Source of the DNA: Blastocatellia bacterium | GTDB lineage: Bacteria; Acidobacteriota; Blastocatellia; RBC074 | Assembly: GCA_043783625.1 (NCBI GenBank) | Contig: JAYVZE010000200.1 | Location: 14,097-78,096 of the forward strand | Direction: 5' to 3' | Length of the DNA stretch: 64,000 nt | Shown here: positions 1 through 64,000 of the stretch, piece after piece | Numbering within the stretch: the first letter of the stretch is position 1 | Layout: each line of letters begins with the position of its first letter | Made by a program: the position numbers and the translations under genes | Notes under the pieces: model-generated | Told to the model about the DNA's origin: nothing | Seen by the model: only the letters and a program-made list of their open reading frames with translations | Databases searched by the model: none

Positions 1-1
1 G

Positions 2-502
2 CTGGCGCGGGCTGATGCCGGCCCCGCTGATTTGCATTTTGAGCCGATGAACATTGGTGATTTATGCACACGGGTAGTTGATTATTTAGCTCCGTTGGCA
101 GAAGTAAAAAATCAATCACTCGCTTACCAATCCGATTCAAAAGCTGAGCTGACCATCAAAGGAGATGCGCAGCGGCTGAAACAAATGTTGTTGAATTTAT
201 TGGATAACGCGATCAAATATACGCCGGGCGGCGGGCGCATCATGCTGACGTTAATGAAAGATAGCAAGGATGCAGTAATGATTATTTCCGACACCGGGCG
301 CGGCATTCCAACCGAAGACATTCCGCATATTTTTGAACGCTTCTTTCGGCACTCGCGTAGTACCAGCGATAAAACCGTCCAGGGTTCAGGGCTTGGGCTA
401 TCCATCGTCAAATGGATTGTCGAATCACATCAGGGAACCATCATCGCCGAAAATAATTCGGCTGGTGGCACGAAATTCACGGTGCGCTTACCGCTTCAAT
501 AA
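2..502 (+). CDS. sensor histidine kinase, C-terminal HATPase_c domain (5' truncated by window edge)
   Basis: Open frame from nt 2. Translation carries N-box LLDNAIKYT, G1 DTGRGIP, F-box FERFFR and G2 GSGLGLSIV motifs of HATPase_c. Confidence 0.8.
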   Translation: MARADAGPADLHFEPMNIGDLCTRVVDYLAPLAEVKNQSLAYQSDSKAELTIKGDAQRLKQMLLNLLDNAIKYTPGGGRIMLTLMKDSKDAVMIISDTGRGIPTEDIPHIFERFFRHSRSTSDKTVQGSGLGLSIVKWIVESHQGTIIAENNSAGGTKFTVRLPLQ

Positions 503-504
503 AA

Positions 505-579
505 ATGCAGAAGCCCGCACGTAGTAAGGGCGTCTTTTTAGATCGTAAAGATGCCCTTACTACGTGCGGGCTTCTGCAT
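505..579. repeat. REP-like palindromic element family 1 (arms ATGCAGAAGCCCGCACGTAGTAAGGGCGTC), between convergent genes
   Basis: Near-perfect 30 nt inverted repeat read directly. A second copy lies at 3804..3912. Confidence 0.75.
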
Positions 580-1827
580 CTATTTCTTCCCCGTAATCAA
601 TCTGGCTCCGCGTTGATAGGTGAAGTACGACCACGCCCAATTAAAAAGAGCGGCGACGCGATTGCGGAATCCAATCAAAAAAATCAAATGGATAAACAAC
701 CACGCTGCCCACGCAATGAAACCACTGAGATGAATTTTTCCCATCTCAGCAATCGCGGCGTGGCGTCCAATCGTAGCCATACTTCCTTTATCAAGATAGC
801 TGAACGATTGATAGGATTCGCCTTTCATCGCACGCAAAATATTTTCGGCGGCGCAGCGTCCCATCTGCATTGCCACAGGGCTGACACCCGGCAAAGGATT
901 CCCTGTCTGATGCGTAAAACTCGTCGTATCACCAATCGCAAAAATATTTTTATGATTTGGTAAAGTCAAATCAGGCTCCAGGATTAATCGCCCGATCCGA
1001 TCACGCGGAGTATTGATTTTATTGGCTAGAGCTGAAGCCTGAATCCCTGCCCCCCAAATGATCGTCGCCGCGTTGATCGTTTCGCCGTCCAGATAAACTC
1101 TGGCTTCAGCAATATTTTTGACCAGCGCATTGACGCGCACCTGCACTCCAAGCTGCGTTAGTTGCCGCTCTGCACTCGCGCTTAAATCTTCCGCAAAACT
1201 CGGCAGTACGCGGGGGCCGCCTTCCAACAAAATCACTTTAGCATCACGCGGATTAATATGTCGAAAATCTCGCGTTAAAGCGTATTGTGCCAGCTCTGAA
1301 ATCGCGCCGGCCAACTCAACTCCGGTCGGCCCGCCACCAACAACCACAAAAGTCATCAGCTCCTGACGCCGTACCAGATCATTTTCTTTTTCGGCTAATT
1401 CAAACGAGAGTAAAACACGGCGCCGAATTTCCAGCGCATCATCAAGACTTTTCATTCCCGGAGCAAATTTTTCCCAAGCATCATTTCCGAAATAACTCGT
1501 CCGTCCCCCCGTCGCAATAATCAGATAATCGTAGCTCAATTGCCCGTCGCTTAACTCAACAAGCTGCTTATCTAAATCAATGTTCGTAGCCTCACCAAGT
1601 AAAACCGTCACATTTTTTTGACTTCGGAGAATCGAACGAATCGGCGCAGCAATGTCAGCAGGAGAGAGTCCGGCGATAGCTACCTGATAAAGCAGTGGCT
1701 GGAAAAGATGATGATTCGCACGATCCAGCAGCGTGATGCGAACTGGTGCGGATTTGAGCGCACGAACTGTGGCAAGTCCTCCGAAACCAGCACCAATAAT
1801 TACGACATGTAGAAGTTGATTCGTCAT
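580..1827 (-). CDS. ndh: type II NADH:quinone oxidoreductase (NDH-2), FAD-dependent pyridine nucleotide-disulfide oxidoreductase
   Basis: N-terminal VVIIGAGFGG dinucleotide-binding motif, second GGGPTGVE motif, C-terminal membrane anchor helix, 415 aa. Confidence 0.8.
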   Translation of the reverse strand: MTNQLLHVVIIGAGFGGLATVRALKSAPVRITLLDRANHHLFQPLLYQVAIAGLSPADIAAPIRSILRSQKNVTVLLGEATNIDLDKQLVELSDGQLSYDYLIIATGGRTSYFGNDAWEKFAPGMKSLDDALEIRRRVLLSFELAEKENDLVRRQELMTFVVVGGGPTGVELAGAISELAQYALTRDFRHINPRDAKVILLEGGPRVLPSFAEDLSASAERQLTQLGVQVRVNALVKNIAEARVYLDGETINAATIIWGAGIQASALANKINTPRDRIGRLILEPDLTLPNHKNIFAIGDTTSFTHQTGNPLPGVSPVAMQMGRCAAENILRAMKGESYQSFSYLDKGSMATIGRHAAIAEMGKIHLSGFIAWAAWLFIHLIFLIGFRNRVAALFNWAWSYFTYQRGARLITGKK

Positions 1828-1890
1828 AAGAAGTCCTCAATAAAATCATACGATGAACACGTCACGATTTGTTCTCAGGGCGGTGGCTTT

Positions 1891-1955
1891 GGTGTGCCAG
1901 CATCCTGCTGGCAAATATTCATGAAGAAAAGCTGCCGGCAAGATGCTGGCGCACC
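1891..1955. repeat. inverted repeat containing GCNNGCAGGATGCNNGC hairpin motif (family also at 6204..6366, 25386..25444, 57107..57210)
   Basis: Arms ggtgtgccagcatcctgctggcaa and ctgccggcaagatgctggcgcacc are near reverse complements. Each arm carries an internal hairpin. Confidence 0.6.
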
Positions 1956-1970
1956 AATTGAAAGTTTGCT

Positions 1971-2753
1971 CTACAAAAATATTCGCCTAAAATTCGCGGT
2001 GGTAATCGCTGCGATTTCTTCAAAACTGACGTTCTGCAAAGCTGCCAATTGCATCGCAGTTTCTTTCACGAACGCAGGTTCATTGCGCTTTCCGCGATAC
2101 GGCACAGGCGCGAGGAACGGGCAATCCGTTTCGATCAATAAACGATCTTTCGGAACCGAAGCCGCTACTGCTCGCAAAGCATCCGCATTTTTGAACGTGA
2201 TAACTCCTGAAAAAGAAATCATAAAACCCATCGCCAACGCCGCATCTGCGAGTGTTTGTGTTCCGGTAAAGCAATGAATAATGCCCCCACGTTTTTTCAA
2301 ATCGTGCTGAAAATAAGCATCGCGCAAAATCTCTATCGTATCTTCTTCGGCGTCGCGGGTATGAATAATGACGGGCAAATCCGCCTGCAACGTCAGTTCT
2401 AATTGACGCCTGAAAACTTGTTGCTGCACTTCGCGCGGGCTGTGATCGTAGTAATAATCCAAGCCGATTTCACCCCAGCCAATCACTTTCGGATGCTGCG
2501 CCAGAGTCACAAATTTTTGTTCGAGAGCTTCATCGTATAAACTGGCTTCGTGCGGATGAAGACCGATGGCGGCATAAATGAAATCGTGTTTTTCAGCCAG
2601 AGCGATGCCAATATCCAATGACCCTTTGGCAACATCGCTCCCGGCAATTTCGAGAAATAATTCAACTCCGGCGGCTTGAGCGCGAGCAATTACGTCGTCA
2701 CGATCTTCATCAAAAGCGGGCGTATCTAAATGAGCGTGTGAATCTATCAACAT
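1971..2753 (-). CDS. tatD: TatD family metal-dependent hydrolase (DNase)
   Basis: MLIDSHAHLD start motif, conserved His/Glu/Asp TIM-barrel metal ligands, about 260 aa. ATG at 2753 preferred over TTG at 2786. Confidence 0.8.
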   Translation of the reverse strand: MLIDSHAHLDTPAFDEDRDDVIARAQAAGVELFLEIAGSDVAKGSLDIGIALAEKHDFIYAAIGLHPHEASLYDEALEQKFVTLAQHPKVIGWGEIGLDYYYDHSPREVQQQVFRRQLELTLQADLPVIIHTRDAEEDTIEILRDAYFQHDLKKRGGIIHCFTGTQTLADAALAMGFMISFSGVITFKNADALRAVAASVPKDRLLIETDCPFLAPVPYRGKRNEPAFVKETAMQLAALQNVSFEEIAAITTANFRRIFL

Positions 2754-2846
2754 ATCTATGACAATTTCCTGAAACTTTGAGAGCAAAATAAATGATGTGA
2801 TGAACTATCAATGTACACGACGCAATGCGAATCAAGAAGATTTTTT

Positions 2847-2960
2847 CCACGAAGGACACGAAGGGACATGAAGAAAAACATTTTTTTAGTGACCAAAAAA
2901 TTACAGAGATTTCTCTTTATTGGTGATGTCTTTCTTCGTGTCCCTTCGTGTCCTTCGTGG
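2847..2960. promoter_or_regulatory. 30 bp near-perfect inverted repeat (CCACGAAGGACACGAAGGGACATGAAGAAA) flanking a 54 bp AT-rich spacer in the divergent tatD/mqnA promoter region
   Basis: Arms 2847..2876 and 2931..2960 are reverse complements with one mismatch. Lies between divergently transcribed genes. Confidence 0.5.
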
Positions 2961-2991
2961 ATGATAAATTCTTTTCCTGCTTGTTAACTAT

Positions 2992-3804
2992 ATGCGAATT
3001 GCCGCTTCAACTTATCTCAATTCTGCGCCGTTGATTTACAGTTTCACTTCCGGCATGCAGCGCAATCGCGCCATTTTTATTGGCGATGCGGCTCCCGCTC
3101 GTTGTGCGCAAATGTTAGCGAACGGGCAATGCGACATCGCGTTAATTCCGGTGATTGAATACCTGCGAATCCCGAACCTCCGCATCATCCCGAACGTGGC
3201 CGTAGCCTCTAAAAACCGGATCGAAAGCGTCATCCTTGCCACCAAATGCGAACCAAATAAAATTTCAAAAATCGCCTTGGACAGCTCTTCGCGCACTTCG
3301 CAAACCTTAGTCAAAATTTTGATGGCAAACCGGTTTCATCACCAGCCAACTTATTGCGAACGACTTCCTGATCCCGGCTGCGCGAATATGTTTGAGGGAA
3401 CCGACGCCGCGCTGGTGATTGGCGATCCCGCTTTTCACGTCAAAGCCAACGCCGAACGGCTTCATTTGAAGATTTACGACTTAGCCGAAGAGTGGAGAGC
3501 CTTAACCGATTTGCCCTTTGTCTTCGCCGTCTGGGTCGTGCGCGAAGATGCTTTGCCGGAATATCATCGCTTCAAATTAGATTTTGAAATGGCGAAACGC
3601 GAAGGATTGGAACGCGCTCACGAAATCGCGGAACAATACGCGACAGTACTGAATAAATCTTCTGCTGAATTATTTTCTTATCTCACGAAAAATGTGAACT
3701 ACGAATTAGACGGCGAAAATTTAGCAGGGCTGCGCGAATATTTCCGAGAAGCGTTTGAATTGCGATTGGTTGAGCAACAGAAAGAATTATTATTTGTCTC
3801 CTAA
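2992..3804 (+). CDS. mqnA: chorismate dehydratase MqnA (futalosine pathway of menaquinone biosynthesis; MqnA/MqnD family)
   Basis: Motifs LNSAPLIYSF, DIALIPV, SRTSQTLVKIL, LVIGDPAF and DLPFVFAVWVVRED match the MqnA periplasmic-binding-like fold family. Confidence 0.65.
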   Translation: MRIAASTYLNSAPLIYSFTSGMQRNRAIFIGDAAPARCAQMLANGQCDIALIPVIEYLRIPNLRIIPNVAVASKNRIESVILATKCEPNKISKIALDSSSRTSQTLVKILMANRFHHQPTYCERLPDPGCANMFEGTDAALVIGDPAFHVKANAERLHLKIYDLAEEWRALTDLPFVFAVWVVREDALPEYHRFKLDFEMAKREGLERAHEIAEQYATVLNKSSAELFSYLTKNVNYELDGENLAGLREYFREAFELRLVEQQKELLFVS

Positions 3805-3912
3805 TGCAGAAGCCCGCACACAGTAAGGGCGTCTTTTCTCCACAAGAATTATAGATATTTTTTAGTGCCTTCAAAATGTGAAGGCGCCCTTACTGCGTGC
3901 GGGCTTCTGCAT
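3804..3912. repeat. REP-like palindromic element family 1, copy 2, with inner hairpin gccttcaaaatgtgaaggc
   Basis: Arms atgcagaagcccgcacacagtaagggcgtc and ggcgcccttactgcgtgcgggcttctgcat. Same sequence family as 505..579. Confidence 0.75.
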
Positions 3913-3996
3913 TCTTTCTGCAAAAATAATTGTCAGTTGATAATGGGTAGTTGATAATGTTCCTCGCCAAACTTCTTTCCCCGGAGTTCAAAATTT

Positions 3997-6201
3997 ATGA
4001 ATAAAATTCTTCATCTCGCGCTCTTCATTTTATTGTTTCTTTCCCCACTTCAGGCGCAAACCAAGCGCGGATTCCTGCCCGAAGACCTCTATCAACTCAA
4101 GGACGTTGCCGATGCCAACATTTCTCCTGACGGCTCCCGCGTCGCCTACACCGTCACCGAAGTCAGTGCCGATCATTCGCGCAACGTCACGCACATCTGG
4201 TTAGTCAAAACCGAAGGCGGCGAACCAACCCGCTTAACAAAAGATGCTGCTGATGAAAGCACTCCGCGCTGGTCACCGGATGGAAAATGGCTCGCGTATT
4301 ATTCACAAGATGCTTTATGGGTCATCAACCCTGATGGCGGAAAGTCGCTGCATTTGCCGGATGGGAATTGGGTGAAGACGCCAAATACCGAACCACAAAA
4401 AATCACTCGTGTCGCCCGGACAAATTTCTTTTTTACCAAAGCCGGAGAAAGCTTCACCTGGTCGCCTGACAGCAAACAAATTGCGTTTGTGAGTGATCCG
4501 ATCATTCTGCCTCCAAACCCAATGATGGAGCGGCTGACACGTGGTTTAAGTCAGGACGAATTGATGCGGCTTCCGACCGAAACCAGAAATACAATTTTGA
4601 AAGCGCAGGGGAAATCTGCCGAACAAATTTCCGCGCTGGAAGCGGATTACAAAGCACAACAGGCGAAAGCCAGCAACTACACGACTGATGTCAAAGTCGT
4701 GACGCGGTTGCAGTACAAATCACGGACTTCGTTTTCAGACAATTTGCAATCCCACATTTTTATTGCAGACGTAGCAACGAAAGAACTGCGCCAATTGACG
4801 AGTGGAAATTATGCCGAGCATTCCATCAACTGGTCTCCGAAAGGCGATGAAATTGTCTTCGTCTCCAACCACGAACCCGATCCCGACAAAATTAACAACA
4901 CCGATTTATTTGTAGCCAACGTCACCACAGGCGCAGTGCGACAACTGACCAAAACAAAGGGCTGCGAATGGCAACCCGTGTTTTCGCCGGATGGCAGTCA
5001 GATTGCGTATCTGGCTACGACACGCGATGTGACGACGATTGATAGTGTGGCAGAAGATGCACATGCTTGGGTGATTTCAGCAAATGGTGAGAATGCGAAA
5101 GAATCCAGATCGCCGAAGAATGAGGATACTGGGCGGACAATGACAGTGAAATGGTGGAATAAATCTGAACCTGCTTTTCTTACAAATCACATGGGGCAAA
5201 CATATTTTTATGTAGGAATACCATTCCGCCAGCTCTTGGATAGTGCATTTGCCCAAATAAATAATTTCTCCGTATCTAATGGAATAAAATTTGTAAACGT
5301 CATTAATCATGATACTAAAATTCCAGAGGTATACTGTAAAACTTTATCAACTCCGCTAAACTCACATTTAAATCCGATTTCAGTAAAATCTTTATCAAGC
5401 CACAACAAAGCGCTCCAAGATTTGCTTCAGTTCGCTCCAATGATCGAATTTCAATTTCCAAACGAAGGTTTTGAGATAGAAGGCTGGCTTGTGCTTCCGA
5501 TTAATCTCGATGAGAAGAAAAAATATCCGGTGATTCTTTATATTCACGGCGGGCCGCACGGGATGCACGGGTACAGTTTCAATGCGACGGTGCAGGCTCT
5601 CGCGGCGAAAGGTTATGGCGTACTGCTCATCAATCCGCGTGGCTCATCCGGCTACGGACAAAAATTTTCGGATGGATGCGTGAATGATTGGGGCGGCGGC
5701 GATTACCGCGATTTGATGCGCGGCGTAGATGTCGCGCTGGAAAAATTTTCGTATCTCGACAAAGACCGCAGGGGCGTGATGGGCGGCAGCTACGGCGGCT
5801 ATATGACGAATTGGATTGTCACGCAAAACGACCGTTTCAAAGCCGCGATTGCCTCCGCGAGCCTGTCAAATCTGATCAGTTTTTATTCGACTTCGCTCTA
5901 TCAGGATTTGGTTCACGCCGAATTCAACGGGATGCCGTGGGACAATTACGAAAAATTGTGGGATCGTTCGCCGCTCAAACATATCAAAAATGTGAAGACG
6001 CCGACGATGCTCATCCACGGCGAAAACGACAACGATGTTCACATCACGCAAGCCGAAGAAATGTACACCGCCCTGAAAATGCGCGGCGTAGACACAGTGC
6101 TGGTGCGCTACCCGCGCGAAGGTCACGACATCCGCGAACCGAAACATCGCGTGGATAATTTGCAGAGAAATTTGGATTGGTTTGAGAAATATTTGAAGTA
6201 G
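3997..6201 (+). CDS. secreted S9 family serine peptidase (prolyl oligopeptidase / acylaminoacyl-peptidase type) with N-terminal TolB-like beta-propeller
   Basis: Signal peptide, SPDG propeller repeats, catalytic GGSYGGYM (GxSxG) nucleophile elbow, Asp and His in the C-terminal alpha/beta-hydrolase domain. Confidence 0.8.
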   Translation: MNKILHLALFILLFLSPLQAQTKRGFLPEDLYQLKDVADANISPDGSRVAYTVTEVSADHSRNVTHIWLVKTEGGEPTRLTKDAADESTPRWSPDGKWLAYYSQDALWVINPDGGKSLHLPDGNWVKTPNTEPQKITRVARTNFFFTKAGESFTWSPDSKQIAFVSDPIILPPNPMMERLTRGLSQDELMRLPTETRNTILKAQGKSAEQISALEADYKAQQAKASNYTTDVKVVTRLQYKSRTSFSDNLQSHIFIADVATKELRQLTSGNYAEHSINWSPKGDEIVFVSNHEPDPDKINNTDLFVANVTTGAVRQLTKTKGCEWQPVFSPDGSQIAYLATTRDVTTIDSVAEDAHAWVISANGENAKESRSPKNEDTGRTMTVKWWNKSEPAFLTNHMGQTYFYVGIPFRQLLDSAFAQINNFSVSNGIKFVNVINHDTKIPEVYCKTLSTPLNSHLNPISVKSLSSHNKALQDLLQFAPMIEFQFPNEGFEIEGWLVLPINLDEKKKYPVILYIHGGPHGMHGYSFNATVQALAAKGYGVLLINPRGSSGYGQKFSDGCVNDWGGGDYRDLMRGVDVALEKFSYLDKDRRGVMGGSYGGYMTNWIVTQNDRFKAAIASASLSNLISFYSTSLYQDLVHAEFNGMPWDNYEKLWDRSPLKHIKNVKTPTMLIHGENDNDVHITQAEEMYTALKMRGVDTVLVRYPREGHDIREPKHRVDNLQRNLDWFEKYLK

Positions 6202-6203
6202 TC

Positions 6204-6366
6204 GGAGCGCCAGCATCCTGCTGGCTCCGCGAGCGCGTGCAACGCCGCTCGCGTAACGTGGCGAGGAGTGCGAGTGATTTGCCAGTTAGCTCCCTCACCA
6301 AAAGCATTTGCATCGCTCGCGCTTGCAAACGCAGCAAGCAGGATGCTTGCGCTCCCAGTACGCTCC
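6204..6366. repeat. compound palindromic element carrying two copies of the GCNNGCAGGATGCNNGC(G/A)CTCC hairpin motif, between convergent genes
   Basis: ggagcgccagcatcctgctggctcc at 6204..6228 and gcaagcaggatgcttgcgctcccag at 6331..6355, with further internal hairpins. Confidence 0.6.
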
Positions 6367-6368
6367 AA

Positions 6369-7793
6369 TTATTGCGGAGTAAATTGTTTCAGGCTGATCT
6401 CACTCGCAATCTGCTGACGCGCTTTATTCAGTGAAGAAAATCTTCCCGCCGCGACTGCTTGCACCAACACATTGCCAATCACCGTCGCTTCAATCGGGCC
6501 TGCTAAAACAGGCTTCTTGCAGGCATTTGCGGTCGCTTGATTCAAATAATTATTCAGCGAACCGCCACCCACAATTTGCACGCCGCGAATTAATTTTCCG
6601 GTGAGTTCTTCAATCGTGCGAATGACCGAAGCGTAACGAAGCGCGAGCGAATCAAGAATTATTTTCGCAATAAATGCTGGCTCGTCACTGTTTTTTTGTC
6701 CGCCCTCAATCAGTAATTCTTTGATCGCAGCCAACATACTCGGCGGATTAAAAAGCCGCTCATCATCTGGAAAAATAACAACGGAATCACCTGAAATTTT
6801 TGCGACATCGGCAAGCAATCCATCGTAATCAACGCTCAAGCCTTGTGTCTGCCATTCCTTGCGACAGGATTCCAACAACCACAATCCCATCACATTTTTT
6901 AGAAAACGAATGGTGCCGAATGCGCCACCTTCGTTGGTGAAATTATGTTCGGCAGTTGCGGCATTGATGAGCGGCGCATAAAGCTCTAGGCCGACGAGTG
7001 ACCAAGTGCCCGAAGAAATATATGCCCAGTCGTTTAGCAACGGCGCACCTGCGACTGCGCTGCCCGTGTCGTGCGTAGCGGGTGCAATGACTTTTACATT
7101 GTGCAAATTCAATTCTTCGGCAAGCTCAGGTTTCAAGAATCCAACTTCGTCTCCGGTGGAAATAATCTCAGTGAATAAATGTTGTGGCAGACTGAGCGCA
7201 GCAATAATTTTTTCATCCCACGTGCGGCTTTCCGCATTCACCATTTGCATCGTCGTCGCGTTCGTATATTCCGTGACAGCCTTGCCCGTCAGAAAAAAAT
7301 TTATCAGGTCAGGCATCAGCAAAAGCCTGTCAGCATTGGTCGCAATACCTGCTTTCGCGTGGGCGCAGAGTTGCGAACTGGTGTTGAGCGTCAAAAATTG
7401 AATCCCCGTCCTAGCATAAATTTCTTCACGCGGCAGCTGCTCAAACAGTCGCTCAAAAATATTTGCCGTTCGTTCATCGCGATAACAAATCGGGTCTTCA
7501 ATCAAATTCCCCTGCGCGTCAATTAAGCCATAATCCACTGCCCAACTGTCTACGCCAAGGCTGTGAATAGGGCGTCCGAGCGCATTCGCACGTTTCGCGG
7601 CGGCGGACAATCCAATTTTAATTTCTGAAAATATATGCGTGAAGTCCCAGCGCAAATGTCCATCCAACTGACGCGGCGGATATTGAAAACGATGCGTTTG
7701 CTCCAGTAAAAATTCACCGGATGAAAGTCCAGCCAAAAAGACGCGTCCACTGCCCGCGCCCAGATCAACCGCAATATAAAGAAAGTTATTCAT
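6369..7793 (-). CDS. rhaB: FGGY-family carbohydrate kinase, rhamnulokinase-like
   Basis: N-terminal AVDLGAGSGRV phosphate-1 motif typical of RhaB, FGGY N- and C-domains, 474 aa. Sits in the rhamnose locus. Confidence 0.65.
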   Translation of the reverse strand: MNNFLYIAVDLGAGSGRVFLAGLSSGEFLLEQTHRFQYPPRQLDGHLRWDFTHIFSEIKIGLSAAAKRANALGRPIHSLGVDSWAVDYGLIDAQGNLIEDPICYRDERTANIFERLFEQLPREEIYARTGIQFLTLNTSSQLCAHAKAGIATNADRLLLMPDLINFFLTGKAVTEYTNATTMQMVNAESRTWDEKIIAALSLPQHLFTEIISTGDEVGFLKPELAEELNLHNVKVIAPATHDTGSAVAGAPLLNDWAYISSGTWSLVGLELYAPLINAATAEHNFTNEGGAFGTIRFLKNVMGLWLLESCRKEWQTQGLSVDYDGLLADVAKISGDSVVIFPDDERLFNPPSMLAAIKELLIEGGQKNSDEPAFIAKIILDSLALRYASVIRTIEELTGKLIRGVQIVGGGSLNNYLNQATANACKKPVLAGPIEATVIGNVLVQAVAAGRFSSLNKARQQIASEISLKQFTPQ

Positions 7794-7864
7794 GACAAAA
7801 AATAGAGTGCGGAAAGTAAGAAATTTACTTTCCGCACTCTATTGTATCATCAAGAATCTATCAG

Positions 7865-7938
7865 AGTCAGTACTACCTGCGGTAGCGGGTGGAAGTAGCG
7901 TTGATGCTCACCACCCGCTACCGCAGGTGGTACTGACT
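7865..7938. repeat. REP element family 2 (arms AGTCAGTACCACCTGCGGTAGCGGGTGG), doublet hairpin; same family as the REPs flanking the RAYT gene
   Basis: 28 nt inverted repeat with 18 nt spacer immediately downstream of the receptor stop codon. Confidence 0.75.
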
Positions 7939-7947
7939 TCGCATAAA

Positions 7948-10900
7948 TTAGAAACTAAGCTTCATTACCGCCTGCACCTGACGCCCTGTCGCGCCAAATA
8001 ACAAGCTGGAAATCACACCAGCACTCGCCGTACCAATGGAATTTCCCGGATTCGCAAATTGCGCGTGATTGAATGCGTTGAAGAATTCCACTTTGAATTG
8101 ATGCTCAAAGCGATCACGGAATTTGGTAATTTTCACGAGTGAAAAATCTACGTTGACCTGTTTTGGTCCACGTAAAATGTTACGACCGGAATTGCCATAC
8201 GTGCCAGTTGCGTCTGGCACAATTTGGAAAGCGGCTGTATCAAACCATTTGTCAATCGTAGGAGTGCTCAGCAATCCCGATCCGAGTCGGTTCGGACGAT
8301 TGCCCGTTCCGGTTGAAGCGACACCAACTGATTGGTTGACGCTGAACGGCAGACCTGTGCGAGCCAGGAAAATACCGCTCAATTGCCAGCCACCCAGGAA
8401 TTTATCCACAATGGCATTGTCGCCCGTATTCAGCAGCTTGCCTTTGCCGACAGGTAAATCATACGTCCAGCTTGAACTGAAAGTATGCTTGATGTCGAAA
8501 TCTGAAACAGCGCGATCACGTCTGAAATCATACGCGTTTTGCACTGTGCCTTCTGTGTCGGAAACAACGTCAATTGTTTTGCCGAAAGTGTAGGCATTGA
8601 GGAATTGCAAACCGTTCGAGAAGCGGCTTGAAAATTTCATCAACAAGGCATGGTGATTGGAATCACCGCGACTTTGTACCTGTGACAACGAGCGTAAGCC
8701 TGGTGCCAGAACGATGAAAGGGCGGTTGACGTTGGAGTCAGAGATGCCCACTACCGGCTTCGCCTGATTAATGTCCATCTTGGCAACAAGGTGTGTGCCT
8801 TTGGAGCCAACGTAGGACATTTCCAGCGCGTAGTTTTTGCTGAGCTGTTGCGAGACGTTCAGGTTCCACTGTTGCGCATAACCATCTTTGAAATTCGTCT
8901 CAAAGATAGAGCGCGTTGTGCCTGTCGGAATAGCCGCAGGATTCAGCGCGGGTGGCGCAGGAATACCAGCACTGATTTTGTACAACGGCAAATAGGTGGT
9001 TGTTTGTGAATTGGAAAGCAGGAACGGCGGGCTATTCGCCTTGGAGGACGAAGTACCCGTCAGAGGGTTATTCCAGAAAATTCCATAGCCTCCACGGGCA
9101 ACGGTTTTGCCTTTGCCGAAAACGTCATAAGCAAAACCAATGCGCGGCGCGAAATCTTTTTTGGGAATCGTCTGCAAATAACGACCGACTTTGACACCAC
9201 CGATGGTGGCACTGTCAGACGCTACGATAAAGCGACCGATGCTGGCATCGAAATTCGATTGACGATTATACTGCTCAACATACGGCACAAACAGGTCGTA
9301 ACGTAAGCCTAAATTGACCGTCAACTTGCTGTTCACGCGCCAGTCATCCTGCACATACGCGCCATATTCAGGGCGGCGTTCACCATAAATTCCCTGCATA
9401 AGTCCACGTGTGACACCCGAAGCATAGCCCAGCATAAAGCTGGCAAGCCCAAAGCCGCTGGTTGCATTCTGGCTGCAACCTGACGCAATACCTGCGCAGT
9501 TCGAAGTCAGATTCTGGTTGAAGTTGAAATTTCCAACAATGCTATCAACGTTGAAAATGTTACGACGACGTTTCGTATAGCTACCACCCACTTTGATGGT
9601 ATGCGCGCCGCGTGTGTGGGTCACGTTATCAAAAAACTGGAACGTATCTAAAAACGTGAGCAGAGGTTGATTGCCGTTGGCTCCGAGGTTACGAATGTCA
9701 CCCTGAGCGAAGACAATCTGCGACATCGCGGTTGCCGTGTCCGTAATGTTGACGCCGGGAATTCCGACTGTACTTGCCAGATTTGTTCCGAAATCAATGG
9801 AAGTCACTTTGAACGCGATACGGCTGGCACCAAAGCGAAACTCATTCAACCAGTGTGGATTAATCGTATGCGTATCGTTGATGGCCAAACTTTGTCCGCG
9901 AATCAAACCGTTACCAGCACCGAACGTGGTACCCGCATCACCATGCGGCAAGGTTGCAGGCAGAAAACGATTGGTTCGCTCAAAGCTGTAACGCACAAAA
10001 GCGTGATTTTTCTCGGAAAAATAATGATCAATTTTCGTATCAAATTGATCGTCTTCGCGTTTCAAAACCGGGTTGCTCAGATAATTATTAATGACCTGAC
10101 CGTTCGCGGCGGTGGTTCCCGTCACGTTCGGCAATGGATATAACTGATCAATAATTTTACGTGAAGTCGGGTCAATCATGCTCGCAGGAATAACGTTCCC
10201 AGCAAACGCAGCTTTGGCAACCGGATCATAAATCGTGCGCGTCAATTCCGAAAAATCTCCGGCACGCATTTTCAAAGTTGGAACCGAGGAAAGATAAGTT
10301 TTACCGTCTCGGATTCTGGTTCCTTGATAATCGCCAAAGAAAAATGTTTTGTCGCGGTAGATGCGTCCACCTAACGTCCCACCAAATTGATTTTGCTTGA
10401 ACGGTGGTTTCTTGCGTCCGTTTTTATTATTGAAAAAATCGTTCGCGTCTAAAGCATCATTGCGCAAAAATTCAAACGCATTGCCATGAAAAGCATTTTG
10501 CCCGGATTTGATTTGGATGTTCACCACGCCGCCGCTGGAGCGTCCGAACTCTGCGGAATAGGTGCTGGTTTGCACTTTGAATTCTGCCAGCGCATCAATG
10601 CTGGGGAAGATCACCACCGAGTTCAGCCACGTTTCGTTATTGTCCACGCCGTCGAGCAAAAAGTTATTGTCGCGGGTGCGCATTCCGTTCGCCGAAAACG
10701 AAGCTGATGCACGCCACGCCAGACTGCCTGCGCCGTCAATATTCGCGCCGGGAATTCCGCGCAACACACCAGGCAAAGTTCTGGTCAATTGCACGAAGTC
10801 ACGACCATTCAACGGCAGATTTTTAATTTGTGATTCGTTGATCGTGCCGCTGAGATCAGAGCTATCCGTTTGAATTAAGGGCACTGTGCCTTCAATCTGA

Positions 10901-11241
10901 ATTGTTTCCGTTGCTTGTCCGACTTTCAAAGCGAGATCAATACGCGCCTTTTGGTCAACACCGAGCTGAACATCACTCACGGCTAATTTGCTGAAACCAG
11001 CCATTTCTACCGTGATGTTGTAAGCACCAATCGGCAGCGACGGCGCAATATATTCGCCAGAGCCATCACTGGTCAGCGTCCGTGAAACGCCAGTAGCTTT
11101 TTGCACCAGCGTAATTTTTGCACCAGCAACTGCGGCTCCACTCGGGTCAGTCACTGTGCCGAGAATCGTTCCACTTACTGCCTGTGCAAATGAAGAGGCA
11201 GCAAAAAGTGCCAGGAAGACGAGAGTTAGAAAAATATTCAT
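7948..11241 (-). CDS. TonB-dependent receptor with N-terminal carboxypeptidase-regulatory-like domain
   Basis: Signal peptide, CarbopepD_reg-like N-terminus, plug and 22-strand barrel length. Ends in a C-terminal aromatic residue (KLSF). ATG at 11241 gives a clean signal peptide. Confidence 0.8.
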   Translation of the reverse strand: MNIFLTLVFLALFAASSFAQAVSGTILGTVTDPSGAAVAGAKITLVQKATGVSRTLTSDGSGEYIAPSLPIGAYNITVEMAGFSKLAVSDVQLGVDQKARIDLALKVGQATETIQIEGTVPLIQTDSSDLSGTINESQIKNLPLNGRDFVQLTRTLPGVLRGIPGANIDGAGSLAWRASASFSANGMRTRDNNFLLDGVDNNETWLNSVVIFPSIDALAEFKVQTSTYSAEFGRSSGGVVNIQIKSGQNAFHGNAFEFLRNDALDANDFFNNKNGRKKPPFKQNQFGGTLGGRIYRDKTFFFGDYQGTRIRDGKTYLSSVPTLKMRAGDFSELTRTIYDPVAKAAFAGNVIPASMIDPTSRKIIDQLYPLPNVTGTTAANGQVINNYLSNPVLKREDDQFDTKIDHYFSEKNHAFVRYSFERTNRFLPATLPHGDAGTTFGAGNGLIRGQSLAINDTHTINPHWLNEFRFGASRIAFKVTSIDFGTNLASTVGIPGVNITDTATAMSQIVFAQGDIRNLGANGNQPLLTFLDTFQFFDNVTHTRGAHTIKVGGSYTKRRRNIFNVDSIVGNFNFNQNLTSNCAGIASGCSQNATSGFGLASFMLGYASGVTRGLMQGIYGERRPEYGAYVQDDWRVNSKLTVNLGLRYDLFVPYVEQYNRQSNFDASIGRFIVASDSATIGGVKVGRYLQTIPKKDFAPRIGFAYDVFGKGKTVARGGYGIFWNNPLTGTSSSKANSPPFLLSNSQTTTYLPLYKISAGIPAPPALNPAAIPTGTTRSIFETNFKDGYAQQWNLNVSQQLSKNYALEMSYVGSKGTHLVAKMDINQAKPVVGISDSNVNRPFIVLAPGLRSLSQVQSRGDSNHHALLMKFSSRFSNGLQFLNAYTFGKTIDVVSDTEGTVQNAYDFRRDRAVSDFDIKHTFSSSWTYDLPVGKGKLLNTGDNAIVDKFLGGWQLSGIFLARTGLPFSVNQSVGVASTGTGNRPNRLGSGLLSTPTIDKWFDTAAFQIVPDATGTYGNSGRNILRGPKQVNVDFSLVKITKFRDRFEHQFKVEFFNAFNHAQFANPGNSIGTASAGVISSLLFGATGRQVQAVMKLSF

Positions 11242-11539
11242 ATTCCCGAAAAATCGGGAATGCTTAGGATGGATCATTTGTATCTCCTTGAGAGTTTCGT
11301 TGATAGATAAATCACTTCATAGCAAAGATTGGCGGAAATATCCTTCTATTCAAAAGGTGATTTGCAAAACTCCCGACAAAGCTGATTTGAGTTTTTTTGA
11401 TTACTACTTTTTGGCAATCAGATTAATTCTTATTAGTAACACAACGCCTACGCATTTTCGTGCAACAATGGAATGAAGTATACCGCAATAAACTGCGTAC
11501 ACAAAATCATTGACCAATAATTAATGATTATAATGCAGG

Positions 11540-12838
11540 CTAAACAATTCCGGCTGAGATTCCAATTGCTGCCGGACGCTCTTCGGCTTTGTGCTGACGA
11601 TATTGGCTGGCGCGATAAACAGCTAACGGATCAATCGCACCACCGGCGTTTTGCCGTGCTTTCGCAATGATCGGCGCAACATCCATCGTGAACGCTTGCT
11701 TCAAAGTTTGCAGCGCAACCATGGCATCGCCTTTTTCCTGTGCTTCACGCAGGGCATCGCGATCTACCAAATGTGCCTGAACGAAGGCGCGCTGCAGTTC
11801 GACGGCACTCATCATCAATGATTCAATCGGGTCGGTGACGTTATGCGATTGATCCAGCATGTACGCTGGGTTGAAATCGGGCGTGCCGTCCAATTCTGCG
11901 TCTACGAGTTCGTTGAAAATCAAAAATAATTGGAATGGTTTGATCGAACCTGCGTCCAAATCATCATCGCCATATTTGCTGTCGTTGAAATGGAAGCCAC
12001 CGAGCTTACCCGCTTGAATTAAACGTGCGACGATCATTTCGATGTTGACATTCGGCGCGTGATGACCGAGGTCAACTAAGCATTGCGCTTTTGGCCCCAG
12101 TTGCGTAGCGCAAAAATAATTTGTCCCCCAATCATTAATCACAGTCGAGTAAAACGCGGGTTCATACATTTTGTGTTCCATAAACACGCGCCAATCATCC
12201 GGCAATGCTGCATAAATTTCGCGCATACTTTCAAGGTAACGTTCCAATGTTTTGCGAAAATTTTGTTGCCCTGGAAAATTCCCACCATCGCCAATCCACA
12301 CCGTATGCGCTTTGGAGCCGAGTGATTTTCCAATCTCAATGCACTCAATATTATGCTCAACAGCTTGCGCACGTACCGCAGCATCAGGATGCGTCAGGCT
12401 GCCGAATTTATAAGAAAATTTTTGCTCGGCCTGATCCTGAAATGTATTGGAATTCATCGCGTCAAAAGTTAAGCCGCGTTCATTCGCAAAAGATTTCATC
12501 GTCGCTACATTGTCAGGTTTATCCCACGGAATGTGCAGCGAAACCGCCGACGTAGCACGAACTAATTGATTAATCGTCGCGCAGTCTGCCAATTTTTCAT
12601 AAATCCCGCGTGGTTCGCCAATCCCTGGAAAACGAGCAAAGCGCGTGCCGCCCGTGCCTACGCCCCACGAAGGCACTGCGACCTGAAACGCTTGCGCACG
12701 TGCGGTGAGGTCTTCGATGTTGAGGTTACGGCGTTGTAATTGTTTGCCGAGATGTTCGTAATCTTCTTCGAGCCAGGGTTTGGCTTTATTATTTTGTTCG
12801 GCAATAAAATTTTCGTTAATTTCAAAAGGTGCAGTCAT
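11540..12838 (-). CDS. L-rhamnose isomerase (xylose isomerase-like TIM-barrel, Pseudomonas stutzeri L-RhI type)
   Basis: About 430 aa, conserved VAVPSWGVGTGGTRFARFPG and HIPWDKPD segments. Adjacent to kinase and aldolase. Alternative start at 12865. Confidence 0.6.
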   Translation of the reverse strand: MTAPFEINENFIAEQNNKAKPWLEEDYEHLGKQLQRRNLNIEDLTARAQAFQVAVPSWGVGTGGTRFARFPGIGEPRGIYEKLADCATINQLVRATSAVSLHIPWDKPDNVATMKSFANERGLTFDAMNSNTFQDQAEQKFSYKFGSLTHPDAAVRAQAVEHNIECIEIGKSLGSKAHTVWIGDGGNFPGQQNFRKTLERYLESMREIYAALPDDWRVFMEHKMYEPAFYSTVINDWGTNYFCATQLGPKAQCLVDLGHHAPNVNIEMIVARLIQAGKLGGFHFNDSKYGDDDLDAGSIKPFQLFLIFNELVDAELDGTPDFNPAYMLDQSHNVTDPIESLMMSAVELQRAFVQAHLVDRDALREAQEKGDAMVALQTLKQAFTMDVAPIIAKARQNAGGAIDPLAVYRASQYRQHKAEERPAAIGISAGIV

Positions 12839-12887
12839 AATTTCATTCCATATATCCGCCAACATTAAGTGCAGATGTTGATCTACA

Positions 12888-12963
12888 CCACCCGCTACGA
12901 CAGCGGTTACTGTGGCGTTGCAGTCGTGGCAGTTGAGTCAGTACCACCTGTGGTAGCGGGTGG
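12888..12963. repeat. REP element family 2 (degenerate left arm, intact right arm) flanking the RAYT gene
   Basis: Right arm agtcagtaccacctgtggtagcgggtgg, left arm ccacccgctacgacagcggttactgtgg. Confidence 0.65.
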
Positions 12964-12974
12964 TAGATTTTCCA

Positions 12975-13484
12975 TCAATCAAACTCTGGCAGATCATCAC
13001 CCTGCCCATTAAGAACATAATCAACGGCACGCTCTACACTCCGTTCATTCCATAAATAGCGAGTACTTCCTTTGTCCGCCCAAGGGCTTCGCTTAAGCAA
13101 CCATAGTCCATCTTGTTTCAGTTGTCTTGTAGCATTTGCTTTCAGCGCATTGAGCGCAAGCTCAACAGATTTTTCTCCGATACAAACAACAACATGAACA
13201 TGATTGGTACGGATGTTAAGTGCATAAATGTCCCATTTTCGGAAACCACACGTTTCGCGGACAGCAGTCTCAACTGAAGAACGATGAGTCGCCTCTAGTT
13301 TTACAGGTTCACAAACGAGCTTGCCTTCATTGTATTCGCGCCACTTCTCATTAGTCGGAATATATGGCGAACGATATTTATTATTAAATCGATTTATTGA
13401 GCCGCGTTCGTCACCATGTAGCCACGTTCCGTAACAACGAAACGTGATTAAGTAGGCAAGTGGGATTTCCGTGTTATTCCACAT
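12975..13484 (-). CDS. REP-associated tyrosine transposase (RAYT), IS200/IS605-like HUH Y1 transposase
   Basis: 169 aa, HUH motif TNHVHVVV, catalytic Tyr context RAVDYVLNGQ, flanked on both sides by family-2 REP palindromes. Confidence 0.75.
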   Translation of the reverse strand: MWNNTEIPLAYLITFRCYGTWLHGDERGSINRFNNKYRSPYIPTNEKWREYNEGKLVCEPVKLEATHRSSVETAVRETCGFRKWDIYALNIRTNHVHVVVCIGEKSVELALNALKANATRQLKQDGLWLLKRSPWADKGSTRYLWNERSVERAVDYVLNGQGDDLPEFD

Positions 13485-13543
13485 GATTTGTTTATGTCAG
13501 TGTTGTCGCTACCGATGATACCGACTCTAACTATGCTGCAACG

Positions 13544-13628
13544 ATTGAGTCAGTACCCGCTGCGGTAGCGGCGGGTTTTCTTTAGACAAGAGCTGCCACC
13601 CGCTACCGCAGGTGGTACTGACTCAATC
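13544..13628. repeat. REP element family 2 doublet flanking the RAYT gene
   Basis: Arms gagtcagtacccgctgcggtagcggcggg and ccacccgctaccgcaggtggtactgactc with extended outer pairing gattgagtcagtac / gtactgactcaatc. Confidence 0.7.
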
Positions 13629-13629
13629 G

Positions 13630-15819
13630 CTATCGCAAAAACCCGTCCTGCAATCCACCATCTACCGGAATCACATGCCCGGTAGTCTTACCCAAACGCT
13701 TCGTCACCAGCAAAAATATTGCTTCGGCTTGATCGTCGGGTTCAATGGCAACTTGCGTGAGCGTACGCTTGGCGTAAAAATTCGCCAGTTTATCGCGCAA
13801 CGTTTCCGTATCTTCGTCTTCGCTGAATTTAATTTCATATTTCGCCAGCGAAGCGATCACGCGATCACGCGGGAACATCGTGCTTCCCTTCACTACCGTA
13901 GCAGGCGCAACCGCATTCACGCGCACGAGCGGCGACATTTCAATCGCCAGTTCACGCACTAAATGATTCGCGGCGGCTTTGCTGGTGTCGTACGCTAGGC
14001 TTCCCTTTTTCGCTACGACGGCGTTTGCACTGGTGGTCAGCACAATGTTGGAAGGCAAGCCTTGCCGCTTGAAAACTTTGTTCGCTTCGTCAGCAACGAT
14101 GTACGCGCCCGTCACGTTAATGGCGAAAGTTTTATCCCATAAATTATCGGGGATATATCCAGCTTTATCAGGCGGAACAAAAATTCCGGCAGTTACGACT
14201 ACGGCATCAATTCCGCCGTAAGCGAGCATCACATCCGCGAACATTTTCTGCACGCTTTCACGATTTGTGATGTTGCAGGCAAGGCCAATCGCAGGGCCGC
14301 AATTGCTGATGCCTGTGCCAGCCACGCCAATGCCTTCGCCGTATTGCTTGATAATTTCCTGCGCAGTTTCTTTGGCGGAAGTTTCATCAAGGTCTACGCA
14401 AACGATGTGTGCACCTTCTTTGACCAAACGATGCGCAGTAGCTTTGCCGATGCCCGCGCCTGCGCCGATGACGACGTGGATTTGACGATCCAATTCTTTT
14501 TCGGCGGGCATTCGTCGCAGCTTGGCTTCTTCGAGCAACCAATATTCGATGTCGAAAGCTTCCTGCTGATCCATCGCTTCGTATTGGTCAATGGCCTCTG
14601 CGCCGCGCATCACTTCAATCGCGCAGTTATAAAATTCGGCAGCCACGCGAGATTCACTTTTGTTTTTTCCAAATGCGATCATGCCGATGCCAGGGATTAA
14701 AACTACGGTTGGATTAGCGTCGCGCATCGCGGGCGAATCGGGATGTTTGCAGCGGTCATAATACGCCGCGTAATCTTTGCGATATTGCACGATGCCCGTT
14801 TCGATCAATGTTTTCAAAGCTCCGATGTCACCGCTGACAGGATTCCAGTCAATAAATAACGGCTTGATCTTGGTACGCAAAAAATGATCGGGACACGACG
14901 TGCCGAGTTCAGCAAGGCGCGGCGCGTCTACGCTATTCACAAAACGCAACATTTTCGGATCGTCCTGCACAGTGCCAATCATGCGTTTATTTGACGAAAC
15001 CTTTCCGCGCAGCCAGGGCAACAAATCAACTAATAATTTTTGACGTTCGGCTTCGGGTAACGCCTGATGTTTTTGTCCGCCAAAAGTTTTTTCGCCTTTA
15101 TCTTTTGATTCGATATAACGCGCCGCCGTGTCAATAATTTCCAGCGCAGTTTCATAACAAGTCTTGTCGTTATTCGCCCACGAAGACATGCCGTGATGAC
15201 CAAGCACAATGCCTTTGGCTTTTGGGTTGTCGGCGATCATTGATTCAATAATTAAGCCAATATCAAAGCCCGGACGTTGCCACGGAATATATAAAACTTC
15301 GTCGCCAAAAATTTCTTTCGTCAAACGTTCCTGATTGACAGAAGCAGCGATGGCGATGACGGCGTTCGGATGCAAATGGTCTACGTGCTTGAATGGCACG
15401 AACGTATGGAGCGGCGTATCAATCGAACAAGCGCGTGGATTCAGGTTATATACACAATGATTGTAAAGCGGAACCATCGCGTCTTCGATTTCCGTCTTCG
15501 CGCCTTTGTTCGGATGATTCGTGTACAGCGGTTTCATCGCGCGAACTTTGTCGAGATAGAGCGAAGCAAAGCCGTCGCACTTCGCCGTGCGCAAATCACC
15601 GCCGGAGCCTTTGATCCATAAGACTTCAACGTCTGCGCCGGTGAGCGGGTCTTTTTCCATCAGCTTTGACGAAGTGTTGCCGCCGCCCGTATTCGTCAGC
15701 GTCAAATCATCGCCGAGCCGATTGGAGCGATAGACGAGACGATCTGCGCCGGATAATTTGTCGGCTTCTTCGTCTTTCCAAAGATATTGTACGTGTTGAT
15801 AAGAATCTTTTTTACTCAT
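13630..15819 (-). CDS. bifunctional rhamnulose-1-phosphate aldolase / short-chain alcohol dehydrogenase (class II aldolase-adducin domain fused to SDR)
   Basis: N-terminal aldolase domain starting MSKKDSYQHVQYLWKD with GGGNTS motif. C-terminal SDR with Rossmann GxGxxG and YxxxK-type active site. ATG at 15819 has GGAGGC 13 nt upstream. Confidence 0.7.
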   Translation of the reverse strand: MSKKDSYQHVQYLWKDEEADKLSGADRLVYRSNRLGDDLTLTNTGGGNTSSKLMEKDPLTGADVEVLWIKGSGGDLRTAKCDGFASLYLDKVRAMKPLYTNHPNKGAKTEIEDAMVPLYNHCVYNLNPRACSIDTPLHTFVPFKHVDHLHPNAVIAIAASVNQERLTKEIFGDEVLYIPWQRPGFDIGLIIESMIADNPKAKGIVLGHHGMSSWANNDKTCYETALEIIDTAARYIESKDKGEKTFGGQKHQALPEAERQKLLVDLLPWLRGKVSSNKRMIGTVQDDPKMLRFVNSVDAPRLAELGTSCPDHFLRTKIKPLFIDWNPVSGDIGALKTLIETGIVQYRKDYAAYYDRCKHPDSPAMRDANPTVVLIPGIGMIAFGKNKSESRVAAEFYNCAIEVMRGAEAIDQYEAMDQQEAFDIEYWLLEEAKLRRMPAEKELDRQIHVVIGAGAGIGKATAHRLVKEGAHIVCVDLDETSAKETAQEIIKQYGEGIGVAGTGISNCGPAIGLACNITNRESVQKMFADVMLAYGGIDAVVVTAGIFVPPDKAGYIPDNLWDKTFAINVTGAYIVADEANKVFKRQGLPSNIVLTTSANAVVAKKGSLAYDTSKAAANHLVRELAIEMSPLVRVNAVAPATVVKGSTMFPRDRVIASLAKYEIKFSEDEDTETLRDKLANFYAKRTLTQVAIEPDDQAEAIFLLVTKRLGKTTGHVIPVDGGLQDGFLR

Positions 15820-15872
15820 TAAAAAAATCAAGCCTCCATCTCTTCTTTCGAGATTATGCGTTCGTTTTCGTA

Positions 15873-18800
15873 TTATTTCTTTTCCCACACTTTGACCGGA
15901 CCAAGCAAGCCCGATGGTAACAATGGTGAATTTGCCTGATAAAAAGGCATCGTCGTATAAGTAATTTTGTTCGTCATATTCGGCTGCTGATCGCCGATGA
16001 GCCGATTCACCCACAAATTCGTCACCTTCACTTCCAACTTATTTTCCCCTTTTTTAACTGCACTGGAAACGTCTATGGTGAAGGACTGTTTCCAAAGAAT
16101 GCCCAAATTTTTTCCATTCACAATTACCTCCGCTAAATTCTTCACCGCGCCTAAATCAATTTCAATTCTTGTTCCTTTAGCAATGACCGGAAGGCTGAAG
16201 GTGGATTGATACGTTGCAGTCCCTGAAAAATATTTGATGCCCGCGTCAGGATTTTCCGTCCACGATTGCAGGGCGGTAAGAGTCGTTGTTGCGGGTGCGC
16301 CGCGCTCTGCTTGAAATGTTACTTTCCAGGGATTCGTAATTGTGGCGATTTGTTTTTCGACGGTTTTTGGTTGGGTGTAAGAAGCAACGGTTGCTTTGCC
16401 TTTGAAGATAACAAAAATAGCGTCATTCGGCTCTAAACGAAGCGGAATGATTGTTCGTCCATCTTTGATTTGAAACGAAACTTTTTCCATTTGCCCATTT
16501 TCGGGATGCCAGATTTCCGGCGTTTTACCTGTAACTCTGAAGCTCGTTTCAATCGCTTCAACCCGATCCTTTCTGTTGTTGATCCAATAAATTTCACGGT
16601 CGGGTAAGGTGCGATGTACGGATAAAATTTCTGTATCGTTGGTTAGTTTTGCGTAGGTGAAATCCGCTTGAATATTTTTCGCGGCGAGCGTTTGTTCTAG
16701 CGACTGCGCCTGAAAAACATTTTTATTATCGCTGCTCCAAACTTCGGCAACAATTGTTTTGAACTCTGCCTGATTGTCGCTCAAGCTCGCATTTTTTTCG
16801 GGCTTGATGCCTGTGATTGTGGCTCCGGCTTTCACCAAATCTCTGATTTTGTGCAGGACTGGCAGCGACATGTTTTTCGCATTTTCATCCAGTGCCAAAA
16901 CCTGATAGCTCATCCCACTGGGCGTCCCAATCTTGCCGTCTTTCACTGACAACACATTTATCAAGGCATCTGCATTAACGAAATCAAAGCTATAGCCTGC
17001 GGGAATGTTCGGTAATTTTTTGCCGAATAACGCGGTGATGTTGTTGTCTTCGCCGTAGTAATACAGCACATCAGCGACAAATTTTCCTTGCTGTAACAGA
17101 TAAGAACTGCGGCTCAAATAATCCGTCCAAGCCTTTGCCTGTTCCCCCCAGGTTTCATGCCGCGTGAACCATTGACCGAATGGCCCAAGGCCTAAACCAG
17201 GAATTTTTTGATCGGAAGGTTGATGCACCGAGGTATGAATGACGAAGCGATTTAAGCCGCTCGCCAGTTCAAGATCAGCCGTCGGTTTTAAATTTTCCGG
17301 CGAATAAGACCACGCCGAGCCGCCTACGCCGAGTGCCGTGAGCGATTCGGCAGCCACTAAATTTTGACCATAGATATGAGCGACAGCAGCAGATTCTAAA
17401 ATATCGGCGCGATGCCCTGTTTGGTCGCCTTGGTTGATTGGTCCCGGCGTCCAAATGGCGGACATTGGCACATCGGCTTTGCGCTTCACTTCCATCCCGT
17501 CAGCAATCATCGCACGACCGTTTTCGTGCGATTCGCTGTATCTGCCCATTCCGCGTTTGTGGAGCAAATCACCGAGTTGATCGTAATGATTTTCCGCGAT
17601 TAAATCAGCCAGCGTTTTTCTGAAGTCCCACAAAAATTGTTCGCTCGCTTCCGTGCTTTTGATGATCTTTCCGGTGAGTACAGGCATCCACGGCTTCAAA
17701 TCATAGCCGCGTCGCCTGGCAAATTCTGCCATCAGATTTTTCGTCCAGTTTGCGCCACCTGCTTCATAACTGTCTGTGACGAGGTATTGCACACCTTTTT
17801 TGCCCATCAATCCGCCTGTCGCATTTTTGTATTGGTCGAGATAATTTTCAAAATAATCTTTGACGGCTTGCGCGTCGAGTTTGTCTACTTCCAAGCCCGT
17901 AGCTTCGGGCGAAGCCGGGTGATTTTCAATGCCGAGCAATGAATATCCCATCCGCAACACAACCCAATTTCCAGCGGGAGCCACCCATTCAAGCGTGCCG
18001 TCCGATTTCATTTTGGAAGTTACATCCACCACATCATTCGTGGGAATTGCATCGGTTGTTTCAGGAGTGATGAATTTTGCCAATTCACCTGACGGTGTAA
18101 AACCTGCTTTCTCTTCCAAACGATTTACGCGGTACGCCGTATGCAAAACGATTTCGGCAACGTCCGTTCCTTTGGGTTTCATGTCCCCCATCGGCAGCCC
18201 CATCATCGCCGCAATCATATTCGGTTGCGGCGGAAGAGTTTTGAAATTGACGCGAAAAAACTTCGCCGTGACTGGAGCAAACGTCAGTGAATTCTGCGGA
18301 ATTTGCGTCGTTGGAATTTGCAAAATCTGTCGAAAATTTATTCCATCATCGCTGGCTTCCAACGTACGATTGCTGACCGCTTCACCAAATTGCGAAGCCG
18401 GTTCTCCGCCAACAATTGTCAGGGCTTTGAAGGTTTGTAGTTGCGCAAATTCAAATTGTATCCACGCGTTTTGTCCGATGGCGGCGGGCGGCAACAATGA
18501 CGATTTTGCGAGGTCGTCATCGGTCAATGCACTAACCTCAAATTGTCCGCCGCTGGAAGAAATTTTCGGATTCAATTCGCGCAAGGAAAGATCAGCTTCA
18601 GGAACACGATAGGCAATAACAACAGTATCTTCGTAAAATGTATGCGCAGGATTCGCTTCGTGCAGAAGCCCCAACGGATCACGAAAAGGAATGTTTTGAA
18701 ATGCTCCAGTTACACCAGAAGGCTGCGGTAATTTGCCAAAAAATGTTTGCCCGCCTTTGATGCGTGTTTCCGTCCAGACATATTTTTTCATGCCGTCTTT

Positions 18801-19217
18801 GGCGGGAACCCACGGGCCGCCGCTTTCGCTCCAACCGGGCGAACCTGCGATTGCCATTTCCAATCCTAATTTGTCGGCGAGTTCCGTCGTGAATTTAAAA
18901 GCGTCTTTCCACTCCGGCGTCATGTAAATTAATCGTTTGTCCACTACCTGCGGCGTGAATAAACTCGCATCAAAATTTTGAAAGCCTCCGATGCCGACGC
19001 GTTTCATCCATTCAAGGTCTTTTTGAATTCCTACTTTCGTGATGTTGCCGTTCATCCAATGCCACCATACGCGTGGCTTGGCGGCATCGGGTGGATTTTG
19101 GAAGCCTTGCATTAACGGATCGGTTTGTCCGATAGCGCTGCGTTCTGAAATTATTCCAGCGATGCTAACGACAACTAGCAGGCAAATTAAAAGGCGGATG
19201 AAATAGTGCTTTCTCAT
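15873..19217 (-). CDS. secreted large glycoside hydrolase, GH106-like (putative alpha-L-rhamnosidase)
   Basis: Signal peptide and N-terminal PRVWWHWMNGNITKVGIQKDLEWMKRVGIGG motif characteristic of this family. 1114 aa. Located in the rhamnose locus. Family assignment is from motif memory. Confidence 0.5.
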   Translation of the reverse strand: MRKHYFIRLLICLLVVVSIAGIISERSAIGQTDPLMQGFQNPPDAAKPRVWWHWMNGNITKVGIQKDLEWMKRVGIGGFQNFDASLFTPQVVDKRLIYMTPEWKDAFKFTTELADKLGLEMAIAGSPGWSESGGPWVPAKDGMKKYVWTETRIKGGQTFFGKLPQPSGVTGAFQNIPFRDPLGLLHEANPAHTFYEDTVVIAYRVPEADLSLRELNPKISSSGGQFEVSALTDDDLAKSSLLPPAAIGQNAWIQFEFAQLQTFKALTIVGGEPASQFGEAVSNRTLEASDDGINFRQILQIPTTQIPQNSLTFAPVTAKFFRVNFKTLPPQPNMIAAMMGLPMGDMKPKGTDVAEIVLHTAYRVNRLEEKAGFTPSGELAKFITPETTDAIPTNDVVDVTSKMKSDGTLEWVAPAGNWVVLRMGYSLLGIENHPASPEATGLEVDKLDAQAVKDYFENYLDQYKNATGGLMGKKGVQYLVTDSYEAGGANWTKNLMAEFARRRGYDLKPWMPVLTGKIIKSTEASEQFLWDFRKTLADLIAENHYDQLGDLLHKRGMGRYSESHENGRAMIADGMEVKRKADVPMSAIWTPGPINQGDQTGHRADILESAAVAHIYGQNLVAAESLTALGVGGSAWSYSPENLKPTADLELASGLNRFVIHTSVHQPSDQKIPGLGLGPFGQWFTRHETWGEQAKAWTDYLSRSSYLLQQGKFVADVLYYYGEDNNITALFGKKLPNIPAGYSFDFVNADALINVLSVKDGKIGTPSGMSYQVLALDENAKNMSLPVLHKIRDLVKAGATITGIKPEKNASLSDNQAEFKTIVAEVWSSDNKNVFQAQSLEQTLAAKNIQADFTYAKLTNDTEILSVHRTLPDREIYWINNRKDRVEAIETSFRVTGKTPEIWHPENGQMEKVSFQIKDGRTIIPLRLEPNDAIFVIFKGKATVASYTQPKTVEKQIATITNPWKVTFQAERGAPATTTLTALQSWTENPDAGIKYFSGTATYQSTFSLPVIAKGTRIEIDLGAVKNLAEVIVNGKNLGILWKQSFTIDVSSAVKKGENKLEVKVTNLWVNRLIGDQQPNMTNKITYTTMPFYQANSPLLPSGLLGPVKVWEKK

Positions 19218-19247
19218 ATTTTTTCTGACGATCAGTCAGCTCATTTT

Positions 19248-19814
19248 TTATTTGGTTTTCCAAACGCTCGCGTATTTTTTTCGGTATTTAGGATCAGTTT
19301 CGGTTTCGATGAATGCCAGTGCGGTTTCCTGAATTTTTTTGTCCGGCACTGCGTCAAAAAGTTTTTTCAGCGCAACGCAAATATCGTAGCGAAACAGTGT
19401 GCCATTTTTTTCAGTAGCGCATTCCTTAAACCGCAGCGTGTAACCACCCAGCACCAGTTGTAAGTATTTTTTGTTCACACGCCCGATTTTCCAAAGTGCT
19501 TGCAATGAATGACGCGCGGTCACGGTTCGTTCATCTCTGGTCACCGCCAACAATACGTCAAAATCTTTCAGCATTTTATTTTTCGGATCGCTTTGCGCGA
19601 GTTCACTTAAAAATTGCACAGCAATCGTACGCTGATGATTATCGCCGTTGCGCGTCATTTCTTTCAGCTCATCCCACACGTCATACGCCCAATCCACGGG
19701 GCTTTTGGCGAGCGTGAGTAATTCTTGAAATGCCGCGTAACGAACGTTCGCATCTTTTGAATGTAGCAAATCAGCTTTTGTGCGTAAGTCGGCATTCATA
19801 ATTTTTATCTTCAC
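19248..19814 (-). CDS. hypothetical alpha-helical (HEAT/AlkD-like repeat) protein
   Basis: 188 aa all-helical repeat pattern, 4 nt overlap with the upstream SGNH gene. No confident family call. Confidence 0.35.
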   Translation of the reverse strand: MKIKIMNADLRTKADLLHSKDANVRYAAFQELLTLAKSPVDWAYDVWDELKEMTRNGDNHQRTIAVQFLSELAQSDPKNKMLKDFDVLLAVTRDERTVTARHSLQALWKIGRVNKKYLQLVLGGYTLRFKECATEKNGTLFRYDICVALKKLFDAVPDKKIQETALAFIETETDPKYRKKYASVWKTK

Positions 19815-21127
19815 CGTTTCTTCGCAGCAGCAGCTTTAGGAGCAAAGATCGTCAAATCAATCGCATTCGCCATCGCTTCATATCCCGCATCGCCCGGATG
19901 CAACCAATCTCCTGCGTGAAAGGCTTCCATAAATTTTTTAGGATTTTTCGGATCACGTGTCGCCGCATCGAAATCAACTACGCCGTCGAACGCGCCACTG
20001 GTGCGAATCCATTGATTGACAGCGGTGCGCGCGGCTTCGCCTTTTTCAGTGAATGCACGCGAACCATCAAACGGAGTCAGCGTGCAACCGATAATTTTCA
20101 AGCCGCGTGCGTGTGCGTGTTCGATGATTTGTTTGTATCCCGTGAGCAAATCTTCAGCAACGGCTTTCGCGTCTGCTTCCGGCTGACGGGTGCGCCCACT
20201 AATGTCATTAATGCCTTCCATTAACAGCACAAATTTTACGCCGGGCTGCGTCAGGACATCACGTTCCAGTCGCGCCAGCGCGCTCATTCCACCCAGCACG
20301 CCGCCTCCATCACGCAACACCTGATTGCCGGAAATGCCTACATTCACGACGCCAAAATTCACAGTGCGTTTGTCAGCCTGTAAGCGTTTAGTGAAATAAG
20401 CAGGCCACGTATGATCTGTGTTCGGCATTGAGCCGTGTCCGTCGGTAATTGAATCGCCAAACGCCACGATTGTCGCAGCGTTGGCGGGAGCGAGAACATC
20501 AATGCCCGCGAGCCAGTAATACGCCAGCGAAGTCGTCGCCGCAGCAATTTCTGCGCTGCCGGAAAAATCGCCTTCCTTCGATAAATAAGCAGTATGTTCG
20601 CCAAACAAATGCGTACTCGTCGTGCTTTCTTTTGGCACAAACATACTCACAGCAATTTCGGCTAACGGAGCAACCGTTAAATCTACTGGATCGCTCAACA
20701 TCACCGCTCCCGGCGGAATTAAGCACGAAGAACGACCACTAAATTTCAGTACGCGATCTGAAGCGGGAATAATAGCGGAATCATTTTTGCGTAGCGCAAT
20801 ATGTGCGGCTCCAATTTCCAACGGCTTGCTGCCGAAAGCATTCACCAATCGAATTCGTACGCTACGCCCGCCAACACTGCCCCTGACGATCATTCGTACC
20901 GTTTGATTATTGACGCTTGACCACATTGATGGAATTGCCAGATTGACGGGCGGCGGCGGATTTTGCGGCGGACGCGGTGCGGTCGGGCCGTTGTAAATTA
21001 TTTGCTGCGCAGTTCCCCACGTAGCAACCCAATGTTCACCGTTTGATTGCGCCACAATCGCAAAATTCAAGCCAACCAATAGCAAAACCAGCAAGAATAT
21101 TTTTTGTTGAGTTTTCATGTTTTTCAT
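19811..21127 (-). CDS. secreted SGNH/GDSL hydrolase (carbohydrate acetylesterase-like) with N-terminal beta-sandwich domain
   Basis: Signal peptide. Block I FGDSITDG with catalytic Ser. C-terminal DWLHP block with Asp/His. Confidence 0.7.
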   Translation of the reverse strand: MKNMKTQQKIFLLVLLLVGLNFAIVAQSNGEHWVATWGTAQQIIYNGPTAPRPPQNPPPPVNLAIPSMWSSVNNQTVRMIVRGSVGGRSVRIRLVNAFGSKPLEIGAAHIALRKNDSAIIPASDRVLKFSGRSSCLIPPGAVMLSDPVDLTVAPLAEIAVSMFVPKESTTSTHLFGEHTAYLSKEGDFSGSAEIAAATTSLAYYWLAGIDVLAPANAATIVAFGDSITDGHGSMPNTDHTWPAYFTKRLQADKRTVNFGVVNVGISGNQVLRDGGGVLGGMSALARLERDVLTQPGVKFVLLMEGINDISGRTRQPEADAKAVAEDLLTGYKQIIEHAHARGLKIIGCTLTPFDGSRAFTEKGEAARTAVNQWIRTSGAFDGVVDFDAATRDPKNPKKFMEAFHAGDWLHPGDAGYEAMANAIDLTIFAPKAAAAKKR

Positions 21128-21210
21128 AAGTTGCGTAAGAACTTTACGAAGAGGCGTAGCTCAATTCCCAAAATCGTTATAGCTTTCAGAAAATGAACTT
21201 TCAATCAAAG

Positions 21211-21392
21211 CTCCAACGGAGCGAAATACAATAGCCCAGGGTGCAACCCTGGGTAGGATCAGAAATAGAATCCAAGCCCTGAAGGGGCGAAATAAATTAT
21301 TGCGCCCTTTCAGGGCTTGATTTTTTCCGTGCAATCAACCCAGGGTTGCACCCTGGGCTATTGTATTGCCACCCCTTCGGGGTTCTGTTCGG
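21211..21392. repeat. about 180 bp nested-palindrome element (family 3), copy 1
   Basis: Outer IR atagcccagggtgcaaccctggg / cccagggttgcaccctgggctat, inner IR gccctgaaggggcg / cgccctttcagggc, terminal ccaacggagcg. Second copy at 24091..24286. Confidence 0.7.
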
Positions 21393-21450
21393 AAAAACAT
21401 TTTCTTAATTTTTATAACCAAACAAACTACCCATTGAACTTTCGGAATTC

Positions 21451-22695
21451 TCACCACGGCATCAATCCCATTTGTTTTTTACCAAGCTCCGATAAATCTT
21501 CAAGCGTAGCGCGATTTTTAAAATTTACCTCGTAATCTTCCGCCGCAAAATCCGGCGAACTTTTTCCCGCTAAAAAGCTCTCAGCCTGACGCGTCAAAAA
21601 TCGCGCATTCTTCTCGCACCACGGCGCAGCACCGATGTAAATCACGTTGCTGTAATTGATGCCGCGATGTTCATTTTCGACGGCGTGGATCACGTCGGGA
21701 TGCCACCAAACGGTGTCGCCGGGTTCGACAGTTGGGATGCTGATTTCGGCTTGTAATAAAAGTTGATGCCATTGCGGATACGCCGCCAACGCACGTCCTG
21801 CCGCCGCTCCGCACAAATCATCCGGCGCGACATCGGGTTGCAACGCACGTAATAACAACCACGCCATGCTTCGCGCAATCGGAATAATTTTCAACGTACC
21901 ATCGCCCGGCCCTTGCTTCGTCAAAGCCGTCCAGCCTTGAAACGTACGAAACATGCTGCACACCGCAGGCGAAGGAATTTCTTTCGTGTTGGTGCGTCCT
22001 TCCGCACGAAACGGGTCGTACTTATTTACGTCGCCGAAAAAAACTTCGTGAAAGACGCGATGAAAACTGGGGTCGCACCAACGCTCTATCGAACCGCCAT
22101 CACAATGCGCCGACAGTCCTAACGATTTGTCGCCCGGTTCGCGGCGACGTATGCGGTCGGCGTAATTGCATTGCCGATCAGGATCAAATTCCATCGTTCC
22201 ATCGGCATGACTGAAATCCCACAAACGATTGAGCCAGCTTCGCGTCGCTGCTAAATTTTCATGTTGCCGCGCCTGCATCTGCGGACATGACCAATACAAA
22301 CCAAAAATCTGCGGTCGCCCTGATGCCAGCGCACTGAAATATTTATCCAGTCCAACTTTGTCTTTTGCTTTTTCGTAATAATTATTTTCGTCAATGTAAC
22401 GACCGATTTCTTCACTCCAAGCCGTTGCTTGTTGAGGAGCAAAGACTCCGCGAATGACTACACAGCCGCGCCGTCTGATGCGATTTTTTTGTGCTTCGCT
22501 AATCGTGCCTGACGACAAATCATGATAGGAAATGTTTGGTACCGCATCTGCGCCTTCGGCTTTGACCGCCGCTACTTCATCAGTCAGCCATTCATCCATC
22601 TGCGCCATTCGAGCAGCGCAATCCGGCATCTGCGCGAGCAGCGCAGCCTTCGCGTCAATTACAGCTTGCTTGGGGTTATTCATCCAGTTTTGCAT
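21451..22695 (-). CDS. hypothetical protein, possibly DUF1479/YbiU-like (double-stranded beta-helix oxygenase-like fold)
   Basis: 414 aa cytoplasmic protein. WHPDVIHAVE-type His motif. Family assignment from memory only. Confidence 0.35.
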   Translation of the reverse strand: MQNWMNNPKQAVIDAKAALLAQMPDCAARMAQMDEWLTDEVAAVKAEGADAVPNISYHDLSSGTISEAQKNRIRRRGCVVIRGVFAPQQATAWSEEIGRYIDENNYYEKAKDKVGLDKYFSALASGRPQIFGLYWSCPQMQARQHENLAATRSWLNRLWDFSHADGTMEFDPDRQCNYADRIRRREPGDKSLGLSAHCDGGSIERWCDPSFHRVFHEVFFGDVNKYDPFRAEGRTNTKEIPSPAVCSMFRTFQGWTALTKQGPGDGTLKIIPIARSMAWLLLRALQPDVAPDDLCGAAAGRALAAYPQWHQLLLQAEISIPTVEPGDTVWWHPDVIHAVENEHRGINYSNVIYIGAAPWCEKNARFLTRQAESFLAGKSSPDFAAEDYEVNFKNRATLEDLSELGKKQMGLMPW

Positions 22696-22701
22696 AAAAT
22701 T

Positions 22702-24039
22702 TTATATACCAAAAATATTCCGGTCTAAAAATTCATTGCGGAATTTTCCTTGTGGGTCGTATTGCTTCAGCAAATTTTGAAAATCAGCAAAGCGTTCATA
22801 ACGCGATTTTAATTGCGCGGGCGTGACTGTGAACAATTTGCCCCAATGCGGACGTATGCCAAACGGAGCCAGTTCTTTTTCAATCACAGGAATCAATTTC
22901 ATCACCGCAGCCGTGTTTTGTTTCCACGTAAAATGAATCGCGACGCTGGTTTGGTTGTAAGCAGTACTCATCCAAAGATTATCCGCAGCAATCGTACGAA
23001 TTTCTGAAATCATAATATCTTTCGACCATTTGTTGCCCAGGCGATTGATCGCGCTCAAAGCCGCATAAGCATTGCGGAGCGGAACAAAAAATTCTGACTG
23101 TAATTCTTTGCCGCTGCTGGGTGTAAAATTCATGCGGAAGTGCGGCAACCGTTCATGCCACGGGCCAGGCACGCCCATTTGCTCTGTGCAATTAATGGCG
23201 TCGAGTTCGGCAATCGGATGCAGATTTTTCTTCGCTAATTTTGCGCCAAAAAACTCCGGCTTCGGATTGATTGCACCACCGTCAATTCGGCTTTTGACCC
23301 AGACTTCGCTGACATTATTTTTCAGCCAATTTGTGAATAAACTGACGCTGTAGCTGCTCGACATAATCGCTTCAAAATTGCGCTCTAATTCACCGAACGG
23401 CAAATTTTCATAAACGTCTTGCCGCACCTGAAACGTTGGTTGGATGTCGAGCGTGACTTTTGTGACGACACCAATGCCGCCGAGGTTCACGACTGCGCCG
23501 TTGAATTGCTCGCTGTCTTTTCCGCGCGTTAAATTAACGACTTCGCCAGAGTCCGTGACAAACTCAATGCCCGCGACTGCCGAAGCCAAATTGCCATTTT
23601 TAATTCCTGATCCGTGCGTTGCTGTCGCGCAGGCTCCGGCGACAGAAATGTGCGGTAACGAGGCCAGGTTATGCAGCGCGTAGCCTTTGTTTACGAGGTA
23701 TTCCGCCAAAGTACCATAACGAATACCTGCTTCGACAGTGACGGTATTCGCTTGCGTATCAAGTGAAACAACCTTCGCCATTTTTTTCGTGGAAACAAGA
23801 TTATGCGGAGAATCAGCAATACGATTGAAGCAATGCTGTGTGCCTAACACGCGGAGCTTTGGTGTTTTCTTCACCAGTTCCTGCACCTGTTCGAGCGATT
23901 CAGGATAAAAAACATTTTCTGTGCTGTAGGTTAAATTCCCTGCCCAGTTTTTCAGTTTCTCACCTTTGGCCCAGGCACGGGAAAAAACCGCGTCTGCGAT
24001 AGAAGCGGATGACATTTTTAGAAACGTTCGTTTTCTCAT
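22702..24039 (-). CDS. FAD-linked aldonolactone/alditol oxidoreductase (FAD_binding_4 plus ALO C-terminal domain), Tat-type signal
   Basis: MRKRTFLKMSSASIA twin-arginine-like N-terminus followed by NWAGN motif typical of gulono/arabinono-1,4-lactone oxidases. ATG at 24039. Confidence 0.65.
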   Translation of the reverse strand: MRKRTFLKMSSASIADAVFSRAWAKGEKLKNWAGNLTYSTENVFYPESLEQVQELVKKTPKLRVLGTQHCFNRIADSPHNLVSTKKMAKVVSLDTQANTVTVEAGIRYGTLAEYLVNKGYALHNLASLPHISVAGACATATHGSGIKNGNLASAVAGIEFVTDSGEVVNLTRGKDSEQFNGAVVNLGGIGVVTKVTLDIQPTFQVRQDVYENLPFGELERNFEAIMSSSYSVSLFTNWLKNNVSEVWVKSRIDGGAINPKPEFFGAKLAKKNLHPIAELDAINCTEQMGVPGPWHERLPHFRMNFTPSSGKELQSEFFVPLRNAYAALSAINRLGNKWSKDIMISEIRTIAADNLWMSTAYNQTSVAIHFTWKQNTAAVMKLIPVIEKELAPFGIRPHWGKLFTVTPAQLKSRYERFADFQNLLKQYDPQGKFRNEFLDRNIFGI

Positions 24040-24090
24040 AGCTGACCTGTTGATTTGCGATAGCATTTCAAAAAATGCTCTTCCGAATAG

Positions 24091-24286
24091 AGTCCCAACG
24101 GGACGCCGATAACATAGCTCAGGGTGCAACCCCGGGTAAGATCGGAACATATAAAGTAGCCCTGAAGGGGCGACATAAAAAATCTGTGAATATCTCGCCC
24201 TTTCAGGGCTTGCGCAAAAATCTCAACGCTTCCCGGGGTTGCACCCCGGGCTATTACATTCCGCTCCGTTGGAGCTTTGTTCGGAG
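24091..24286. repeat. about 190 bp nested-palindrome element (family 3), copy 2, same orientation as copy 1
   Basis: Outer IR atagctcagggtgcaaccccggg / cccggggttgcaccccgggctat with compensatory A:T to G:C change relative to copy 1. Inner IR gccctgaaggggcg / cgccctttcagggc. Terminal cccaacggg / ccgttggag. Confidence 0.7.
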
Positions 24287-24310
24287 TTTATAATTAAACA
24301 AATTCTTGCG

Positions 24311-25321
24311 TTAGCGGCGGCTCGCCCAAGCCATTCCATCCGGCTGTTTGCCGACATCAATGCGACCGATGATTTCCAGCGATTTCAAATCAATGATGGC
24401 GACATAATCATCCGGCGTACAGGCAATGTAGGCTCGTGTGCCGTCCGGTTGCATCTGAATGCCTGCGGCTCCGCGTCCAAGCTTGATTCGTTTCACTTCA
24501 GTGCGCTTAGCGACATCAATAATCGTCGCATCCGAACCGCTGAGGGTTGAGATAAAAACGCGTTTTCCATCAGGCGTGAATTTCAGCCGATTGGCTCCTT
24601 TGACGTTAGCATCAAGTGTGTTTGTAACTTTTTTGCTGGCGACATCAATGATCGAAACCGTGCCATCCTGAGAATTCGACACCCAGACTTCTTTTCCATC
24701 AGGAGCAACATCGAATCCTTCCGGGCCTTTGCCGACAGGGATCAGCGTTTGATCCCAATCTTCACGACCTGGACGCAGCGCAGCTTTCTCAATCATACTC
24801 ACCGTACCCGAACCCATATTCGTAGTAAAAATCGGCGCAGTGGCTTCCGTCACAAAAAGCATGTGCGTTCTGCGCTGCCCCGTCCCGAAGACAAAATCTA
24901 CTTTCTTGGTGTTCGGATCATAGCTGCCAACGACGTTCGCCGCTTCCGCTGTGAACCAGACTTTTCCGCCTGCGAACACAATGCCGTGCGGCCCCTTCAA
25001 TGCTCCCAAATCAATTGACGGCAAAGCCTTCTGCTCGACCAAATCAAGCACCGCAATCGTGTTATAAGCACCGCCGCCATAATTGGTCACGTAAGCGAAT
25101 TTCCCATCAGCAGAAGCGATGACTTCATGCGGGTCTGGCCCGACGGGCATGCGGGCAATCACCTTCAGGCTGACAGGATCAACGATTGCTAAGGTGCGTT
25201 CTGTTTTGGAGAGAATCAGCAAAGATTGTGACGGCGTACTTTCTATCGGCAGATTGCCCATCGAAAAAAGACTGCTGAGTAAAAGTGCTGAAATTATTTT
25301 GATGTGTAGTAATGCAGCCAT
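24311..25321 (-). CDS. secreted YVTN-family beta-propeller repeat protein
   Basis: Signal peptide. Repeated YVTN / DG..V.V motifs every 40-45 residues. Confidence 0.7.
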   Translation of the reverse strand: MAALLHIKIISALLLSSLFSMGNLPIESTPSQSLLILSKTERTLAIVDPVSLKVIARMPVGPDPHEVIASADGKFAYVTNYGGGAYNTIAVLDLVEQKALPSIDLGALKGPHGIVFAGGKVWFTAEAANVVGSYDPNTKKVDFVFGTGQRRTHMLFVTEATAPIFTTNMGSGTVSMIEKAALRPGREDWDQTLIPVGKGPEGFDVAPDGKEVWVSNSQDGTVSIIDVASKKVTNTLDANVKGANRLKFTPDGKRVFISTLSGSDATIIDVAKRTEVKRIKLGRGAAGIQMQPDGTRAYIACTPDDYVAIIDLKSLEIIGRIDVGKQPDGMAWASRR

Positions 25322-25385
25322 AAATTCTTCCTCCAAAACTGTAAAAAACATTACGCAAGGAATCGCTTTCTTGTTACGATCTCCT

Positions 25386-25444
25386 GCGCACTACGTTTGC
25401 GTAGCTTCGCTCGCAAACGGCAGGCAGGATGCCTGCACTCCCAG
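25386..25444. repeat. hairpin cluster ending in ggcaggcaggatgcctgcactcccag (GCAGGATGC hairpin family)
   Basis: Stem gcaggca/tgcctgc around GGA loop followed by CTCCCAG, plus upstream hairpins ctacgtttgcgtag. Confidence 0.6.
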
Positions 25445-25445
25445 C

Positions 25446-26615
25446 TTATTGTTCAACTTTTTGCTTTGTGACTTCTGGTCGTGAAAAATTTGGTGCGGCC
25501 AGCGTCTGTGTTTTCAAATTGCGTGAACGTTGATATTCCGCGAACGCTTTTTGTTGCTCTGCCGCATTGCCTATTGTTCTGTAAGCTTGCGCCAATTGAA
25601 ACCACGCGACTTCATTGTTGCTGTTTATCGAAATTGCTTTGCGCAGCGGCGTGATCGCCTGCTCCGCGTGGTGCAACGCAACTTCTGTACGTCCTAAGCC
25701 AACCAACGCATCTTCAAAATCAGAATAATATTTCACAGCCAGTGCAAACAATTCTTTCGCCTGATCGAAGCGTGTAGCCTTGCGATGTAATTCGCCCGCT
25801 TCATACGCCGCATTTGCATTCGTCGGGTCAAGTTGCAATTCCTGTTCGAATTCTTTCAGTGCTTCCGCTTCGGCAGTGGCATCCTGTGCGACACGCGTTA
25901 ACTGCACGCGTCCGAGACGAAAATGAATGCCGGGATGATTCGGGTTTTTCTTGAGAACTTCGCGGTACGCACCAAGCGCAGATTCCAATTGCCCCTGACT
26001 TTCGTGCGCTTCGCCTGCCGCCAACTGTAGCCAGAGCGAATCCGGTGCGACCCGTGAGATTTTCACAGCGGAAAGATACGCATAATTCGCAAACAGACGA
26101 CTGGCATGATACAGAATTTCAGGGTCTTTGGGGTACAAACGAGTTAATTCCAAAGCAATTTCGACAGCTTTGTCGTCTTGTTGCAAACCCGTATACGCAC
26201 GCTGCAATTGCAATCCACTCGAACGCTTCAACGCCGCATCAGTCGTGCGCCTGAAACCTTTTTGCAAGATCGGAACGGCTTCCTGATATTGCCCTAATTC
26301 AGAAAGTGACATCGCCAGCAACACATCAATATTTGACAACGTTGGTTTTAATTTCATCGCCTGACGGAGTGCCGGAACTGCCTGTTCAAATTTTCCAGAT
26401 TGAAAATAAATCAGTCCGAGCCGCGCGTGTGCCTCAGCCATCGTCGGAGCCAGTTCGCGGATTTTTTCGTACGCCTGCGCCGCTTCATCATAACGCCCTG
26501 ATGCCAAAGCTTTTTCTCCGGCCTGCGCATACCGCTGCAACTGCGCATCGTTATTTGCCTGCGCCAGTCCGCACACAGGTAAGAAAAAAATAAAAATAAA
26601 TATCCTTGCTAACAT
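25446..26615 (-). CDS. secreted tetratricopeptide (TPR) repeat protein
   Basis: Signal peptide. Repeated 34-residue A/Y/L-rich helical repeats (AxxAYxxxG patterns). Confidence 0.7.
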   Translation of the reverse strand: MLARIFIFIFFLPVCGLAQANNDAQLQRYAQAGEKALASGRYDEAAQAYEKIRELAPTMAEAHARLGLIYFQSGKFEQAVPALRQAMKLKPTLSNIDVLLAMSLSELGQYQEAVPILQKGFRRTTDAALKRSSGLQLQRAYTGLQQDDKAVEIALELTRLYPKDPEILYHASRLFANYAYLSAVKISRVAPDSLWLQLAAGEAHESQGQLESALGAYREVLKKNPNHPGIHFRLGRVQLTRVAQDATAEAEALKEFEQELQLDPTNANAAYEAGELHRKATRFDQAKELFALAVKYYSDFEDALVGLGRTEVALHHAEQAITPLRKAISINSNNEVAWFQLAQAYRTIGNAAEQQKAFAEYQRSRNLKTQTLAAPNFSRPEVTKQKVEQ

Positions 26616-26692
26616 TTGTTGCTCCCTGAGAAAAGACCCGCCAGATCATTGTGACCTGACGGGTCTTATTGCTCAAGTATTCACCTGAGACA

Positions 26693-29600
26693 TCACCAAA
26701 CTAACTTGGCTCCAAGCTGGTTAATACGTGCGGCTCTGGCACTAAGTATCTTGCCAAAATTCACCGTATCAGCCACGCTACGAACTGGGTTGCCCCATTG
26801 CGTATGGTTGAAGGCATTGAACGATTCGAGACGGAATTGGAAGCTCAATTTCTCCGTGATGGTGAAATTTTTGAACAAACCTGTATCCCAATTGTTAATG
26901 CCTGGTAATCGCAGAATGCCACGCCCTGAAGTTCCGAGGAATCCAGCGGCAGGTTGTTTGAAAGCTGCGGTATCAAACCATTTGTCAATAGTTTTGAGCA
27001 ACGAGGCTTTCCCGACTATATCCGCCCGATTCGTTCCAAAGGTATCATTCAATCCCCCGACATCGGCTGCCGAAATTGTCATCGGGAAACCGTTCTGGAA
27101 GGTGGCAATTGCATTGACTTGCCAACCACCAATTAAGATGTCCGCAGCTTTGTGCAAATTGCCTCCGAATTTCTTGCCGCGTCCGATAGGCAATTCATAA
27201 ACGAAGCTGCTCACCAAGCGGTGATTCACATCGAATTCTGAACGTCCACGGTCACGACGAATGTCGCTATTATCTAAAAATCCCTGCCAACCCGCGACAT
27301 CGTTTCCGATACCGGCAGCGGCAGATTTGCTATCAATGCTCTTAGCCCAGGTATAGACCAAAGTGAAGAGCAACGAATTGCTACGATGCTCAACCTTGGC
27401 ATTGAAGGCATTGTAACTGGAGTTCCCTGACCAATCGCTATCAATGTAAGTAGCAAAATTAACGAAAGGTCTGCGAGCCAGCACAGGGCAATCACCAACC
27501 GTTGGGGTAGCGGCGCAAAGAGCAGGATTAACAGGCTTACGTGATTGGGCAATTTGTCGCCGCATCAGCAAGTGAGTCCCTTTTGAACCAATATAATTGA
27601 GTTCAAGGGTAGTGTTGGTACTGAGCGAACGTTGCGCGCCGAGTGACCATTGCTGAACATACGGATTTTTTGGGTTCGGCGAAATATTCACTGCCAGAAA
27701 CGTGTTTGCCGCCGGTGACGCTACGCCAACGTTGGCAAAATTCGGAAACAATTGGTTTGTGGTCAGCAAGTTTGTCTGACCTAAACTTTGCGTGTAATTC
27801 CCACGACTGACATACGGGAAAATATCTGCAGCTCCATCAATTTCGCGCCCTTCGGCGGAGTCGTAAAAAATGCCATATCCACCACGTAAAACTGTTTTGT
27901 CATCACTAAATGGACGCCACGCAAAACCGAGGCGCGGAGCAAAGACTTTCTTCGAGGCGTCAGCAGGATTGCGACGACCGGCAAACTTATAATAGCTTTG
28001 GTCGCCAACGATTCCTTTATCCACAAGAGTCTGATCCGCTACCAGCAAGCCCCCCTTTGGATTGGACAGATCGCGCCATCCCATGCGGTTGTTTGTTTCG
28101 TAGGGAACTGAGCGATAATCCCAACGTACTCCTAGATTCAGAGTGAGCCGTGAGTTAATTTTCCAGTCATCCTGAATATAAGGAGCAACATATAGAAAAT
28201 TAAATTCACGTGGATTGCCTGTCTTGCCTGCAACGCTAAAGCCTGCTGGCTGGAAGACGCTTGCACCCGAAAAATAACCTAACAGAAAATCCGCAATTGC
28301 ATTGTCTCTGGTAGCATTTCCGGTGAAAAACCCGCTGAACGTAAACTGACCTAAGAAATCATTCGCCAGATCGCGTTGCAGCGACCATTTACGGAAATTG
28401 AATCCCATATTCAGCGTATGACGACCACGAATCCAAGTCGTAGTGTTGCTGATGTCCACCATCGGCTGATTACTGGATTGGTAATCATTGACCGCGCTGC
28501 CTCCGCCGGAAAGCCCTGCTCCGACACCACCGAAACCGACTGCTGGATAGGAACGCTGATCGTCAGGTAATCCGGTAAAGACACCCGTCAATTTCAGAGT
28601 ATCTATATCAGCCTGTGGAGCGGTCGCTCCATGCTGAACAGCACCTGCCTCAATGTAACCAAAGCGAAATTGATTCACGAGATTTGAACTGAAGGGAATC
28701 GTATGCGAAATCTGCCAGTTCTTGGTTTTTTGAACGAAGTCTACGTCTCCTAGTTCAGTCGTGTTTCCGATGGCAGTGTTAGTGTAATCAGATTGTGTAT
28801 AGCGACCAAAGACTGTGCCCAAGCGACCAAGTTGCTGATCGCCGCGAATGGTGTATTGCTTTTGATCCAGCGGCAAATTGCGAACCCGAAGATAGTTTCC
28901 ACCCGTACCAGTGAAATTCGGCGCCGGGAAAAACTTCGTGGCAGCGAGCTGTGCCAGACGCGAAAAACGGTTCGTTGGAACAATGTTGCCGACAAATGGT
29001 AACCCTGTCACAGGATCAAGAATTTGCGAGGTGAATTTGCCCCCTAGCTGATCGGCAGTCGGGACAGTCAGCAAATCCGATGATCCCGCGATTCGCTTAT
29101 ACCCTTCAAAATTCGCCAGCCAGAATGATTTATTACGTCCATCATAAAGCTTGGGAATCCACACTGGACCGCCAACTACAAAACCATATTGATCTTGTTT
29201 TAATTTGGTTTTCTTGACTCCGCGCGCATTATTAAAGTAATTGTTAGCGTCAAATTTATCTCTCCGCCCAAACCAGAAAACCGTTCCGTGTAAATCGTTC
29301 GTCCCCGTCTTACTGACGATATTGACCTGATTGGCACTGAAGCCATACTCCGCTGAGTATGTTCCGGTTTGCTCTTTGAATTCCTGAATGGCATCAATAG
29401 ACAAAATTGCCGCCGGGGTTCCCAGTGCGGTATCCGTGTTTGACGTTCCATCAAGCAAGTAATTGTTTGAGGTTGGACGCGCACCATTAATACTAATAGC
29501 ATTACCCGCGCCTTGGCGCATTCCACCTTGCTCTCCGTTTGTCTCAACGGTTCCACCATTCAGAAATAACAAGGACAAAAAATTGCGCCCGTTAAGAGGT

Positions 29601-30037
29601 AGCTGTGTCACCTGTTTTTGTGTGATGGTCTGTCCCATCGAAGCAGTTTCAGTGTCGAGCGTGACCGCCGCCGCTTGCACATCCACTGTTGCGCTGACAT
29701 CACCGACTTTTAGATCGAAATCTGCACGAGCAATTTTATCCACTGTCAGTTGCACGTTGGATTGCCTGGAAGTAGTGAAACCCGGCTGTGCTACTGCTAC
29801 TGTGTAGTTTCCAACGGGCAACAAGGCAAACGAATAAGTGCCTTCTTCATTGGTCGTCGCTTCTCGCATAAAACCATTCGCTTGATTAGTGACAGTGACT
29901 TTTGCCCGCGCTAAAACGGCTCCGCTGGCGTCTTTCACTGTACCGGTAATTTGCCCCGTCGCGGTTTGCGCTTTAAGTGAACTGGTAACTCCTAAAAGCA
30001 ACGCGAGAAGAGCAAACAGAAAAGGTATTTTTCTCAT
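26693..30037 (-). CDS. TonB-dependent receptor with N-terminal carboxypeptidase-regulatory-like domain
   Basis: Signal peptide, CarbopepD_reg-like N-terminus, 1114 aa, C-terminal aromatic residue (KLVW). Confidence 0.8.
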   Translation of the reverse strand: MRKIPFLFALLALLLGVTSSLKAQTATGQITGTVKDASGAVLARAKVTVTNQANGFMREATTNEEGTYSFALLPVGNYTVAVAQPGFTTSRQSNVQLTVDKIARADFDLKVGDVSATVDVQAAAVTLDTETASMGQTITQKQVTQLPLNGRNFLSLLFLNGGTVETNGEQGGMRQGAGNAISINGARPTSNNYLLDGTSNTDTALGTPAAILSIDAIQEFKEQTGTYSAEYGFSANQVNIVSKTGTNDLHGTVFWFGRRDKFDANNYFNNARGVKKTKLKQDQYGFVVGGPVWIPKLYDGRNKSFWLANFEGYKRIAGSSDLLTVPTADQLGGKFTSQILDPVTGLPFVGNIVPTNRFSRLAQLAATKFFPAPNFTGTGGNYLRVRNLPLDQKQYTIRGDQQLGRLGTVFGRYTQSDYTNTAIGNTTELGDVDFVQKTKNWQISHTIPFSSNLVNQFRFGYIEAGAVQHGATAPQADIDTLKLTGVFTGLPDDQRSYPAVGFGGVGAGLSGGGSAVNDYQSSNQPMVDISNTTTWIRGRHTLNMGFNFRKWSLQRDLANDFLGQFTFSGFFTGNATRDNAIADFLLGYFSGASVFQPAGFSVAGKTGNPREFNFLYVAPYIQDDWKINSRLTLNLGVRWDYRSVPYETNNRMGWRDLSNPKGGLLVADQTLVDKGIVGDQSYYKFAGRRNPADASKKVFAPRLGFAWRPFSDDKTVLRGGYGIFYDSAEGREIDGAADIFPYVSRGNYTQSLGQTNLLTTNQLFPNFANVGVASPAANTFLAVNISPNPKNPYVQQWSLGAQRSLSTNTTLELNYIGSKGTHLLMRRQIAQSRKPVNPALCAATPTVGDCPVLARRPFVNFATYIDSDWSGNSSYNAFNAKVEHRSNSLLFTLVYTWAKSIDSKSAAAGIGNDVAGWQGFLDNSDIRRDRGRSEFDVNHRLVSSFVYELPIGRGKKFGGNLHKAADILIGGWQVNAIATFQNGFPMTISAADVGGLNDTFGTNRADIVGKASLLKTIDKWFDTAAFKQPAAGFLGTSGRGILRLPGINNWDTGLFKNFTITEKLSFQFRLESFNAFNHTQWGNPVRSVADTVNFGKILSARAARINQLGAKLVW

Positions 30038-30531
30038 ACATTAAACTCCTGAAATAAAATCGTTTAGGGATTGAAAACGACTTCCTGTGTGAAAACATTA
30101 TGGTCTCATCAGAAAAGATGAGTACACACACTAAACCTCAAGCTGAAGGGACTACTTCAGCTTAGATACAATTCGTAAAATAACGAGTGGCTGTCATTTG
30201 AATAGATGACAGCCTAGCTAACTTAATTAATTTTTCTATTTGTTAATTAGCCTGCTACTACGAGTAATTTCACTCAGCAAAGATGATTAGAAATCTTAGA
30301 AATTATTAGATCGAAAGTGACAATTATGAATTATGGTGCTTTTGTTTAAATTAGCAATAAGAAATATTTTGCGTATCTATTTTTCCATAATGCGGAACGA
30401 TCTTCTAATAAAATAAAAGACTTTACCAGGTTTAACCTGAAATAATTCAGAATATTAATTCCGATATATGGAATTAGTTAGTAAAATAAAGCTTCCAGGC
30501 TCATTACATCGCAGCACTTTTACTGAAGCAC
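30038..30531. promoter_or_regulatory. 494 bp strongly AT-rich intergenic region upstream of the TonB-dependent receptor gene, containing three stable hairpins
   Basis: Hairpins ctcatcagaaaagatgag, gctgaagggactacttcagc and ggctgtcatttgaatagatgacagcc. No ORF. Composition far below flanks. Confidence 0.45.
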
Positions 30532-31686
30532 TTATCTGTTATTTTTTACGGGGGTAGAGGAGATATCCGTTTCCGGCGGGTAAATTAATCCAACATTTTT
30601 TGGGGTAATCAATTGATGTTTGACGAAGACCGCTGAAGGAGTCGGCTTCTTTTGTAAAATGGCGAGGGCGAGGGGAATTAATTCTTCGCCGTAACGTTCC
30701 GGGAAATAACCGACACTGCCAATTAATCGGGTTCCCGGACGACGCAGTTCGTCACGTGCGGCGCGGGTGGCATTCTGTCCGATCACGGCACATTGATTGA
30801 TTCGCCCGCATTCTTCAAAGGCACGCAACGCGCCCAACGCACTGGGATCATTGACTGTCGTTACCAAAGTTCGCCTCGCTTTATTGCGCCGCAGATGACG
30901 GCGGACAACGTCCAGGCTATGCTCAAAATCGCCTTTGACTTCCAGATGTGTCGTAATCATCGCCACCCCCGGCAACGTTTGACTCAGCCCGGCCAAGGCT
31001 CCCGTGATGCGCAACTGAGGTAACGAACCAGCCAGTGGCAATTCCAATAACAAGACTTCCTCAACTTTACCTTCCCAGTTTTCTTTCGCCCAACGCCCTA
31101 ACGCGCGTCCGCCAATCACGCCGGCCTGATAACTGTCAGCTCCAAAATAGGTCGCACCGGGATGCGGAATTTCAATGGCGATAACGGGAATATTCGCCTC
31201 GACAAATTTTGAAGAAATGATTGGCGCAACATGCTCATACGCCTGAAATTCAAGGACTAAATTCACACCTTCCTTAATTAGTAAATCCGCATTGCGCAAA
31301 GCGGTTTTCGGGCTGTAATTATTATTGACGGCAATCAGCCGGACTTGTTCGCGTTCGGCGACGCGGTGCAGGCTTTGGCTGACATCTTGTGAAAACTCCG
31401 AGTCGGTTGATTGCGCAGCAAAGCCAATTGTGAACGTCGAAGAAGTAATAATCTGAATGCAACTTCGATAAACTCCTTTGCTGACACGTTCGATCATTCC
31501 GCCTTTGAGAAGGCTTTGTAATAAACGAAAACAGGTAGTTTTGCTCAGCTCGACGCGTTCGACGACTTGCCCCAAAGATAAGACTTCGTGATGCTGAAAG
31601 GCGCGGAGGATGCGGCAGGCACGCACTACGGCTTCAGCAGTTTCCGGTTCGTTTTGCGTTCTTAGTGCCATAATATTTATTGTCAC
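30532..31686 (-). CDS. transcriptional regulator: N-terminal winged-helix (IclR/MarR-like) HTH fused to periplasmic-binding-protein/LacI-type sugar-binding domain
   Basis: HTH segment LSLGQVVERVELSKTTCFRLLQSLLKGGMIER, then PBP-type two-lobe domain. GTGA overlap with upstream amidohydrolase; alternative ATG at 31671. Confidence 0.55.
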   Translation of the reverse strand: MTINIMALRTQNEPETAEAVVRACRILRAFQHHEVLSLGQVVERVELSKTTCFRLLQSLLKGGMIERVSKGVYRSCIQIITSSTFTIGFAAQSTDSEFSQDVSQSLHRVAEREQVRLIAVNNNYSPKTALRNADLLIKEGVNLVLEFQAYEHVAPIISSKFVEANIPVIAIEIPHPGATYFGADSYQAGVIGGRALGRWAKENWEGKVEEVLLLELPLAGSLPQLRITGALAGLSQTLPGVAMITTHLEVKGDFEHSLDVVRRHLRRNKARRTLVTTVNDPSALGALRAFEECGRINQCAVIGQNATRAARDELRRPGTRLIGSVGYFPERYGEELIPLALAILQKKPTPSAVFVKHQLITPKNVGLIYPPETDISSTPVKNNR

Positions 31687-32900
31687 CGTCGCTGAAAAAC
31701 GCCATCTTTCATAATCATCAAAATACGGCTGGTCTCCTGTAAAATGCTCACATCCAGCGTAGGATCACCATCAATCAGTAATAAATCTGCCAACCAATTT
31801 TCGTGAATCCAACCAACTTCCAAGCCCATCAATTGTCCACCAAGTTTCGTCGCAGCAACCAACGCTTCAGTCGGGCTATAGTCAAACAATTTCACAAATA
31901 ATTCCAGATCACGCGCATTCCGTCCAACTGGATTGTAAGGAAAACCGTAATCGCCACCAGGCAGTACACGAATGCCGCGCTTGCGCATTTCGGGATAGAG
32001 TTTTTGCATGCGCTCGACTTCGGCAAAGACACCCATTTTTTCGGCAACTTCGCGGGTAATGCCAAAGGCCTCGGCTTCGTACATCCGCGCATATCGCAGG
32101 CTCACCGCAGGTGCGACGAACACTTCATCTTTTTTCGCTTCGAGTAAATCAAGTGCCTCTTCGTCCGCGTGTGAACAGTGATACAAAATGCGAAATCCAT
32201 GGCGCAGCGCGATCTTAATGGACTCAGCAGATTGCGCGTGACACGACAGCCAAATGCCGCGTTTGTGAGCTTCATCGGCGGCAGCGGCAACTTCGTCTTC
32301 GGAGTAAATTAAATTTTGCGAAGCACCTTCAGAGAACGCATCGTCACCTGACAATAAAAGTTTGATGGAATCAATTCCCAGCTCCGACATCTCGGTTACA
32401 TAATTGCGCAGCGCCTCAACGCCGCGCCCGTGTTTATTGCCTTCGGCGGGAGGGACGCCCAAAACATTGTTTGGAGCCTGTTCCAGCGAAGATGCAATCA
32501 AACGCGGGCCTAGCAGCCAGCCACCTTCGATTTCTTTTTTGAGTGCAATTTCAAATCTTGTACCGAGCGAGCCGGCGGAATATGCACTCGTGAATCCAGC
32601 CTCCAGCGTGACACGGGCATTGTGTGCTGTCACCAATAAATGCTCTTCGGGCGGCAGCATCATCCCGTTGAAAATTCGCCCCACTGATGAAGGCCACGAC
32701 AGATGCGCGTGTGATTCAATTAAGCCGGGCATCAACGTTGCGCCGTGGCAATTGATAATTTCTGCGCCTTCGTGTGTGAGTTGATTCGCGCCTTCTGCAA
32801 TAGCGGTGATGCGATTGCCTGACACCATAACTTCACCCTCAAATGGAGCACGTCCAGAGCCATCAAAAATTTGCGCATCTGTGAAAAGGATTGATTGCAT
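31683..32900 (-). CDS. metal-dependent amidohydrolase family protein
   Basis: GLIESHAHL metal-binding motif, distal HxH/Asp ligands, about 405 aa. ATG at 32900, 1 nt after upstream stop. Confidence 0.65.
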   Translation of the reverse strand: MQSILFTDAQIFDGSGRAPFEGEVMVSGNRITAIAEGANQLTHEGAEIINCHGATLMPGLIESHAHLSWPSSVGRIFNGMMLPPEEHLLVTAHNARVTLEAGFTSAYSAGSLGTRFEIALKKEIEGGWLLGPRLIASSLEQAPNNVLGVPPAEGNKHGRGVEALRNYVTEMSELGIDSIKLLLSGDDAFSEGASQNLIYSEDEVAAAADEAHKRGIWLSCHAQSAESIKIALRHGFRILYHCSHADEEALDLLEAKKDEVFVAPAVSLRYARMYEAEAFGITREVAEKMGVFAEVERMQKLYPEMRKRGIRVLPGGDYGFPYNPVGRNARDLELFVKLFDYSPTEALVAATKLGGQLMGLEVGWIHENWLADLLLIDGDPTLDVSILQETSRILMIMKDGVFQRR

Positions 32901-32901
32901 C

Positions 32902-33345
32902 TTAGCCCTCAATTTTGCCTGGAGCTGCCACAAAGCCTGTCGCCGCAATTCCTGCCAAGGCACACAATTCATCATTGTCACCCGTATCGCCCGTGACACC
33001 GACTGCGCCGATAATTTCTTGATGTTCGTCGAGAATTAATACGCCGCCGGGCGAAGGCACTGCGCGCCCCTGACTGATCGTCGTCAGCGCATCAATGAAG
33101 GCTGGAAACTTCGCCGCACGTTCGGTGATTTCGCGTGTGCCGAAACCCATGCCGAGCGATCCCCACGCTTTACCATACGCGATGTCAAAGCGCACGATGC
33201 CTGCGCCGTCTTCGCGTTTGAAGACCATGACGTGACCGCCAGCATCCAGCACCGCAACAGCCATCGGAGCGAGTTTTAGCTTGCGGGCTTCGGCTAATGC
33301 CGTATCAACAATTTTTTCGGCATGTGCCAATTTTAGTTTTGCCAT
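32902..33345 (-). CDS. GlcG/HbpS-like heme-binding protein (DUF336)
   Basis: 147 aa, conserved AVLDAGGHV and GGVLI segments. Confidence 0.6.
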   Translation of the reverse strand: MAKLKLAHAEKIVDTALAEARKLKLAPMAVAVLDAGGHVMVFKREDGAGIVRFDIAYGKAWGSLGMGFGTREITERAAKFPAFIDALTTISQGRAVPSPGGVLILDEHQEIIGAVGVTGDTGDNDELCALAGIAATGFVAAPGKIEG

Positions 33346-33354
33346 AGGAATACA

Positions 33355-33420
33355 GGTGTCGGGTTTCGGGTGTTAGGTGTTAGGTAATCGAAATTAACCT
33401 GACACCCGACACCTAACACC
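33355..33420. terminator. imperfect GT-rich hairpin (ggtgttaggt repeats) between GlcG-like gene and upstream receptor gene
   Basis: ggtgtcgggtttcgggtgttaggtgttaggt pairs with acctgacacccgacacctaacacc. Confidence 0.4.
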
Positions 33421-33424
33421 TCTT

Positions 33425-36400
33425 CTAAAAAGTAAGTTTCATCGCTAATTGAATCTGACGCGGATCAAAGGTGCGGTTAATCGTGCCAAAAGAAGCACTC
33501 GAACGATTGCCGTTCGCCGGATAAAAATTCGTCTTGTTCAGGAAGTTGAAAAATTCTCCGCGAAATTGCAGCTTCGACCCTTCCCACGGTAAGCGAAAGT
33601 TTTTATGCAATCCCAAATCAACTTGAAAATAGGGATGGCTGCGCACTGTATTGCGTCCCGCATTGCCAAACGGTAGCGAGCGGTCAGTGGGGATGACGAC
33701 ATTATTGAGGTTAAAATAATTTGTAATCGTACGTTCTCCACTTGGTGCGAGCGCATCGCCGATCACATTCGGACGCGGATTGCTGCTGCCAACGCCGAAA
33801 GCTGCGGCGGGTGAATAGGTCAGCGTGATCGGCTGCCCGCTCCACATATTGTTGATAAAACTCATCTGCCAACCACCAACCAACGCATCGGCGAGAGCCG
33901 GCATCTTCGCGCCAAAGCGACGCCCGTTACCCAGCGGCATATCCCACACTACGCTGGTCACATTCGTCAACGTTTGGTCGTATGCCGACAAGCCTTTTTC
34001 CGCAGCGAGATTGAAATAATTTTGCGGCCCCGGCGAATTGCCGTTGGGGTTTTCCAGCACCTGCGCCGAATTATCCATCGCCTTTGACCAGGTAAACGAA
34101 TTCAATACATACAACCCGCCAGAAACGCGCCGCTCAAAGCGGGCTTGCAAACCATGATAATTTGACCAGCCGCCAGGAAAGTACGCGTTGATCGTAGCAA
34201 ACGTCGTAATCCGACGGCGCGCTTGCAGCGTAGCATTTTCGGTCGTCGCGTTCGGACGTGCCTGATTGAAGTCAGCCACCATCGGCAATTTCACCGCACG
34301 ATTCCCCACGTAAGCAACGTCCAGCAGCGTATTGCGAGCAATCTCTCGTTGCAGCGAAAGGAACCAGCTTTGCACATACGAACTCGGCAAATCACGCGGA
34401 ATATATTTCACCGAAGCGTTAAGCGGACGGAAGCTGGACGGCGAAGTAAAGTCCGTTGGATAGCCCTGCCCCGTCGTACGGAAGGTCGCATCCGTCGGCA
34501 ACTGATTGACGACTCCATTGACGACTTGCGGGCCGTTGACCGCTAACAGATTCGAGGTACCAGCGCGATTGAAATGGTTGAAGCTGATGCCAAAACCGCC
34601 GCGTGCGGTAATCTTCAAAGGCCCGCTGTAAGCAAAGCCAAGCCGTGGCCCCCAATTATTGCGATCAGGGTTCAGCAGGGAGCGTCCAGCCAAAGAATCG
34701 CCCGTTGGAAAAATAATCGCATTTGCCACCGGATCGAAATTGCTAATCTTGTTATCGCGTTCCCATTGCGGTGTCGCGTATTCATAGCGGACACCTAAAT
34801 TCAACGTCAATTTTGAATTCACCTTGAAATCATCCTGCACATAACCGAAATGCATCCGCTGACGATATTGCGCGATGAAAAAATTCACCAGCGCATATTG
34901 GCTGCGCAGACCGAAAAGAAAATCGGCTACGTTATAGGTTGCACTGTCCGCTACACCACCCGTCGGACGGCTGAAATTGCCGCCATAAGTGTCCTGCCCA
35001 TATAACGGATTCACGTCCATGATTTCAGTGTTGACGCTCTGATATTCATAGCCCGTTTTGATGGAGTGCCTGCCCTTTAAAAACGAGTAGTTCACTTTCG
35101 GATTGATGACAAACGGATGTTGCCATTGCGGATTTGAAGGACGACGTCCGAGGCTGGTGAAGCCCGTAATATTTTGGGTCGTCAGCGGCCCGGTCAACGT
35201 GCGATCTTCGGGCAATCCGGTGATGCCAAATAATTCTTTCATGCTGGGACCGCCAATGCCCACAGGCTCTTTGCCTGCGCGTGTACGCGTAATTCCCATA
35301 CGGAATTCCAACAACGAAGTCGTTGTCAACGTCCTCGTAATAGCTCCGGCAAGTTGCTGATTCAGCACCCTCGTGAAGCCGTTCCCTGACCCGCCGGACG
35401 CGCCTGGAATGACAGGTTCATTGAAGACGTTGCTCTTGCGCTGACCGATGCGCACAAATGCCGTCGTCCGCGTGTTAATTTGTTGGTCAAACTTCAGATC
35501 AAACTTGTCATTAAAATCTTTGCTGCGCGGTGAATATTGAAAATTATTAGCGCGTCCGGCGATGGTCGGCGTAGGAAGATTCTTGAGTACCTGTAACGCG
35601 AACGGCGTGATTTTATTGGTTGGAATCGCTGTATTCGCCGCGAACGTTTCATTCGTCAGCGGATTACGAACCGGTTTGTCAAAGAGTCCAATGCGGTCAT
35701 TCAGAGTTGGGATTGAAGTAAAGACCGGCACACGACTGACTTCGCGGAAGCCTTCGTAACTCAAAAAGAAAAATGTACTGTTGCGGCGAATCGGTCCGCC
35801 CAAGACGCCGCCGAATTGATTACGTTGCAACACGGGTTTAACGCCGCCGAGCGGTTTGAAAAATCCAACCGCATTGAAATTCGTATTACGCACAAATTCC
35901 CACAACGCACCGTGAAATTGATTCGTACCGCTCTTCACCGAAGCGTTGATCGTCGCGCCACCGCTACGTCCAAATTCGGCACTCATGTTGTTGGTTACGA
36001 CTTTGAATTCTTCCAGCGCATCAGGGGAAACCTGCATTGCCTGATTGGAAAAATTCTGATTACTGGTTCCGTAAGAATTATTGTCTACGCCATCGAGCAG
36101 GAAATTATTGAAGGTGCTGCGCAGCCCGTTAGCATTGAACGAACCTTCGCGCGCATCGCCGCCCTGTGAATCTACAGATTGCGAAAGTGTGGATTGACGG
36201 ATGCCCGTCGAGAGCAACGCCAGTGCCGAGTATTGGCGACCATTCAACGGTAATTCGACAATTTGTTGACGATTGATCACCTGTCCACGGTCGCTGGATT
36301 CAGCCTCGACGAGACTGGCTCCGCCCGTAACCTGTACGGTTTCCGTCAAGGAACCAACTTTCAAAACCATATCAACTCGCTGGCGTGCGCTGACGGTAAC

Positions 36401-36703
36401 GGTGATGCCATCAGCAACCGCAGTTGAAAAACCACTCATCTCCGCGCTGACCTTGTACGTCCCGATCTTGACGTTCAAAAATTGGTAGCTCCCATTTTCA
36501 TCGGTCAATGCCGTAGCAGTAATTCCAGTGCCGCTATTCGTCAAAGTAACTTTGACTCCAGCAACGATATTGTCACTGGCATCGCGGATCGAACCCAGCA
36601 CCGTGGCGGTATCGAATTGGGCGAAGGCTGGTGTCATGAATAGAAAATAGAGAACGACGACGACTTCCGCCGCACGTCGCAGCAGGCGAGTAAAACTCTT
36701 CAT
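33425..36703 (-). CDS. TonB-dependent receptor with N-terminal carboxypeptidase-regulatory-like domain
   Basis: Signal peptide, CarbopepD_reg N-terminus, 1092 aa, C-terminal KLTF. Confidence 0.8.
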   Translation of the reverse strand: MKSFTRLLRRAAEVVVVLYFLFMTPAFAQFDTATVLGSIRDASDNIVAGVKVTLTNSGTGITATALTDENGSYQFLNVKIGTYKVSAEMSGFSTAVADGITVTVSARQRVDMVLKVGSLTETVQVTGGASLVEAESSDRGQVINRQQIVELPLNGRQYSALALLSTGIRQSTLSQSVDSQGGDAREGSFNANGLRSTFNNFLLDGVDNNSYGTSNQNFSNQAMQVSPDALEEFKVVTNNMSAEFGRSGGATINASVKSGTNQFHGALWEFVRNTNFNAVGFFKPLGGVKPVLQRNQFGGVLGGPIRRNSTFFFLSYEGFREVSRVPVFTSIPTLNDRIGLFDKPVRNPLTNETFAANTAIPTNKITPFALQVLKNLPTPTIAGRANNFQYSPRSKDFNDKFDLKFDQQINTRTTAFVRIGQRKSNVFNEPVIPGASGGSGNGFTRVLNQQLAGAITRTLTTTSLLEFRMGITRTRAGKEPVGIGGPSMKELFGITGLPEDRTLTGPLTTQNITGFTSLGRRPSNPQWQHPFVINPKVNYSFLKGRHSIKTGYEYQSVNTEIMDVNPLYGQDTYGGNFSRPTGGVADSATYNVADFLFGLRSQYALVNFFIAQYRQRMHFGYVQDDFKVNSKLTLNLGVRYEYATPQWERDNKISNFDPVANAIIFPTGDSLAGRSLLNPDRNNWGPRLGFAYSGPLKITARGGFGISFNHFNRAGTSNLLAVNGPQVVNGVVNQLPTDATFRTTGQGYPTDFTSPSSFRPLNASVKYIPRDLPSSYVQSWFLSLQREIARNTLLDVAYVGNRAVKLPMVADFNQARPNATTENATLQARRRITTFATINAYFPGGWSNYHGLQARFERRVSGGLYVLNSFTWSKAMDNSAQVLENPNGNSPGPQNYFNLAAEKGLSAYDQTLTNVTSVVWDMPLGNGRRFGAKMPALADALVGGWQMSFINNMWSGQPITLTYSPAAAFGVGSSNPRPNVIGDALAPSGERTITNYFNLNNVVIPTDRSLPFGNAGRNTVRSHPYFQVDLGLHKNFRLPWEGSKLQFRGEFFNFLNKTNFYPANGNRSSASFGTINRTFDPRQIQLAMKLTF

Positions 36704-36779
36704 AGTTGGCTCCTAATCAAGTTGATGGTTCTTTGTCAGTTACTGTAATAATGAAAATATTATTTGTCCGTTTTAGAAT

Positions 36780-37337
36780 TTACGCCAGCCCTTCCGCAAA
36801 TCCTCCATCCAGCAAAACAAATGCCATCCGCGCTGCTTCGTTGGTGCGATTGCTCCACGCGTGATTTGTGCCGCGCTGAATCACAACATCGCCCACATTT
36901 AGTTTCGTTTCGCTTTCGTCCAGCACCAGCCATAATTCACCGGAAATCAAAATACCGTAATCAATAGTTTCGGTGCGGTGCATTAATTTGTGCGGTGAAT
37001 CGCTTTTCTGCGTTGTCGCACCTGCCGCACCCATTTGCGCAAAGCCTGCCGCGATGTCTTCGTCAGAAACATTGTTTTGAATCGAGTCAGGCGGAATGTC
37101 TACGAAGCGAATAATGCTGCCATTGGGTGTCGGATGAAGTTGCAACGGACGCAGCGTCGGATCAGCACTATTGTCAATGGGTACAGGGCTGGCATTCGTA
37201 TTCCAGATTTCATAAAACACCGTGCCGGGGACGGCAGCGAAGGGAATAATATTCGGCGGCGCACCTTCTGAGGCGATGATAGCTTTGCCTTCTTCATTGT
37301 GACCTGTGACGATTCTGCGCATCGTGGGAAGACTCAT
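36780..37337 (-). CDS. cupin domain protein
   Basis: 185 aa, conserved beta-barrel segment with G.VV...G..H.W motif. Confidence 0.55.
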   Translation of the reverse strand: MSLPTMRRIVTGHNEEGKAIIASEGAPPNIIPFAAVPGTVFYEIWNTNASPVPIDNSADPTLRPLQLHPTPNGSIIRFVDIPPDSIQNNVSDEDIAAGFAQMGAAGATTQKSDSPHKLMHRTETIDYGILISGELWLVLDESETKLNVGDVVIQRGTNHAWSNRTNEAARMAFVLLDGGFAEGLA

Positions 37338-37396
37338 TTCATAACTCCTGTTTGATGATTTTTACATTGTCGCAAAGTTCCACTTAAAAATGAGGT

Positions 37397-39082
37397 CTAG
37401 TGTACAATTTTGTACATCATTCCATCGGGCTTGGTAAAAAGATAGATTTCGCCTGCAACATCCTGTCCAATTCTTAAATCCACCTTCGTCGCTTGGCACA
37501 AGTCTTTCAGCGTGGTTGACTGACCATCCAGCGCGAGTGAAAATTCCTGGATTTTTGCTTGCGAATTTTCCTTAATGTCTTTCAGGTTTAGATAGAAAAC
37601 CCTTCCTCTGACGATTTCCCCAAAAATGTATTTGCCTTGTAATTGTGGTATTTGGCTTCCCGTATATTCAAAGCCGCCCATGATTGCATTTCCCTCGTCG
37701 TGATCGAATTGCGCTATCGGATAGGTGTATCCAAATTTTGCATCATCTTTGGGCAGGGGAGCTACGGAATTTATATTTGAAAGTGACGCAATCGAAAAGG
37801 TTCCTTCTCTCGCTGGCCAGCCGTAGTTTTTAGCGGGCTTTAATAGATAAAGTGATTCTATTTGTCTTTGCCCGATATTCGAGACAATAATCTTCCCATC
37901 TTTCATCCAGGAGATTCGATTAGGATTTCGAAAGCCTTCGGCATACACTTCACCAAGTCTGTCTTTCTCAAAGTATGGATTGGATTTTGGAATTCCATAT
38001 TGCCCATTTTTACTGTTATTACCTTTGGGGTCTATGCGCAGGACTTTGCCCCAAATATGATTTTTATCATTGGGAATCTCAGGAAAGCCTTTCTCGACCG
38101 CACCTCCATCACCCATTCCAAGGTAGAGTAAGCCATAATCCTGGTCGGAAGCCTTGGCGTAAGGATTGAACGCAATTTCCTGCATACCATGAATCACATT
38201 GACCACATTAACTCGCATCAGTTCACGTGGCTTTCCGGTCAGTGTTCTCGCGGTGGGGTCGTTCACCGTCCACTCAGTTACTACCCATTGAAGTTTGACA
38301 GGGATACTTTCTGCGTAACTAAAATCCGCTTTCCCGGCGTTACTTGATTCCGTATGCGTTGTATAAAAAAGTTTATTTTTCGCAAAGTCTGGATGAAAAG
38401 CAAAGCTGCCTAATCCTGTGGCGAGACCCGGGTTATTGATGAAATTTTTAAAATGGCTCGTAGCATCAAAAAATACTTCAGGTTGATTATTGGCATTCAG
38501 AAGATAAATTTTCCCCTGTAAATCTAATACCAGACTTTCCTTTGTGATCGGGTGAACGCCCATCTTATTGATCCTGGTACGCGGCTGAGTCTCACTGGTA
38601 AAAGGAAATTGCGTAATTTTTCTAAGGTTGAGAGTTATTTCTGACTTTGTAATTGGTTCAGGAAGTGGATTTTCTGAAGGAACTTTCTCTGAAGAATTAT
38701 TCGCTTCAGGAGCAGGTTTTTCTAAGATAAAGGCAATTATATCTTGTATCTCATTTGGCTTCAGATGATTGAAATCAGGCATCATTGCGCCAAATTTTTT
38801 ATATTTTTCAGAAGCGCGCTCATGTTTCGCAGCAACCATTGCTTTCGGACTTTTGATAAATTCCGTGAGATAGTTCTGGTCTACAACACCTTTCAATCCA
38901 CCAAGCTGCGGGCCAATTGCATCTTGTTTGAAGTTATGACAAGTTGCACAATTAAGTTCAAAAAGTTTTCCGCCATTCTCTGCATTTGGAGTATGTGAGG
39001 TTCCGCATTTTGTTAAGACGATCACTGAAAAAACAATAAGCTTAAGTAACGATGAAATCGAAAGGTGATTTAATAGATTCAT
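37397..39082 (-). CDS. PQQ-dependent sugar dehydrogenase (soluble glucose/sorbosone dehydrogenase fold) with N-terminal c-type cytochrome domain
   Basis: Signal peptide, CATCH heme-binding motif, then GSDH six-bladed propeller. Confidence 0.7.
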   Translation of the reverse strand: MNLLNHLSISSLLKLIVFSVIVLTKCGTSHTPNAENGGKLFELNCATCHNFKQDAIGPQLGGLKGVVDQNYLTEFIKSPKAMVAAKHERASEKYKKFGAMMPDFNHLKPNEIQDIIAFILEKPAPEANNSSEKVPSENPLPEPITKSEITLNLRKITQFPFTSETQPRTRINKMGVHPITKESLVLDLQGKIYLLNANNQPEVFFDATSHFKNFINNPGLATGLGSFAFHPDFAKNKLFYTTHTESSNAGKADFSYAESIPVKLQWVVTEWTVNDPTARTLTGKPRELMRVNVVNVIHGMQEIAFNPYAKASDQDYGLLYLGMGDGGAVEKGFPEIPNDKNHIWGKVLRIDPKGNNSKNGQYGIPKSNPYFEKDRLGEVYAEGFRNPNRISWMKDGKIIVSNIGQRQIESLYLLKPAKNYGWPAREGTFSIASLSNINSVAPLPKDDAKFGYTYPIAQFDHDEGNAIMGGFEYTGSQIPQLQGKYIFGEIVRGRVFYLNLKDIKENSQAKIQEFSLALDGQSTTLKDLCQATKVDLRIGQDVAGEIYLFTKPDGMMYKIVH

Positions 39083-39150
39083 AGATAAAAGGTAATTTTG
39101 TTACGACGAAGATATTATTTGAGTCTAAGTCAGGCAAAAAATAACGCCCC

Positions 39151-40272
39151 TCAAAGCGGTTGCGCCATCATTCCAATCATTTTTTTCGTGAGCCCCGGCG
39201 CATCAGCCTCCGGTGTCGGATTCATCTCCCACTCGCCAAGTTGTAACGAACCTTCGACAATAGATTTGCAGCGTTCAAATCGTCGCTGCATAAATTCATC
39301 CAGCAGGTTTGGTAACGGCTCATCACAGGCCAGCAGTTCACCAAGCACAACCCCATCTTCTACGGCTTGCGCTGCGCCCTGCCCTAAATGCGGGGTCGTT
39401 GTGTGCGCCGCATCGCCGATCAACAACACGCGTCCCTTGTGCCACGGTGCAGGCATCAACAACGTTTCGAGCGGACGATAAATCACCAGCGAAGAATCCG
39501 TAATTTGATCGCGCAAGCTCGCCATGACACCGGTCGCCGCCGCCAATCGTTCACGAAAAATGTCTGCCATTTTGTCTGCCGGATGATGCGGATTACCGGG
39601 TTCAGCTTGCACCAGCAAGACGTATCCGGTTTCCTGTGATAACGGAATGAAGCCGCATTTCCCAGCCTCCAACCCAACACACAAAAACGCATAATCCACC
39701 TCCGCAGGTCGCCGCACGTTGTAACGCCAGACGCCTTGTCCGGTGAATTTCGGTTGATATTGCTCACCAAAAATCAGGCTGCGCACTTTTGAATGGACGC
39801 CGTCCGCACCAATGACTAAATCGTATTCGACCGAAGTTCCATCCGTGAATTTCACTGTCGCACTATTTTCATTCTGCCGAATTTCGCTGAAGCTCGTCCC
39901 AAGTCGCACATTCGTCTTCGCTTCCAATGCGGCTTCGGAAAGAATTTTGTGTAATGCCGGACGCCCCATGCCGAGGTCAGTTGGATAGTTCGGACCCGCC
40001 ATCGGAATGCCGGGAATTTCGGCCACTGTATGTCCGTGCAACGTTTGAAATTTTACGCCGAAATAAGGGAAGCCTTCGGCGACAGCTTTGTCCGCAATGC
40101 CGAGGGCCGCCATCGCACGAATAAAATTTCCTTGCACAATAATGCCGACGTGATAGACCTTCCATTCACTTTTTATTTCGATGAGGTCTACGGCAATGCC
40201 TGCTTTACGCAAGGCAATTGCGGTGGATAAGCCACCGATGCCGCCGCCAATGATGAGTACTTTTTTGACCAT
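39151..40272 (-). CDS. FAD-dependent aromatic-ring monooxygenase (salicylate/3-hydroxybenzoate hydroxylase-like)
   Basis: VLIIGGGIGGLSTAIAL Rossmann motif, DG motif, GDAAH FAD-binding motif. Confidence 0.7.
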   Translation of the reverse strand: MVKKVLIIGGGIGGLSTAIALRKAGIAVDLIEIKSEWKVYHVGIIVQGNFIRAMAALGIADKAVAEGFPYFGVKFQTLHGHTVAEIPGIPMAGPNYPTDLGMGRPALHKILSEAALEAKTNVRLGTSFSEIRQNENSATVKFTDGTSVEYDLVIGADGVHSKVRSLIFGEQYQPKFTGQGVWRYNVRRPAEVDYAFLCVGLEAGKCGFIPLSQETGYVLLVQAEPGNPHHPADKMADIFRERLAAATGVMASLRDQITDSSLVIYRPLETLLMPAPWHKGRVLLIGDAAHTTTPHLGQGAAQAVEDGVVLGELLACDEPLPNLLDEFMQRRFERCKSIVEGSLQLGEWEMNPTPEADAPGLTKKMIGMMAQPL

Positions 40273-40377
40273 CTTATCCTTCTAGAAATTACGGCAGGAG
40301 GAGAAATTAAAGCAGGGCAAATTCAGAATCTGTCCTGCCTTCTTGCGACATTTTTTCTGTCCTAAATTTTTCTGTAT

Positions 40378-41964
40378 TTACTCCGCCACCCGCTTATTCA
40401 GCATAGCGAATCCATACAGCGTATCGCCCGCGCCTGCGACCAGGTATTGTGTGCCGTCCAGCTCATAAGTGATTGGCCCGTTGGCGACACTTCCGCCGAG
40501 ATTGGCGTGCCATAAGGCTTCGCCCGTGCGTGCATCAAGCGCGACAAAATTGTTTGAGCCATCGCCAGTGAACACTAGATTGCCCGCCGTGCTCAACACA
40601 CCTGAACGAGAGCCGCTGCCTTCCCACTTGTGGCTCCAGCGAATTTTGCCGGTCTTGTAATCAATGGCCTGCATCATCGCTTCCTGCCAGCCACCGCGAT
40701 CCGTGCCGCCCCAACCTTGCGGATTGTCGTCGGGATCGTAAATGTAATAGATGCTGAACGCGCGAAACGCATTCACGTAAAATAATCCGGTCTCAGGACT
40801 GAAGCTGGGCGGAGGCCAATTGGTAGCGCCGTATTGATTGGGCGTAACCAGTGCGCCATCCAATTGCGGTTCTTTCGCGGGATTCGGAATCGGTTGCCCT
40901 TTGGCGTCAATGCCTTTCGACCAATTGGTTTTAACGAACTCAGTGGTACGAACGTTTTTGCCCGTCGCACGATCCAGCACAAAGAAAAATCCGTTGCGGC
41001 TGGCTTGTGCAAGCAGCTTGCGTTTTTGTCCGTTAACCTCGCCGTCAAACAACACAGGCACTTGCGTAGCGTCCCAATCGTGTGTGTCGTGCGGCGAAGC
41101 CTGAAAATACCAAACCATCTTACCCGTGTCGGGATTGAGCGCGACGATGGATTCGGTATAGAGGTTCGCCCCCTCACGGTTCTTGTGCGCAATCACGGGT
41201 TGCGGATTGCCCGTCACGACATAAATCAAATTCAACTCAGGGTCATACGTGACCGGCTGCCACGTCATGCCACCGCCGTGTTTCATGGCCTCTTCGTTTG
41301 GCCAGGTTTCAGAGCCAGGTTCGCCCATCTTTTGCGGCACGACATACCAGCGCCATTGCATCTTGCCCGTGACGGGATCGTGCGATTGGATGTATCCGGC
41401 CCGGTCTAAATCGTCGCCGCTGATGCCCGTAATCACATGATTCTTGACAATGATCGGCGAGGTTGAGCCAAAAAAGAATTGATCCAAATCACAAATCGTC
41501 TTGTGCCAGCGTTCCTTGCCGTCTTTCAAATTGAGTGCCACCAGATTGCAATCCGCCGTTTCAACGTACAGCGTATCGCCCACAATACCTACGCCACGAT
41601 TGCCGATGTGGATGCCGCCTTGCGACGACCAGACGTGATGCCAGATTTCGCGCCCCGTACGCGCATCAATCGCCCAAGCGTGATCGGGTAGAGTAAAATA
41701 CATCACGCCATTCACGACCAACGGAGACGACTTGATCGCGCCTTGATTGACGTTGGCACGAAAGACCCACGCGAGGCTCAGCGAGTTGATGTTATTCGCA
41801 TTGATCTTATTCAGCGTGCTGAAACGGCGTCCCGAATAATCGCCGTGATAACTCGTCCACTCCTGCGTAGGTGCTTGCCCTACTTTAGCGGGATCGAGAC
41901 TGCCTTGCGCGAGCAATGGCGCAGCACAAAGAGCGAGGAAGAAAAACGTTCTGATGATTTTCAT
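40378..41964 (-). CDS. PQQ-dependent alcohol dehydrogenase, methanol/ethanol family (eight-bladed propeller quinoprotein)
   Basis: Signal peptide. Repeated W-motifs (WVFRANVNQGAIKSSPLVVNGVMYF). 528 aa. Confidence 0.75.
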   Translation of the reverse strand: MKIIRTFFFLALCAAPLLAQGSLDPAKVGQAPTQEWTSYHGDYSGRRFSTLNKINANNINSLSLAWVFRANVNQGAIKSSPLVVNGVMYFTLPDHAWAIDARTGREIWHHVWSSQGGIHIGNRGVGIVGDTLYVETADCNLVALNLKDGKERWHKTICDLDQFFFGSTSPIIVKNHVITGISGDDLDRAGYIQSHDPVTGKMQWRWYVVPQKMGEPGSETWPNEEAMKHGGGMTWQPVTYDPELNLIYVVTGNPQPVIAHKNREGANLYTESIVALNPDTGKMVWYFQASPHDTHDWDATQVPVLFDGEVNGQKRKLLAQASRNGFFFVLDRATGKNVRTTEFVKTNWSKGIDAKGQPIPNPAKEPQLDGALVTPNQYGATNWPPPSFSPETGLFYVNAFRAFSIYYIYDPDDNPQGWGGTDRGGWQEAMMQAIDYKTGKIRWSHKWEGSGSRSGVLSTAGNLVFTGDGSNNFVALDARTGEALWHANLGGSVANGPITYELDGTQYLVAGAGDTLYGFAMLNKRVAE

Positions 41965-43028
41965 TTGAGTGACTCCAAATAAGCGACCGTGTCGTGCATG
42001 TTTTTGTCAGTAATTTTGTCGAGCAATTCGATGTGCGCTTGCAGCGGATCAGTGACGACAACTTTGAGTGAAGCCGTGCGTTTCCACGAATGATATTCGC
42101 CTTTGTCATCTCGTAACGACACATTGAAATCATCCAGGTGAACTGGTGTGCCCGTAATGGCTGCGCCATTTGTGGGCGTGACGGTGACAGTTGATTTTTT
42201 CGTCCGAGCGCGCGGAAACATGAAACGTTGCTGGATATTAGCGACATTCGTGGTTTTGCCAAAGCCCGCCAGGTCGCCCGTGACAGAATGGCACGTGGCG
42301 CATTTACCTGCGCCGTTGAAATACGCCTCGCCTTCTTTCACGTTGCCCGTCAGCACATTTTGCACATTAAAAATTGGTGAACCTCGCAACGAATCGTAAA
42401 GGCGTTGATGGATAAAATGCGAAAGCTCTTCGACCTGAGTTTGGCTCAGGCTCTTGCTCGGGGCGCCGCTTTGCGTGGGATGTCCTTTTTGCAAAAACGG
42501 CCCCAGGTCGGTGCCGTAACGGTCACTCCACATCATATCTGAACGGATAAGATTTGAGCCGTTGTTACCGCCGCGCGCCGTCGTGCCGTGGCAGTTAATA
42601 CATTGCGCCGCCCATACGGCACGACCACGTTCGGCGACAGCGTTATCCACAATATGCTTGTCATTGGCACCTGCGCCCAGGACACCCACAGGTTTACCAG
42701 CAGGGCGTTTGTCCTGAACGGCACTGGTGTCGCGGCCATAGTTGCTCGCCAGATAATTCAGCACCGTCGCCATTTCCTCATCGGTTCCTTTCGCGCCTAT
42801 CGAAATCATTTTGCTGATGACATCTTCCCACTGGGCACGGCTGCGAGGCGACACGGTGGCACGCTCAAGCGCGTGGCAAGCAGTGCCGCAAACTTTTTGT
42901 GTGATCGCCCGTGCATCCTGTAGTGGTTGCGATGTAGCCTTAACCGGCTGCTGCGAGACAAAACTTGTCCAGCCTAAAAACAAAACCACCCCGGTCAGCG
43001 CGACCAGACGTTTCAATTGTTTATTCAT
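41961..43028 (-). CDS. multi-heme c-type cytochrome, likely electron acceptor of the adjacent PQQ dehydrogenase
   Basis: Signal peptide. Heme motifs CINCH and CATCH plus a CGTACH (Cx3CH) site. 4 nt overlap with the dehydrogenase gene. ATG at 43028. Confidence 0.65.
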   Translation of the reverse strand: MNKQLKRLVALTGVVLFLGWTSFVSQQPVKATSQPLQDARAITQKVCGTACHALERATVSPRSRAQWEDVISKMISIGAKGTDEEMATVLNYLASNYGRDTSAVQDKRPAGKPVGVLGAGANDKHIVDNAVAERGRAVWAAQCINCHGTTARGGNNGSNLIRSDMMWSDRYGTDLGPFLQKGHPTQSGAPSKSLSQTQVEELSHFIHQRLYDSLRGSPIFNVQNVLTGNVKEGEAYFNGAGKCATCHSVTGDLAGFGKTTNVANIQQRFMFPRARTKKSTVTVTPTNGAAITGTPVHLDDFNVSLRDDKGEYHSWKRTASLKVVVTDPLQAHIELLDKITDKNMHDTVAYLESLK

Positions 43029-43174
43029 ATTTTTGCTCCGAGAGTTTGAATAGATTGGCGGCGCATCCGCCTTGCCTACTAGCATAGAGCGAGCCATCGC
43101 CCACACCAACAAAGACTCTTTACCACGGAAAGATTCTCAGCACCAGAGATGTCAACGTCCTTACGAATGAAGTT

Positions 43175-45169
43175 TCAGTGCCGACGGACGGTAACACGCT
43201 CATAACTCAAACCGTAGCCGAATTTATACAGCGGCGTTTTGGTGTCATAAGGCGTGTCTTCGGCTTGCGCTTTGACCTCCGCCATTGACGAAGGCAACTC
43301 AAATGGCAGCTTGCCTTGCGGCGCAGCCTTACCGGTCAACGCATCGAACAATGCCGCGTCACTCACGCCGAAATTGCCGAGCAGTGCCGCGACCTTATCT
43401 TTCACGTTCGTCAGAATCGCCGGACGATCAAGATAGATCGTCACGACCGTAGCCACTTTCGCGCTCGCCATTTTGATCGCTTCGTAATCGGCATTGCCAT
43501 CGTGAAAACCCAAATCGCCTTCGTGCATCCGTGAGCCGAAAAAATAATTCGGATGCAGCCTCTCAAACGGTGTAGTGGCACGAATGATGGCGAGATCGGC
43601 GTCTTCCGGTTTTTCAACTATGGTGAATCCGCGTTCATGCGCCACTTGCGGGTTGATTTGGTAGAGATACAATTTTTTAATTTTGCTACTCAAAGGCAGC
43701 GTATTATTTTTGTTTTCGAGCAACGTTAACGCACGGCTTTGCGCGGCGAGGGATTCTTTGATGAACGTTGCGCTGCCCACGATGTTTTCTGTTTGTGCAA
43801 CATCCACGTAAGGGTTTTCAAATAATCCTTGCTGAAATTTTTGCAGCAAAATGCGAGACGCCGATTCTGCCAAACGGGCTTCGGTTAATTTTCCGGCTTT
43901 GACGGCTTCAACTAAAATTCCTGAATCTTCCGTGCCGCCAATCTGATCTAACCCCGCGTTGACACCTTTGACGAAGCGTTCGGAGCGCGTCAGATTTTCG
44001 ACGCCCCATGGCATTCCGATGTAAGCCGGAGAAGGTGGCACTCCCGGCGGCAGTCCGTCTACGCAAGGGCCTGTACAATCGTTGGTGATCGCCCAATCGC
44101 TGACAATCACACCGTTGAATTTATAACGCCCACGCAATTCATCCGTCAGTAGTTGCTTGTTGAATCCGGCGCCAACTGCCTCCAACGGTTTTCCGTTCAG
44201 CGAAACATTTTTTAGAATCGGATAGGTCGGCATGACGCCGGCAACGTTGGCGGCAAACGCACCAGTAAACGGAATGATGTGGTAGGCAAAATTATTTTTG
44301 GGAAAGACGGAAGTTTTGCCGTACGCAGAATGCCCGTCGAAGCCTTCCGGCTGTGCGCCGTACCCGACCCAATGCTTCACGACGGTAATTACACTGTCCT
44401 TGTTCAGACCAGTTGCGCCGTTCTGAAACCCGGTGATATACGCCTGCACCATTTTTTTCGTTAATTGTGCATCTTCGCCAAAGGTTCCAATGATGCGGCT
44501 CCAACGCGGTTCCGTAGCCAAATCTGCTTGCGGAGACAATGCTTCGTGAATGCCAACAGCACGATATTCCTGCCGCGCGATTTCGCCAAATCGCTGCATC
44601 AGTTTCACATCACCAATCGTGGCAAAGCCCAATGTTTCCGGCCATTGCGAGAAGCCCGTCCCGTCTGACGAGACGCCTTGTGTGTATTGAAAATGATGAC
44701 GCGGATCCGTGCTGATCGTTAACGGAATGCCCAGGCGAGACTCTTCGGCGAGCTGTTGCAATTTATTATTTTCTTCCGCAAGCTGGCGCGGCGGAGCTTG
44801 TAAACGCGTGATAAAGCTGTTGACCTTTGCCTCCTGAATTAGCTTGTGAATTTGTTCGAGGTCATAGCTGTTTCCGAATCCGACCGACCCCATTGGTCCG
44901 CCTGTGCGCAGCGTACCGTGCATCATCACACCCGCTTTTTCTTCGATGGTCATTTGTGCGACCAAATCATTGACCCGCTCATCAATCGGACGTCGCCAGT
45001 CTTCGTAAACATCCAGCTTGCCATTCTTATTGAGGTCTTTGAAAAGCAGGCCGTTGATTTGTAGGACTTGCGCGACACGCGCATTGATAACGGGCTGTTG
45101 CATTGTGTTTTGCGGAAAGGCATTCGCAAGCGGCAAAAACATCAAAAGAAGTGCAAGCAAGATTTTCAT
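43175..45169 (-). CDS. secreted glycoside hydrolase family 3 (beta-glucosidase/beta-xylosidase type)
   Basis: Signal peptide. GH3 N-terminal (beta/alpha)8 domain with KHWVGYG-type segment and SDW catalytic nucleophile region. 664 aa. Confidence 0.75.
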   Translation of the reverse strand: MKILLALLLMFLPLANAFPQNTMQQPVINARVAQVLQINGLLFKDLNKNGKLDVYEDWRRPIDERVNDLVAQMTIEEKAGVMMHGTLRTGGPMGSVGFGNSYDLEQIHKLIQEAKVNSFITRLQAPPRQLAEENNKLQQLAEESRLGIPLTISTDPRHHFQYTQGVSSDGTGFSQWPETLGFATIGDVKLMQRFGEIARQEYRAVGIHEALSPQADLATEPRWSRIIGTFGEDAQLTKKMVQAYITGFQNGATGLNKDSVITVVKHWVGYGAQPEGFDGHSAYGKTSVFPKNNFAYHIIPFTGAFAANVAGVMPTYPILKNVSLNGKPLEAVGAGFNKQLLTDELRGRYKFNGVIVSDWAITNDCTGPCVDGLPPGVPPSPAYIGMPWGVENLTRSERFVKGVNAGLDQIGGTEDSGILVEAVKAGKLTEARLAESASRILLQKFQQGLFENPYVDVAQTENIVGSATFIKESLAAQSRALTLLENKNNTLPLSSKIKKLYLYQINPQVAHERGFTIVEKPEDADLAIIRATTPFERLHPNYFFGSRMHEGDLGFHDGNADYEAIKMASAKVATVVTIYLDRPAILTNVKDKVAALLGNFGVSDAALFDALTGKAAPQGKLPFELPSSMAEVKAQAEDTPYDTKTPLYKFGYGLSYERVTVRRH

Positions 45170-45213
45170 AAGTATTTTCCTTGTGTGGGAAAGATCGGAA
45201 ATCTTTCCGTTTG

Positions 45214-45441
45214 TTATCGGTTGTGCCGTTGGGTCTTGGCGTAGACAAACACGCCCAAGAAGCCGCCCAAAAATCCACTTACCAAACCTGCAATTCCGTT
45301 ATTGATAGCATTAACAATTTCACTGGACGGCATCCCAATCAGAAAATATGTGACAACCGCGCTCATTAACGCGCCCGCCACCCCTCCAATCAAACCTTGT
45401 TTCAGACATTGCCCAATGGGTGACGATGTTGCGGTATTCAT
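45214..45441 (-). CDS. small glycine-zipper membrane protein (possibly GlsB/YeaQ/YmgE family)
   Basis: 75 aa, two Gly-rich transmembrane helices, 4 nt overlap with upstream gene. Confidence 0.4.
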   Translation of the reverse strand: MNTATSSPIGQCLKQGLIGGVAGALMSAVVTYFLIGMPSSEIVNAINNGIAGLVSGFLGGFLGVFVYAKTQRHNR

Positions 45442-46604
45442 TGGTTTGGCTCCATTCCTAAAATACGTTGTGCATTGCCGCCCAAAATCATCGCGCGATC
45501 CTTTTCGCTCAAAGTGTTCAGGCTTTCAATCAATTCGTGTACCTCGTAATCGCCCATATCAAATGCGTAATCGGTGCCGACGACGATTTGCGAAGCGCCG
45601 ACCTGGGCAATCAAATTGCGTAATTGGTCGGGCGAGTACACCAGCGAGTCGAAATAAATCTGCTTGAGATATTCGCTCGGTTTTTTCTGAATGCCACCAG
45701 CTTCGGGACGCACTTTGTAACCGTGATCGGAACGACCAATGTAGGCGGGCAAATAGCCGCCGCCGTGCGCCGCTACAATTTTGACGCCAGGGTTGCGATC
45801 AAGCACGCCGCCGAAAATCAGATTCGACAAAGCAATCGTAGTTTCCAGCGGTTGCCCGATCATATTCGCCAGATAGAACTGATTCACACGTTCGCCGAGC
45901 GAGGTGCCGAGCGGATGAATGAAGACGACGCAGCCAAGTTCATCTGCCTTCGCCCAGAATTTCTCAAATTTAGCATCCGCAAGATCAAGCCCATTGACCG
46001 CCGTAGAAATTTCTACACCTTTGAGTCCAAGCGTTTTGACGGCGTAACCAAGTTGCTCAACGGATAACTCAGGATGTTGCAAAGCAATCGTGCCAAGCCC
46101 TACAAAGCGTTCAGGATTCGTCGCGCAAGTAACGGCGACATGTTCATTTTGCACACGCACAATTTCTTTCGCCAAATCAGGTTCCGCCCAATAATAATAC
46201 TGGTTCGGCGAAGGACTGAGTACTTGCACGTCCACGCCCATTGCATCCATATCGCGCAGCCGCTCATCCAGATTCGTCATTTTGCGAAATGCTTCGGGTA
46301 GCATTTTTTGCACGTTGTGTTTCGCCGAATCTGCGCCTTGCGTACGCAACATCATTTCCGGCTCGCCTTTTTTTTGCGGGCAATCGGCGACGAGAGGCTC
46401 GACCGCAGGCGTGAGCAAATGCGCATGCAAATCTATGGTGAAGTGTTTGTGCGCACGGATTGTTTGCGTGTGCTTATCAGCGGAGCAATTAAAATCACAA
46501 GCATGTAAGGGCATAAAAAAATTGGGACTCACGTCTTTGCCGCACGGAAATTGTAGTGCCGAATCGCTCAGCCAAAGCACGGAACGACTCGGCACTACCG
46601 ACAT
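45438..46604 (-). CDS. amidohydrolase-2 family TIM-barrel hydrolase (candidate sugar lactonase, LigI/rhamnonolactonase-like)
   Basis: TIDLHAHLL metal-binding start, distal His and Asp ligands. Alternative ATG at 46514. Confidence 0.6.
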   Translation of the reverse strand: MSVVPSRSVLWLSDSALQFPCGKDVSPNFFMPLHACDFNCSADKHTQTIRAHKHFTIDLHAHLLTPAVEPLVADCPQKKGEPEMMLRTQGADSAKHNVQKMLPEAFRKMTNLDERLRDMDAMGVDVQVLSPSPNQYYYWAEPDLAKEIVRVQNEHVAVTCATNPERFVGLGTIALQHPELSVEQLGYAVKTLGLKGVEISTAVNGLDLADAKFEKFWAKADELGCVVFIHPLGTSLGERVNQFYLANMIGQPLETTIALSNLIFGGVLDRNPGVKIVAAHGGGYLPAYIGRSDHGYKVRPEAGGIQKKPSEYLKQIYFDSLVYSPDQLRNLIAQVGASQIVVGTDYAFDMGDYEVHELIESLNTLSEKDRAMILGGNAQRILGMEPNQ

Positions 46605-48163
46605 TACTTCAACTTCAGCCGTAGAATCGTCAATGAATGCGCCGGGAAGGTATAACTAAATCCGTTGTTCGCAATCGAAGCAGTCATCGTGCGCGTCACG
46701 GGTCTGATTTTTTTGTCATCGCCGAACGTGTGCGTAGCTTTCAGGTCAGGATGATTCATTTCCCACACGCCGACTTCGCTTTGCAAGCTGCCTTCCTGAT
46801 TATCAATGCGCGTAGTCAGGTCTTTGTCTTTGCTGCGATTCAGTACGTTGACGTAAACGGTTTTGTCATTCGCGTTGTAAGTCGTCGAAACATCCAGATA
46901 TTTCAGCGGCGCACGATTGCCGACTTTGTAAGTGGGTGCTGAGACATAAGCATCCACCGATTGATTACCTTTTTGTTTGGTGAATTCGACCAGCGGGAAA
47001 TAGATCGGTTGCAAAAACAGCCCTTGTTTATTGGTCGTGATCGGCGCGATGACGTTGACCATCTGGGCGATATTCGCCATTTTGACTACGTCGGCGCGGC
47101 GGAAGAACGAATTGAAAAACATCCCCATCGCCAGCGCGTCTTCAAAGTTGTAAGGCTCTTCGAGCTTCTTTTCGTTGAAGGCGCGATACCAGACGTTCCA
47201 TTCGTCGTAAGCAATAAAAATCGGACGGGGATTTTGCTGACGATTTTGCGCTTCCTTGATCTGGCTGGCCGTGACATTGATGTAATTATCAATCGTTTGT
47301 GAGTTCGCCATGAACTTCTCGAAATCGTTATCGCGGTTGTTGATGTAAGTATGCAGCGCGATGTAATCGGCCTGATTGCGCAACGTTTCGAGCACGGTGC
47401 GGTTCCAATGCATCCAGTCCGCCGTCGGTCCGTAATTACTCGATCCACTCGCAATCAACTTGATGCTGGGATCGGTTGAGCGCATGGCTTTGCCAGCTTC
47501 GAGCGCGAATTTGGAATACTCCTCAGCGCTCTTGTTGCCGAGTTGCCACGGGCCGTCAATCTCATTGCCGAGCGCCCAGAATTTCACCTTGTAAGGTTGC
47601 TCGCGGCCATTCTTGCGGCGTTGTTCGGCCCAGTAAGTATTTTTAGATTCGTTGCAATACTCGACCCAATGCCGCGCTTCATCAATCGTTCCCAGTCCAA
47701 GATTGACGCAGATGTAAGGCTCTGTGCCAATCGTCTCGCAATACTTCAAAAATTCATCGGTGCCAAAACGATTGCTTTCCAAATCGTCCCACGCCAGGTC
47801 TTTGCGCATCGGACGCTGATCTTTCGGTCCGATGCCGTCTTTCCAGTTATAACCCGAAGCGAAATTTCCGCCCGGCCAACGCAGGATCGAAACGTTGAGT
47901 TGCTTAACGACTTCCATCACGTCTTTGCGATAGCCGTCTTTGTCAGATAGCGGACTGCCTTCTTCATAAATGCCGCCGTAAATCATGCGCCCCAAATGCT
48001 CGGCGAAATTACCGAACAGCAGTTTGTCTACTTCGCCGATGGTTCGGTCAGTGTCTATTTTGATGCGGGCTTGCGGTGCTTGGCCTTGTGCAAAGACGAG
48101 GCTGTTGCACAGCAAACAAGCAGTGATGATGGTTGTGAGTAAGCGGGTGATTTTTAGTTGCAT
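46604..48163 (-). CDS. alpha-L-arabinofuranosidase, glycoside hydrolase family 51
   Basis: Signal peptide. [20 protein letters not shown] and [13 protein letters not shown] (catalytic acid/base Glu) motifs. 519 aa. Confidence 0.85.
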
Positions 48164-48181
48164 GAATTTTCTCCGGTTTAG

Positions 48182-48252
48182 GAACGCACGCTCCCTCGCG
48201 TGCCATCGTGGATTTCTTTCTGCTGAGACTGCACGCGGGGGCGCGTGCGTTT
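48182..48252. terminator. GC-rich compound hairpin (gcacgctccctcgcgtgc and cacgcgggggcgcgtg within outer IR gaacgcacgc / gcgtgcgttc)
   Basis: Read directly. Lies downstream of the esterase gene on the minus strand. Confidence 0.4.
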
Positions 48253-48256
48253 CGAG

Positions 48257-50196
<1,940 letters not shown>

Positions 50197-50218
50197 GAAT
50201 TTTTCTGCGTGAGTGAAA

Positions 50219-51736
50219 TTACGGTGTCTTGATCAACCAGCGTTGTTTCTCGCTCTTAGGATCGAATTTTGCGAGCGTAGCGAAACTGCTGCCCACTGCC
50301 GAAAGTGCCAGCGAATCTTTTGCGTTAGGAATCGCTTTGGGCATGATGCGCCAACTGCCATCGGCGAGCTGATCGAAACGCCAAAGCTGTTCAGGGCTTC
50401 CGGTAAAGGTTGGCAAGGCGATTAACTCGCCGCCTTCGGTCGCGGTCAGCGTTCGCGTAGTTCCGGCAATCGTGATTTTGAAATACGGCGCGCCAAGATA
50501 ACCGCCCGCGTTGGCGACTGGCTCAATCATCCATTTCTGTTGCGCCTGAAGCATGTAATTCCCCATGCGAACAGCAACGTCACCCGTCGGCCATTTTGTC
50601 GAAACTTCGGCGACATCTTGCGGCGGAATCGGTTTGCCCGTGCCGGCAAACATTCCACCGCCACCGCCGGGCGGCGGCCCAGCGTTAGTGCCGGGTGCGG
50701 GTGCGCCGCCTTGCGCTCCCGGTGGCGGGCCACGTCGCACCGGCCTGCCGCCGACAGGAAACCCTTCTACGGCAAGTTCAAGCGAAGTGCCGGTGCGCAC
50801 CGATTCAAACTGATAGGTGCCCGCCTGCAAATTCTCACCGGCAACCGGCCAGCCGTCTTTCCATTGCAACGGGCGAATGTCGAGCACGCTCGCTCCGCCT
50901 CGATCAAGGTCGGCTTCATAGTGCATTGAAAATTTCTGTACGCCATCGCCCAGATCGAATAATCCGAAATGACCAGGGCCAATCACGCGCCCAGATGACG
51001 TAACGAAAAGTTTGCCGCCGCCCTGAATCATGTCTACGCCCATGTTGTCTATGAAAGGGCCTGTGACTTTCTTGGCGCGACCGACGCGAATGTTATAGCC
51101 GGAATCTGCGCCGCGACAGCAACTGCCGTGCGTAACCAACAAGTAATACCAACCCTCGTGATAGATCATGATTGAGGCTTCACTGTTGATCGCAATGTTA
51201 CGCGGTTTTTCAAGTGGGTTGAGACGCTTGCCCGTTTTAGGATCAAGCTCTACCAACCGGATGGAACCGAAATAAGAACCATAAACGAGCCACAATTTTT
51301 TTGTCGTTGGATCAAGCAACACGCCCGGATCAATCGCGTTGCAATCTTCGACGCCGTCAGACGAAGCGACTACGCCACCCTCTTCCCATTTATAATCAGG
51401 CGAATTTGGGTCGAGCGTTTTGTTGGTGAGCAAATTGATGTCCGCTTTGGTGACTCCGCTATTGGCGGCGATATACAAAAAATATTTATCGCCGAGATGG
51501 ATAACATCAGGAGCCAATCCGCGTCGCGGCAGCCGCGTGCCTTGCCGCCACGTCCACCCGTCGTCAGAGACAAGCGCCGACCCACCCGTGCCGTAGGTGT
51601 AATACTTGCCATCGCAAAGAACGATGGTGGAAGGATCATGAATTCCGATTTGTCCATCCAACGCGATGGCACTCGAATTCTGAATGTAACCAGTTGCCAA
51701 CAGGAGCAAGGCGGCAGTCAAAAGATTTTTTTTCAT
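50219..51736 (-). CDS. secreted glycoside hydrolase family 43 (arabinanase/xylosidase five-bladed propeller) with Pro/Gly-rich linker and C-terminal beta-sandwich
   Basis: Signal peptide. IHDPSTIVLCDGKYYTYGTG catalytic Asp motif. PGG-rich linker near 50650..50790. Confidence 0.8.
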   Translation of the reverse strand: MKKNLLTAALLLLATGYIQNSSAIALDGQIGIHDPSTIVLCDGKYYTYGTGGSALVSDDGWTWRQGTRLPRRGLAPDVIHLGDKYFLYIAANSGVTKADINLLTNKTLDPNSPDYKWEEGGVVASSDGVEDCNAIDPGVLLDPTTKKLWLVYGSYFGSIRLVELDPKTGKRLNPLEKPRNIAINSEASIMIYHEGWYYLLVTHGSCCRGADSGYNIRVGRAKKVTGPFIDNMGVDMIQGGGKLFVTSSGRVIGPGHFGLFDLGDGVQKFSMHYEADLDRGGASVLDIRPLQWKDGWPVAGENLQAGTYQFESVRTGTSLELAVEGFPVGGRPVRRGPPPGAQGGAPAPGTNAGPPPGGGGGMFAGTGKPIPPQDVAEVSTKWPTGDVAVRMGNYMLQAQQKWMIEPVANAGGYLGAPYFKITIAGTTRTLTATEGGELIALPTFTGSPEQLWRFDQLADGSWRIMPKAIPNAKDSLALSAVGSSFATLAKFDPKSEKQRWLIKTP

Positions 51737-51786
51737 AGGGTTTTTAATCGAATAGCCATTGCAGTTACCGAAAGCTTGCAATGGCG

Positions 51787-52863
51787 TTACTTACAATTTT
51801 TATCGAAACAAAGATGCTTGCTGAAAAACGGCATCACAAAATTTTGAAAGCGCACAGCAACCGCGCTGGTATGCGTGCCTGAATAAATTTCAAAGCTATT
51901 CGCAATGCCGTATTTATCCATCGCATCGTGCAACTTACCGGAATCAACTTTTAGCCCGTCCTTGTCGCCGACATCAATTGAGATGGCACGATACATCCGC
52001 AAATTCGCAACGTATTGATCAAAGAAAGCCAGTGGCGAATTCGCCGCCCATTTCGCCAATATATCGGGTTGCACTTCGCCATTCTTTCTTGCCAGGTCGA
52101 GATAGAGCGGCGGATTTTTCGGATTCGGCGACCACGCCGCAGCCGCCGCAAGTTGCGCACGTGCGCCAAAGCCTAATTTCGCAGAATCTTCCGCCGTTTT
52201 CACTGCTTCAAGTGCTTTATCCATCTCTGCGTTCACGGGTCCCGCCTGGCGCGGAGACAAACAGCACGGACTCATGATGTACAAACTGCCGAACACATCG
52301 GCGTGCTTCATGCCGATGCGCGTTGCGCCGTATCCGCCCATCGAATGCCCTACTAGACCACGACTCAAGCGATTGGGCAACGTGCGATAATGCGCGTCAA
52401 TAAATGCCACAACATCACGCGCAATAAAATTCTCGAAATCGCCCGTTGTAGCCGAGCTTGAATACATTGATCCGTTGTGAACGGTCTTGGAATCAGGCAG
52501 CACGACGATCATCTCTTGTGCGCCTAACGCGAACGCGCCTTCGAGGGTTTGCGGCACGTGGATTTCTTTGCTCCATTGTTCAGCGCCGATGGAATATCCG
52601 TGCAGCGCATAAACCACTGGATAACGTCGTGATTTTTGTTTCTCATAACTCGGCGGCAAAAGTACGAGTACATCACGATCAACGGCGTCGCCTTCCAAAT
52701 TGCCTTCGAGCGTGACCCCGTGAATTTTGATGCGCTCAACTTTCGCGGGCTTTGCGCTCGCCACTATGGGAGGCACTTCGGTTTGCACTTGCGCGGCAAT
52801 CGGTAAGGCAACCGCCACAGCAAGTAACGACAAAATCAAAAATCGTAGCTTGTTAACCATCAT
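51787..52863 (-). CDS. secreted esterase, esterase D / CE1-like alpha/beta hydrolase
   Basis: Signal peptide. GHSMGG nucleophile elbow. Confidence 0.7.
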   Translation of the reverse strand: MMVNKLRFLILSLLAVAVALPIAAQVQTEVPPIVASAKPAKVERIKIHGVTLEGNLEGDAVDRDVLVLLPPSYEKQKSRRYPVVYALHGYSIGAEQWSKEIHVPQTLEGAFALGAQEMIVVLPDSKTVHNGSMYSSSATTGDFENFIARDVVAFIDAHYRTLPNRLSRGLVGHSMGGYGATRIGMKHADVFGSLYIMSPCCLSPRQAGPVNAEMDKALEAVKTAEDSAKLGFGARAQLAAAAAWSPNPKNPPLYLDLARKNGEVQPDILAKWAANSPLAFFDQYVANLRMYRAISIDVGDKDGLKVDSGKLHDAMDKYGIANSFEIYSGTHTSAVAVRFQNFVMPFFSKHLCFDKNCK

Positions 52864-52945
52864 TCATTTCCTCTTAATTTTATGCTCAATTTTCTCATTA
52901 CAACAAATGGCGCGTGATAAAGAATCTAACCGAACGATAGCGACG

Positions 52946-53926
52946 TTATTGCTCGTAACCAACGCGCTGTTCAATTGCGCCGAAAATCGAATAACCGTCG
53001 TTATCGAAAACTTCCATACGCACCGTATCGCCAAATCGCATGAAACCAGTTTTGCTTGCACCTTCGTCCAGCATTTCAATCACACGGCGTTCGCTGATGC
53101 AGGCGGAACCTGCGCTGCGATCTGCGTTAGAAACAGTACCGGAGCCGATGATTGTGCCAGCTCGCAAACGTCTGGTTTTCGCGGCGTGTGCGATCAATTC
53201 GTAAAAACCAAAATTCATTTCGCTACCGTTCGGATGTCCGAACCACGCGCCGTTCCATAGAATATTCAGCGGTAAATGCACGCGCCCATCACGCCACGCA
53301 TCACCGAGTTCGTCAGGTGTAATCGCCACCGGAGCGAATGCTGTTGCAGGCTTCGCGTGAAAAAACCCGAAGCCCGTTTTCATTTCGCGCGGGCCAAAAC
53401 CGCGCAAACTCCAGTCATTGATTTGCACAATTAATTTTATGTGTGATGGAGCTTCTTCCGGCGTACATCCCATTGGCACATCGTCCACGATCACGCCGTA
53501 TTCGCCTTCAAAATCAATGCCGTGTTCTTCGCTCAAAAATGGTGCATCATCACACGCACCGAGGAAGTCGTCCGACCCGCCTTGATACATCAACGGGATC
53601 GTCTCGAAATCCGCCATCGGCGGCGTATTGAAAGCTTTTTCCATCAGTCGCCCATGATTCAAAAATGCCGAGCCGTCGCACCATTGATAAGCACGGGGCA
53701 ACGGCGCAGCCACAGTTTTGGCTTCGAACGTAAAAGAGTCTTTCACCGTTCCAGCCCTGAGTTCAGCCGCCAGCATTTGCAATTGTGGTGCTGTCTTCGC
53801 CCAATCATCAAGCGCGTCTTGCATCGTCGAAGCAATTGTTTGCGCAGAAACAGCACGATTTAAATCATTGGCGACCACGATCAATGCGCCATCACGTGTT
53901 CCATTTTTAAGCGTGGCAAGTTTCAT
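52946..53926 (-). CDS. fumarylacetoacetate hydrolase (FAH) family protein (candidate 2-keto-3-deoxy-sugar-acid dehydratase)
   Basis: 326 aa. FAH-fold metal-binding Glu/Asp pattern in C-terminal half. Confidence 0.65.
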   Translation of the reverse strand: MKLATLKNGTRDGALIVVANDLNRAVSAQTIASTMQDALDDWAKTAPQLQMLAAELRAGTVKDSFTFEAKTVAAPLPRAYQWCDGSAFLNHGRLMEKAFNTPPMADFETIPLMYQGGSDDFLGACDDAPFLSEEHGIDFEGEYGVIVDDVPMGCTPEEAPSHIKLIVQINDWSLRGFGPREMKTGFGFFHAKPATAFAPVAITPDELGDAWRDGRVHLPLNILWNGAWFGHPNGSEMNFGFYELIAHAAKTRRLRAGTIIGSGTVSNADRSAGSACISERRVIEMLDEGASKTGFMRFGDTVRMEVFDNDGYSIFGAIEQRVGYEQ

Positions 53927-53929
53927 AAA

Positions 53930-55336
53930 TTACGAGCGAACGTATTCAAATTCAAACGGCTGATGATTGACACCGACTTTCGGCGGCGCGATCCAGTTGG
54001 CAATTTTTCCAACTTCAGTCACAGGAGTCATCAGGCTTTGCACATATTCGCGGTCTGCTAACATCGGCAGCCATTCACTCGAACGTCGCACAAATTCTTC
54101 TGCCGAAAGCGGCACACCTTGCACATCAAAATTGTATCCGGCATACGCTCCAACATGGCGATGGAAGCGGCGGCTCGGTAAATACAGGCGTTCGGCGATG
54201 TCTTCGTCAGCTAAGATTTTATTCCAGCGCAGCAATCCGCGCTCGCAATCTTTGCCGTATTCATTGCGCAGAACTTCATTCAACGCATTGCGCAGTGGCA
54301 CTTCTTTGAATTGCAGGCGATTCTCTTCCAGCACTTCAATGCTGTAACTGCCTTCCGCCACGATGTGATCTTCGTAGCGTTTTTGTTCTTCGTAGCGACC
54401 TTTCAAACCCGCCGCAAAAAAATCCGCTGAGTTGGAACTAATCTCGCCACCAAACAAATCAAGCGAATAGCTGTACCAGTAATTGATGTATTTCTGAATA
54501 ATCTCAAGCGGAATGCCGCCGCGTGCTTTCACCTCTTCATTGGGGCTTTCTTTCATCAACTGTGCGGTGCGTTTGACCACACGACCGATGCCCGTTTCAC
54601 CAACAAACAAATGATGCGCCTCTTCGGTCAGCATAAAACGACAAGTGCGTTGCAACGGCTCAAAGCCTGATTCAGCCAGTGCCGCCAACTGATATTTGCC
54701 GTCGCGGTCGGTGAACATCGCGAACGCGAAAAAGTTCAGCCAGTCGTCGCACGGTTGATTGAAGGCTTGCAGGATGCGCGGCTTGTCAGCATCACCGCTG
54801 CGGCGTTGCAATAACTCATCAGCTTCTTCGCGTCCGTCGCGTCCGAAATAACCGTGCAGCAAATAGACCATCGCCCATAAATGACGACCTTCTTCGACGT
54901 TGACTTGAAATAAATTTCTGAGGTCATAGAGCGATGGACAAGTCTTGCCGAGTTGTCGTTGTTGCTCTACAGAAGCAGGTTCGGTGTCGCCTTGCGTGAC
55001 AATGATGCGGCGTAGCGAGTTGCGAAATTCGCCCGGCACTTCCTGATAAACCGGCTTGCCGTAATTATCGCCAAAGCCGATAGTCGCGCCCTGCTGCGCC
55101 GGAGTCAGAAAAATTCCCCAGCGATAATCGGGCATTTTCACATAATCAAAATGTGCCCAGCCCGAAGGTTCTACGCTGATGGCAGTACGCAAATACACAT
55201 CTTTTTGCTGAAAACCATCCGGCCCCATTTCGTTCCACCAGCTCAAATAATTGGGCAGCCATTTTTCCAGCGCACGTTGCAAACGCACGTCATCGGCGAG
55301 ATTTACATTGTTAGGAATGCGGTCGTAAAGGCTCAT
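53930..55336 (-). CDS. boxB: benzoyl-CoA 2,3-epoxidase, diiron oxygenase component BoxB
   Basis: About 468 aa from MSLYDRIPNNVNLADDVRLQRALEKW. Diiron ligand motifs EEGRHLW and LTEEAHH. Adjacent to boxC. Confidence 0.7.
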   Translation of the reverse strand: MSLYDRIPNNVNLADDVRLQRALEKWLPNYLSWWNEMGPDGFQQKDVYLRTAISVEPSGWAHFDYVKMPDYRWGIFLTPAQQGATIGFGDNYGKPVYQEVPGEFRNSLRRIIVTQGDTEPASVEQQRQLGKTCPSLYDLRNLFQVNVEEGRHLWAMVYLLHGYFGRDGREEADELLQRRSGDADKPRILQAFNQPCDDWLNFFAFAMFTDRDGKYQLAALAESGFEPLQRTCRFMLTEEAHHLFVGETGIGRVVKRTAQLMKESPNEEVKARGGIPLEIIQKYINYWYSYSLDLFGGEISSNSADFFAAGLKGRYEEQKRYEDHIVAEGSYSIEVLEENRLQFKEVPLRNALNEVLRNEYGKDCERGLLRWNKILADEDIAERLYLPSRRFHRHVGAYAGYNFDVQGVPLSAEEFVRRSSEWLPMLADREYVQSLMTPVTEVGKIANWIAPPKVGVNHQPFEFEYVRS

Positions 55337-55339
55337 AGT

Positions 55340-55456
55340 GATTGCGGAGTGCGGATTTGGGATTGCGGGTTCAAGAATTGGACTTACAAAAATTTTTCTC
55401 CAATATTTGCGGAGCACAGTTTTTTTACCGCAACCCACAATCCCAAATCCGCAATC
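55340..55456. promoter_or_regulatory. 32 nt imperfect inverted repeat containing doubled GATTGCGG half-sites, in the boxC-boxB intergenic spacer
   Basis: Arm gattgcggagtgcggatttgggattgcgggtt at 55340..55371 pairs with accgcaacccacaatcccaaatccgcaatc at 55427..55456. Extra ttgcggag copy in spacer. Confidence 0.5.
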
Positions 55457-55458
55457 AA

Positions 55459-57081
55459 TTAAGTGCGTTTGTAATCAAATTTCGCCTGCGTCGGTTTGCC
55501 GTAATTGGTCAGTGCACCATTTTCGCCAACGGCGTTGGGGCGTTGAAAAATCCAGTTTTGCCACGCGGTCAATCGTCCGAAAATTTTTGTGTCGTGCGTC
55601 TCTGCTCCGGCAAAACGTAAGTTCGCTTCCATCCCTGTCAGCGCGTCGGGCGAAAGCGCAGTGCGCTCTTCAATCGCCAAACGGATTTCATCATCCCAAT
55701 CCAGATCGTCAGGCGCAGTGGTAATCAAACCCGCTTCATCAGCGGCTTCGGTGTCAAAGCGTGCGGTTTGCAAGACGGCTTCGACTTGTTCGGATTGCGC
55801 GAGGAAGCGCGATTGCAAGCGCGTCAAACCGTTACTCATCGGCAACGCTCCGGCGTTCAGCTCACTCGTAGCAATTTCAACCGGATGCGATGCATCGTTG
55901 AGCATGTAAGTGCGATCAGCCGCAAGCGCGAGTTCAAGCAAGCAGCCCGCAAAACAACTGCCGGGTTCGATCAGCGCGAAGAAACTCTTCGCCGTCAGGT
56001 CAAGCCGCCGCAACGTCCGCGCCATAAATAAAAGCGTTTCACGCACCAGCCAATGTTCACGCTGTTCGGTCAAGACGCGATCCACTGCCAGCACATTTTC
56101 AGCATTGCCTGTCGTTCGCAAAATCAGCAAACCGATTTCGGGTTCGTTGGCGCGTAAGTGCAACAGCGCGTTATCAAGGTCACGGAACGCGGCGAGCGGC
56201 CACCATGCATCACCAAGTTTTTGAATTTCATTCGCGTCAGTTGGTTGCGTATCTTCCGGCGCACGTAACGTCAATTCGGCATAACGCTTGTCCCGATGCA
56301 TACGCAAACTGACGTGATGGTATTCGCGTGCGTTGTCACTGCTTTCAATTTGCAACGGATGCAGTTTGATTCCTTGCAGCGATTCGCTTGTCGCCGCCAG
56401 TTCACGCGCTCGTGCCGTAATCGCTTCATCAAATTTTGTTGTCGGAAAATAATCGTCAATTAATCCCCATTCTTTCGCACGTTTGGCTTTGAAGCCTTCC
56501 GCTAACGTAGAAAAAATGTCCGCACGGTCACGGCGAATTTTGCGTTTGTCTACTAATCGCGTCAGCCCGCCCGTTCCCGGCAACACGCCGAGCAGTGGCA
56601 CTTCAGGTAATGAAACTGCGGCGTTGCCATCATCCACCAGATAAATTTCTTCGCACGCAATTGCCAGTTCATAACCGCCGCCCGAAGCCGTGCCGTTCAG
56701 CGCGGCGATGTATCGCTGCCCCGAATTGCGCGAAGCGTCTTCAATGCCGCAGCGCGTTTCGTTCGTAAATTTACAGAAATTGACTTTGTGCGCGTGCGAC
56801 GAAGTGCCAAGCATGTATATGTTTGCACCTGCGCAAAAGATGCGCGGTTTCAAACTCGTGACAATGACGACGCACACTGACGGATGCTCAAAGCGTAGTC
56901 GTTCGACAGCATCGGCGAGTTCAATGTCTACGCCAAGATCGTAAGAATTCAGCTTTAATTTATAGCCCTCAAACAGCGTCGCATCTTCATTCACATCCAT
57001 CGTCAACGTAGCGATTGCGCCATCAACGCTGAGCCTCCAATGCCGATAGAGTTCGGGAGAAGTTTCAAAATCAATATGCAT
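55459..57081 (-). CDS. boxC: 2,3-epoxybenzoyl-CoA dihydrolase (benzoyl-CoA-dihydrodiol lyase) BoxC, crotonase superfamily
   Basis: 540 aa. N-terminal MHIDFETSPELYRHWRLSVDG. Two enoyl-CoA hydratase-like domains. Confidence 0.7.
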   Translation of the reverse strand: MHIDFETSPELYRHWRLSVDGAIATLTMDVNEDATLFEGYKLKLNSYDLGVDIELADAVERLRFEHPSVCVVIVTSLKPRIFCAGANIYMLGTSSHAHKVNFCKFTNETRCGIEDASRNSGQRYIAALNGTASGGGYELAIACEEIYLVDDGNAAVSLPEVPLLGVLPGTGGLTRLVDKRKIRRDRADIFSTLAEGFKAKRAKEWGLIDDYFPTTKFDEAITARARELAATSESLQGIKLHPLQIESSDNAREYHHVSLRMHRDKRYAELTLRAPEDTQPTDANEIQKLGDAWWPLAAFRDLDNALLHLRANEPEIGLLILRTTGNAENVLAVDRVLTEQREHWLVRETLLFMARTLRRLDLTAKSFFALIEPGSCFAGCLLELALAADRTYMLNDASHPVEIATSELNAGALPMSNGLTRLQSRFLAQSEQVEAVLQTARFDTEAADEAGLITTAPDDLDWDDEIRLAIEERTALSPDALTGMEANLRFAGAETHDTKIFGRLTAWQNWIFQRPNAVGENGALTNYGKPTQAKFDYKRT

Positions 57082-57106
57082 ATTTCTTCACTGGGCGCGT
57101 CTTTTA

Positions 57107-57210
57107 CTGGGAGTGCCCGCATCCTGCGGGCGAATCCGTACTCAGGGAAACCTTTTTATCGCAGGTAGTTGCTCGCCACGGCTTCGCCCGCAGGATGCGG
57201 GCGCTCCCAG
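57107..57210. repeat. inverted pair of GCAGGATGC hairpin motifs (ctgggagtgcccgcatcctgcgggcg / cgcccgcaggatgcgggcgctcccag)
   Basis: Exact reverse-complement arms with 53 nt spacer between ligase and boxC genes. Confidence 0.65.
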
Positions 57211-57212
57211 TA

Positions 57213-58706
57213 TTATTCTCGTAACTTGAATCGTTGAATTTTGCCGCTCGCGGTTTTCGGCAATTTATTCACAAAATCAATCAGGTGCGGATACTGAAAG
57301 CGTTGTAACCGCGCTTTGCACCATTGCTGCAATTCGTTTTTCAGTACAGGCGTTTCTGCATTATGCAAAATAATCACAGCGCGAATCCGCAGCACGCCAT
57401 CAACGTTGACACCAACCACAGCGGCTTCATTGACTGCCGCGTGTTCGAGCAAAACATTTTCCATTTCAATCGGCGAAACCCATTCGCCGCCAACTTTGAG
57501 CATGTCGTCGGCGCGACCTTCATACCAATAAAAGCCCTCTGCATCGCAGCGATAACGATCTCCTGTGACCATCCATTCGCCTTGCATCGTGCGGCGTGTC
57601 TTCTCACGGTTGCGCCAATAATACGCCGCCGCGCTTGCGCCCTTAACCAGCAAATGTCCCGTCTCGCCAATAACGACAAGGCTTCCGTTGTCATCTATAA
57701 TTTTTAATTCGTAACCCGGTACGGCTTTGCCGCTCGATCCCGGCTGACATTCTGCCGTCGTATTCGAGCAGAAAATATGCAGCATTTCAGTCGAACCAAT
57801 ACCATCCAAAATTTCTAAGTCGTAGGTTTCTTTCCACCGCCGCCACGTCTCAGGCGCGAGCGGTTCGGCAGCAGAGATACAGCGACGCACCGAAGACAAA
57901 TCGCCTTTTCCGCCCTCATTCAAAATTGCGTTGTAAAGCGTCGGCACCAAACATAACACCGTCGGGCGATAGCGTTCGATTGCTTCGAGAATACCACGCG
58001 GCGCAACTCGTCCGGGCAACAGCACCGTAGCCGCTCCAATACTGAACGGGAAGCTTAGCGCGTTACCAATTCCGTAAGCGTGAAACAACACGCGCCCCAA
58101 CACAATGTCGTTTTCATCCAATGCCAGCACGTGTTTGCTGTAGGTCTCACACGTCGCCGGAATCGCGCCGTGCAAATGGACTACACCTTTGGGATTGCCG
58201 GTCGAGCCGGAACTATAAAGCCAAAACGCCATGTCATCGCGGTGCGTGTTGGCGGGAGAAATTTCTGTGGGATAGGCTTTGAGTAATTCGTTCAAATCTT
58301 CGGCGACGATCACGTGAACGGCTTCGCCATAACCAACTAACGCTTCGTTTAATTTCTCAGCATTTGCGGCATCAACAATCACCACGCAGGCTTCGCTGTC
58401 TTCCAGAAAAAAACGGTAATCGCTGACTTTATACAAAGGATTCACTGGCACAGGAACCGCACCAATGCGCATCGCGCCAAAAAAAGAAATTGGAAAAGCA
58501 GGCGTGTCGCCCAGAATCAGCAACACACGATTTTCACGCGCTACGCCAAGTGCTTGCAGTGCGCCTGCCATGGCACAAACACGCCGGAACAATTCGTCAT
58601 AGCTGATTTTTTCATCGCCAAAATAGATGGCGGTACGCGCACCGCGTCCTGCCGCCAAATTGTCGTCAATCAATGTACTCGCGTTGTGTCGCGCTGTGAA
58701 CATCAT
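57213..58706 (-). CDS. benzoate-CoA ligase family (AMP-binding adenylate-forming enzyme)
   Basis: SSGSTGNPKG P-loop-like AMP motif, TGD motif, about 497 aa from MMFTARH. ATGA overlap with upstream esterase stop. Confidence 0.7.
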   Translation of the reverse strand: MMFTARHNASTLIDDNLAAGRGARTAIYFGDEKISYDELFRRVCAMAGALQALGVARENRVLLILGDTPAFPISFFGAMRIGAVPVPVNPLYKVSDYRFFLEDSEACVVIVDAANAEKLNEALVGYGEAVHVIVAEDLNELLKAYPTEISPANTHRDDMAFWLYSSGSTGNPKGVVHLHGAIPATCETYSKHVLALDENDIVLGRVLFHAYGIGNALSFPFSIGAATVLLPGRVAPRGILEAIERYRPTVLCLVPTLYNAILNEGGKGDLSSVRRCISAAEPLAPETWRRWKETYDLEILDGIGSTEMLHIFCSNTTAECQPGSSGKAVPGYELKIIDDNGSLVVIGETGHLLVKGASAAAYYWRNREKTRRTMQGEWMVTGDRYRCDAEGFYWYEGRADDMLKVGGEWVSPIEMENVLLEHAAVNEAAVVGVNVDGVLRIRAVIILHNAETPVLKNELQQWCKARLQRFQYPHLIDFVNKLPKTASGKIQRFKLRE

Positions 58707-59638
58707 TTTGCGCTTGGAGCTTTCAGGAGTCCTTGAATGTTCAGCCATTCGCCAAACCGCTCAACCCAACTATCCACTGGCCAGCCGCGATTGGTCAGTC
58801 CGAAACCGTGGCCGCCTTTTGAATAAATGTGTAATTCGGCAGGGCGTTTGGCGGCTTTCCATTCGAGATAAAGTTTGGCGCTGCTCCCGGAAAATGTTTG
58901 GTCATCATCGGCGACCGCGATGAAGAGCGGCGGCGCGTCAGCCACGACGGGCAAGCCGCTCGTGCTGCCGCCATAAATCGGCGCAGCGAAATTCGGACGG
59001 CTGTCGGCGTCGTGTTGCATGACGACACTCATCGTCAACATGCCTCCTGCCGAGAATCCCATCAGTCCAATGCGATCAGGCGCGATGCCCCATTCGACGG
59101 CGCGTTGCCGCACGAGCTTGACGGCTTGTCTGCCATCCGCTGTTGCAAATTCAGCGGCCTTTTGCTGTGCCGGATTCAACACGGGTGCAGCCGCAGGCGT
59201 AGTTGGCGGTTGCGGCGTGCGCGCCCTGTTCGCCGCCGCTAGTTTTTGGTAGTCCTCTTCGCTGCCGGTATCCGCCACGCGGTACTTGAGTACGAAAGCC
59301 GCGACGCCACGCGCTTGTAACCAGCGGGCTACGTTATGGCCTTCTTTCTCGATGGCGAGATGCACAAAAGCCCCGCCAGGTGCAACGATAATCGCTGTGC
59401 CGTTCGCCTTATCACGTTCCGGCAAATACGCCGTCAACGTCGGCTGCGTCACATTGCGGATGCGCGTTTGTTTGTCAGGATTAACAAACGTGACTTCCTT
59501 TTGTTGCGCATTTTCAGAACCGGGTGCGATGCCGGAATACAAGGGAATCACGGGCTGTTGCGCACGAACGCTGGCGGACGCGCACAACAACAAGGCTGCG
59601 ATGCGGCAGGCTGTTTTAGAGAAATTGATTCTTGTCAC
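58703..59638 (-). CDS. secreted alpha/beta-hydrolase esterase with Pro/Thr-rich insertion
   Basis: Signal peptide. GFSAGG nucleophile elbow. Confidence 0.65.
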   Translation of the reverse strand: MTRINFSKTACRIAALLLCASASVRAQQPVIPLYSGIAPGSENAQQKEVTFVNPDKQTRIRNVTQPTLTAYLPERDKANGTAIIVAPGGAFVHLAIEKEGHNVARWLQARGVAAFVLKYRVADTGSEEDYQKLAAANRARTPQPPTTPAAAPVLNPAQQKAAEFATADGRQAVKLVRQRAVEWGIAPDRIGLMGFSAGGMLTMSVVMQHDADSRPNFAAPIYGGSTSGLPVVADAPPLFIAVADDDQTFSGSSAKLYLEWKAAKRPAELHIYSKGGHGFGLTNRGWPVDSWVERFGEWLNIQGLLKAPSAK

Positions 59639-59660
59639 AAGTCTCCTTATTCTTTTAGTT

Positions 59661-60752
59661 CTATTTGCCTAGATGTTGATGGAAGAAGCGAGCGACCTCT
59701 TGCCAGATTTCAACGGACTCCGGGGCTTGATAAAGACCCACGTAAAGCGAGTGAGACATCGCTTCAAAAACGTGAAGCTGTGCCGCTACTCCCGCCTGAC
59801 GTAATTTGCGATGGATGCGCACAGTGTCACTGAGAAAAATATCCCGAGTACCGGAAATCAGAATCGTGGGTGGTAATCCTTTCAGGTCTCCGTATATCGG
59901 AGAAATCAAGGGGTTCTTCAAATCTTCCGTCCCCGCATAGACCTGAGCCGCCAAAGGAAGAAATCCGTCAGGCGTTGGAAGTGCGTTGTCAATGTACTCA
60001 TTCGTGCGCAAACTATCGCTCGCCAGCGTCAAATCAACCCAGGGTGTCCCGCTAAAGATCGCGCCGGGTAAGGGCAGTTTCAGTGCCTTCAGCTTCAGCG
60101 CCGTCGCAATAGATAATCCCCCGCCACAAGAGCTGCCGCCAATTCCGATGTTGGCAGGTTTGTACTGCCTCATGACTTCCTTTATTACGGTGACAGTGTC
60201 ATCCAAAGCTGCGGGGAACGGATGTTCGGGAGCCAAGCGAAAGTCTACTGAGATAACCTTCATTTTCGTGTGAGCAGCAAGCAAGATGCCTTCCGAGATA
60301 CCAGTTCCGCCGCCGGAGAAAACATAACCACCTCCATGCAAATGGATGAGAACTCTGTTCCGATTCTCGGATGGAATCTGGTCAGGGGTTATCGTGTGAA
60401 TCTTCACTCCAGCCATGACACCAGGTTCAATTTTTCCCTGAAAGGTTTCGCTGATCGCTCTTACCAATCGCAACGCCCCAGCCGCCCTGGCCGAACGAGA
60501 GGCTTCCCATTCTTCCTTGCTCCTGGGAGTTGTAGAGCGAAAGAAGTTCAGCGCAGGTTCAATGGATGCCTCGATTGATTTTTGCAATTCAGGGCTGGGG
60601 TTGAGTGGCACCGGAATGCGGTGCGCCGGGATTTGGCGATCTGGCGGCTTGCCTGCATCCTGCGCTGCTTGTGAATAAGCGGCACTAGTGGGTAACCAGA
60701 TAAGCACAACCAGAAACATCAGATGGCTTCGATAGTTTATTTCGCTTCTCAT
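59661..60752 (-). CDS. secreted alpha/beta hydrolase fold-3 esterase/lipase (HSL-like)
   Basis: HGGGY oxyanion motif, GGSSCGG nucleophile region. Alternative start at 60719. Confidence 0.65.
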   Translation of the reverse strand: MRSEINYRSHLMFLVVLIWLPTSAAYSQAAQDAGKPPDRQIPAHRIPVPLNPSPELQKSIEASIEPALNFFRSTTPRSKEEWEASRSARAAGALRLVRAISETFQGKIEPGVMAGVKIHTITPDQIPSENRNRVLIHLHGGGYVFSGGGTGISEGILLAAHTKMKVISVDFRLAPEHPFPAALDDTVTVIKEVMRQYKPANIGIGGSSCGGGLSIATALKLKALKLPLPGAIFSGTPWVDLTLASDSLRTNEYIDNALPTPDGFLPLAAQVYAGTEDLKNPLISPIYGDLKGLPPTILISGTRDIFLSDTVRIHRKLRQAGVAAQLHVFEAMSHSLYVGLYQAPESVEIWQEVARFFHQHLGK

Positions 60753-60782
60753 AAATTATGACCCCTTGACTGCCCCAACTCG

Positions 60783-60813
60783 TTATAAAAATCCAAGTCC
60801 CATTCGATGTCAC
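60783..60813. repeat. 31 nt direct repeat copy B (ttataaaaatccaagtcccattcgatgtcac), matching 63927..63958
   Basis: 26/31 identity with copy A. Overlaps the last codons of the GH106-like gene. Minus-strand translation gives ..DIEWDLDFYNELG, echoing the C-terminus of the gene at the window end. Confidence 0.55.
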
Positions 60814-63800
60814 TTGCCTGTCTTTTGCCAAACAATTGCTTGCACGTATGGCGTCAGCACAACCGGCCCAACTAAGCCGTAGGGCTGCACGATTCCTCGC
60901 TTGGCGACATCATCGTCCAGCTTCACCAAACGATTATTCAACGTCGTGGCGACGCGCACCGCGATGGTGTTACGACCAGGTTTGAGATACGCGCCGATGT
61001 CGCCCGCCGCGCTGAGTTGGTCAATGCTGACGGGCTTGTCATTCACGGTGACAGTAAAAGTATCAAAGACTTCGCCAAGACTTAATCGTGCGCCATGCGC
61101 CTTCGTCCAATTGGACGGCAGCTCAATACTCGTAGTGTAAACACCGATGCCCGAAGTATTTTGCAGCACCGGAATTTCAGGCCACGCTTTGAGTTCTTTC
61201 AGATCAAGTTCGCTTTGTGTTTTGCGGGTTTCCACCGCTGCGGCTCCGAATGTCGTCGCGTAGGGATTCGCGGGCTGCCAGTCTTCTACTTTCAGACTCC
61301 AATTCGCTTTGGTTAAGTCTAATGCGGCGGGTGCGGCAGCGATGGTGCTGCGAACGGTGCGACCATTGCTAAGCGTTGTGCTGTATGTTCCTGATTTTGC
61401 CGCGCGGATTACAATTGAGTTTCCTTCTACGACCGCTTCGTCGGCGGTGGTTTGAGTGACGTGCAGCGCAGGAGCCGCGCCGCCAAAGCGATTGGGTTGC
61501 TCACTTAACGCAATCAACATGCCATTATCCCGCGATAACCGCAGGCGAAATGTGATGCGGTCGCCGCTGGTTTTGTAATTCGCAATCGGCGTAATTTTTC
61601 CTGACCACGCATCCAGCAGGTAAGGCTGTCCTCGCCCTTCCAAACTTACCTCGCGCTCCACGGGTTGTCCCGCAGCAGGCTCAAACAGTGTGGTCGGTTC
61701 GTCCGGCGGACTCATAATTCCCTGATTGTAGAAAAAGTAATAATCCGTTTTGGTGGCGTCGTCGCGCCGACGAAGGCTGAGCAATGAAGAGGGAGAAGCA
61801 GGTTCTGCTGCGGGGCGAACGCCCAATGCGCGCAATTTTTCTGGCACGTCGGATTCGTGCGCTGCGCGTGATACCGAACGCTCCGCCAGCAATTCGTCGA
61901 TCACAGATTTCAACGTCGCATCAGCTTCCGGCTTGTTGCCGGGCGTACGATCCGGCGGGGTTCCAATCACAATAATAGGCAGTCCCGCGCGTGCAAATCC
62001 AAGAATCTTGCGTGCGATTTCAATCGGCATTGCCGTCTTGACTGGATCAGTTGGGGGACCTTGTTCGCTATCAAGAATCAACGCTTTGTATGCAGGGCCA
62101 TTTGCTGCAAGACGTTTTCCGGTAACGGTGGCATTCGGCAAATTCAACATGTTCGGATTGAGGTAATCCCGCGTGTAACCCGCCTCTTGCAGTTTCGCAT
62201 CACCCCAATGCCGAAACTTCATGCTTTGCGATGGAGGGTAAAGATAATTCTGCATGTACACCGCTACATCGGTTTTTGCGTCTCCCTGCGTGAGGACTTG
62301 TTGGTTGCGAGCGAAATAATCGTTGTACGTGCGAGCGTCTATCCAAAACGGATTGCGTGGCCCCCACGCATTGGAAAACCCCGCTGCGCCAAAATTGTGA
62401 TAGCCCGGCCATTTCCACGTCGCGCCATCGCGGTACGGATAGACGTGATAGACAAGCTTCGTGATACCGCCGCCGAAACTGCGGTGCATCTTAATCACAG
62501 CATCCTGAAAAGTCTGTGCATTATTACGATTAAGCGTGGGGCAACATTCAGTCGAATACCAAGAATTTCCGGTCATGTGATTTGCCGAAGCCATTGGCAA
62601 GTAATTGTCAATTTCATCACCTACAAACAACGATTCATATTCAGGGCGATCAACCGCCGCCGTAGCTTGCACCATATCCGTGATCGGAATTGTCAGATTG
62701 GCTTCGCCTTCCACTTGCACGCGCAAAACGTTGTTGTACTTGCGAGCCCATTGCCGCAGCGGAGCGATTTGTTTTTCCAGCCAGATGTCGCCACGCACAG
62801 CATAAAAATCTTCGCGCACGCGCGGCGCACTGCCATCATTGAAATCGAAAATTTCGCGGAACAACGCAGGCAAATTTGGCATCAGCGGATAGTGGCGACG
62901 GCTACTGAATTCCTCCGCCATTTTGTTCGTCCAGAGTTCATCGGGGCTACCGCGATCTACGGAATGTGAATCAATAAAAATGTCTCCGCCATTTGCTTTC
63001 AAAAGCACCTTTACTTCCGGGCTTAACTCGCGTTCCAACCCGTTAATTAGCTCGGCATAGCCTTCTTCGCTGAACGGATCAGGCTGCGCAAAAACGCCGC
63101 GTGACCAGAAACCGATAACCATCCATTGCGCACCCGCCGGAGTCGTTGGGGCAGCCCACTGCAATTCGCCAGCCGTTGTTGCTCCCAATACGCCATCCTG
63201 ATTTTTCCCCGTGACTATCGCTGTCAAATCAATCACCGAAGAGCGATCCAGTTGCACTGACCCTGTCGCCTGACACGGCGTTTGTACGCAGCGATACGCC
63301 AGCACCGCAATAAGATTGGCGCGTTTTGCCTGCGGCCCTCGCCCTGCACCAGGCGGCGGCCCCGTCGGAGCGGCAGCCCCACGCGGCGGAGCAACTCCGA
63401 ACCCGCTACGGCTGCCTTGTGTTTGTGTAGGTGGCGGAACTGCGCCTTGAAATGTAGCTCCGGCGTTAACTGCAACTTTACCAACGAACAAAGATTTTCT
63501 TGCATGGTCAGCATCTATCGAATAGCCCACCGGATTTACAGTCGGCCCATGACTAAGGCTGACTTTCACGCCAAGCTGATTCGCAGCGGTCAGCAACGCG
63601 ACGAGTTGATCGTTGTTCGGATATGCGCCTTGCCCGATTTCTATACCAGCGATTCCGCTTTCGTGAAGTTGCCGTACAGTGTTTTTGATTTCCGCCGGAT
63701 CTGCTGTCGCGGGCATATTCATCCGCACCCACGGCAAATCTACGGCAGGCGGATGCGCGAATGTCGCCGCAGTAAGCGGAGTCACTGGATTAAACTTGCG

Positions 63801-63899
63801 CCATTCAGTGCGTAGCGTTTGAGCCACGTTGCCATTTTGGGCAGTCACAGAAAAGACGATCAGCAGGATGCTGGTCATAACAAGAAACGATTTCTTCAT
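60810..63899 (-). CDS. secreted large glycoside hydrolase, GH106-like (putative alpha-L-rhamnosidase), paralog of 15873..19217
   Basis: Signal peptide and N-terminal PWVRMNMP...EIKNTVRQLHESGIAGIEIGQG motif paralogous to the WWHWMNGN...MKRVGIGG motif of the other copy. 1029 aa. Contains GA-rich low-complexity insertion. Confidence 0.5.
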   Translation of the reverse strand: MKKSFLVMTSILLIVFSVTAQNGNVAQTLRTEWRKFNPVTPLTAATFAHPPAVDLPWVRMNMPATADPAEIKNTVRQLHESGIAGIEIGQGAYPNNDQLVALLTAANQLGVKVSLSHGPTVNPVGYSIDADHARKSLFVGKVAVNAGATFQGAVPPPTQTQGSRSGFGVAPPRGAAAPTGPPPGAGRGPQAKRANLIAVLAYRCVQTPCQATGSVQLDRSSVIDLTAIVTGKNQDGVLGATTAGELQWAAPTTPAGAQWMVIGFWSRGVFAQPDPFSEEGYAELINGLERELSPEVKVLLKANGGDIFIDSHSVDRGSPDELWTNKMAEEFSSRRHYPLMPNLPALFREIFDFNDGSAPRVREDFYAVRGDIWLEKQIAPLRQWARKYNNVLRVQVEGEANLTIPITDMVQATAAVDRPEYESLFVGDEIDNYLPMASANHMTGNSWYSTECCPTLNRNNAQTFQDAVIKMHRSFGGGITKLVYHVYPYRDGATWKWPGYHNFGAAGFSNAWGPRNPFWIDARTYNDYFARNQQVLTQGDAKTDVAVYMQNYLYPPSQSMKFRHWGDAKLQEAGYTRDYLNPNMLNLPNATVTGKRLAANGPAYKALILDSEQGPPTDPVKTAMPIEIARKILGFARAGLPIIVIGTPPDRTPGNKPEADATLKSVIDELLAERSVSRAAHESDVPEKLRALGVRPAAEPASPSSLLSLRRRDDATKTDYYFFYNQGIMSPPDEPTTLFEPAAGQPVEREVSLEGRGQPYLLDAWSGKITPIANYKTSGDRITFRLRLSRDNGMLIALSEQPNRFGGAAPALHVTQTTADEAVVEGNSIVIRAAKSGTYSTTLSNGRTVRSTIAAAPAALDLTKANWSLKVEDWQPANPYATTFGAAAVETRKTQSELDLKELKAWPEIPVLQNTSGIGVYTTSIELPSNWTKAHGARLSLGEVFDTFTVTVNDKPVSIDQLSAAGDIGAYLKPGRNTIAVRVATTLNNRLVKLDDDVAKRGIVQPYGLVGPVVLTPYVQAIVWQKTGK

Positions 63900-63910
63900 A
63901 GCTATTCCTA

Positions 63911-64000
63911 TTACGCGCCAAATTCTTTATAAAAATCTACGTCCCATTCGATTTCGCCCATCATAAATGGCGGCGGAGTTTGCATCCAGATCATTGTGCC
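63911..64000 (-). CDS. C-terminal fragment of a gene continuing beyond the window (ends ...MIWMQTPPPFMMGEIEWDVDFYKEFGA)
   Basis: Open minus-strand frame to the window edge with TAA at 63911..63913. The 3' end carries direct-repeat copy A. Confidence 0.4.
   Translation of the reverse strand, partial: GTMIWMQTPPPFMMGEIEWDVDFYKEFGA

What the first reader, a model, noticed from the sequence alone, without database searches (positions are those of the whole stretch)
5140..5550. In-frame, strongly AT-rich roughly 400 nt segment inside the S9 peptidase gene
Base composition drops sharply (visually about 35% GC versus above 55% in flanks) across the end of the propeller and the linker to the catalytic domain. 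The reading frame stays open through about 130 codons of AT-rich sequence, which is improbable without selection. This pattern fits a recombinational mosaic (a segment acquired from a low-GC donor) or a lineage-specific insertion forming an extra domain (sequence ..TVKWWNKSEPAFLTNHMGQTYFYVGIPFRQLLD..).
Basis: seen in the sequence. Interest (0 to 1): 0.5.

Follow-up and report, generated by a model that had tools for sequence, protein, structure and literature searches.

The report
Swappable AT-rich two-blade peptidase cassette
The AT-rich stretch encodes the last two blades of the beta-propeller of an exported S9 serine peptidase, and in this group of Blastocatellia (Acidobacteriota) those blades are a hypervariable module exchanged between strains by recombination while the rest of the enzyme stays almost unchanged.

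Summary
Window 5140-5550 is 35.8% GC against a window mean of 49.6%. Third-codon GC is about 0.33, against 0.52 +/- 0.07 for coding windows. The frame is open against odds of about 1e-4.

It is not an insertion. The segment is colinear with blades 6-7 of the seven-bladed propeller of a 734-aa S9C-type peptidase (triad S598/D678/H710, signal peptide).

In the window's clade, aa ~359-480 (nt ~5071-5436) is hypervariable in every ortholog. Flanks are 85-99% identical and the cassette 15-30%.

- Two syntenic 14.5-kb loci that are 97-100% identical differ only here (36-49% nt identity; flank dS 0.13, cassette saturated).
- Cassette types recur on divergent flanks (Mantel r 0.22, against 0.83-0.97 in sister clades).
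- Within a type, dN/dS is 0.1-0.34. The alleles are therefore functional and are exchanged by homologous recombination, not decaying.

The AT shift is mostly at third codon positions. It occurs in 17 of 20 clade members, tracks host GC with an offset of about 0.27, and is absent where the blades are inherited vertically.

A single import from a low-GC donor is not supported. No DGR template, silent copy, phage, plasmid or other donor was found. The selective agent is unknown.

The parts
3997..6201 (+). Complete ORF of 734 aa plus stop: an exported S9 (prolyl-oligopeptidase family, S9C-like) serine peptidase.
   Evidence: ORF list. Pfam Peptidase_S9 scores 3.7e-58 on aa 527-734, with four PD40 stretches and DPPIV_N. 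The closest solved relatives are S9 carboxypeptidases and acylaminoacyl peptidases 8wt1, 7ep9, 5yzm and 4hxe, by sequence and by fold (TM 0.65-0.82). The identical protein occurs in NCBI and in a Logan assembly.
3997..4059 (+). Probable Sec signal peptide (aa 1-21, MNKILHLALFILLFLSPLQAQ).
   Evidence: Read directly from the sequence: a basic N-terminus, a hydrophobic core and a small-residue motif LQA|Q. AF2 models it as a lone helix at aa 2-19. No signal-peptide predictor was available, so this is an inference.
4060..5070 (+). Conserved part of the beta-propeller: blades 1-5 with a helical insertion at aa ~175-227.
   Evidence: SPDG-type repeats start at aa 42, 92, 155, 279 and 329. The AF2 strand groups agree. 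Column identity among the 27 closest homologs is 0.64-0.94.
5071..5436 (+). Hypervariable cassette (aa ~359-480): propeller blades 6 and 7 plus the start of the linker helix. Boundaries are good to about +/-15-30 nt.
   Evidence: Column identity is 0.15-0.29 here, against 0.8-0.99 in the flanks. The nt-identity breakpoints lie at aa ~350-365 and ~480-495 in seven gene pairs. AF2 gives strands 380-386, 392-398, 401-406 and 411-415 for one blade, 419-427, 431-438, 444-450 and 461-465 for the next, and a helix at 471-476; block pLDDT is 61-96, mostly 77-96. The window's allele is a singleton, at most 30% identical to any of 86 other cassette sequences of the clade.
5100..5500 (.). AT-rich tract: GC below about 0.45, with a minimum of 0.24-0.31 at 5240-5400.
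   Evidence: Composition profiles. GC3 is 0.33 against 0.58 in the flanks of the same gene.
5437..5574 (+). Conserved hinge: a beta-hairpin and the strand leading into the hydrolase domain (aa ~481-526, ..PMIEFQFPNEGFEIEGWLVLP..KKYPVILYIHGGPHG). This is the right-hand recombination flank.
   Evidence: Alignments. Nucleotide identity recovers to 0.83-0.98 from aa ~494 onward. AF2 strands are 482-489, 492-499 and 510-516.
5575..6198 (+). Alpha/beta-hydrolase catalytic domain with the triad Ser598 (nt 5788-5790, GGSYGG), Asp678 (nt 6028-6030) and His710 (nt 6124-6126).
   Evidence: Pfam PF00326 covers aa 527-734. S598, D678 and H710 are invariant in 117 homologs and their positions were checked. 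The assignment of Asp678 rests on the D-x-x-V motif as in DPP4 Asp708, which is my own knowledge.

Best explanation
SHOWN. The segment encodes blades 6 and 7 of the seven-bladed beta-propeller that caps the catalytic domain of an exported S9C-type serine peptidase. In the window's Blastocatellia clade these two blades behave as a replaceable module.
- The sequence on both sides is highly conserved.
- Whole cassette alleles share no detectable nucleotide similarity.
- These alleles sit on near-identical backbones in different strains, and related alleles sit on divergent backbones.
- Within one allele class the cassette evolves under purifying selection at an ordinary synonymous rate.

Together these results mean that old, functional alleles are moved around by homologous recombination with breakpoints in the conserved flanks. 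They exclude in-situ decay, an insertion and local hypermutation.

INFERRED. The diversity is kept by diversifying (negative frequency-dependent) selection on a face of the enzyme seen by something variable. Candidates are a phage or other binding partner, an inhibitor, or a substrate class.

THE AT-RICHNESS (shown as a pattern; its cause is inferred). The shift is mostly at third codon positions. It is shared by nearly all alleles of the clade, tracks each host's GC with an offset of about 0.27, and is absent in sister clades where the same blades are inherited vertically. It is therefore tied to cassette turnover itself. My preferred cause is that alleles too divergent to recombine with one another escape the GC-raising force that acts on the rest of the genome (biased gene conversion, or weak selection made inefficient by subdividing the population into allele classes). 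They then slide toward the AT-rich mutational equilibrium.
For: Identity of the gene. Triad.

Colinearity and fold.

Family-wide hypervariability. Flank column identity is 0.8-0.99 against 0.15-0.29 for the cassette. All eight orthologs with DNA show it.

Decoupling of cassette and flank (percent aa identity, flank vs cassette):
- P0032/P0036: 98.1 vs 23.6
- P0019/P0026: 96.0 vs 19.5
- P0011/P0013: 95.9 vs 25.2
- P0023/P0040: 77.1 vs 82.2
- P0010/P0029: 74.5 vs 70.1

Strain-level replacement. L090 and L091 are syntenic over 14.5 kb and 97-100% nt identical. A stretch of about 500 nt inside this gene is 36-49% identical, with slightly lowered identity (0.91-0.95) for about 400 nt to its right. 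Flank dS is 0.13, against cassette pS 0.84 and pN 0.57.

The window against its three syntenic nearest orthologs (synteny). Flank dS is 0.49-0.59 with omega 0.065-0.084. Cassette pN is 0.56-0.575. There is no nt similarity with 17 of 19 clade members (z about 0).

Within-type constraint. Cassette omega is 0.105 and 0.28-0.34, against 0.09-0.16 in the flanks. Cassette dS (0.31-1.30) is comparable to flank dS (0.51-0.70).

Clade specificity. Mantel r between flank and cassette identity is 0.22 in the window's clade, against 0.83 and 0.97 in sister clades. Of pairs with 90-99.5% flank identity, 10 of 11 have a cassette below 50% identical in the window's clade, against 0 of 29 in the sister clade.

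Allele diversity. The 87 distinct cassettes fall into 42 single-linkage groups at 45% identity.

AT shift.
- GC3 is 0.27-0.49 in the cassette against 0.55-0.75 in the flanks for 17 of 20 clade members. GC2 is unchanged.
- The mean offset is 0.27, and cassette GC3 tracks host GC3 (Spearman 0.67-0.69).
- The dip correlates with excess divergence (rho 0.59, p 7e-8).
- Other poorly conserved parts of the same gene keep normal GC3, and the same blades in the sister clade have GC3 0.57-0.69.
Against: - The window's own allele is a singleton. No second copy on another backbone was found. For this particular allele the exchange is therefore inferred from its clade, not demonstrated.
- No formal recombination test (GARD, RDP, ClonalFrame) and no site-wise selection test could be run.
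- Identities inside the cassette rest on alignments of barely alignable sequence.
- Many alleles are singletons, which also fits episodic rapid divergence in some lineages.
- Three clade members (L096, L097, L100) have divergent cassettes without a GC3 dip, so the link between AT shift and turnover is not absolute.
- The average GC of my approximate intergenic set is 0.446, not about 0.35. 'Mutational equilibrium' is therefore not established.
- The selective agent and the structural face involved are unknown, because no model coordinates were available to me.
- Most sequences are metagenome assemblies. The window's gene was, however, recovered identically in an independent assembly.
Confidence: 0.75

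Rival explanations
1. In-situ rapid divergence. The two blades lost most of their constraint in this clade and drift fast under AT-biased mutation. The frame is kept open only because the catalytic domain lies downstream. No exchange between lineages is involved.
For: The cassette is less constrained than the flanks (omega up to 0.34 against about 0.1). Many alleles are singletons. The GC3 dip correlates with excess divergence. Only a few blade-anchor residues are conserved.
Against: - With flank dS of only 0.13, even neutral evolution could not saturate both synonymous and non-synonymous sites (L090/L091).
- Within a type, dS equals flank dS and omega is 0.1-0.34, so there is neither hypermutation nor neutrality.
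- At omega of about 0.3-0.4 and dS of about 0.55, the window should be about 65-70% identical to its nearest orthologs in the cassette. It is 18-24% identical.
- Related types sit on backbones only 75-77% identical.
- Other weakly conserved parts of the gene have normal GC3.
- AF2 models the cassette as two well-formed blades.
Confidence: 0.1
2. One reading: a single horizontal import of this segment into the window's lineage from a low-GC donor organism.
For: GC is low at all codon positions, especially the third. The window's allele has no relative among its clade. The gene is demonstrably mosaic.
Against: - Nearly every ortholog in the clade has its own AT-shifted cassette.
- Cassette GC3 tracks host GC3 with a constant offset instead of sitting at one donor value.
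- None of the sampled relatives has flank GC3 as low as the cassettes.
- No donor or relative was found in 1.84 billion representative proteins (one spurious repeat-protein hit), JGI metagenomes, viral contigs, phages or plasmids.
Confidence: 0.08
3. Programmed diversification: a diversity-generating retroelement, or gene conversion from silent cassettes (pilE/pilS or vlsE style), rewrites the segment.
For: The hypervariability is sharply localised inside an otherwise conserved ORF.
Against: - There is no second copy of the segment or its flanks, at DNA or protein level, anywhere in the 64-kb window.
- There are no meaningful direct or inverted repeats at the boundaries.
- Alleles differ by indels and at all bases, not at adenines only, and share no nt similarity.
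- The within-type synonymous rate is ordinary.
- There is no cross-frame similarity, so frameshift resets are excluded.
Confidence: 0.03
4. Artefact or insertion: either a metagenome assembly chimera, or a lineage-specific inserted extra domain, intron or intein.
For: Most of the data are MAG or metagenome contigs. Many contigs break at or near the cassette.
Against: - An independent Logan assembly reproduces the window's gene with 0 mismatches in 2205 nt, and its whole 2346-nt contig is an exact substring of the window.
- Every assembly gives an open, blade-like cassette.
- Protein length equals that of the homologs and the segment is colinear.
- There is no Rfam match.
- The fold is two regular blades.
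Confidence: 0.02

Closest known systems
S9C-type peptidases of the prolyl-oligopeptidase family: acylaminoacyl peptidases and S9 carboxypeptidases (PDB 8wt1 Geobacillus, 7ep9 Fusobacterium, 5yzm Deinococcus, 4hxe Pyrococcus)
   Same: Seven-bladed propeller followed by an alpha/beta hydrolase with a Ser-Asp-His triad. Sequence E-values run down to 3e-93 and fold TM-scores are 0.65-0.82. The gene is a member of this family.
   Different: It has a signal peptide and a helical insertion in the propeller. Its last two blades turn over as a cassette in this clade. I know of no report of that for any S9 enzyme, and nothing relevant turned up in three literature searches.
Flagellin (fliC) central hypervariable domain between conserved termini (my own knowledge)
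   Same: A conserved frame on both sides, a central region that cannot be aligned between allele classes, and alleles spread by recombination in the conserved flanks. This gives discordant flank and centre phylogenies.
   Different: Flagellin's variable part is a surface domain of variable size on a structural filament and is linked to host immunity or phage. Here the variable part is two integral blades of fixed architecture in an enzyme of free-living soil or mat Acidobacteriota.
Low-GC hypervariable polysaccharide loci (O-antigen and capsule clusters) flanked by conserved genes (my own knowledge)
   Same: A hypervariable, recombination-exchanged module that is systematically more AT-rich than its genome. 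For these loci too, a 'low-GC donor' was the classical and still debated reading.
   Different: Those are multi-gene loci of 10-20 kb. This is a 370-nt intragenic module kept in frame.
Domain swapping in type I restriction HsdS target-recognition domains, and mosaic protease or PBP genes (iga, pbp2x) (my own knowledge)
   Same: Discrete protein modules are exchanged by homologous recombination through conserved spacer sequence. In iga, a secreted serine protease gene is mosaic.
   Different: The protein families differ and the selective agents are known (phage DNA, antibodies, antibiotics). None of those is known here.
Variable regions of diversity-generating retroelements
   Same: Hypervariability confined to about 100-130 codons of an otherwise conserved ORF.
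   Different: There is no template repeat. The changes are not adenine-specific, indels occur, and alleles share no nt similarity. This is not a member.

Membership tests
Peptidase family S9 (prolyl oligopeptidase family) | C-terminal alpha/beta-hydrolase domain matching the family profile above its curated threshold | tested here: met
   PF00326 scores 197 bits against a cut-off of 22.6, on aa 527-734. PDB relatives are all S9 enzymes.
Peptidase family S9 (prolyl oligopeptidase family) | Catalytic triad in the order Ser (GxSxGG) - Asp - His | tested here: met
   GGS598YGG, D678 and H710 are invariant in 117 homologs. Catalytic activity itself is not testable here.
Peptidase family S9 (prolyl oligopeptidase family) | N-terminal seven-bladed beta-propeller capping the active site | tested here: met
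   Four PD40 stretches and DPPIV_N. The AF2 model has seven four-strand groups. The fold matches S9 carboxypeptidase and AAP structures over both domains.
Named S9 equivalogs (Dpp5; Atxe2 lasso-peptide isopeptidase) | Score above the NCBIfam curated cut-off | tested here: not met
   Dpp5 scores 275 bits against a cut-off of 900. The lasso peptidase model scores 133 against 400. The gene is therefore an S9 peptidase of unassigned specificity.
Recombination-exchanged intragenic hypervariable cassette (flagellin-like mosaic gene) | Conserved flanks around a segment that cannot be aligned between alleles, in orthologs at the same locus | tested here: met
   Synteny of the nearest orthologs.
Recombination-exchanged intragenic hypervariable cassette (flagellin-like mosaic gene) | Near-identical genomes carrying different alleles, with abrupt breakpoints | tested here: met
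   L090/L091. L092/L093. In the window's clade, 10 of 11 close pairs differ in the cassette.
Recombination-exchanged intragenic hypervariable cassette (flagellin-like mosaic gene) | Discordance between flank and cassette relationships (the same type on divergent backbones) | tested here: met
   Mantel r is 0.22 against 0.83-0.97 in sister clades. This was not shown for the window's own singleton allele.
Recombination-exchanged intragenic hypervariable cassette (flagellin-like mosaic gene) | Alleles are functional (purifying selection within a type) | tested here: met
   Omega is 0.105-0.34 in four same-type pairs of the clade. This cannot be tested for the window's allele, which has no same-type partner.
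Recombination-exchanged intragenic hypervariable cassette (flagellin-like mosaic gene) | Diversity maintained by diversifying or frequency-dependent selection | not testable with these tools
   This needs population allele frequencies and site-wise tests on denser sampling.
Diversity-generating retroelement target | A template repeat about 90% identical to the variable region, with a reverse transcriptase nearby | tested here: not met
   There is no second copy of the segment in 64 kb at DNA or protein level. The ORFs were not individually scanned for a reverse transcriptase.
Diversity-generating retroelement target | Variation restricted to adenine positions of the template, with no indels | tested here: not met
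   Alleles differ in length and share no nt similarity.
Silent-cassette gene conversion systems (pilS / vls type) | Promoterless donor copies of the variable segment in the same genome | tested here: inconclusive
   None occurs in the 64-kb window. The rest of the genome was not available.
Inserted element (extra domain, intein, intron) | Extra length relative to homologs, with element-specific motifs or RNA structure | tested here: not met
   Lengths are the same and the alignment is colinear. There is no Rfam hit. The fold is two regular blades.

The most novel reading that the evidence does not exclude
In one Blastocatellia clade, two propeller blades of an exported housekeeping-type peptidase became the target of an arms race with a phage, an inhibitor or a competitor. 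They are held as a large, ancient multi-allelic polymorphism by negative frequency-dependent selection. Because the alleles cannot recombine with one another, their synonymous sites decay to about 0.27 below the host's GC3. That would make the locus a natural, internally controlled experiment showing that recombination-linked forces (biased gene conversion or weak selection), not mutation, hold up bacterial GC content.
Probability: 0.2. Interest if true: 0.7.

Novelty: new member of a known kind. Interest (0 to 1): 0.5.

Why it matters
Hypervariable, recombination-shuffled modules are the usual signature of molecules at the interface with enemies or partners. Examples are flagellin, O-antigen, pilins, receptor-binding proteins and restriction specificity subunits. 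Finding the same signature in two structural blades of a conserved secreted peptidase marks that enzyme as a likely interaction target in organisms for which almost nothing is known about phage receptors or antagonism. These are uncultured, free-living Acidobacteriota.

The locus also offers an unusually clean contrast, with three comparisons available:
- Within one gene and one genome, the flanks and the cassette differ by about 0.27 in third-codon GC.
- Sister clades, where the same blades are inherited vertically, show no GC3 shift.
- Other weakly conserved parts of the same gene keep normal GC3.

This makes the long-standing question of why exchangeable or flexible DNA is AT-rich (donor origin, or loss of a GC-raising force) directly testable with population data.

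Practically, the cassette breaks metagenome assemblies. It would also mislead annotation or phylogeny that treats the gene as a single unit.

Tried and rejected
- Insertion or extra domain. Rejected on colinearity and equal length and on the two-blade fold.
- DGR or silent cassettes. tblastn and blastn of the segment and its flanks against the window found only the segment itself. The boundary repeats are short, chance-level matches.
- Structured RNA or intron. No Rfam match at E <= 1 in 3500-7000.
- Frameshift-and-reset origin of the new peptide sequence. There is no cross-frame similarity and no nt similarity to the cassettes of orthologs.
- Donor hunt for the window's allele.
  - The representative-protein search gave one hit (P0121). 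It is a 1089-aa tandem-repeat protein matched in seven stretches, so I judged it spurious.
  - The JGI metagenome peptide-pattern scan found none.
  - Viral contigs, phages and plasmids gave none.
- Two short-query runs of the search for homologous proteins returned nothing, not even the window's own protein P0001. Those negatives are uninformative.
- The genome-contig scan was swamped by distant S9 genes and gave few close relatives.
- Homogenised synonymous sites next to the cassette, as possible recombination anchors. No clear excess over the rest of the gene.
- 'Weak constraint alone makes AT'. Rejected because other variable parts of the gene, and the same blades in the sister clade, keep normal GC3.
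- 'Cassette composition equals intergenic composition'. Only partly true. Individual spacers reach 0.25-0.36 GC, but my approximate intergenic average is 0.446.
- Literature searches for S9 propeller variability or oligomer interfaces gave nothing specific. The Deinococcus S9 carboxypeptidase paper is not in the library.
Full report
1. THE OBSERVATION

The window is 49.6% GC. The flagged stretch 5140-5550 is 35.8% GC, about 3.3 SD below the mean of 400-nt windows. The trough is 24-31% GC at about 5240-5400. The flanks are 46-58% GC, not uniformly 'above 55%'.

The shift is mainly at third codon positions. GC3 is 0.33 in the segment and 0.58 in the rest of the gene, while GC2 is 0.37 against 0.41. 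Across 1523 windows of 123 codons in 39 ORFs of the window, GC3 averages 0.523 +/- 0.066. Only this segment and the start of one other gene (37397-39082) fall to 0.27-0.34.

The frame is open although local composition gives a 6.5e-5 chance of that. Only 2 of 20,000 shuffles stay open, and the other five frames carry 5-11 stops. An independent Logan assembly reproduces the gene exactly.

2. THE GENE

ORF 3997-6201 encodes a 734-aa protein. It has a probable signal peptide, PD40/DPPIV-type propeller repeats and a Peptidase_S9 domain. It falls below the cut-offs of the named equivalogs Dpp5 and lasso-peptide isopeptidase.

Its nearest solved relatives, by sequence and by fold, are S9 carboxypeptidases and acylaminoacyl peptidases: 8wt1, 7ep9, 5yzm and 4hxe. 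Ser598, Asp678 and His710 are invariant in 117 homologs.

Homologs carry the labels Blastocatellia and Acidobacteriota. The neighbours are a menaquinone-biosynthesis gene upstream and an FGGY kinase and a TonB-type outer-membrane protein downstream. They are functionally unrelated, and they differ in more distant orthologs.

3. NOT AN INSERTION

Close homologs are 714-742 aa long. In alignments the segment is colinear with the last part of the propeller of distant relatives. It keeps their anchor residues: R380 (invariant), W386 and G400 (at least 90% conserved), plus the QI..FS, P.EVY and L..N motifs.

AlphaFold2 (pLDDT 80.5, pTM 0.80) folds aa 380-415 and 419-465 as two regular four-stranded blades, followed by a short helix. 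Block pLDDT across the cassette is 61-96, mostly 77-96. Counting SPDG-type repeats, these are blades 6 and 7 of seven.

4. HYPERVARIABLE IN THE WHOLE CLADE

Among the 27 closest homologs, column identity is 0.8-0.99 on both sides but 0.15-0.29 across aa 361-480. The same holds for eight orthologs with DNA, and in all eight the segment is GC-depressed.

Breakpoints in seven gene pairs lie at aa ~350-365 and ~480-495. That places the cassette at nt ~5071-5436.

5. EXCHANGE, NOT DRIFT

Flank identity and cassette identity are decoupled:

| Pair | Flank aa identity (%) | Cassette aa identity (%) |
|---|---|---|
| P0032/P0036 | 98.1 | 23.6 |
| P0019/P0026 | 96.0 | 19.5 |
| P0011/P0013 | 95.9 | 25.2 |
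| P0023/P0040 | 77.1 | 82.2 |
| P0010/P0029 | 74.5 | 70.1 |

The clearest case is L090 against L091. These are syntenic 14.5-kb loci from two related samples and are 97-100% identical at the nucleotide level. About 500 nt inside this gene are only 36-49% identical, and identity is mildly lowered for about 400 nt to the right, as expected of an imported tract. Flank dS is 0.13, yet in the cassette both synonymous (pS 0.84) and non-synonymous (pN 0.57) sites are saturated.

P0036's allele belongs to a type also seen in P0012, P0026 and P0027, on backbones with flank dS of about 1.1.

Within a type the cassette is under purifying selection. Omega is 0.105 for P0010/P0019 and 0.28-0.34 for the L099/L001/L101 trio, against 0.09-0.16 in the flanks. 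Cassette dS (0.31-1.30) is comparable to flank dS (0.51-0.70). The alleles are therefore working protein and there is no hypermutation.

For the window itself, the three nearest orthologs sit in the same gene neighbourhood. Their flank dS is 0.49-0.59 and omega is 0.065-0.084. At the cassette's own within-type rate, that predicts about 65-70% identity. Observed identity is 18-24%. There is no nucleotide similarity with 17 of 19 clade members.

The clade holds at least 87 distinct cassettes, in 42 groups at 45% identity. The window's allele is a singleton with a best match of 30%.

6. CLADE SPECIFICITY

In the window's flank clade (20 sequences with DNA), Mantel r between flank and cassette identity is 0.22. 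Of pairs with 90-99.5% flank identity, 10 of 11 have cassettes below 50% identical.

In the sister clades r is 0.83 and 0.97, and 0 of 29 such pairs differ in that way. There the same blades are merely the least conserved part of the protein and are inherited vertically.

7. THE AT-RICHNESS

- In 17 of 20 clade members, cassette GC3 is 0.27-0.49 against 0.55-0.75 in the flanks. GC2 is unchanged.
- The mean offset is 0.27. Cassette GC3 rises with host GC3 (Spearman 0.67-0.69).
- The dip correlates with how much more diverged the cassette is than the flanks (rho 0.59, p 7e-8).
- It is not a general effect of weak constraint. The signal peptide and other variable stretches of the same gene keep GC3 0.58-0.66. 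The homologous blades in the sister clade have GC3 0.57-0.69 at 38-61% identity.

A single low-GC donor therefore does not explain the pattern. None of the sampled genomes has flanks as AT-rich as the cassettes, and no donor was found.

The shift travels with cassette turnover. My preferred cause is an inference. Alleles that cannot form heteroduplex with one another escape GC-biased conversion. Equivalently, subdividing the population into allele classes weakens selection for GC. The alleles then drift toward the AT-rich mutational equilibrium. A shared, partly ameliorated cassette pool is the alternative.

Three members without a dip (L096, L097, L100) and an intergenic mean of 0.446 are caveats.

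8. OTHER MECHANISMS EXCLUDED

- There is no second copy of the segment or its flanks in the window, so no DGR template or local silent cassette.
- There are no boundary repeats beyond chance.
- There is no Rfam family.
- There is no cross-frame similarity.
- There is no special homogenisation of synonymous sites beside the cassette.

9. COMPARISON WITH KNOWN SYSTEMS

The gene is an ordinary member of peptidase family S9. The behaviour of the segment is that of a recombination-exchanged hypervariable module, as in the flagellin central domain, HsdS recognition domains, mosaic iga or pbp genes and, for the low GC, O-antigen loci. These comparisons rest on my own knowledge.

I found no report of such a module in an S9 propeller. 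It is best filed as a new member of a known kind of evolutionary pattern.

10. VERDICT

- The 'mosaic' reading is supported.
- The 'low-GC donor' and 'inserted domain' readings are not supported.
- Why these two blades are under diversifying pressure is unknown. Exposure to a phage, an inhibitor or a partner on an exported enzyme is the most likely reason, but it is inferred only.

Interest is moderate (0.5). The pattern is clean, clade-specific and unreported, and it makes the cause of AT-rich flexible DNA testable. The mechanism of exchange itself is conventional.

Noticed in passing
window 37397-39082 (- strand), especially about 38570-39082: A 561-aa cytochrome c + glucose/sorbosone dehydrogenase (GSDH propeller) fusion. 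Its first ~170 codons have GC3 of 0.27-0.34. It is the only other coding stretch in the window as AT-shifted as the S9 cassette. In several orthologous loci a GSDH-type gene sits directly upstream of the S9 peptidase (L087, L089, L092).
   Followed up: partly
window 12975-13484 (- strand): A 169-aa ORF with an IS200-like Y1 transposase domain and low GC3 (0.35). It is probably a small mobile element.
   Followed up: partly
window 29981-30640: The most AT-rich stretch of the window (GC down to 24.5%). It lies in the spacer between the ORFs 26693-30037 and 30532-31686.
   Followed up: no
window 7948-11277, 15873-19217, 26693-30037, 33425-36703, 60810-63899 (all - strand): Five ORFs of about 1030-1115 aa. 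The first was scanned and is a CarboxypepD_reg + plug + outer-membrane beta-barrel (TonB-dependent-type) protein. The others are similar in size and may be paralogs.
   Followed up: partly
window about 4333-4380 (aa ~113-128 of the S9 protein, KSLHLPDGNWVKTPNT): A 16-residue loop between propeller blades 2 and 3. It is present in the window, P0002 and P0006-P0008 and absent in other close orthologs. This is a second, smaller presence/absence polymorphism in the same gene.
   Followed up: no
L005 (starts at aa 489 of the gene); L102, L111, L122, L127, L131, L167, L169 (contigs end within or near the cassette): Many metagenome contigs stop at or next to the hypervariable cassette. This is what assemblers do where co-existing strains differ, so it hints at several alleles within single samples. 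The sampling was anchored just upstream, so the enrichment was not quantified.
   Followed up: partly
L090 vs L091: L090 9620-9720, 10120-10320, 13918-14118: Three further short patches of 72-82% identity in otherwise 97-100% identical loci. They lie in or near a SpoIIM-like gene, its downstream spacer and an apolipoprotein-like ORF. They suggest frequent small recombination imports in this population.
   Followed up: no
L108 (ORF ends with a stop after 386 aa); L148, L151, L152, L163 (HGGP or GSYGG motif not found): A few distant orthologs may be truncated or may have altered catalytic motifs. They could be pseudogenes, sequencing errors or true variants.
   Followed up: no

Follow-up and report, generated by a model that had tools for sequence, protein, structure and literature searches.

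The window, a stretch of 64,000 nucleotides analyzed over its whole length, comes from a soil-type acidobacterium of the class Blastocatellia. All eight genes that the initial annotation had placed at 6369–21127 on the minus strand are present at the positions and in the order it gave: an SGNH esterase, a helical protein, a GH106 α-L-rhamnosidase, RhaEW, a RAYT-like gene, RhaI, a TonB-dependent receptor (TBDR1), and RhaB. RhaEW (13630–15819), a bifunctional L-rhamnulose-1-phosphate aldolase/L-lactaldehyde dehydrogenase of a validated enzyme family (PMC3870299), scored 1081 bits against NF006189 (cutoff 634) and 1004 bits against TIGR02632 (cutoff 568); its open reading frame spans 13630–16014, and translation most likely begins at its MSKKD codon (15819), giving 729 aa as in relatives. 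RhaI (11540–12865) is an L-rhamnose isomerase of the rhizobial/Pseudomonas stutzeri type (TIGR02629, 707 bits, cutoff 647). For the FGGY-family RhaB-type rhamnulokinase (6369–7793), the top match TIGR02627 reached 461 bits, below the equivalog cutoff of 528, with a fuculokinase family as runner-up (138 bits); the gene is kept downstream of RhaI in 55 acidobacterial loci. The profiles thus place isomerase and aldolase in rhamnose families rather than those of other sugars, and RhaI, RhaEW, and GH106 all pass curated family cutoffs, which supports the original assignment: judged by these matches, the block is an L-rhamnose utilization locus built on RhaI, RhaB, and RhaEW that also encodes a GH106 enzyme and a carbohydrate esterase. 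Because RhaEW-RhaI-RhaB synteny recurs in the 55 loci, the clustering as read from gene order is not chance. By homology and synteny, the three enzymes would convert L-rhamnose to DHAP and L-lactate.

Signal peptides could be read from the sequences of the esterase, GH106, and TBDR1, and from those of a second receptor (TBDR2), a TPR protein, and a β-propeller protein encoded upstream of the block. The exported GH106 (15873–19217; PF17132, 1134 bits) matched PDB entries 6Q2F (987 bits) and BT0986 (5MQM, 447 bits). The exported SGNH esterase (19811–21127; Lipase_GDSL_2, E = 1.8e-30) combines a CBM-like N-domain with the SGNH domain, aligned to PDB 7TOG across residues 31–428 (274 bits), and belongs to the FjoAcXE-like two-domain esterase family (PMC9105624), here with the motif GDSI, not GNSI. 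It is syntenic with rha genes in two relatives (L009, 87%; L010, 79%). In the periplasm, homology and synteny suggest that this esterase would strip acyl groups and GH106 would free L-rhamnose. The gene between them (open reading frame 19248–19814) encodes, from the start used by its family, a cytoplasmic ARM/HEAT-repeat protein of 183 aa (19248–19799), for which profile searches returned no Pfam or NCBIfam match. Its AF2 model (pLDDT 96.9) is an all-α solenoid whose sole structural matches are designed armadillo repeats. Members from different phyla, Cystobacter and Terrimonas among them, are 54–60% identical, and the family is also paired with GH106 in L014; we regard the protein as probably a passenger.

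The locus appears to continue past the reported block to ~31686 (~6369–31686), with the whole array on the minus strand. The exported β-propeller protein (24311–25351), YncE/lactonase-like by Pfam and NCBIfam matches, has a 93% orthologue in L009 directly upstream of the SGNH gene. Between these two genes the window carries a two-gene insert (21451–24150), absent from L009 and comprising, by Pfam and NCBIfam, a DUF1479/Gig2-like protein (21451–22695) and an FAD-linked oxidase (22702–24150), the latter probably Tat-exported from Met38. Acido-Lenti-1 repeats (Rfam RF01687; 21209–21253, 21339–21384, and 24232–24276) bracket the pair, and the inverted repeats I1, I2, and I5 lie at the insert. Elsewhere, L015 has DUF1479 next to RhaEW, and L162 has the FAD oxidase close to an orthologue of the regulator described below. 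A further insertion (12877–13629) separates RhaEW from RhaI: its RAYT-like Y1 transposase gene (12975–13484; Y1_Tnp, 27.9 bits, GA 23) is flanked by REP doublets (12877–12966 and 13542–13629). This element, with its repeats D3, D5, I3, I12, and I22, is specific to the window and absent from L005, L009, and L010.

At the head of the array, 9.4 kb upstream of the reported block and in the same orientation, lies a gene (30532–31686) whose product joins an IclR-type winged HTH (HTH_IclR, E = 1e-9) to a type-I periplasmic-binding-protein sugar-binding domain (Peripla_BP_4, E = 1e-18). The product lacks a signal peptide, and its PDB sequence matches were to sugar-binding proteins only. Orthologues adjoin RhaEW-RhaI-RhaB (L165, L019), lie beside TBDR2-TPR-GH78-GH106 (L162) or beside TBDR2-TPR-GH78 opposite RhaI (L072), or are divergent from an RG-I lyase (L167); all three orthologues picked independently of RhaI adjoin rhamnose or rhamnogalacturonan genes. 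We propose the product as a candidate regulator of a rhamnose/rhamnoglycan regulon. Just 3′ of the gene are two candidate operator boxes sharing the palindrome RTTCCG-N5-CGGAAY: box 1 (ATTCCGATATATGGAAT on the + strand, 30458–30474) and box 2 (30382–30398), followed ~30 bp on by a conserved, −35-like TTGC block upstream of TBDR2. The twin boxes recur 76–79 bp apart in the same position in five aligned loci (the window, L010, L162, L165, and L019), where the surrounding intergenic DNA has otherwise diverged; in L167 the pair is 86 bp apart and upstream of the regulator, and in L015 one box is visible. Within the 64 kb, only boxes 1 and 2 score more than 18 bits against the PWM, whose training set included both; at up to two mismatches, the window shows no enrichment of the palindrome (16 matches vs 12 expected).

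TBDR2 (26693–30037) is an Oar-class TonB-dependent receptor (PF25183, 728 bits, plus CarboxypepD_reg). Its orthologues (78–87% identity) adjoin regulator, TPR, or rha/rhamnosidase genes in L010, L012, L015, and L162–164; L072 gave fragmentary matches (47–64%). Directly 3′ of each TBDR2 orthologue seen (the window, L010, L012, L015, L072, and L162–164) lies the gene for the exported TPR protein (25446–26615 here; many TPR Pfam families, signal-peptide-like N-terminus), which would make this protein an obligate downstream partner of the receptor. In L009, L010, L012, L015, L019, and L072 the upstream module shows synteny with rha genes, although the rha-linked TBDR2/TPR/regulator contexts from L010 to L072 were found via RhaI and are therefore biased, unbiased contexts numbering only three. 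TBDR2, better conserved than TBDR1, appears to be the receptor most consistently tied to rhamnose genes. The regulator, acting at the twin boxes, would control the head of the array at the least; since the catabolic genes lie 10–24 kb downstream of the boxes, past several palindromic repeats, its control may or may not extend to them in this genome.

The statement that the block contains neither an inner-membrane transporter nor a regulator holds for 6369–21127. Its corollary, that uptake and regulation are encoded elsewhere, holds for the transporter, which would lie outside the 64 kb: no stop-to-stop open reading frame of at least 80 aa in the window had three or more TM-like segments, with a positive control run. 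It does not hold as such for the rest, as the candidate regulator, TBDR2, and the TPR gene sit directly upstream in the same orientation. ABC genes were found in 34/68 related loci, many relatives having next to the locus an ABC system in which permease and binding protein are fused; around the regulator, none occurred within the ~10 kb fetched. L-rhamnose would accordingly enter the cytoplasm via a transporter encoded outside the window, as homology and synteny suggest.

The receptor between isomerase and kinase was confirmed at 7948–11277. TBDR1 is likewise Oar-class (PF13620, CarboxypepD_reg, 73 bits; PF25183, 846 bits); its Plug match is weak, just below the gathering score (22.0 vs 23.9 bits), and in its AF2 model pLDDT is below 50 over most of residues 120–261, the plug region. 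Its architecture resembles that described for Myxococcus xanthus Oar (a signal peptide, then a CarboxypepD_reg extension, a plug that carries the TonB box, and a large barrel; PMC6434023), a protein implicated in protein secretion during development and needed for secretion of the protease PopC (PMC6434023). The receptors here, by contrast, lie among carbohydrate genes. The Oar-class receptors might by analogy act outward and serve to release GH106 and the esterase into the medium, not to import substrate. The shared NTE (PF13620)-plug-barrel architecture (PMC6434023), a spacing of E124/I128 that by sequence mirrors the Oar TonB-box residues E118/I122, and top structural matches of the barrel to the protein-handling TBDTs YddB and FusA (both prob 1.0) are compatible with this. 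We nevertheless consider it very improbable: the TM-scores are modest (0.40 and 0.55), a secretion role is documented for one Oar-class protein only, the likeness here consists of architecture and residue spacing, and import is the usual explanation for TBDT–CAZyme linkage (PMC1790865).

TBDR1 carries its own expression signals. Its AT-rich 5′ region (11278–11539) has a strong AAGGAG ribosome-binding site and conserved blocks, which are kept in orthologues including L006, outside rhamnose loci; a PWM scan of the 64 kb found no candidate operator there. Between the gene and RhaB (7801–7938) lie a REP doublet (7864–7938) and a hairpin (7843–7801) with a 19-bp stem and a T-run, ending 7 nt before the RhaB ATG; a similar T-run hairpin precedes RhaB, after TBDR1, in L005. 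Terminator-like elements were modestly more frequent in the window than in shuffles (37 vs a mean of 25.3, sd 5.0), and a sigma-70 promoter scan showed no excess (22 sites vs a mean of 18.8). The acidobacterial loci with both RhaI and RhaB share the core RhaEW-RhaI-[slot]-RhaB, and the slot is variable (n = 55: 42 empty, 3 small inserts, 8 GH78 rhamnosidase, 1 GH106, and 1 TBDR1, L005). Besides the window, TBDR1 occupies it only in L005 and in L010, whose contig stops inside the gene; the three receptors are 82–84% identical. L005 matches the window in order (GH106-RhaEW-RhaI-TBDR1-RhaB) and adds ABC permeases. The embedding of a receptor is thus real but not a conserved design (1/55 census slots, plus the window and L010).

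Could TBDR1 be a dedicated rhamnose or rhamno-oligosaccharide receptor, co-transcribed with RhaI and RhaB and integral to a SusD-less polysaccharide utilization locus (PUL)? Its orientation between two catabolic genes, its retention in L005 and L010, the rhamnosidases found in the slot elsewhere, and an orthologue followed by GH106 (L007) favor such a role. We hold it to be rather unlikely, because the closest relatives by RhaI/RhaEW (L008, L009) are without TBDR1, the receptor is not SusC-type, it has its own 5′ region and following hairpin with no candidate operator, and most of its orthologues (59–84% identity) lie outside rhamnose loci, including L006 and L096 in other contexts at equal identity (82–83%); in the TBDR1 tree, rha and non-rha contexts interleave. 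The opposite extreme, an unrelated passenger in a permissive slot, such as a non-carbohydrate nutrient transporter without functional tie to the locus, draws on the autonomous look of these expression signals, on orthologues without sugar-related neighbors (L002, L004, L006), and on the unrelated small ORFs (L009, L014) and macro-domain genes beside GH78 (several loci) that the slot tolerates. It seems less likely still, given that ~8 of ~13 independent TBDR1 contexts, some on short contigs, adjoin carbohydrate-active genes (among orthologue neighbors, GH2 and GntR in L003, PL, GH31, and DUF5696 in L096, a GH88-like gene in L090/L095, DUF5696 in L088, and DUF5597 in L089), and that the slot's other large cargo is rhamnoside-related (rhamnosidase or esterase). 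We favor reading TBDR1 as a self-contained glycan-importer cassette (5′ region, gene, and terminator-like hairpin) that landed in the slot, accessory and lineage-specific, with a tie to rhamnosides that is plausible, not specific.

The likeness to a SusD-less PUL stands insofar as SusD is absent: neither a SusC/RagA-family match nor a SusD-like gene occurs anywhere in the 64-kb window. The receptors are Oar-class, not SusC/RagA, and nothing else is PUL-specific. Bacteroidota SusC/SusD PULs share with the locus a TBDT with a carboxypeptidase-regulatory-like N-terminal extension beside exported glycoside hydrolase and esterase genes; here, hybrid two-component and ECF/anti-sigma regulators are lacking, and TBDR2 is partnered by a canonical TPR protein instead of a SusD homologue. 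Among known concepts, a partial CUT locus fits best, CUT loci being carbohydrate utilization loci with TonB-dependent receptors known from Xanthomonas and Caulobacter (Blanvillain et al. 2007, PMC1790865), of which partial ones have missing parts encoded elsewhere (PMC1790865). Common to both are a TonB-dependent receptor, carbohydrate-degrading enzymes, and a sugar-related regulator, without SusD (PMC1790865). The present locus differs in belonging to Acidobacteriota, having two Oar-class receptors (N-terminal CarboxypepD_reg, PF25183 barrel) and an IclR-HTH::PBP regulator, lacking a nearby inner-membrane transporter, and including a full monosaccharide catabolic operon. RhaI-RhaK/B-RhaEW loci were surveyed in Rhizobiales, Chloroflexi, Actinobacteria, and Bacilli (Rodionova et al. 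2013, PMC3870299), a survey that mentions neither TonB nor Acidobacteria (PMC3870299). They share the rhizobial-type isomerase, FGGY kinase, and bifunctional aldolase/lactaldehyde dehydrogenase, the recruitment of rhamnosidases, and, in relatives, the ABC transporter (PMC3870299). Their regulators are of the AraC, DeoR, or LacI families (PMC3870299), unlike the candidate IclR-HTH fused to a PBP domain, and here mutarotase and transporter are missing from the neighborhood.

On balance, we think it likely that the block represents the catabolic end of an L-rhamnose/rhamnoglycan locus that is larger and mosaic, with TBDR1 as an accessory glycan-importer cassette. Rhamnose glycans and glycosides would pass the outer membrane via Oar-class transporters, with TBDR2 and its TPR partner as the conserved route and TBDR1 as an extra one.

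All genes between 6369 and 32999 lie on the minus strand, and a convergent S9 peptidase gene closes the array at ~6201. An ORF map and profile searches bore out the minus-strand gene order proposed in the initial annotation: an SGNH esterase (19811-21127), a small helical protein (ORF 19248-19814, or 183 aa at 19248-19799 from the family start), a GH106 enzyme (15873-19217; PF17132, 1134 bits, profile positions 1-742 of 743), the bifunctional aldolase/dehydrogenase RhaEW (13630-15819; NF006189, 1081 bits, cutoff 634; TIGR02632, 1004 bits, cutoff 568), a Y1-transposase/RAYT-like gene (12975-13484), the L-rhamnose isomerase RhaI (11540-12865; TIGR02629, 707 bits, cutoff 646.75), the TonB-dependent receptor TBDR1 (7948-11277) and the FGGY kinase RhaB (6369-7793). 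The kinase scores 461 bits with the rhamnulokinase model TIGR02627, under the equivalog cutoff of 528 and far over every other FGGY model, and its synteny with RhaI is conserved. The 794-aa ORF of RhaEW opening at GTG is an over-extension, as relatives start at MSK and comprise 729 aa. Isomerase and aldolase might have belonged to other sugar families, the outcome named beforehand as counting against the locus; the profiles point to rhamnose instead. RhaEW represents an enzyme family validated by experiment (PMC3870299), and the catabolic core is the standard, ordinary RhaI/RhaB/RhaEW pathway. The locus differs from others of the phosphorylated L-rhamnose pathway in that neither a mutarotase nor a rhamnose transporter was found in it: tblastn across the window with E. 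coli RhaM, a query validated by strong matches in three related loci (L072, L069 and L042), returned no match. The best RhaI match of the window is 93% identical, and almost all TBDR1 homologues and RhaI-containing loci come from Blastocatellia or Pyrinomonadaceae MAGs. A side observation concerns L057 and other Pyrinomonadaceae rha loci: three ORFs between RhaB and an ABC transporter (L057, 13275-16232) were read as LutABC-like from N-terminal sequence and ORF sizes, which, if correct, would fit L-lactate as the RhaEW end product. The window is without LutABC-like lactate-utilisation genes.

The embedded receptor occupies a variable slot, which it rarely fills in related loci. We compared the window proteins by tblastn with 80 RhaI loci and with loci fetched through TBDR1. 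RhaI and RhaB were both present in 55 acidobacterial loci, built around a core of RhaEW-RhaI-[slot]-RhaB. The slot was empty (<300 bp) in 42 of these and held small inserts (300-1000 bp) in three; eight carried a GH78 rhamnosidase (~930 aa, confirmed by Pfam), sometimes together with an SGNH esterase and a macro-domain gene, one an inverted GH106 and one (L005) a TBDR1 orthologue. Outside this count, TBDR1 occupies the slot in the window itself and in L010, whose contig stops within the receptor gene. L005 shares the window's order GH106-RhaEW-RhaI-TBDR1-RhaB with a receptor 82% identical, and differs in having ABC permease genes in place of the esterase and helical protein. The closest relatives by RhaI and RhaEW (L008 and L009, 93-95%) lack a receptor at this place, and L009 apart from the receptor matches the window, convergent S9 peptidase included.

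Contexts gathered for ~19 TBDR1 orthologues (59-84% identity) showed that the receptor is conserved while its neighbour genes change. Besides the rhamnose slot (window, L005 and L010), orthologues were found with a GH106-family gene next downstream (L007), GntR and GH2 (L003), a polysaccharide lyase with GH31 and DUF5696 (L096), a GH88-like gene and an enolase-superfamily gene (L090 and L095), DUF5696 (L088), DUF5597 (L089), other receptors only (L093 and L094), or no sugar genes (L002, L004 and L006). L092 and L097 apparently belong to the L090/L095 lineage, given near-identical flanking genes; the enolase-superfamily gene is visible in them and the GH88-like gene is not in view. Because carbohydrate-active genes adjoin TBDR1 in ~8 of 13 independent contexts, a role in carbohydrate use is likely. 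Specificity for rhamnosides cannot be inferred from these contexts. A neighbour-joining tree recovered one TBDR1 lineage in which the rha-embedded copies (window, L010 and L005) interleave with L006 and L096, and the idea of a rhamnose-specific orthologous group was rejected, as equally close orthologues sit in other contexts.

At the pattern level, TBDR1 looks transcriptionally self-contained. Its upstream region (262 bp) is AT-rich with a strong AAGGAG site, and shares the blocks TTTATTGCGGTATAC, TCAGCTTTGTCGGGAGTTTT and AACTCTCAAGGAGAT, among others, with L010 and the non-rhamnose orthologue L006. On the 3' side, a REP doublet is followed by a hairpin with a perfect 19-bp stem and a T-run (7801-7843, minus strand), which could serve as a TBDR1 terminator or a RhaB attenuator. 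This structure stops 7 nt short of the RhaB ATG, too close for a Shine-Dalgarno sequence to fit in between, and an analogous hairpin and T-run precede RhaB in L005. An Rfam scan ahead of TBDR1 found no riboswitch or leader, the only Rfam matches being Acido-Lenti-1 repeats, and a tRNA search found none. Since a sigma-70 promoter scan gave counts no higher than shuffled sequence, it was not used to delimit transcription units.

The RAYT-like gene (Y1_Tnp, 27.9 bits, gathering score 23; NCBIfam REP_Tyr_transpos, 23.7 bits, cutoff 80) is flanked on both sides by REP doublets (12877-13629; core CCACCTGCGGTAGCGGGTGG), and a third separates TBDR1 from RhaB (7864-7938), with no further copies in the 64 kb. 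Gene and doublets are window-specific. REP/RAYT activity was considered as the cause of the TBDR1 insertion and rejected, as L005 and L010 have TBDR1 in the slot without RAYT or those REPs. Similar REP doublets occur at varied positions in four other rha loci; such a doublet lies in the RhaEW-RhaI gap of L039 and L047 (also seen in L055 and L060). Upstream of the esterase, three copies of the Acido-Lenti-1 RNA motif (RF01687; 21209-21253 on the minus strand, 21339-21384 and 24232-24276 on the plus strand; 38.8-43.4 bits, all over the gathering score) form inverted repeats bracketing a DUF1479 and FAD-oxidase gene pair that is missing at the corresponding position in the closest relative, L009. 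In its behaviour here, Acido-Lenti-1 resembles a repeated palindromic element that marks the edge of an insertion. The first ~33 codons of the FAD-oxidase ORF (22702-24150, minus strand) overlap an inverted-repeat arm (24050-24137) beside Acido-Lenti-1, and Met38 is followed by the Tat-like motif RKRTFLK; by these features the true start is probably at 24039, and the enzyme would then be periplasmic. Two further palindromic repeat families, AATGCAGAAGCCCGCAC... (501-579 and 3803-3916) and GGAGCGCCAGCATCCTGCTGGC / GCAGGATGC...CTCCCAGTA (1891-1960, 6198-6361, 25424-25446 and 57105-57212), are mostly intergenic, for instance at the convergent junction of RhaB and the S9 peptidase.

By domain architecture, TBDR1 is assigned to the Oar subclass of TonB-dependent transporters, which is defined by an N-terminal CarboxypepD_reg extension ahead of the plug (PMC6434023). 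A signal peptide is followed by this extension (PF13620, 73.3 bits, residues 37-118), a weak plug match (PF07715, 22.0 bits, gathering score 23.9) and a large barrel of the 22-strand type (PF25183, 846 bits), ending in a C-terminal Phe. By analogy with Oar (E118/I122), ETIQI at residues 124-128 is a candidate TonB box. Sequence alone gave no match in the PDB. In the AF2 model (mean pLDDT 72) the barrel mostly scored 70-95; the expected plug region, residues 120-261, was mostly below 50. Foldseek matched the model with probability 1.0 to solved transporters including YddB, FusA, PirA and FepA; the best matches, YddB and FusA, had TM-scores of 0.40 (query-normalised) and ~0.55 (target-normalised). 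No TonB-ExbB-ExbD genes are encoded within the window. A third Oar-class receptor, TBDR3, lies at 33425-36703 (PF25183, 731 bits).

The initial annotation had likened the locus to a SusD-less polysaccharide utilisation locus (PUL). Both SusC and SusD, the features that define a PUL, were sought and neither was found. The NCBIfam scan gave no SusC/RagA model for TBDR1 (sole match FCYXU, 18.5 bits), TBDR3 or the second receptor of the locus, TBDR2 (26693-30037, minus strand, upstream of the block), and no SusD/RagB-type Pfam family occurred in 38 scanned ORFs (≥150 aa) across the window. The remaining large gene outside these 38 (60810-63899) is assigned to GH106 by precomputed Pfam and encodes a second protein of that family (1029 aa). 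An exported TPR protein encoded beside TBDR2 (25446-26615, minus strand) was considered as a SusD homologue, for which we found no sequence evidence. Thus, unlike Bacteroidota PULs, the locus has neither a SusC/RagA transporter nor an adjacent SusD-like lipoprotein gene, although, as in those loci, carbohydrate-active enzymes are co-localised (the GH106 enzyme and the SGNH carbohydrate esterase).

The solved structure closest to the GH106 enzyme is 6Q2F (987 bits, residues 32-1112), followed by BT0986 (447 bits). The putative esterase combines a CBM-like N-terminal domain with an SGNH domain, as in FjoAcXE (7TOG, 274 bits, residues 31-428). That family was characterised on acetylated glucuronoxylan (PMC9105624); its serine motif is GNSI, whereas the motif here is GDSI (FGDSITDG), so the family does not fix the substrate. 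Assignment as a CE12 rhamnogalacturonan acetylesterase was unsupported, the enzyme being FjoAcXE-like. The helical protein yielded a confident ARM/HEAT solenoid model (pLDDT 96.9) that matched designed armadillo repeats only, and its sequence matched no family or PDB entry. Members of its family, for which there is no functional match, are conserved in several phyla. The protein is probably a passenger, although it also accompanies a GH106 in L014.

Uptake and regulation had been placed outside the block. For inner-membrane transport this stands, and the absence extends to all 64 kb: among stop-to-stop ORFs of 80 aa or more, none had three or more TM-like segments, in a test that found nine in each of two ABC permeases of L070, and no Pfam scan of the window detected a transporter family. 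The 5.7 kb past the window end (position 64000) also held no transporter. Zero ORFs with at least three TM-like segments is unusual for ~45 genes; the window mostly encodes exported or outer-membrane proteins and cytoplasmic enzymes. For regulation the claim needs amending, as a candidate regulator with an IclR-type HTH and a sugar-binding domain (IclR-HTH::PBP) is encoded upstream at 30532-31686 (minus strand).

In other genomes, counterparts of the window's upstream genes are again found next to rhamnose genes (match to the window protein in brackets). L010 carries regulator (94%)-TBDR2 (87%)-TPR (90%)-SGNH (79%)-RhaEW-RhaI-TBDR1, and L009 carries beta-propeller (93%)-SGNH (87%)-RhaEW-RhaI-RhaB. 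TBDR2-TPR-...-RhaEW-RhaI-RhaB is found in L012 and in L015, where DUF1479 (84%) lies just ahead of RhaEW; in L019 the regulator (74%) directly precedes RhaEW. In the distant high-GC acidobacterial locus L072, regulator-TBDR2-TPR-GH78 is divergent from RhaI-RhaM. Because these six loci were all found through RhaI and form a biased sample, three regulator orthologues were looked up independently, and all three were linked to rhamnose or rhamnogalacturonan genes: P0278 (75%) heads regulator-TBDR2 (78%)-TPR (63%)-FG-GAP protein-GH78-GH106, P0250 (79%) heads regulator-RhaEW-RhaI-RhaB, and P0325 (70%) is divergent from a rhamnogalacturonan lyase. A TPR gene follows every TBDR2 orthologue seen. Surveyed rhamnose regulators belong to the AraC, DeoR and LacI families (PMC3870299), a set that does not include the regulator type of the window; it is listed in databases either as 'substrate-binding domain-containing protein' or as 'ribose transport system substrate-binding protein', and a literature search on this type found nothing relevant.

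Candidate operators accompany the regulator. In five aligned loci (window, L010, L162, L165 and L019), twin palindromes RTTCCG-N5-CGGAAY stand 76-79 bp apart 3' of the regulator gene, followed by a conserved TTGC block, within otherwise diverged intergenic DNA. In L167 the pair is 86 bp apart and upstream of the regulator, and L015 shows a single visible box. The window's boxes, at 30458-30474 and 30382-30398 upstream of TBDR2, are the only sites with PWM scores >18 bits, in a matrix whose training set included these two sites; the next-best score (13.2) falls inside the shuffle range. A loose-pattern search gave no window-wide enrichment, and no candidate box was found ahead of TBDR1, the SGNH gene, GH106, RhaI or RhaB.

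These features are best compared with CUT loci, defined by a TonB-dependent receptor, degradative enzymes, an inner-membrane transporter and a regulator (PMC1790865). TBDR1 and TBDR2 occur together with GH106 and the esterase as in such loci, and the gene at 30532-31686 could fill the regulator position, judging from its sugar-binding domain and rha-linked synteny. The locus differs in missing the inner-membrane transporter and is for this reason a partial CUT locus, in which every other element of the definition is present, the regulator as a candidate. A more far-reaching reading takes regulator-TBDR2-TPR as a distinct, undescribed acidobacterial glycan-capture module, a counterpart of the PUL specialised for rhamnose-containing glycans, and we consider it unlikely. 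Under this reading, a cytoplasmic IclR-HTH::sugar-binding transcription factor would act at the twin palindromic operators, TBDR2 would be an Oar-class transporter whose obligately paired exported TPR protein binds substrate for it or forms its lid, in functional analogy to SusD, and TBDR1, as an extra and swappable receptor cassette, would widen the substrate range.

Acidobacterial rha loci appear to come in two flavours. Of 68 related loci, 34 had an ABC system (ATPase, permease and permease::binding-protein fusion) in the sequence fetched around their rha genes, with ABC and rha genes immediately adjacent in L070 and L048, and eight of the 34 also had a LacI-type regulator. The IclR-PBP regulator never occurred in the fetched stretch of ABC-containing loci; the L048 contig carries both, further apart. 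An ABC+LacI flavour thus appears to stand against a regulator+TBDR2+TPR flavour, to which the window belongs. Elsewhere, the window encodes a periplasmic dehydrogenase cluster (37397-43112: a GSDH-type sugar dehydrogenase::cytochrome c fusion, a FAD monooxygenase-like protein, a PQQ-dependent dehydrogenase and a cytochrome c), plant cell-wall enzymes (43175-52863: GH3, an alpha-L-arabinofuranosidase with an Alpha-L-AF_C domain, GH43 with a ricin-type lectin domain and two putative esterases) and aromatic/CoA-dependent catabolism genes (52946-58748: fumarylacetoacetate hydrolase, a PaaA/PaaC-like protein, enoyl-CoA hydratase and an AMP-dependent ligase).

Although Acidobacteria count among the most abundant bacteria in soil, their capture of plant and microbial glycans is poorly understood. 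To our knowledge, they have no SusC/SusD systems, yet they have many Oar-class receptors without a known substrate. A literature search on acidobacterial TBDR-rhamnose loci found nothing relevant, and sequence comparison suggests novelty in matters of detail, namely an acidobacterial locus with Oar-class receptors, a slot of modular content, and a candidate regulator and operator with the TBDR2-TPR pair. The locus and its relatives offer a concrete case in which a defined sugar pathway, that of rhamnose, is joined by two candidate receptors and a family of candidate regulators whose operator is predicted. Close relatives form a natural presence/absence series, with the slot empty or holding GH78 or TBDR1, and with either ABC+LacI or regulator+TBDR2+TPR. 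Should the trio prove after all to be a distinct glycan-capture system, a doubtful prospect, it would deserve more attention. Confirmation of the regulator and receptors could allow re-annotation of many database entries that now bear the name 'ribose ABC substrate-binding protein' or 'carboxypeptidase regulatory-like domain protein'.

Follow-up and report, generated by a model that had tools for sequence, protein, structure and literature searches.

A probable class 3 TnpAY1-type REPtron within the rhamnose catabolic genes of a Blastocatellia bacterium

What is a gene for a transposase-like protein, bracketed by copies of one small hairpin, doing between two genes of L-rhamnose catabolism? 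The locus lies in a 64,000-nucleotide stretch of a Blastocatellia genome (contig JAYVZE010000200.1 of assembly GCA_043783625.1), the whole of which is here called the window. From the sequence alone it had been read as an intact REPtron, that is a RAYT gene flanked by its cognate REP hairpins. The limits given for it, 12888-13628, do enclose the gene and four REP copies, and the placement between the L-rhamnose isomerase gene and the bifunctional aldolase gene, all on the minus strand, is borne out by profile scores above the cut-offs for both neighbors (Table 1). Our analysis indicates that the unit is probably an intact class 3 TnpAY1-type REPtron, in which a single-copy, vertically inherited HUH/Y1 gene lies inside inverted cognate REPs in the rhaEW-rhaI spacer of a Blastocatellia (Pyrinomonadaceae-like) bacterium. 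Both single-copy status and REP abundance in the source genome are extrapolated from the 64 kb and from lower-bound counts elsewhere.

Table 1. Features of the REP-gene-REP unit and its surroundings; positions are those of the window.
Feature	Position	Strand	Description
Intrinsic-terminator-like hairpin	7801-7843	-	Strong; 19-bp stem, then T run
Remote REPIN doublet	7864-7892 and 7911-7938	+ and -	18-nt spacer; same REP family
rhaI, L-rhamnose catabolism isomerase	11540-12838	-	Downstream neighbor; TIGR02629, 706.8 bits (cut-off 646.75)
REP copy A	12887-12913	-	Degenerate; right arm GCGGGTGG kept, left arm and tail mutated
REP copy B	12935-12965	+	Canonical downstream flank, inverted relative to D; starts 10 nt past the stop codon of the gene
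Transposase gene	12975-13484	-	169-aa HUH/Y1 single-strand DNA transposase-like protein (class-3-type TnpAY1, 'RAYT-like')
REP copy C	13547-13576	+	Inverted relative to D; stem variant CCCGC/GCGGG with two compensatory pair changes
REP copy D	13596-13624	-	Canonical upstream flank in the gene's own orientation; 5' tail GAGTCAGTA, then hairpin; exact 28-mer match
rhaEW, bifunctional rhamnulose-1-phosphate aldolase/short-chain dehydrogenase	13630-15819	-	Upstream neighbor; NF006189, 1081 bits (cut-off 634)

The 169-aa minus-strand reading frame was found as predicted, with HVHVVV (TNHVHVVV in its wider context) and RAVDYVLNG. The HUH motif is H95-V-H97, and the catalytic tyrosine is Tyr156 within YVLNGQ. 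Its identification as an HUH Y1 transposase withstood a profile search, with Pfam PF01797 (Y1_Tnp) scoring 27.9 bits against a gathering score of 23 (E 2.7e-6, residues 65-136). H97 and Y156 never vary in 49 homologues reaching down to 36% identity, and conservation of H95 and Q161 is 90% or higher. The profile built from the homologues comprises 166 positions, including a conserved PLAYLITFRCYGTWLHGDERGS at residues 8-29, and protein lengths range from 161 to 184 aa. Because a single-sequence search of the PDB returned chance matches only (dsRBD, OspA), and a profile-to-PDB search returned weak matches, all to IS200-family TnpA (E 0.09-0.8), structure prediction and Foldseek were needed. The AF2 model (pLDDT 89.4) has the topology beta-alpha-alpha-beta-beta(HUH)-alpha-beta-alpha(Tyr), with H95-V-H97 on strand 95-101 and Y156 on helix 147-159. 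The top 30 PDB structures were all IS200/IS605 TnpA or the E. coli RAYT 4er8 (E 2e-5 to 2e-3, TM to target 0.5-0.67), and unrelated structures (E >0.01) appeared below rank 30. As modelled, the 169-aa protein has the Y1 HUH fold and the catalytic residues. The subfamily is large, comprising 4,891 clusters at 90% identity (E 1e-3 or better), while the wider family has 2,490 representatives at 50% identity. Homologues come from Planctomycetota, Phycisphaerae and Acidobacteriota, and many are annotated by JGI as 'REP element-mobilizing transposase RayT'.

The repeat has the consensus GTCAGTA-CCRCCTGC-GGTA-GCGGGYGG. It had been described as a 28-nt palindrome on both sides of the gene; the bracketing by one family stands, but the 28-mer is not palindromic throughout, consisting of a 9-nt single-stranded 5' tail followed by a hairpin with an 8-bp stem (one T.G position) and a 4-nt loop. 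A single REP folded as DNA has a significant energy, between -7.4 and -10.3 kcal/mol (z from -2.7 to -3.7). The window holds six copies, four bracketing the gene and two forming a doublet 5 kb from it. When up to 3 mismatches are allowed, the 28-mer has four matches in the window (7865+, 7911-, 12936+, 13596-) versus none in 100 dinucleotide shuffles. The degenerate copy A was not recovered by an nhmmer model of the REP and is known from reading the sequence. Copies D and C together make a REPIN-like doublet with a 20-nt spacer; as DNA, the segment containing it (13540-13632) has a folding energy of -36.1 kcal/mol (z = -9.75). For the remote doublet, which separates the stop codon of a TonB-dependent receptor gene (7948) from an intrinsic terminator, the folding energy is -37.4 kcal/mol (z = -11.6). 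A search of Rfam at gathering thresholds yielded no family for the repeat.

Whether the repeat belongs to the gene was examined by comparing the window with seven other loci, whose proteins are 59-78% identical and whose neighborhoods differ. At all of these loci the upstream REPs follow the orientation of the gene and the downstream REPs are inverted, with tandem arrays at some, and the position and orientation of copy D recur at all seven. The REPtron architecture surrounds every examined homologue of at least 59% identity, in unrelated contexts; within that range gene and repeat always occur together and in one fixed orientation. A 58% homologue is accompanied by a co-varied REP with loops GTTA/GTCA, and a 51% homologue by different, 75-nt TIRs. 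For homologues in Planctomycetota and Acidobacteriota with 42-45% identity, the flanking REPs are archetypal and have a CnGA foot (CAGA/CCGA).

Beyond the window, a degenerate REP pattern was found at no fewer than 120 loci in at least 76 assemblies, all on contigs of other genomes, and all but one of the assemblies listed are labelled Acidobacteriota/Blastocatellia. The REP thus occurs in at least 76 Blastocatellia/Pyrinomonadaceae MAG species, with per-genome counts that are lower bounds and the source genome not among the matches listed. Out of 230 matches 70% fall outside ORFs, where only 15% of the bases are found. Compensatory changes are evident in the stem: pair 16-31 occurs as G-C in 102 copies, A-T in 99, G.T in 12 and A.C in 6 (chi-square 150), and pair 17-30 varies among T-A, A-T and G-C. 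Among convergent doublets, spacers of 18-20 nt are the most frequent. The gene is present at 6 of the 120 REP loci listed, and REP loci greatly outnumber gene loci. Both the DNA hairpin of the REP and its 5' foot, GTCAGTA, are conserved, and the T.G position is invariant; the repeat is dispersed and mostly extragenic, often forms inverted doublets (REPINs) and greatly exceeds the gene in number. That copies would exist away from the gene was already evident from the doublet at 7864-7938. The expectation that the family would be lineage-specific failed, as the REP is conserved across a whole class of Acidobacteria and not in one narrow lineage.

The insertion site gives some indication of age. 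Gene starts there were set at 15819 for rhaEW, following a 729-aa external gene call and homologues, and at 12838 for rhaI (MTAPFEI), by comparison with two related loci termed L123 and L127; neither is the longest-ORF start. The stop codon of rhaEW lies 5 nt before copy D. At about 65 related loci rhaI comes directly after rhaEW, and the REP-gene-REP unit is therefore a true insertion into the rhamnose genes, as had been supposed. Locus L123, from a related lineage, has the same order, rhaEW-REP-gene-REP-rhaI. Between the window and L123, amino-acid identity for rhaEW, the gene and rhaI is 93%, 78% and 91%, dN/dS is 0.04, 0.11 and 0.05, and dS is 0.93, 1.21 and 1.08, values near 1 that are partly saturated. 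A recent insertion was rejected on the synteny with L123 and a dS like that of the neighbors: the insertion is old, having taken place before at least two species diverged, and purifying selection acts on the gene. At L127 the same site carries a REP doublet without the gene, so that the rhaEW-rhaI junction occurs among relatives in three states, namely empty, REP doublet only (L127) and REP-gene-REP (the window and L123). This doublet, together with homologues in differing contexts, implies that some mobility or loss of the whole unit has occurred.

The spacer between rhaEW and rhaI holds other content in some relatives. At five loci it contains other, unrelated palindromic doublets. Two larger gaps were searched for other Y1 genes and hold other content, one a putative toxin-antitoxin pair and a 207-aa ORF (read from translations) and the other different repeats.

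An effect of the insertion on operon continuity had been suggested, and this found no support in the sequence. A terminator scan of the minus (sense) strand from 13630 to 12838 gave no terminator-like site, and the insertion is old and stable. Copies B and C resemble intrinsic terminators on the antisense strand only; with this, and with the arrangement conserved across species, REPs acting as sense-strand terminators that split the operon were rejected. Judged from the sequence, the rhamnose genes and the element probably share a transcript in an unbroken operon, and the hairpin at 7801-7843 probably marks the end of a GH106-rhaEW-(gene)-rhaI-TBDR transcription unit.

Class 3 TnpAY1 proteins were described as rare by Quentin et al. 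(2018, BMC Genomics 19:475; PMC6006769) from 24 proteins, among them Solibacter usitatus ABJ83664 and ABJ83822, Planctopirus limnophila ADG69454 and Legionella pneumophila ABQ56422. According to that work (PMC6006769, Table 1 for the motifs), they have an NHVH HUH motif and a tyrosine motif Y----Q, specifically YV[VI][AENY]EQ, as well as extended N-terminal conservation (profile of ~155 aa, length ~178 aa). [quoted passage not shown] The transposase studied here shares the NHVH motif (T93-N94-H95-V96-H97), the Y----Q motif (as YVLNGQ), the conserved N-terminus, a length of ~170-178 aa, hosts among Acidobacteria and Planctomycetes, and, though with another foot, several atypical hairpins at the gene that also occur dispersed. 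The geometry of the REP is identical to that of class 3, with a 5-nt foot, a 4-bp outer stem, a 2x2 irregularity, a 2-bp inner stem and a tetraloop, and by eye ~16 of 25 positions agree in register with the S. usitatus REP (Table S1, PMC6006769). There are differences as well. The foot is CAGT(A) here versus CnGA(G) in class 3, the irregularity is C-G plus the invariant T.G versus GA/GA, and the loop is GGTA. The tyrosine motif is YV[LIVM]NGQ rather than YV[VI]xEQ, since position +4 is G and not E in this subfamily (E occurs at +4 in some homologues, as YVLDEQ and YVLHEQ), and WN is the usual form of the W motif. Its very large size and its spread over at least 76 Blastocatellia species also set the subfamily apart from class 3, which was considered rare. 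The diverged foot and tyrosine motif, the gene-free doublet at L127 and the homologues in different contexts all count against a class 3 REPtron. On motif signatures, REP geometry and the homologues with archetypal REPs, the transposase nevertheless fits class 3 TnpAY1.

A canonical class 2 RAYT, or TnpA(REP), with a lineage-specific REP would come closest to the original prediction. Like class 2 systems (E. coli YafM, PDB 4ER8; the Pseudomonas REPIN-RAYTs), the locus combines an HUH/Y1 fold with inverted cognate REPs around the gene, REP doublets (REPINs/BIMEs) dispersed extragenically, and one REP family for each transposase subfamily, its gene being low in copy number, vertically inherited and under purifying selection; the JGI label on many homologues and the presence of 4er8 among the fold matches (E 1e-4, TM 0.52) point the same way. 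The REPtron arrangement is common to class 2 and class 3 and does not discriminate between them. However, all class 2 members carry Y---NP (PMC6006769), while the protein here has YVLNGQ with a conserved Q161, and proline is absent from +5 in all 49 homologues. NCBIfam NF047646 (REP_Tyr_transpos) scores 23.7 bits, far below its cut-off of 80, the foot of the REP is not GT[AG]G (GTAG can be read solely where the loop runs into the 3' arm), and identity to 4er8 is 10-14%, with IS200/IS605 TnpA structures matching equally well or better. The acidobacterial TIRYT group (Di Nocera et al. 2013) was also rejected as the family, as its members carry Y---NPV and are visibly different. Class 2 membership is thus very improbable: the intact REPtron architecture that had been predicted is there, but its transposase is not a canonical RAYT. 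A closer relationship to the IS200/IS605 family (class 1; IS608, ISDra2, IS200; PDB 2VJV, 2XM3, 2F4F) would make the REP-gene-REP unit an autonomous, transposing IS, with the dispersed REP singlets and doublets as its non-autonomous, MITE- or PATE-like derivatives. The best fold matches and the weak PDB sequence matches are to this family, as is the Gln in the tyrosine motif (given as four residues past the catalytic Tyr), and recognition of a subterminal DNA hairpin with a guide-like foot is the presumed mechanism in both. The three junction states, the 59-71% homologues found in unrelated neighborhoods always with the same REPs, and, from PMC6006769, the three close copies in S. usitatus and the remark that class 3 resembles 'both IS and REPtrons', would also suit such an element. 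Against this, the gene is syntenic in two species with dS equal to that of its neighbors and a dN/dS of 0.11, and the 64 kb contain one copy of it and no tnpB. A single hairpin, in inverted copies, forms both ends, where these elements have a distinct LE and RE, and NCBIfam NF033573 (transpos_IS200) scores 25.3 bits against a cut-off of 55. The tblastn search of 72,556 plasmids gave no match and hence no evidence of plasmid carriage, and the gene is at so few of the listed REP loci. We consider an autonomous IS improbable.

The hairpins might instead be primarily host RNA or DNA regulatory structures (intercistronic mRNA stabilizers, antisense terminators or protein binding sites), and the gene a domesticated enzyme whose association with them is incidental to mobility. 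The purifying selection on a stably placed gene, the extreme conservation of the REP sequence in at least 76 species, the terminator-like character of copies B and C on the antisense strand and the recurrence of unrelated palindromic doublets in the same spacer elsewhere would all be compatible with this. Yet what is conserved is sequence (foot, loop and T.G) and not structure alone, as expected of a protein recognition site, and the type of repeat co-varies with the protein subfamily. Tandem arrays and doublets beside the gene indicate local amplification, and no Rfam family matches the REP. As an account of the locus, a primarily regulatory role is highly unlikely. Regulatory use is compatible with a REPtron, and both have been proposed for E. 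coli REPs.

Binding, cleavage and REP mobilization are inferred from homology with IS608 and ISDra2 TnpA and E. coli TnpA(REP). On that model, the class 3 TnpAY1 would bind the REP hairpin in its folded form on single-stranded DNA, such as the template of the lagging strand, reading the foot and the stem irregularity. It may then cut beside the hairpin, forming a 5'-phosphotyrosine at Tyr156 as intermediate while H95/H97 hold a metal, and rejoin the strands. REP singlets and doublets could in this manner be excised, copied or inserted, so that the enzyme would maintain the REP population and not move itself.

The three-state series at rhaEW-rhaI and the class-wide, near-invariant hairpin also allow a more speculative view, which we regard as rather unlikely: the subfamily may represent an extant stage between IS200-type insertion sequences and domesticated RAYTs, its gene-bearing unit still gained and lost as a block at REP boundaries, with REPINs arising from REPtrons by loss of the gene. 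If true, class 3 would be abundant and not rare, and a tractable model for the origin of REP/RAYT systems.

The REP-gene-REP unit is a new example of a rare type of repeat and transposase first described in 2018. As an intact class 3 HUH/Y1 system it would bring to a little-studied group a defined cognate hairpin, natural covariation data and a dated insertion site, and would supply biochemists with concrete substrates on which a class 3 enzyme could be assayed in vitro for the first time. For the rhamnose operon the element appears harmless, and its presence explains the recurrent 'transposase' call within a catabolic operon; several other palindromic repeat families occur in these genomes and likewise concern their annotation. 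The rhaEW-rhaI junction, with its empty, REPIN-only and REPtron states, provides a locus for evolutionary study, and a group described as rare from 24 proteins would prove to be widespread in uncultured soil Blastocatellia.

The 169 aa ORF with HUH and tyrosine motifs that the original prediction placed between two minus-strand rhamnose genes is present in every respect, is single-copy within the 64-kb window and lies on the same strand as both neighbors, the trio being preceded by a GH106-family gene and followed by one for a TonB-dependent receptor. The starts used for rhaEW and rhaI are backed by external gene calls and homologues, while the longest-ORF starts at 16014 (rhaEW) and 12865 (rhaI) are probably not genuine; with the corrected rhaEW start an apparent 142-nt overlap with the GH106 gene disappears. 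The resulting spacers are 145 nt between rhaEW and the ORF and 136 nt between the ORF and rhaI, and the order on the coding strand is rhaEW, forward REP, inverted REP, ORF, inverted REP, forward (degenerate) REP, rhaI.

Features of the rhamnose locus and other repeats in the window
Feature	Position	Strand	Remarks
HUH/Y1 ORF	12975-13484	-	169 aa; contains TNHVHVVV and RAVDYVLNG
Bifunctional rhamnulose-1-phosphate aldolase/SDR gene (rhaEW)	start 15819	-	NF006189, 1081 bits against cut-off 634
L-rhamnose catabolism isomerase gene (rhaI)	start 12838	-	TIGR02629, 706.8 bits against cut-off 646.75
28-mer matches	7865; 12936	+	
28-mer matches	7911; 13596	-	
Diverged REP copy	13547-13576	+	stem CCCGC/GCGGG in place of CCACC/GGTGG, two compensatory pair changes
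Degenerate REP copy	12887-12913	-	
Remote REP doublet	7864-7938		after the stop codon of the receptor gene, before the terminator
Strong intrinsic terminator	7843-7801	-	after the receptor gene, sense strand
ATGCAGAAGCCCGCACGTAGTAAGGGCGTCTTT inverted doublets	501-579; 3803-3916		CAGA foot
CCACGAAGGACACGAAGGGACATGAAG-based inverted repeat	2834-2973		48-nt arms
GGAGCGCCAGCATCCTGCTGGC family	1891-1960; 6198-6361; 25424-25446; 57105-57212		inverted doublets frequent
Acido-Lenti-1 (RF01687)	21209-21253	-	intergenic regions flanking two-gene block 21451-24150
Acido-Lenti-1 (RF01687)	21339-21384	+	as above
Acido-Lenti-1 (RF01687)	24232-24276	+	as above
GAGTGCGGATTTGGGATTGCGG inverted doublet	55339-55457		arms 25-30 nt, spacer 60 nt

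The 28-mer quoted in the prediction has four matches in the window at up to 3 mismatches and none in 100 shuffles. Repeats of one family do bracket the gene on both sides, but the unit is not a 28-nt palindrome; it has a tail of 9 nt and then a hairpin with an 8-bp stem and a 4-nt loop. In DNA folding, single units reach -7.4 to -10.3 kcal/mol, and the doublets, with z of about -10 to -12, reach -36 and -37 kcal/mol.

Profile searches gave a mixed outcome, as Pfam Y1_Tnp was passed modestly (27.9 bits against 23) but the NCBIfam equivalogs for IS200 (25.3 bits against 55) and for REP-associated tyrosine transposases (23.7 against 80) were both missed. A PDB search with the single sequence returned nothing relevant, and one with a 49-sequence profile returned only IS200-family TnpA, weakly (E 0.09-0.8) and aligned over the HUH strand. 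The AlphaFold2 model built from this 49-sequence alignment is confident (pLDDT 89.4, pTM 0.82) and has the topology beta1, alphaA, alphaB, beta2, beta3 (HUH), alphaC, beta4, alphaD (Tyr156). Its best 30 Foldseek matches in the PDB, 10-15% identical, are exclusively IS200/IS605 TnpA (2f4f, 2xm3, 2vih, 2a6m, 2ec2) and the E. coli RAYT 4er8, with unrelated folds starting only above E 0.01. H97 and Y156 do not vary among homologues as distant as 36% identity, and H95 and Q161 are at least 90% conserved. Because of these residues, the predicted fold and the profile matches, we regard the protein as a bona fide but remote member of the HUH/Y1 enzymes, at roughly the same distance from IS200 transposases as from canonical RAYT.

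A word-indexed search found 4,891 clusters (90% identity) at E<=1e-3. The best 120 of these are full-length and 64-100% identical, belong to Acidobacteria or Pyrinomonadaceae wherever named, and frequently bear the JGI label 'REP element-mobilizing transposase RayT'. Among representatives at 50% identity, searched exhaustively, there are 2,490 proteins at E<=1e-3, 1,345 at 1e-10 and 114 at 1e-30, those at 40-45% identity coming from Phycisphaerae, Planctomycetota and Acidobacteriota. No encoded relative was found on PLSDB plasmids.

In the scheme of Quentin et al. 2018 (PMC6006769), TnpAY1 proteins fall into IS200/IS605 (class 1), RAYT/TnpAREP (class 2) and a small third class. All class 2 members carry Y---NP, and in the subclasses associated with REPs the repeat has GT[AG]G as its 5' foot (PMC6006769); none of the defining class 2 features was found in the protein or REP here. 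Class 3 proteins, from Planctomycetes, Acidobacteria and Proteobacteria, combine NHVH with Y----Q (YV[VI]xEQ), are conserved over an extended N-terminal region and have a median of 178 aa; their genes lie between 'atypical' hairpins whose foot is CnGA, at about 600 copies in S. usitatus (PMC6006769). Most of these features are shared by the present element, whose protein has NHVH, a tyrosine motif YVLNGQ (Y----Q, lacking proline) and strong conservation at its N-terminus. Published class 3 REPs (Table S1, PMC6006769), among them CAGAG-CCGC-GA-CC-GTTA-GG-GA-GCG of S. usitatus, share the geometry of CAGTA-CCRC-CT-GC-GGTA-GC-GG-GYGG of the window, with about two thirds of positions identical in register when compared by eye, position by position. 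However, the foot here is CAGT and not CnGA. Archetypal class 3 REPs border homologues 42-45% identical, the sequences being TCAGAG-CCGG-GA-GC-GCAA-GC-GA-CCGG (Planctomycetota MAG), TCCGAG-CCCGCAGCGCCAGCAAGGGCC (Phycisphaerae MAG) and GCAGAAG-CCCGCGCGTAAGCAAGGGCGG (Acidobacteria MAG). Given the lack of class 2 features, the majority of class 3 features and these REPs, the element is with good confidence a resident, intact REPtron of class 3 type, assigned by motifs, REP geometry and the homologues' REPs rather than by alignment with reference class 3 proteins. The original name of RAYT needs refining, the protein being of class 3 and not a canonical RAYT. The acidobacterial 'TIRYT' group (Di Nocera et al. 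2013) was considered as the family and rejected, since it has Y---NPV. Systems of this type were already known in 2018; no description of the subfamily or its hairpin was found in the literature searched.

Homologues 59-78% identical occur in differing neighborhoods: adjoining a TPR protein gene (L124), between RuvC and Calx-beta genes (L125), between SpoIIM and enoyl-CoA hydratase genes (L126), and in further, different contexts (L018, L040, L046; L-numbers denote related loci from other genomes or metagenomes). At each of these, REPs of the same family lie within 2-45 nt of the ORF on both sides, the upstream ones oriented like the gene and the downstream ones inverted, which bears out the REPtron that had been claimed. 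A 58% homologue (L052) has a co-varied flanking REP, GTCAGTA-CCATCCGC-GTTA/GTCA-GCGGATGG. The fixed arrangement and the co-variation are what marks an enzyme and its cognate substrate. In a 51% homologue (L020, 650-1500) near-perfect TIRs of about 75 nt flank the gene in place of REP hairpins; its genome (CAVOQJ) also has the GTCAGTA REP, and the gene is a paralogue of the same protein family with a TIR-type arrangement. Some homologues carry tandem REPs, 3 upstream and 8 downstream at L018 and 6 downstream at L124, which suggests local amplification. The arrays adjoin the transposase gene at L018 1221-1634 and 2190-2324, L124 1709-1942 and L046 2462-3331, with periods of about 55 nt (8 copies), 40 nt (6 copies) and 166 nt. 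The L018 contig, CAWBAT010000008.1, is labelled 'uncultured Acidimicrobiia' and holds Blastocatellia-type REP arrays with a transposase gene 70% identical, so the label of the bin could be mistaken.

A pattern scan with GTCAGTACNNNCTGYGGTAGCGGNNGG over one genome per GTDB species gave at least 120 loci, in at least 76 assemblies and at up to 5 loci per assembly among the matches listed. Labels among these are Acidobacteriota, Blastocatellia, Pyrinomonadaceae or 'Chloracidobacterium', with one Acidimicrobiia as sole exception. From this spread the REP is common to a whole class and not to a single species, which refines the lineage specificity of the original prediction. An nhmmer model from the listed copies had 264 matches at E<=1 and 225-230 at E<=1e-3, the latter being used for counts. 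Their consensus is GTCAGTA-CCRCCTGC-GGTA-GCGGGYGG-GT, and positions left unconstrained in the search pattern are nonetheless nearly fixed. Covariation is seen in the stem: at pair 16-31, 102 copies have G-C, 99 A-T, 12 G.T and 6 A.C (chi-square 150), and at pair 17-30, 206 have C-G, 4 T-A, 3 A-T and 2 G-C. Pair 19-28 is a conserved irregularity, T.G in 222/225. Most genomes hold one stem type (A-T only in 36, G-C only in 28, both in 9), which indicates concerted evolution within genomes. The expected extragenic distribution is evident across many genomes, as 70% of 230 matches fall outside greedy ORFs (>=100 aa), in sequence making up 15% of bases. Convergent pairs whose tails point outward occur frequently, their spacers being most often 18-20 nt.

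Of 80 loci from a metagenome scan with RhaI, about 65 have rhaEW followed directly by rhaI (gap 3-220 nt) with neither this gene nor its REP at the junction, so that the element was inserted where rhaEW and rhaI had ancestrally been adjacent. A second species (L123) has it at the same site in minimal form: rhaEW, REP, gene, inverted REP, rhaI. Between the window and L123, amino acid identity is 93.3% for rhaEW (dS 0.93, dN/dS 0.04), 78.1% for the gene (dS 1.21, dN/dS 0.11) and 90.7% for rhaI (dS 1.08, dN/dS 0.05). On these values the gene has co-diverged with its neighbors under purifying selection, and the insertion is thus older than the split of the two species. The original reading is essentially correct, with class 3, a class-wide repeat and an old insertion as refinements.

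A third lineage, L127 (WBZS01000002.1), is 87-90% identical in nucleotides to L123, each being 83-86% identical to the window. At the exact site of the insertion it has a REP doublet with a 17-nt spacer (3904-3979) and no transposase gene. With the tree ((L123, L127), window), a single gene loss in L127 is most parsimonious. Both arms of the doublet have a GTGA loop as opposed to GGTA, which prompts two readings: gene loss with hairpin-templated conversion could have produced it, or a separately inserted REPIN (a REP doublet) could have replaced the element.

The rhaEW-rhaI spacer (L127-L145, ~3780-4000) is a recurrent landing site. Differing, unrelated palindromic doublets fill it in L129, L130, L131, L132 and L145, a CCACGAAGGACACGAAGGGACATGAAG-family member being that of L129 (3893-3999), while L135 and L141 have a mere 14-17 nt between the genes. 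In L169 a 1.29-kb insertion (2711-4001) with a 207-aa ORF encodes a putative Phd/YefM-type antitoxin and RelE/ParE-type toxin, by the look of the translations alone.

Several other repeats are found in the window. ATGCAGAAGCCCGCACGTAGTAAGGGCGTCTTT closely resembles the repeats GCAGAAGCCCGCGCGTAAGCAAGGGCGG flanking a 42%-identical class-3-type homologue (L211), and is probably a second class 3 REP family of the source genome, with its transposase gene beyond the window. The GGAGCGCCAGCATCCTGCTGGC family (6-bp GC stem, loop ATCCT) recalls S. usitatus REPs of Table S1 (PMC6006769) and has no associated transposase within the window; GAGTGCGGATTTGGGATTGCGG is yet another family. The three Acido-Lenti-1 matches (38.8-43.4 bits, with the Rfam gathering score at 37) include an inverted pair at one intergenic site, behaving like a dispersed REP-like repeat and not like single sRNA genes.

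The pattern scan found no terminator-like site on the minus (sense) strand across 13630-12838, and the REP copies at 12936 and 13547-13576 are terminator-like on the antisense strand only. Since a second species has this arrangement too, and in other relatives the spacer tolerates unrelated doublets and an apparent toxin-antitoxin pair, read-through across the insertion is the likelier state, and the old insertion is apparently harmless to the operon.

The analysis shows the fold and catalytic residues, the conserved hairpin with its foot and irregularity, the fixed gene-repeat layout, the dispersal, doublets and arrays of the repeat, and vertical inheritance of the gene. By analogy with IS608/ISDra2 TnpA and E. 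coli TnpA(REP) (background in PMC6006769), the enzyme would bind the folded REP hairpin on single-stranded DNA and use the foot and stem irregularity for recognition. Cleavage would proceed via a 5'-phosphotyrosyl intermediate at Tyr156, with the metal bound by H95/H97, and strand rejoining would lead to REP units, not the gene itself, being copied or moved. On balance we lean towards the enzyme mobilizing these REPs in vivo.
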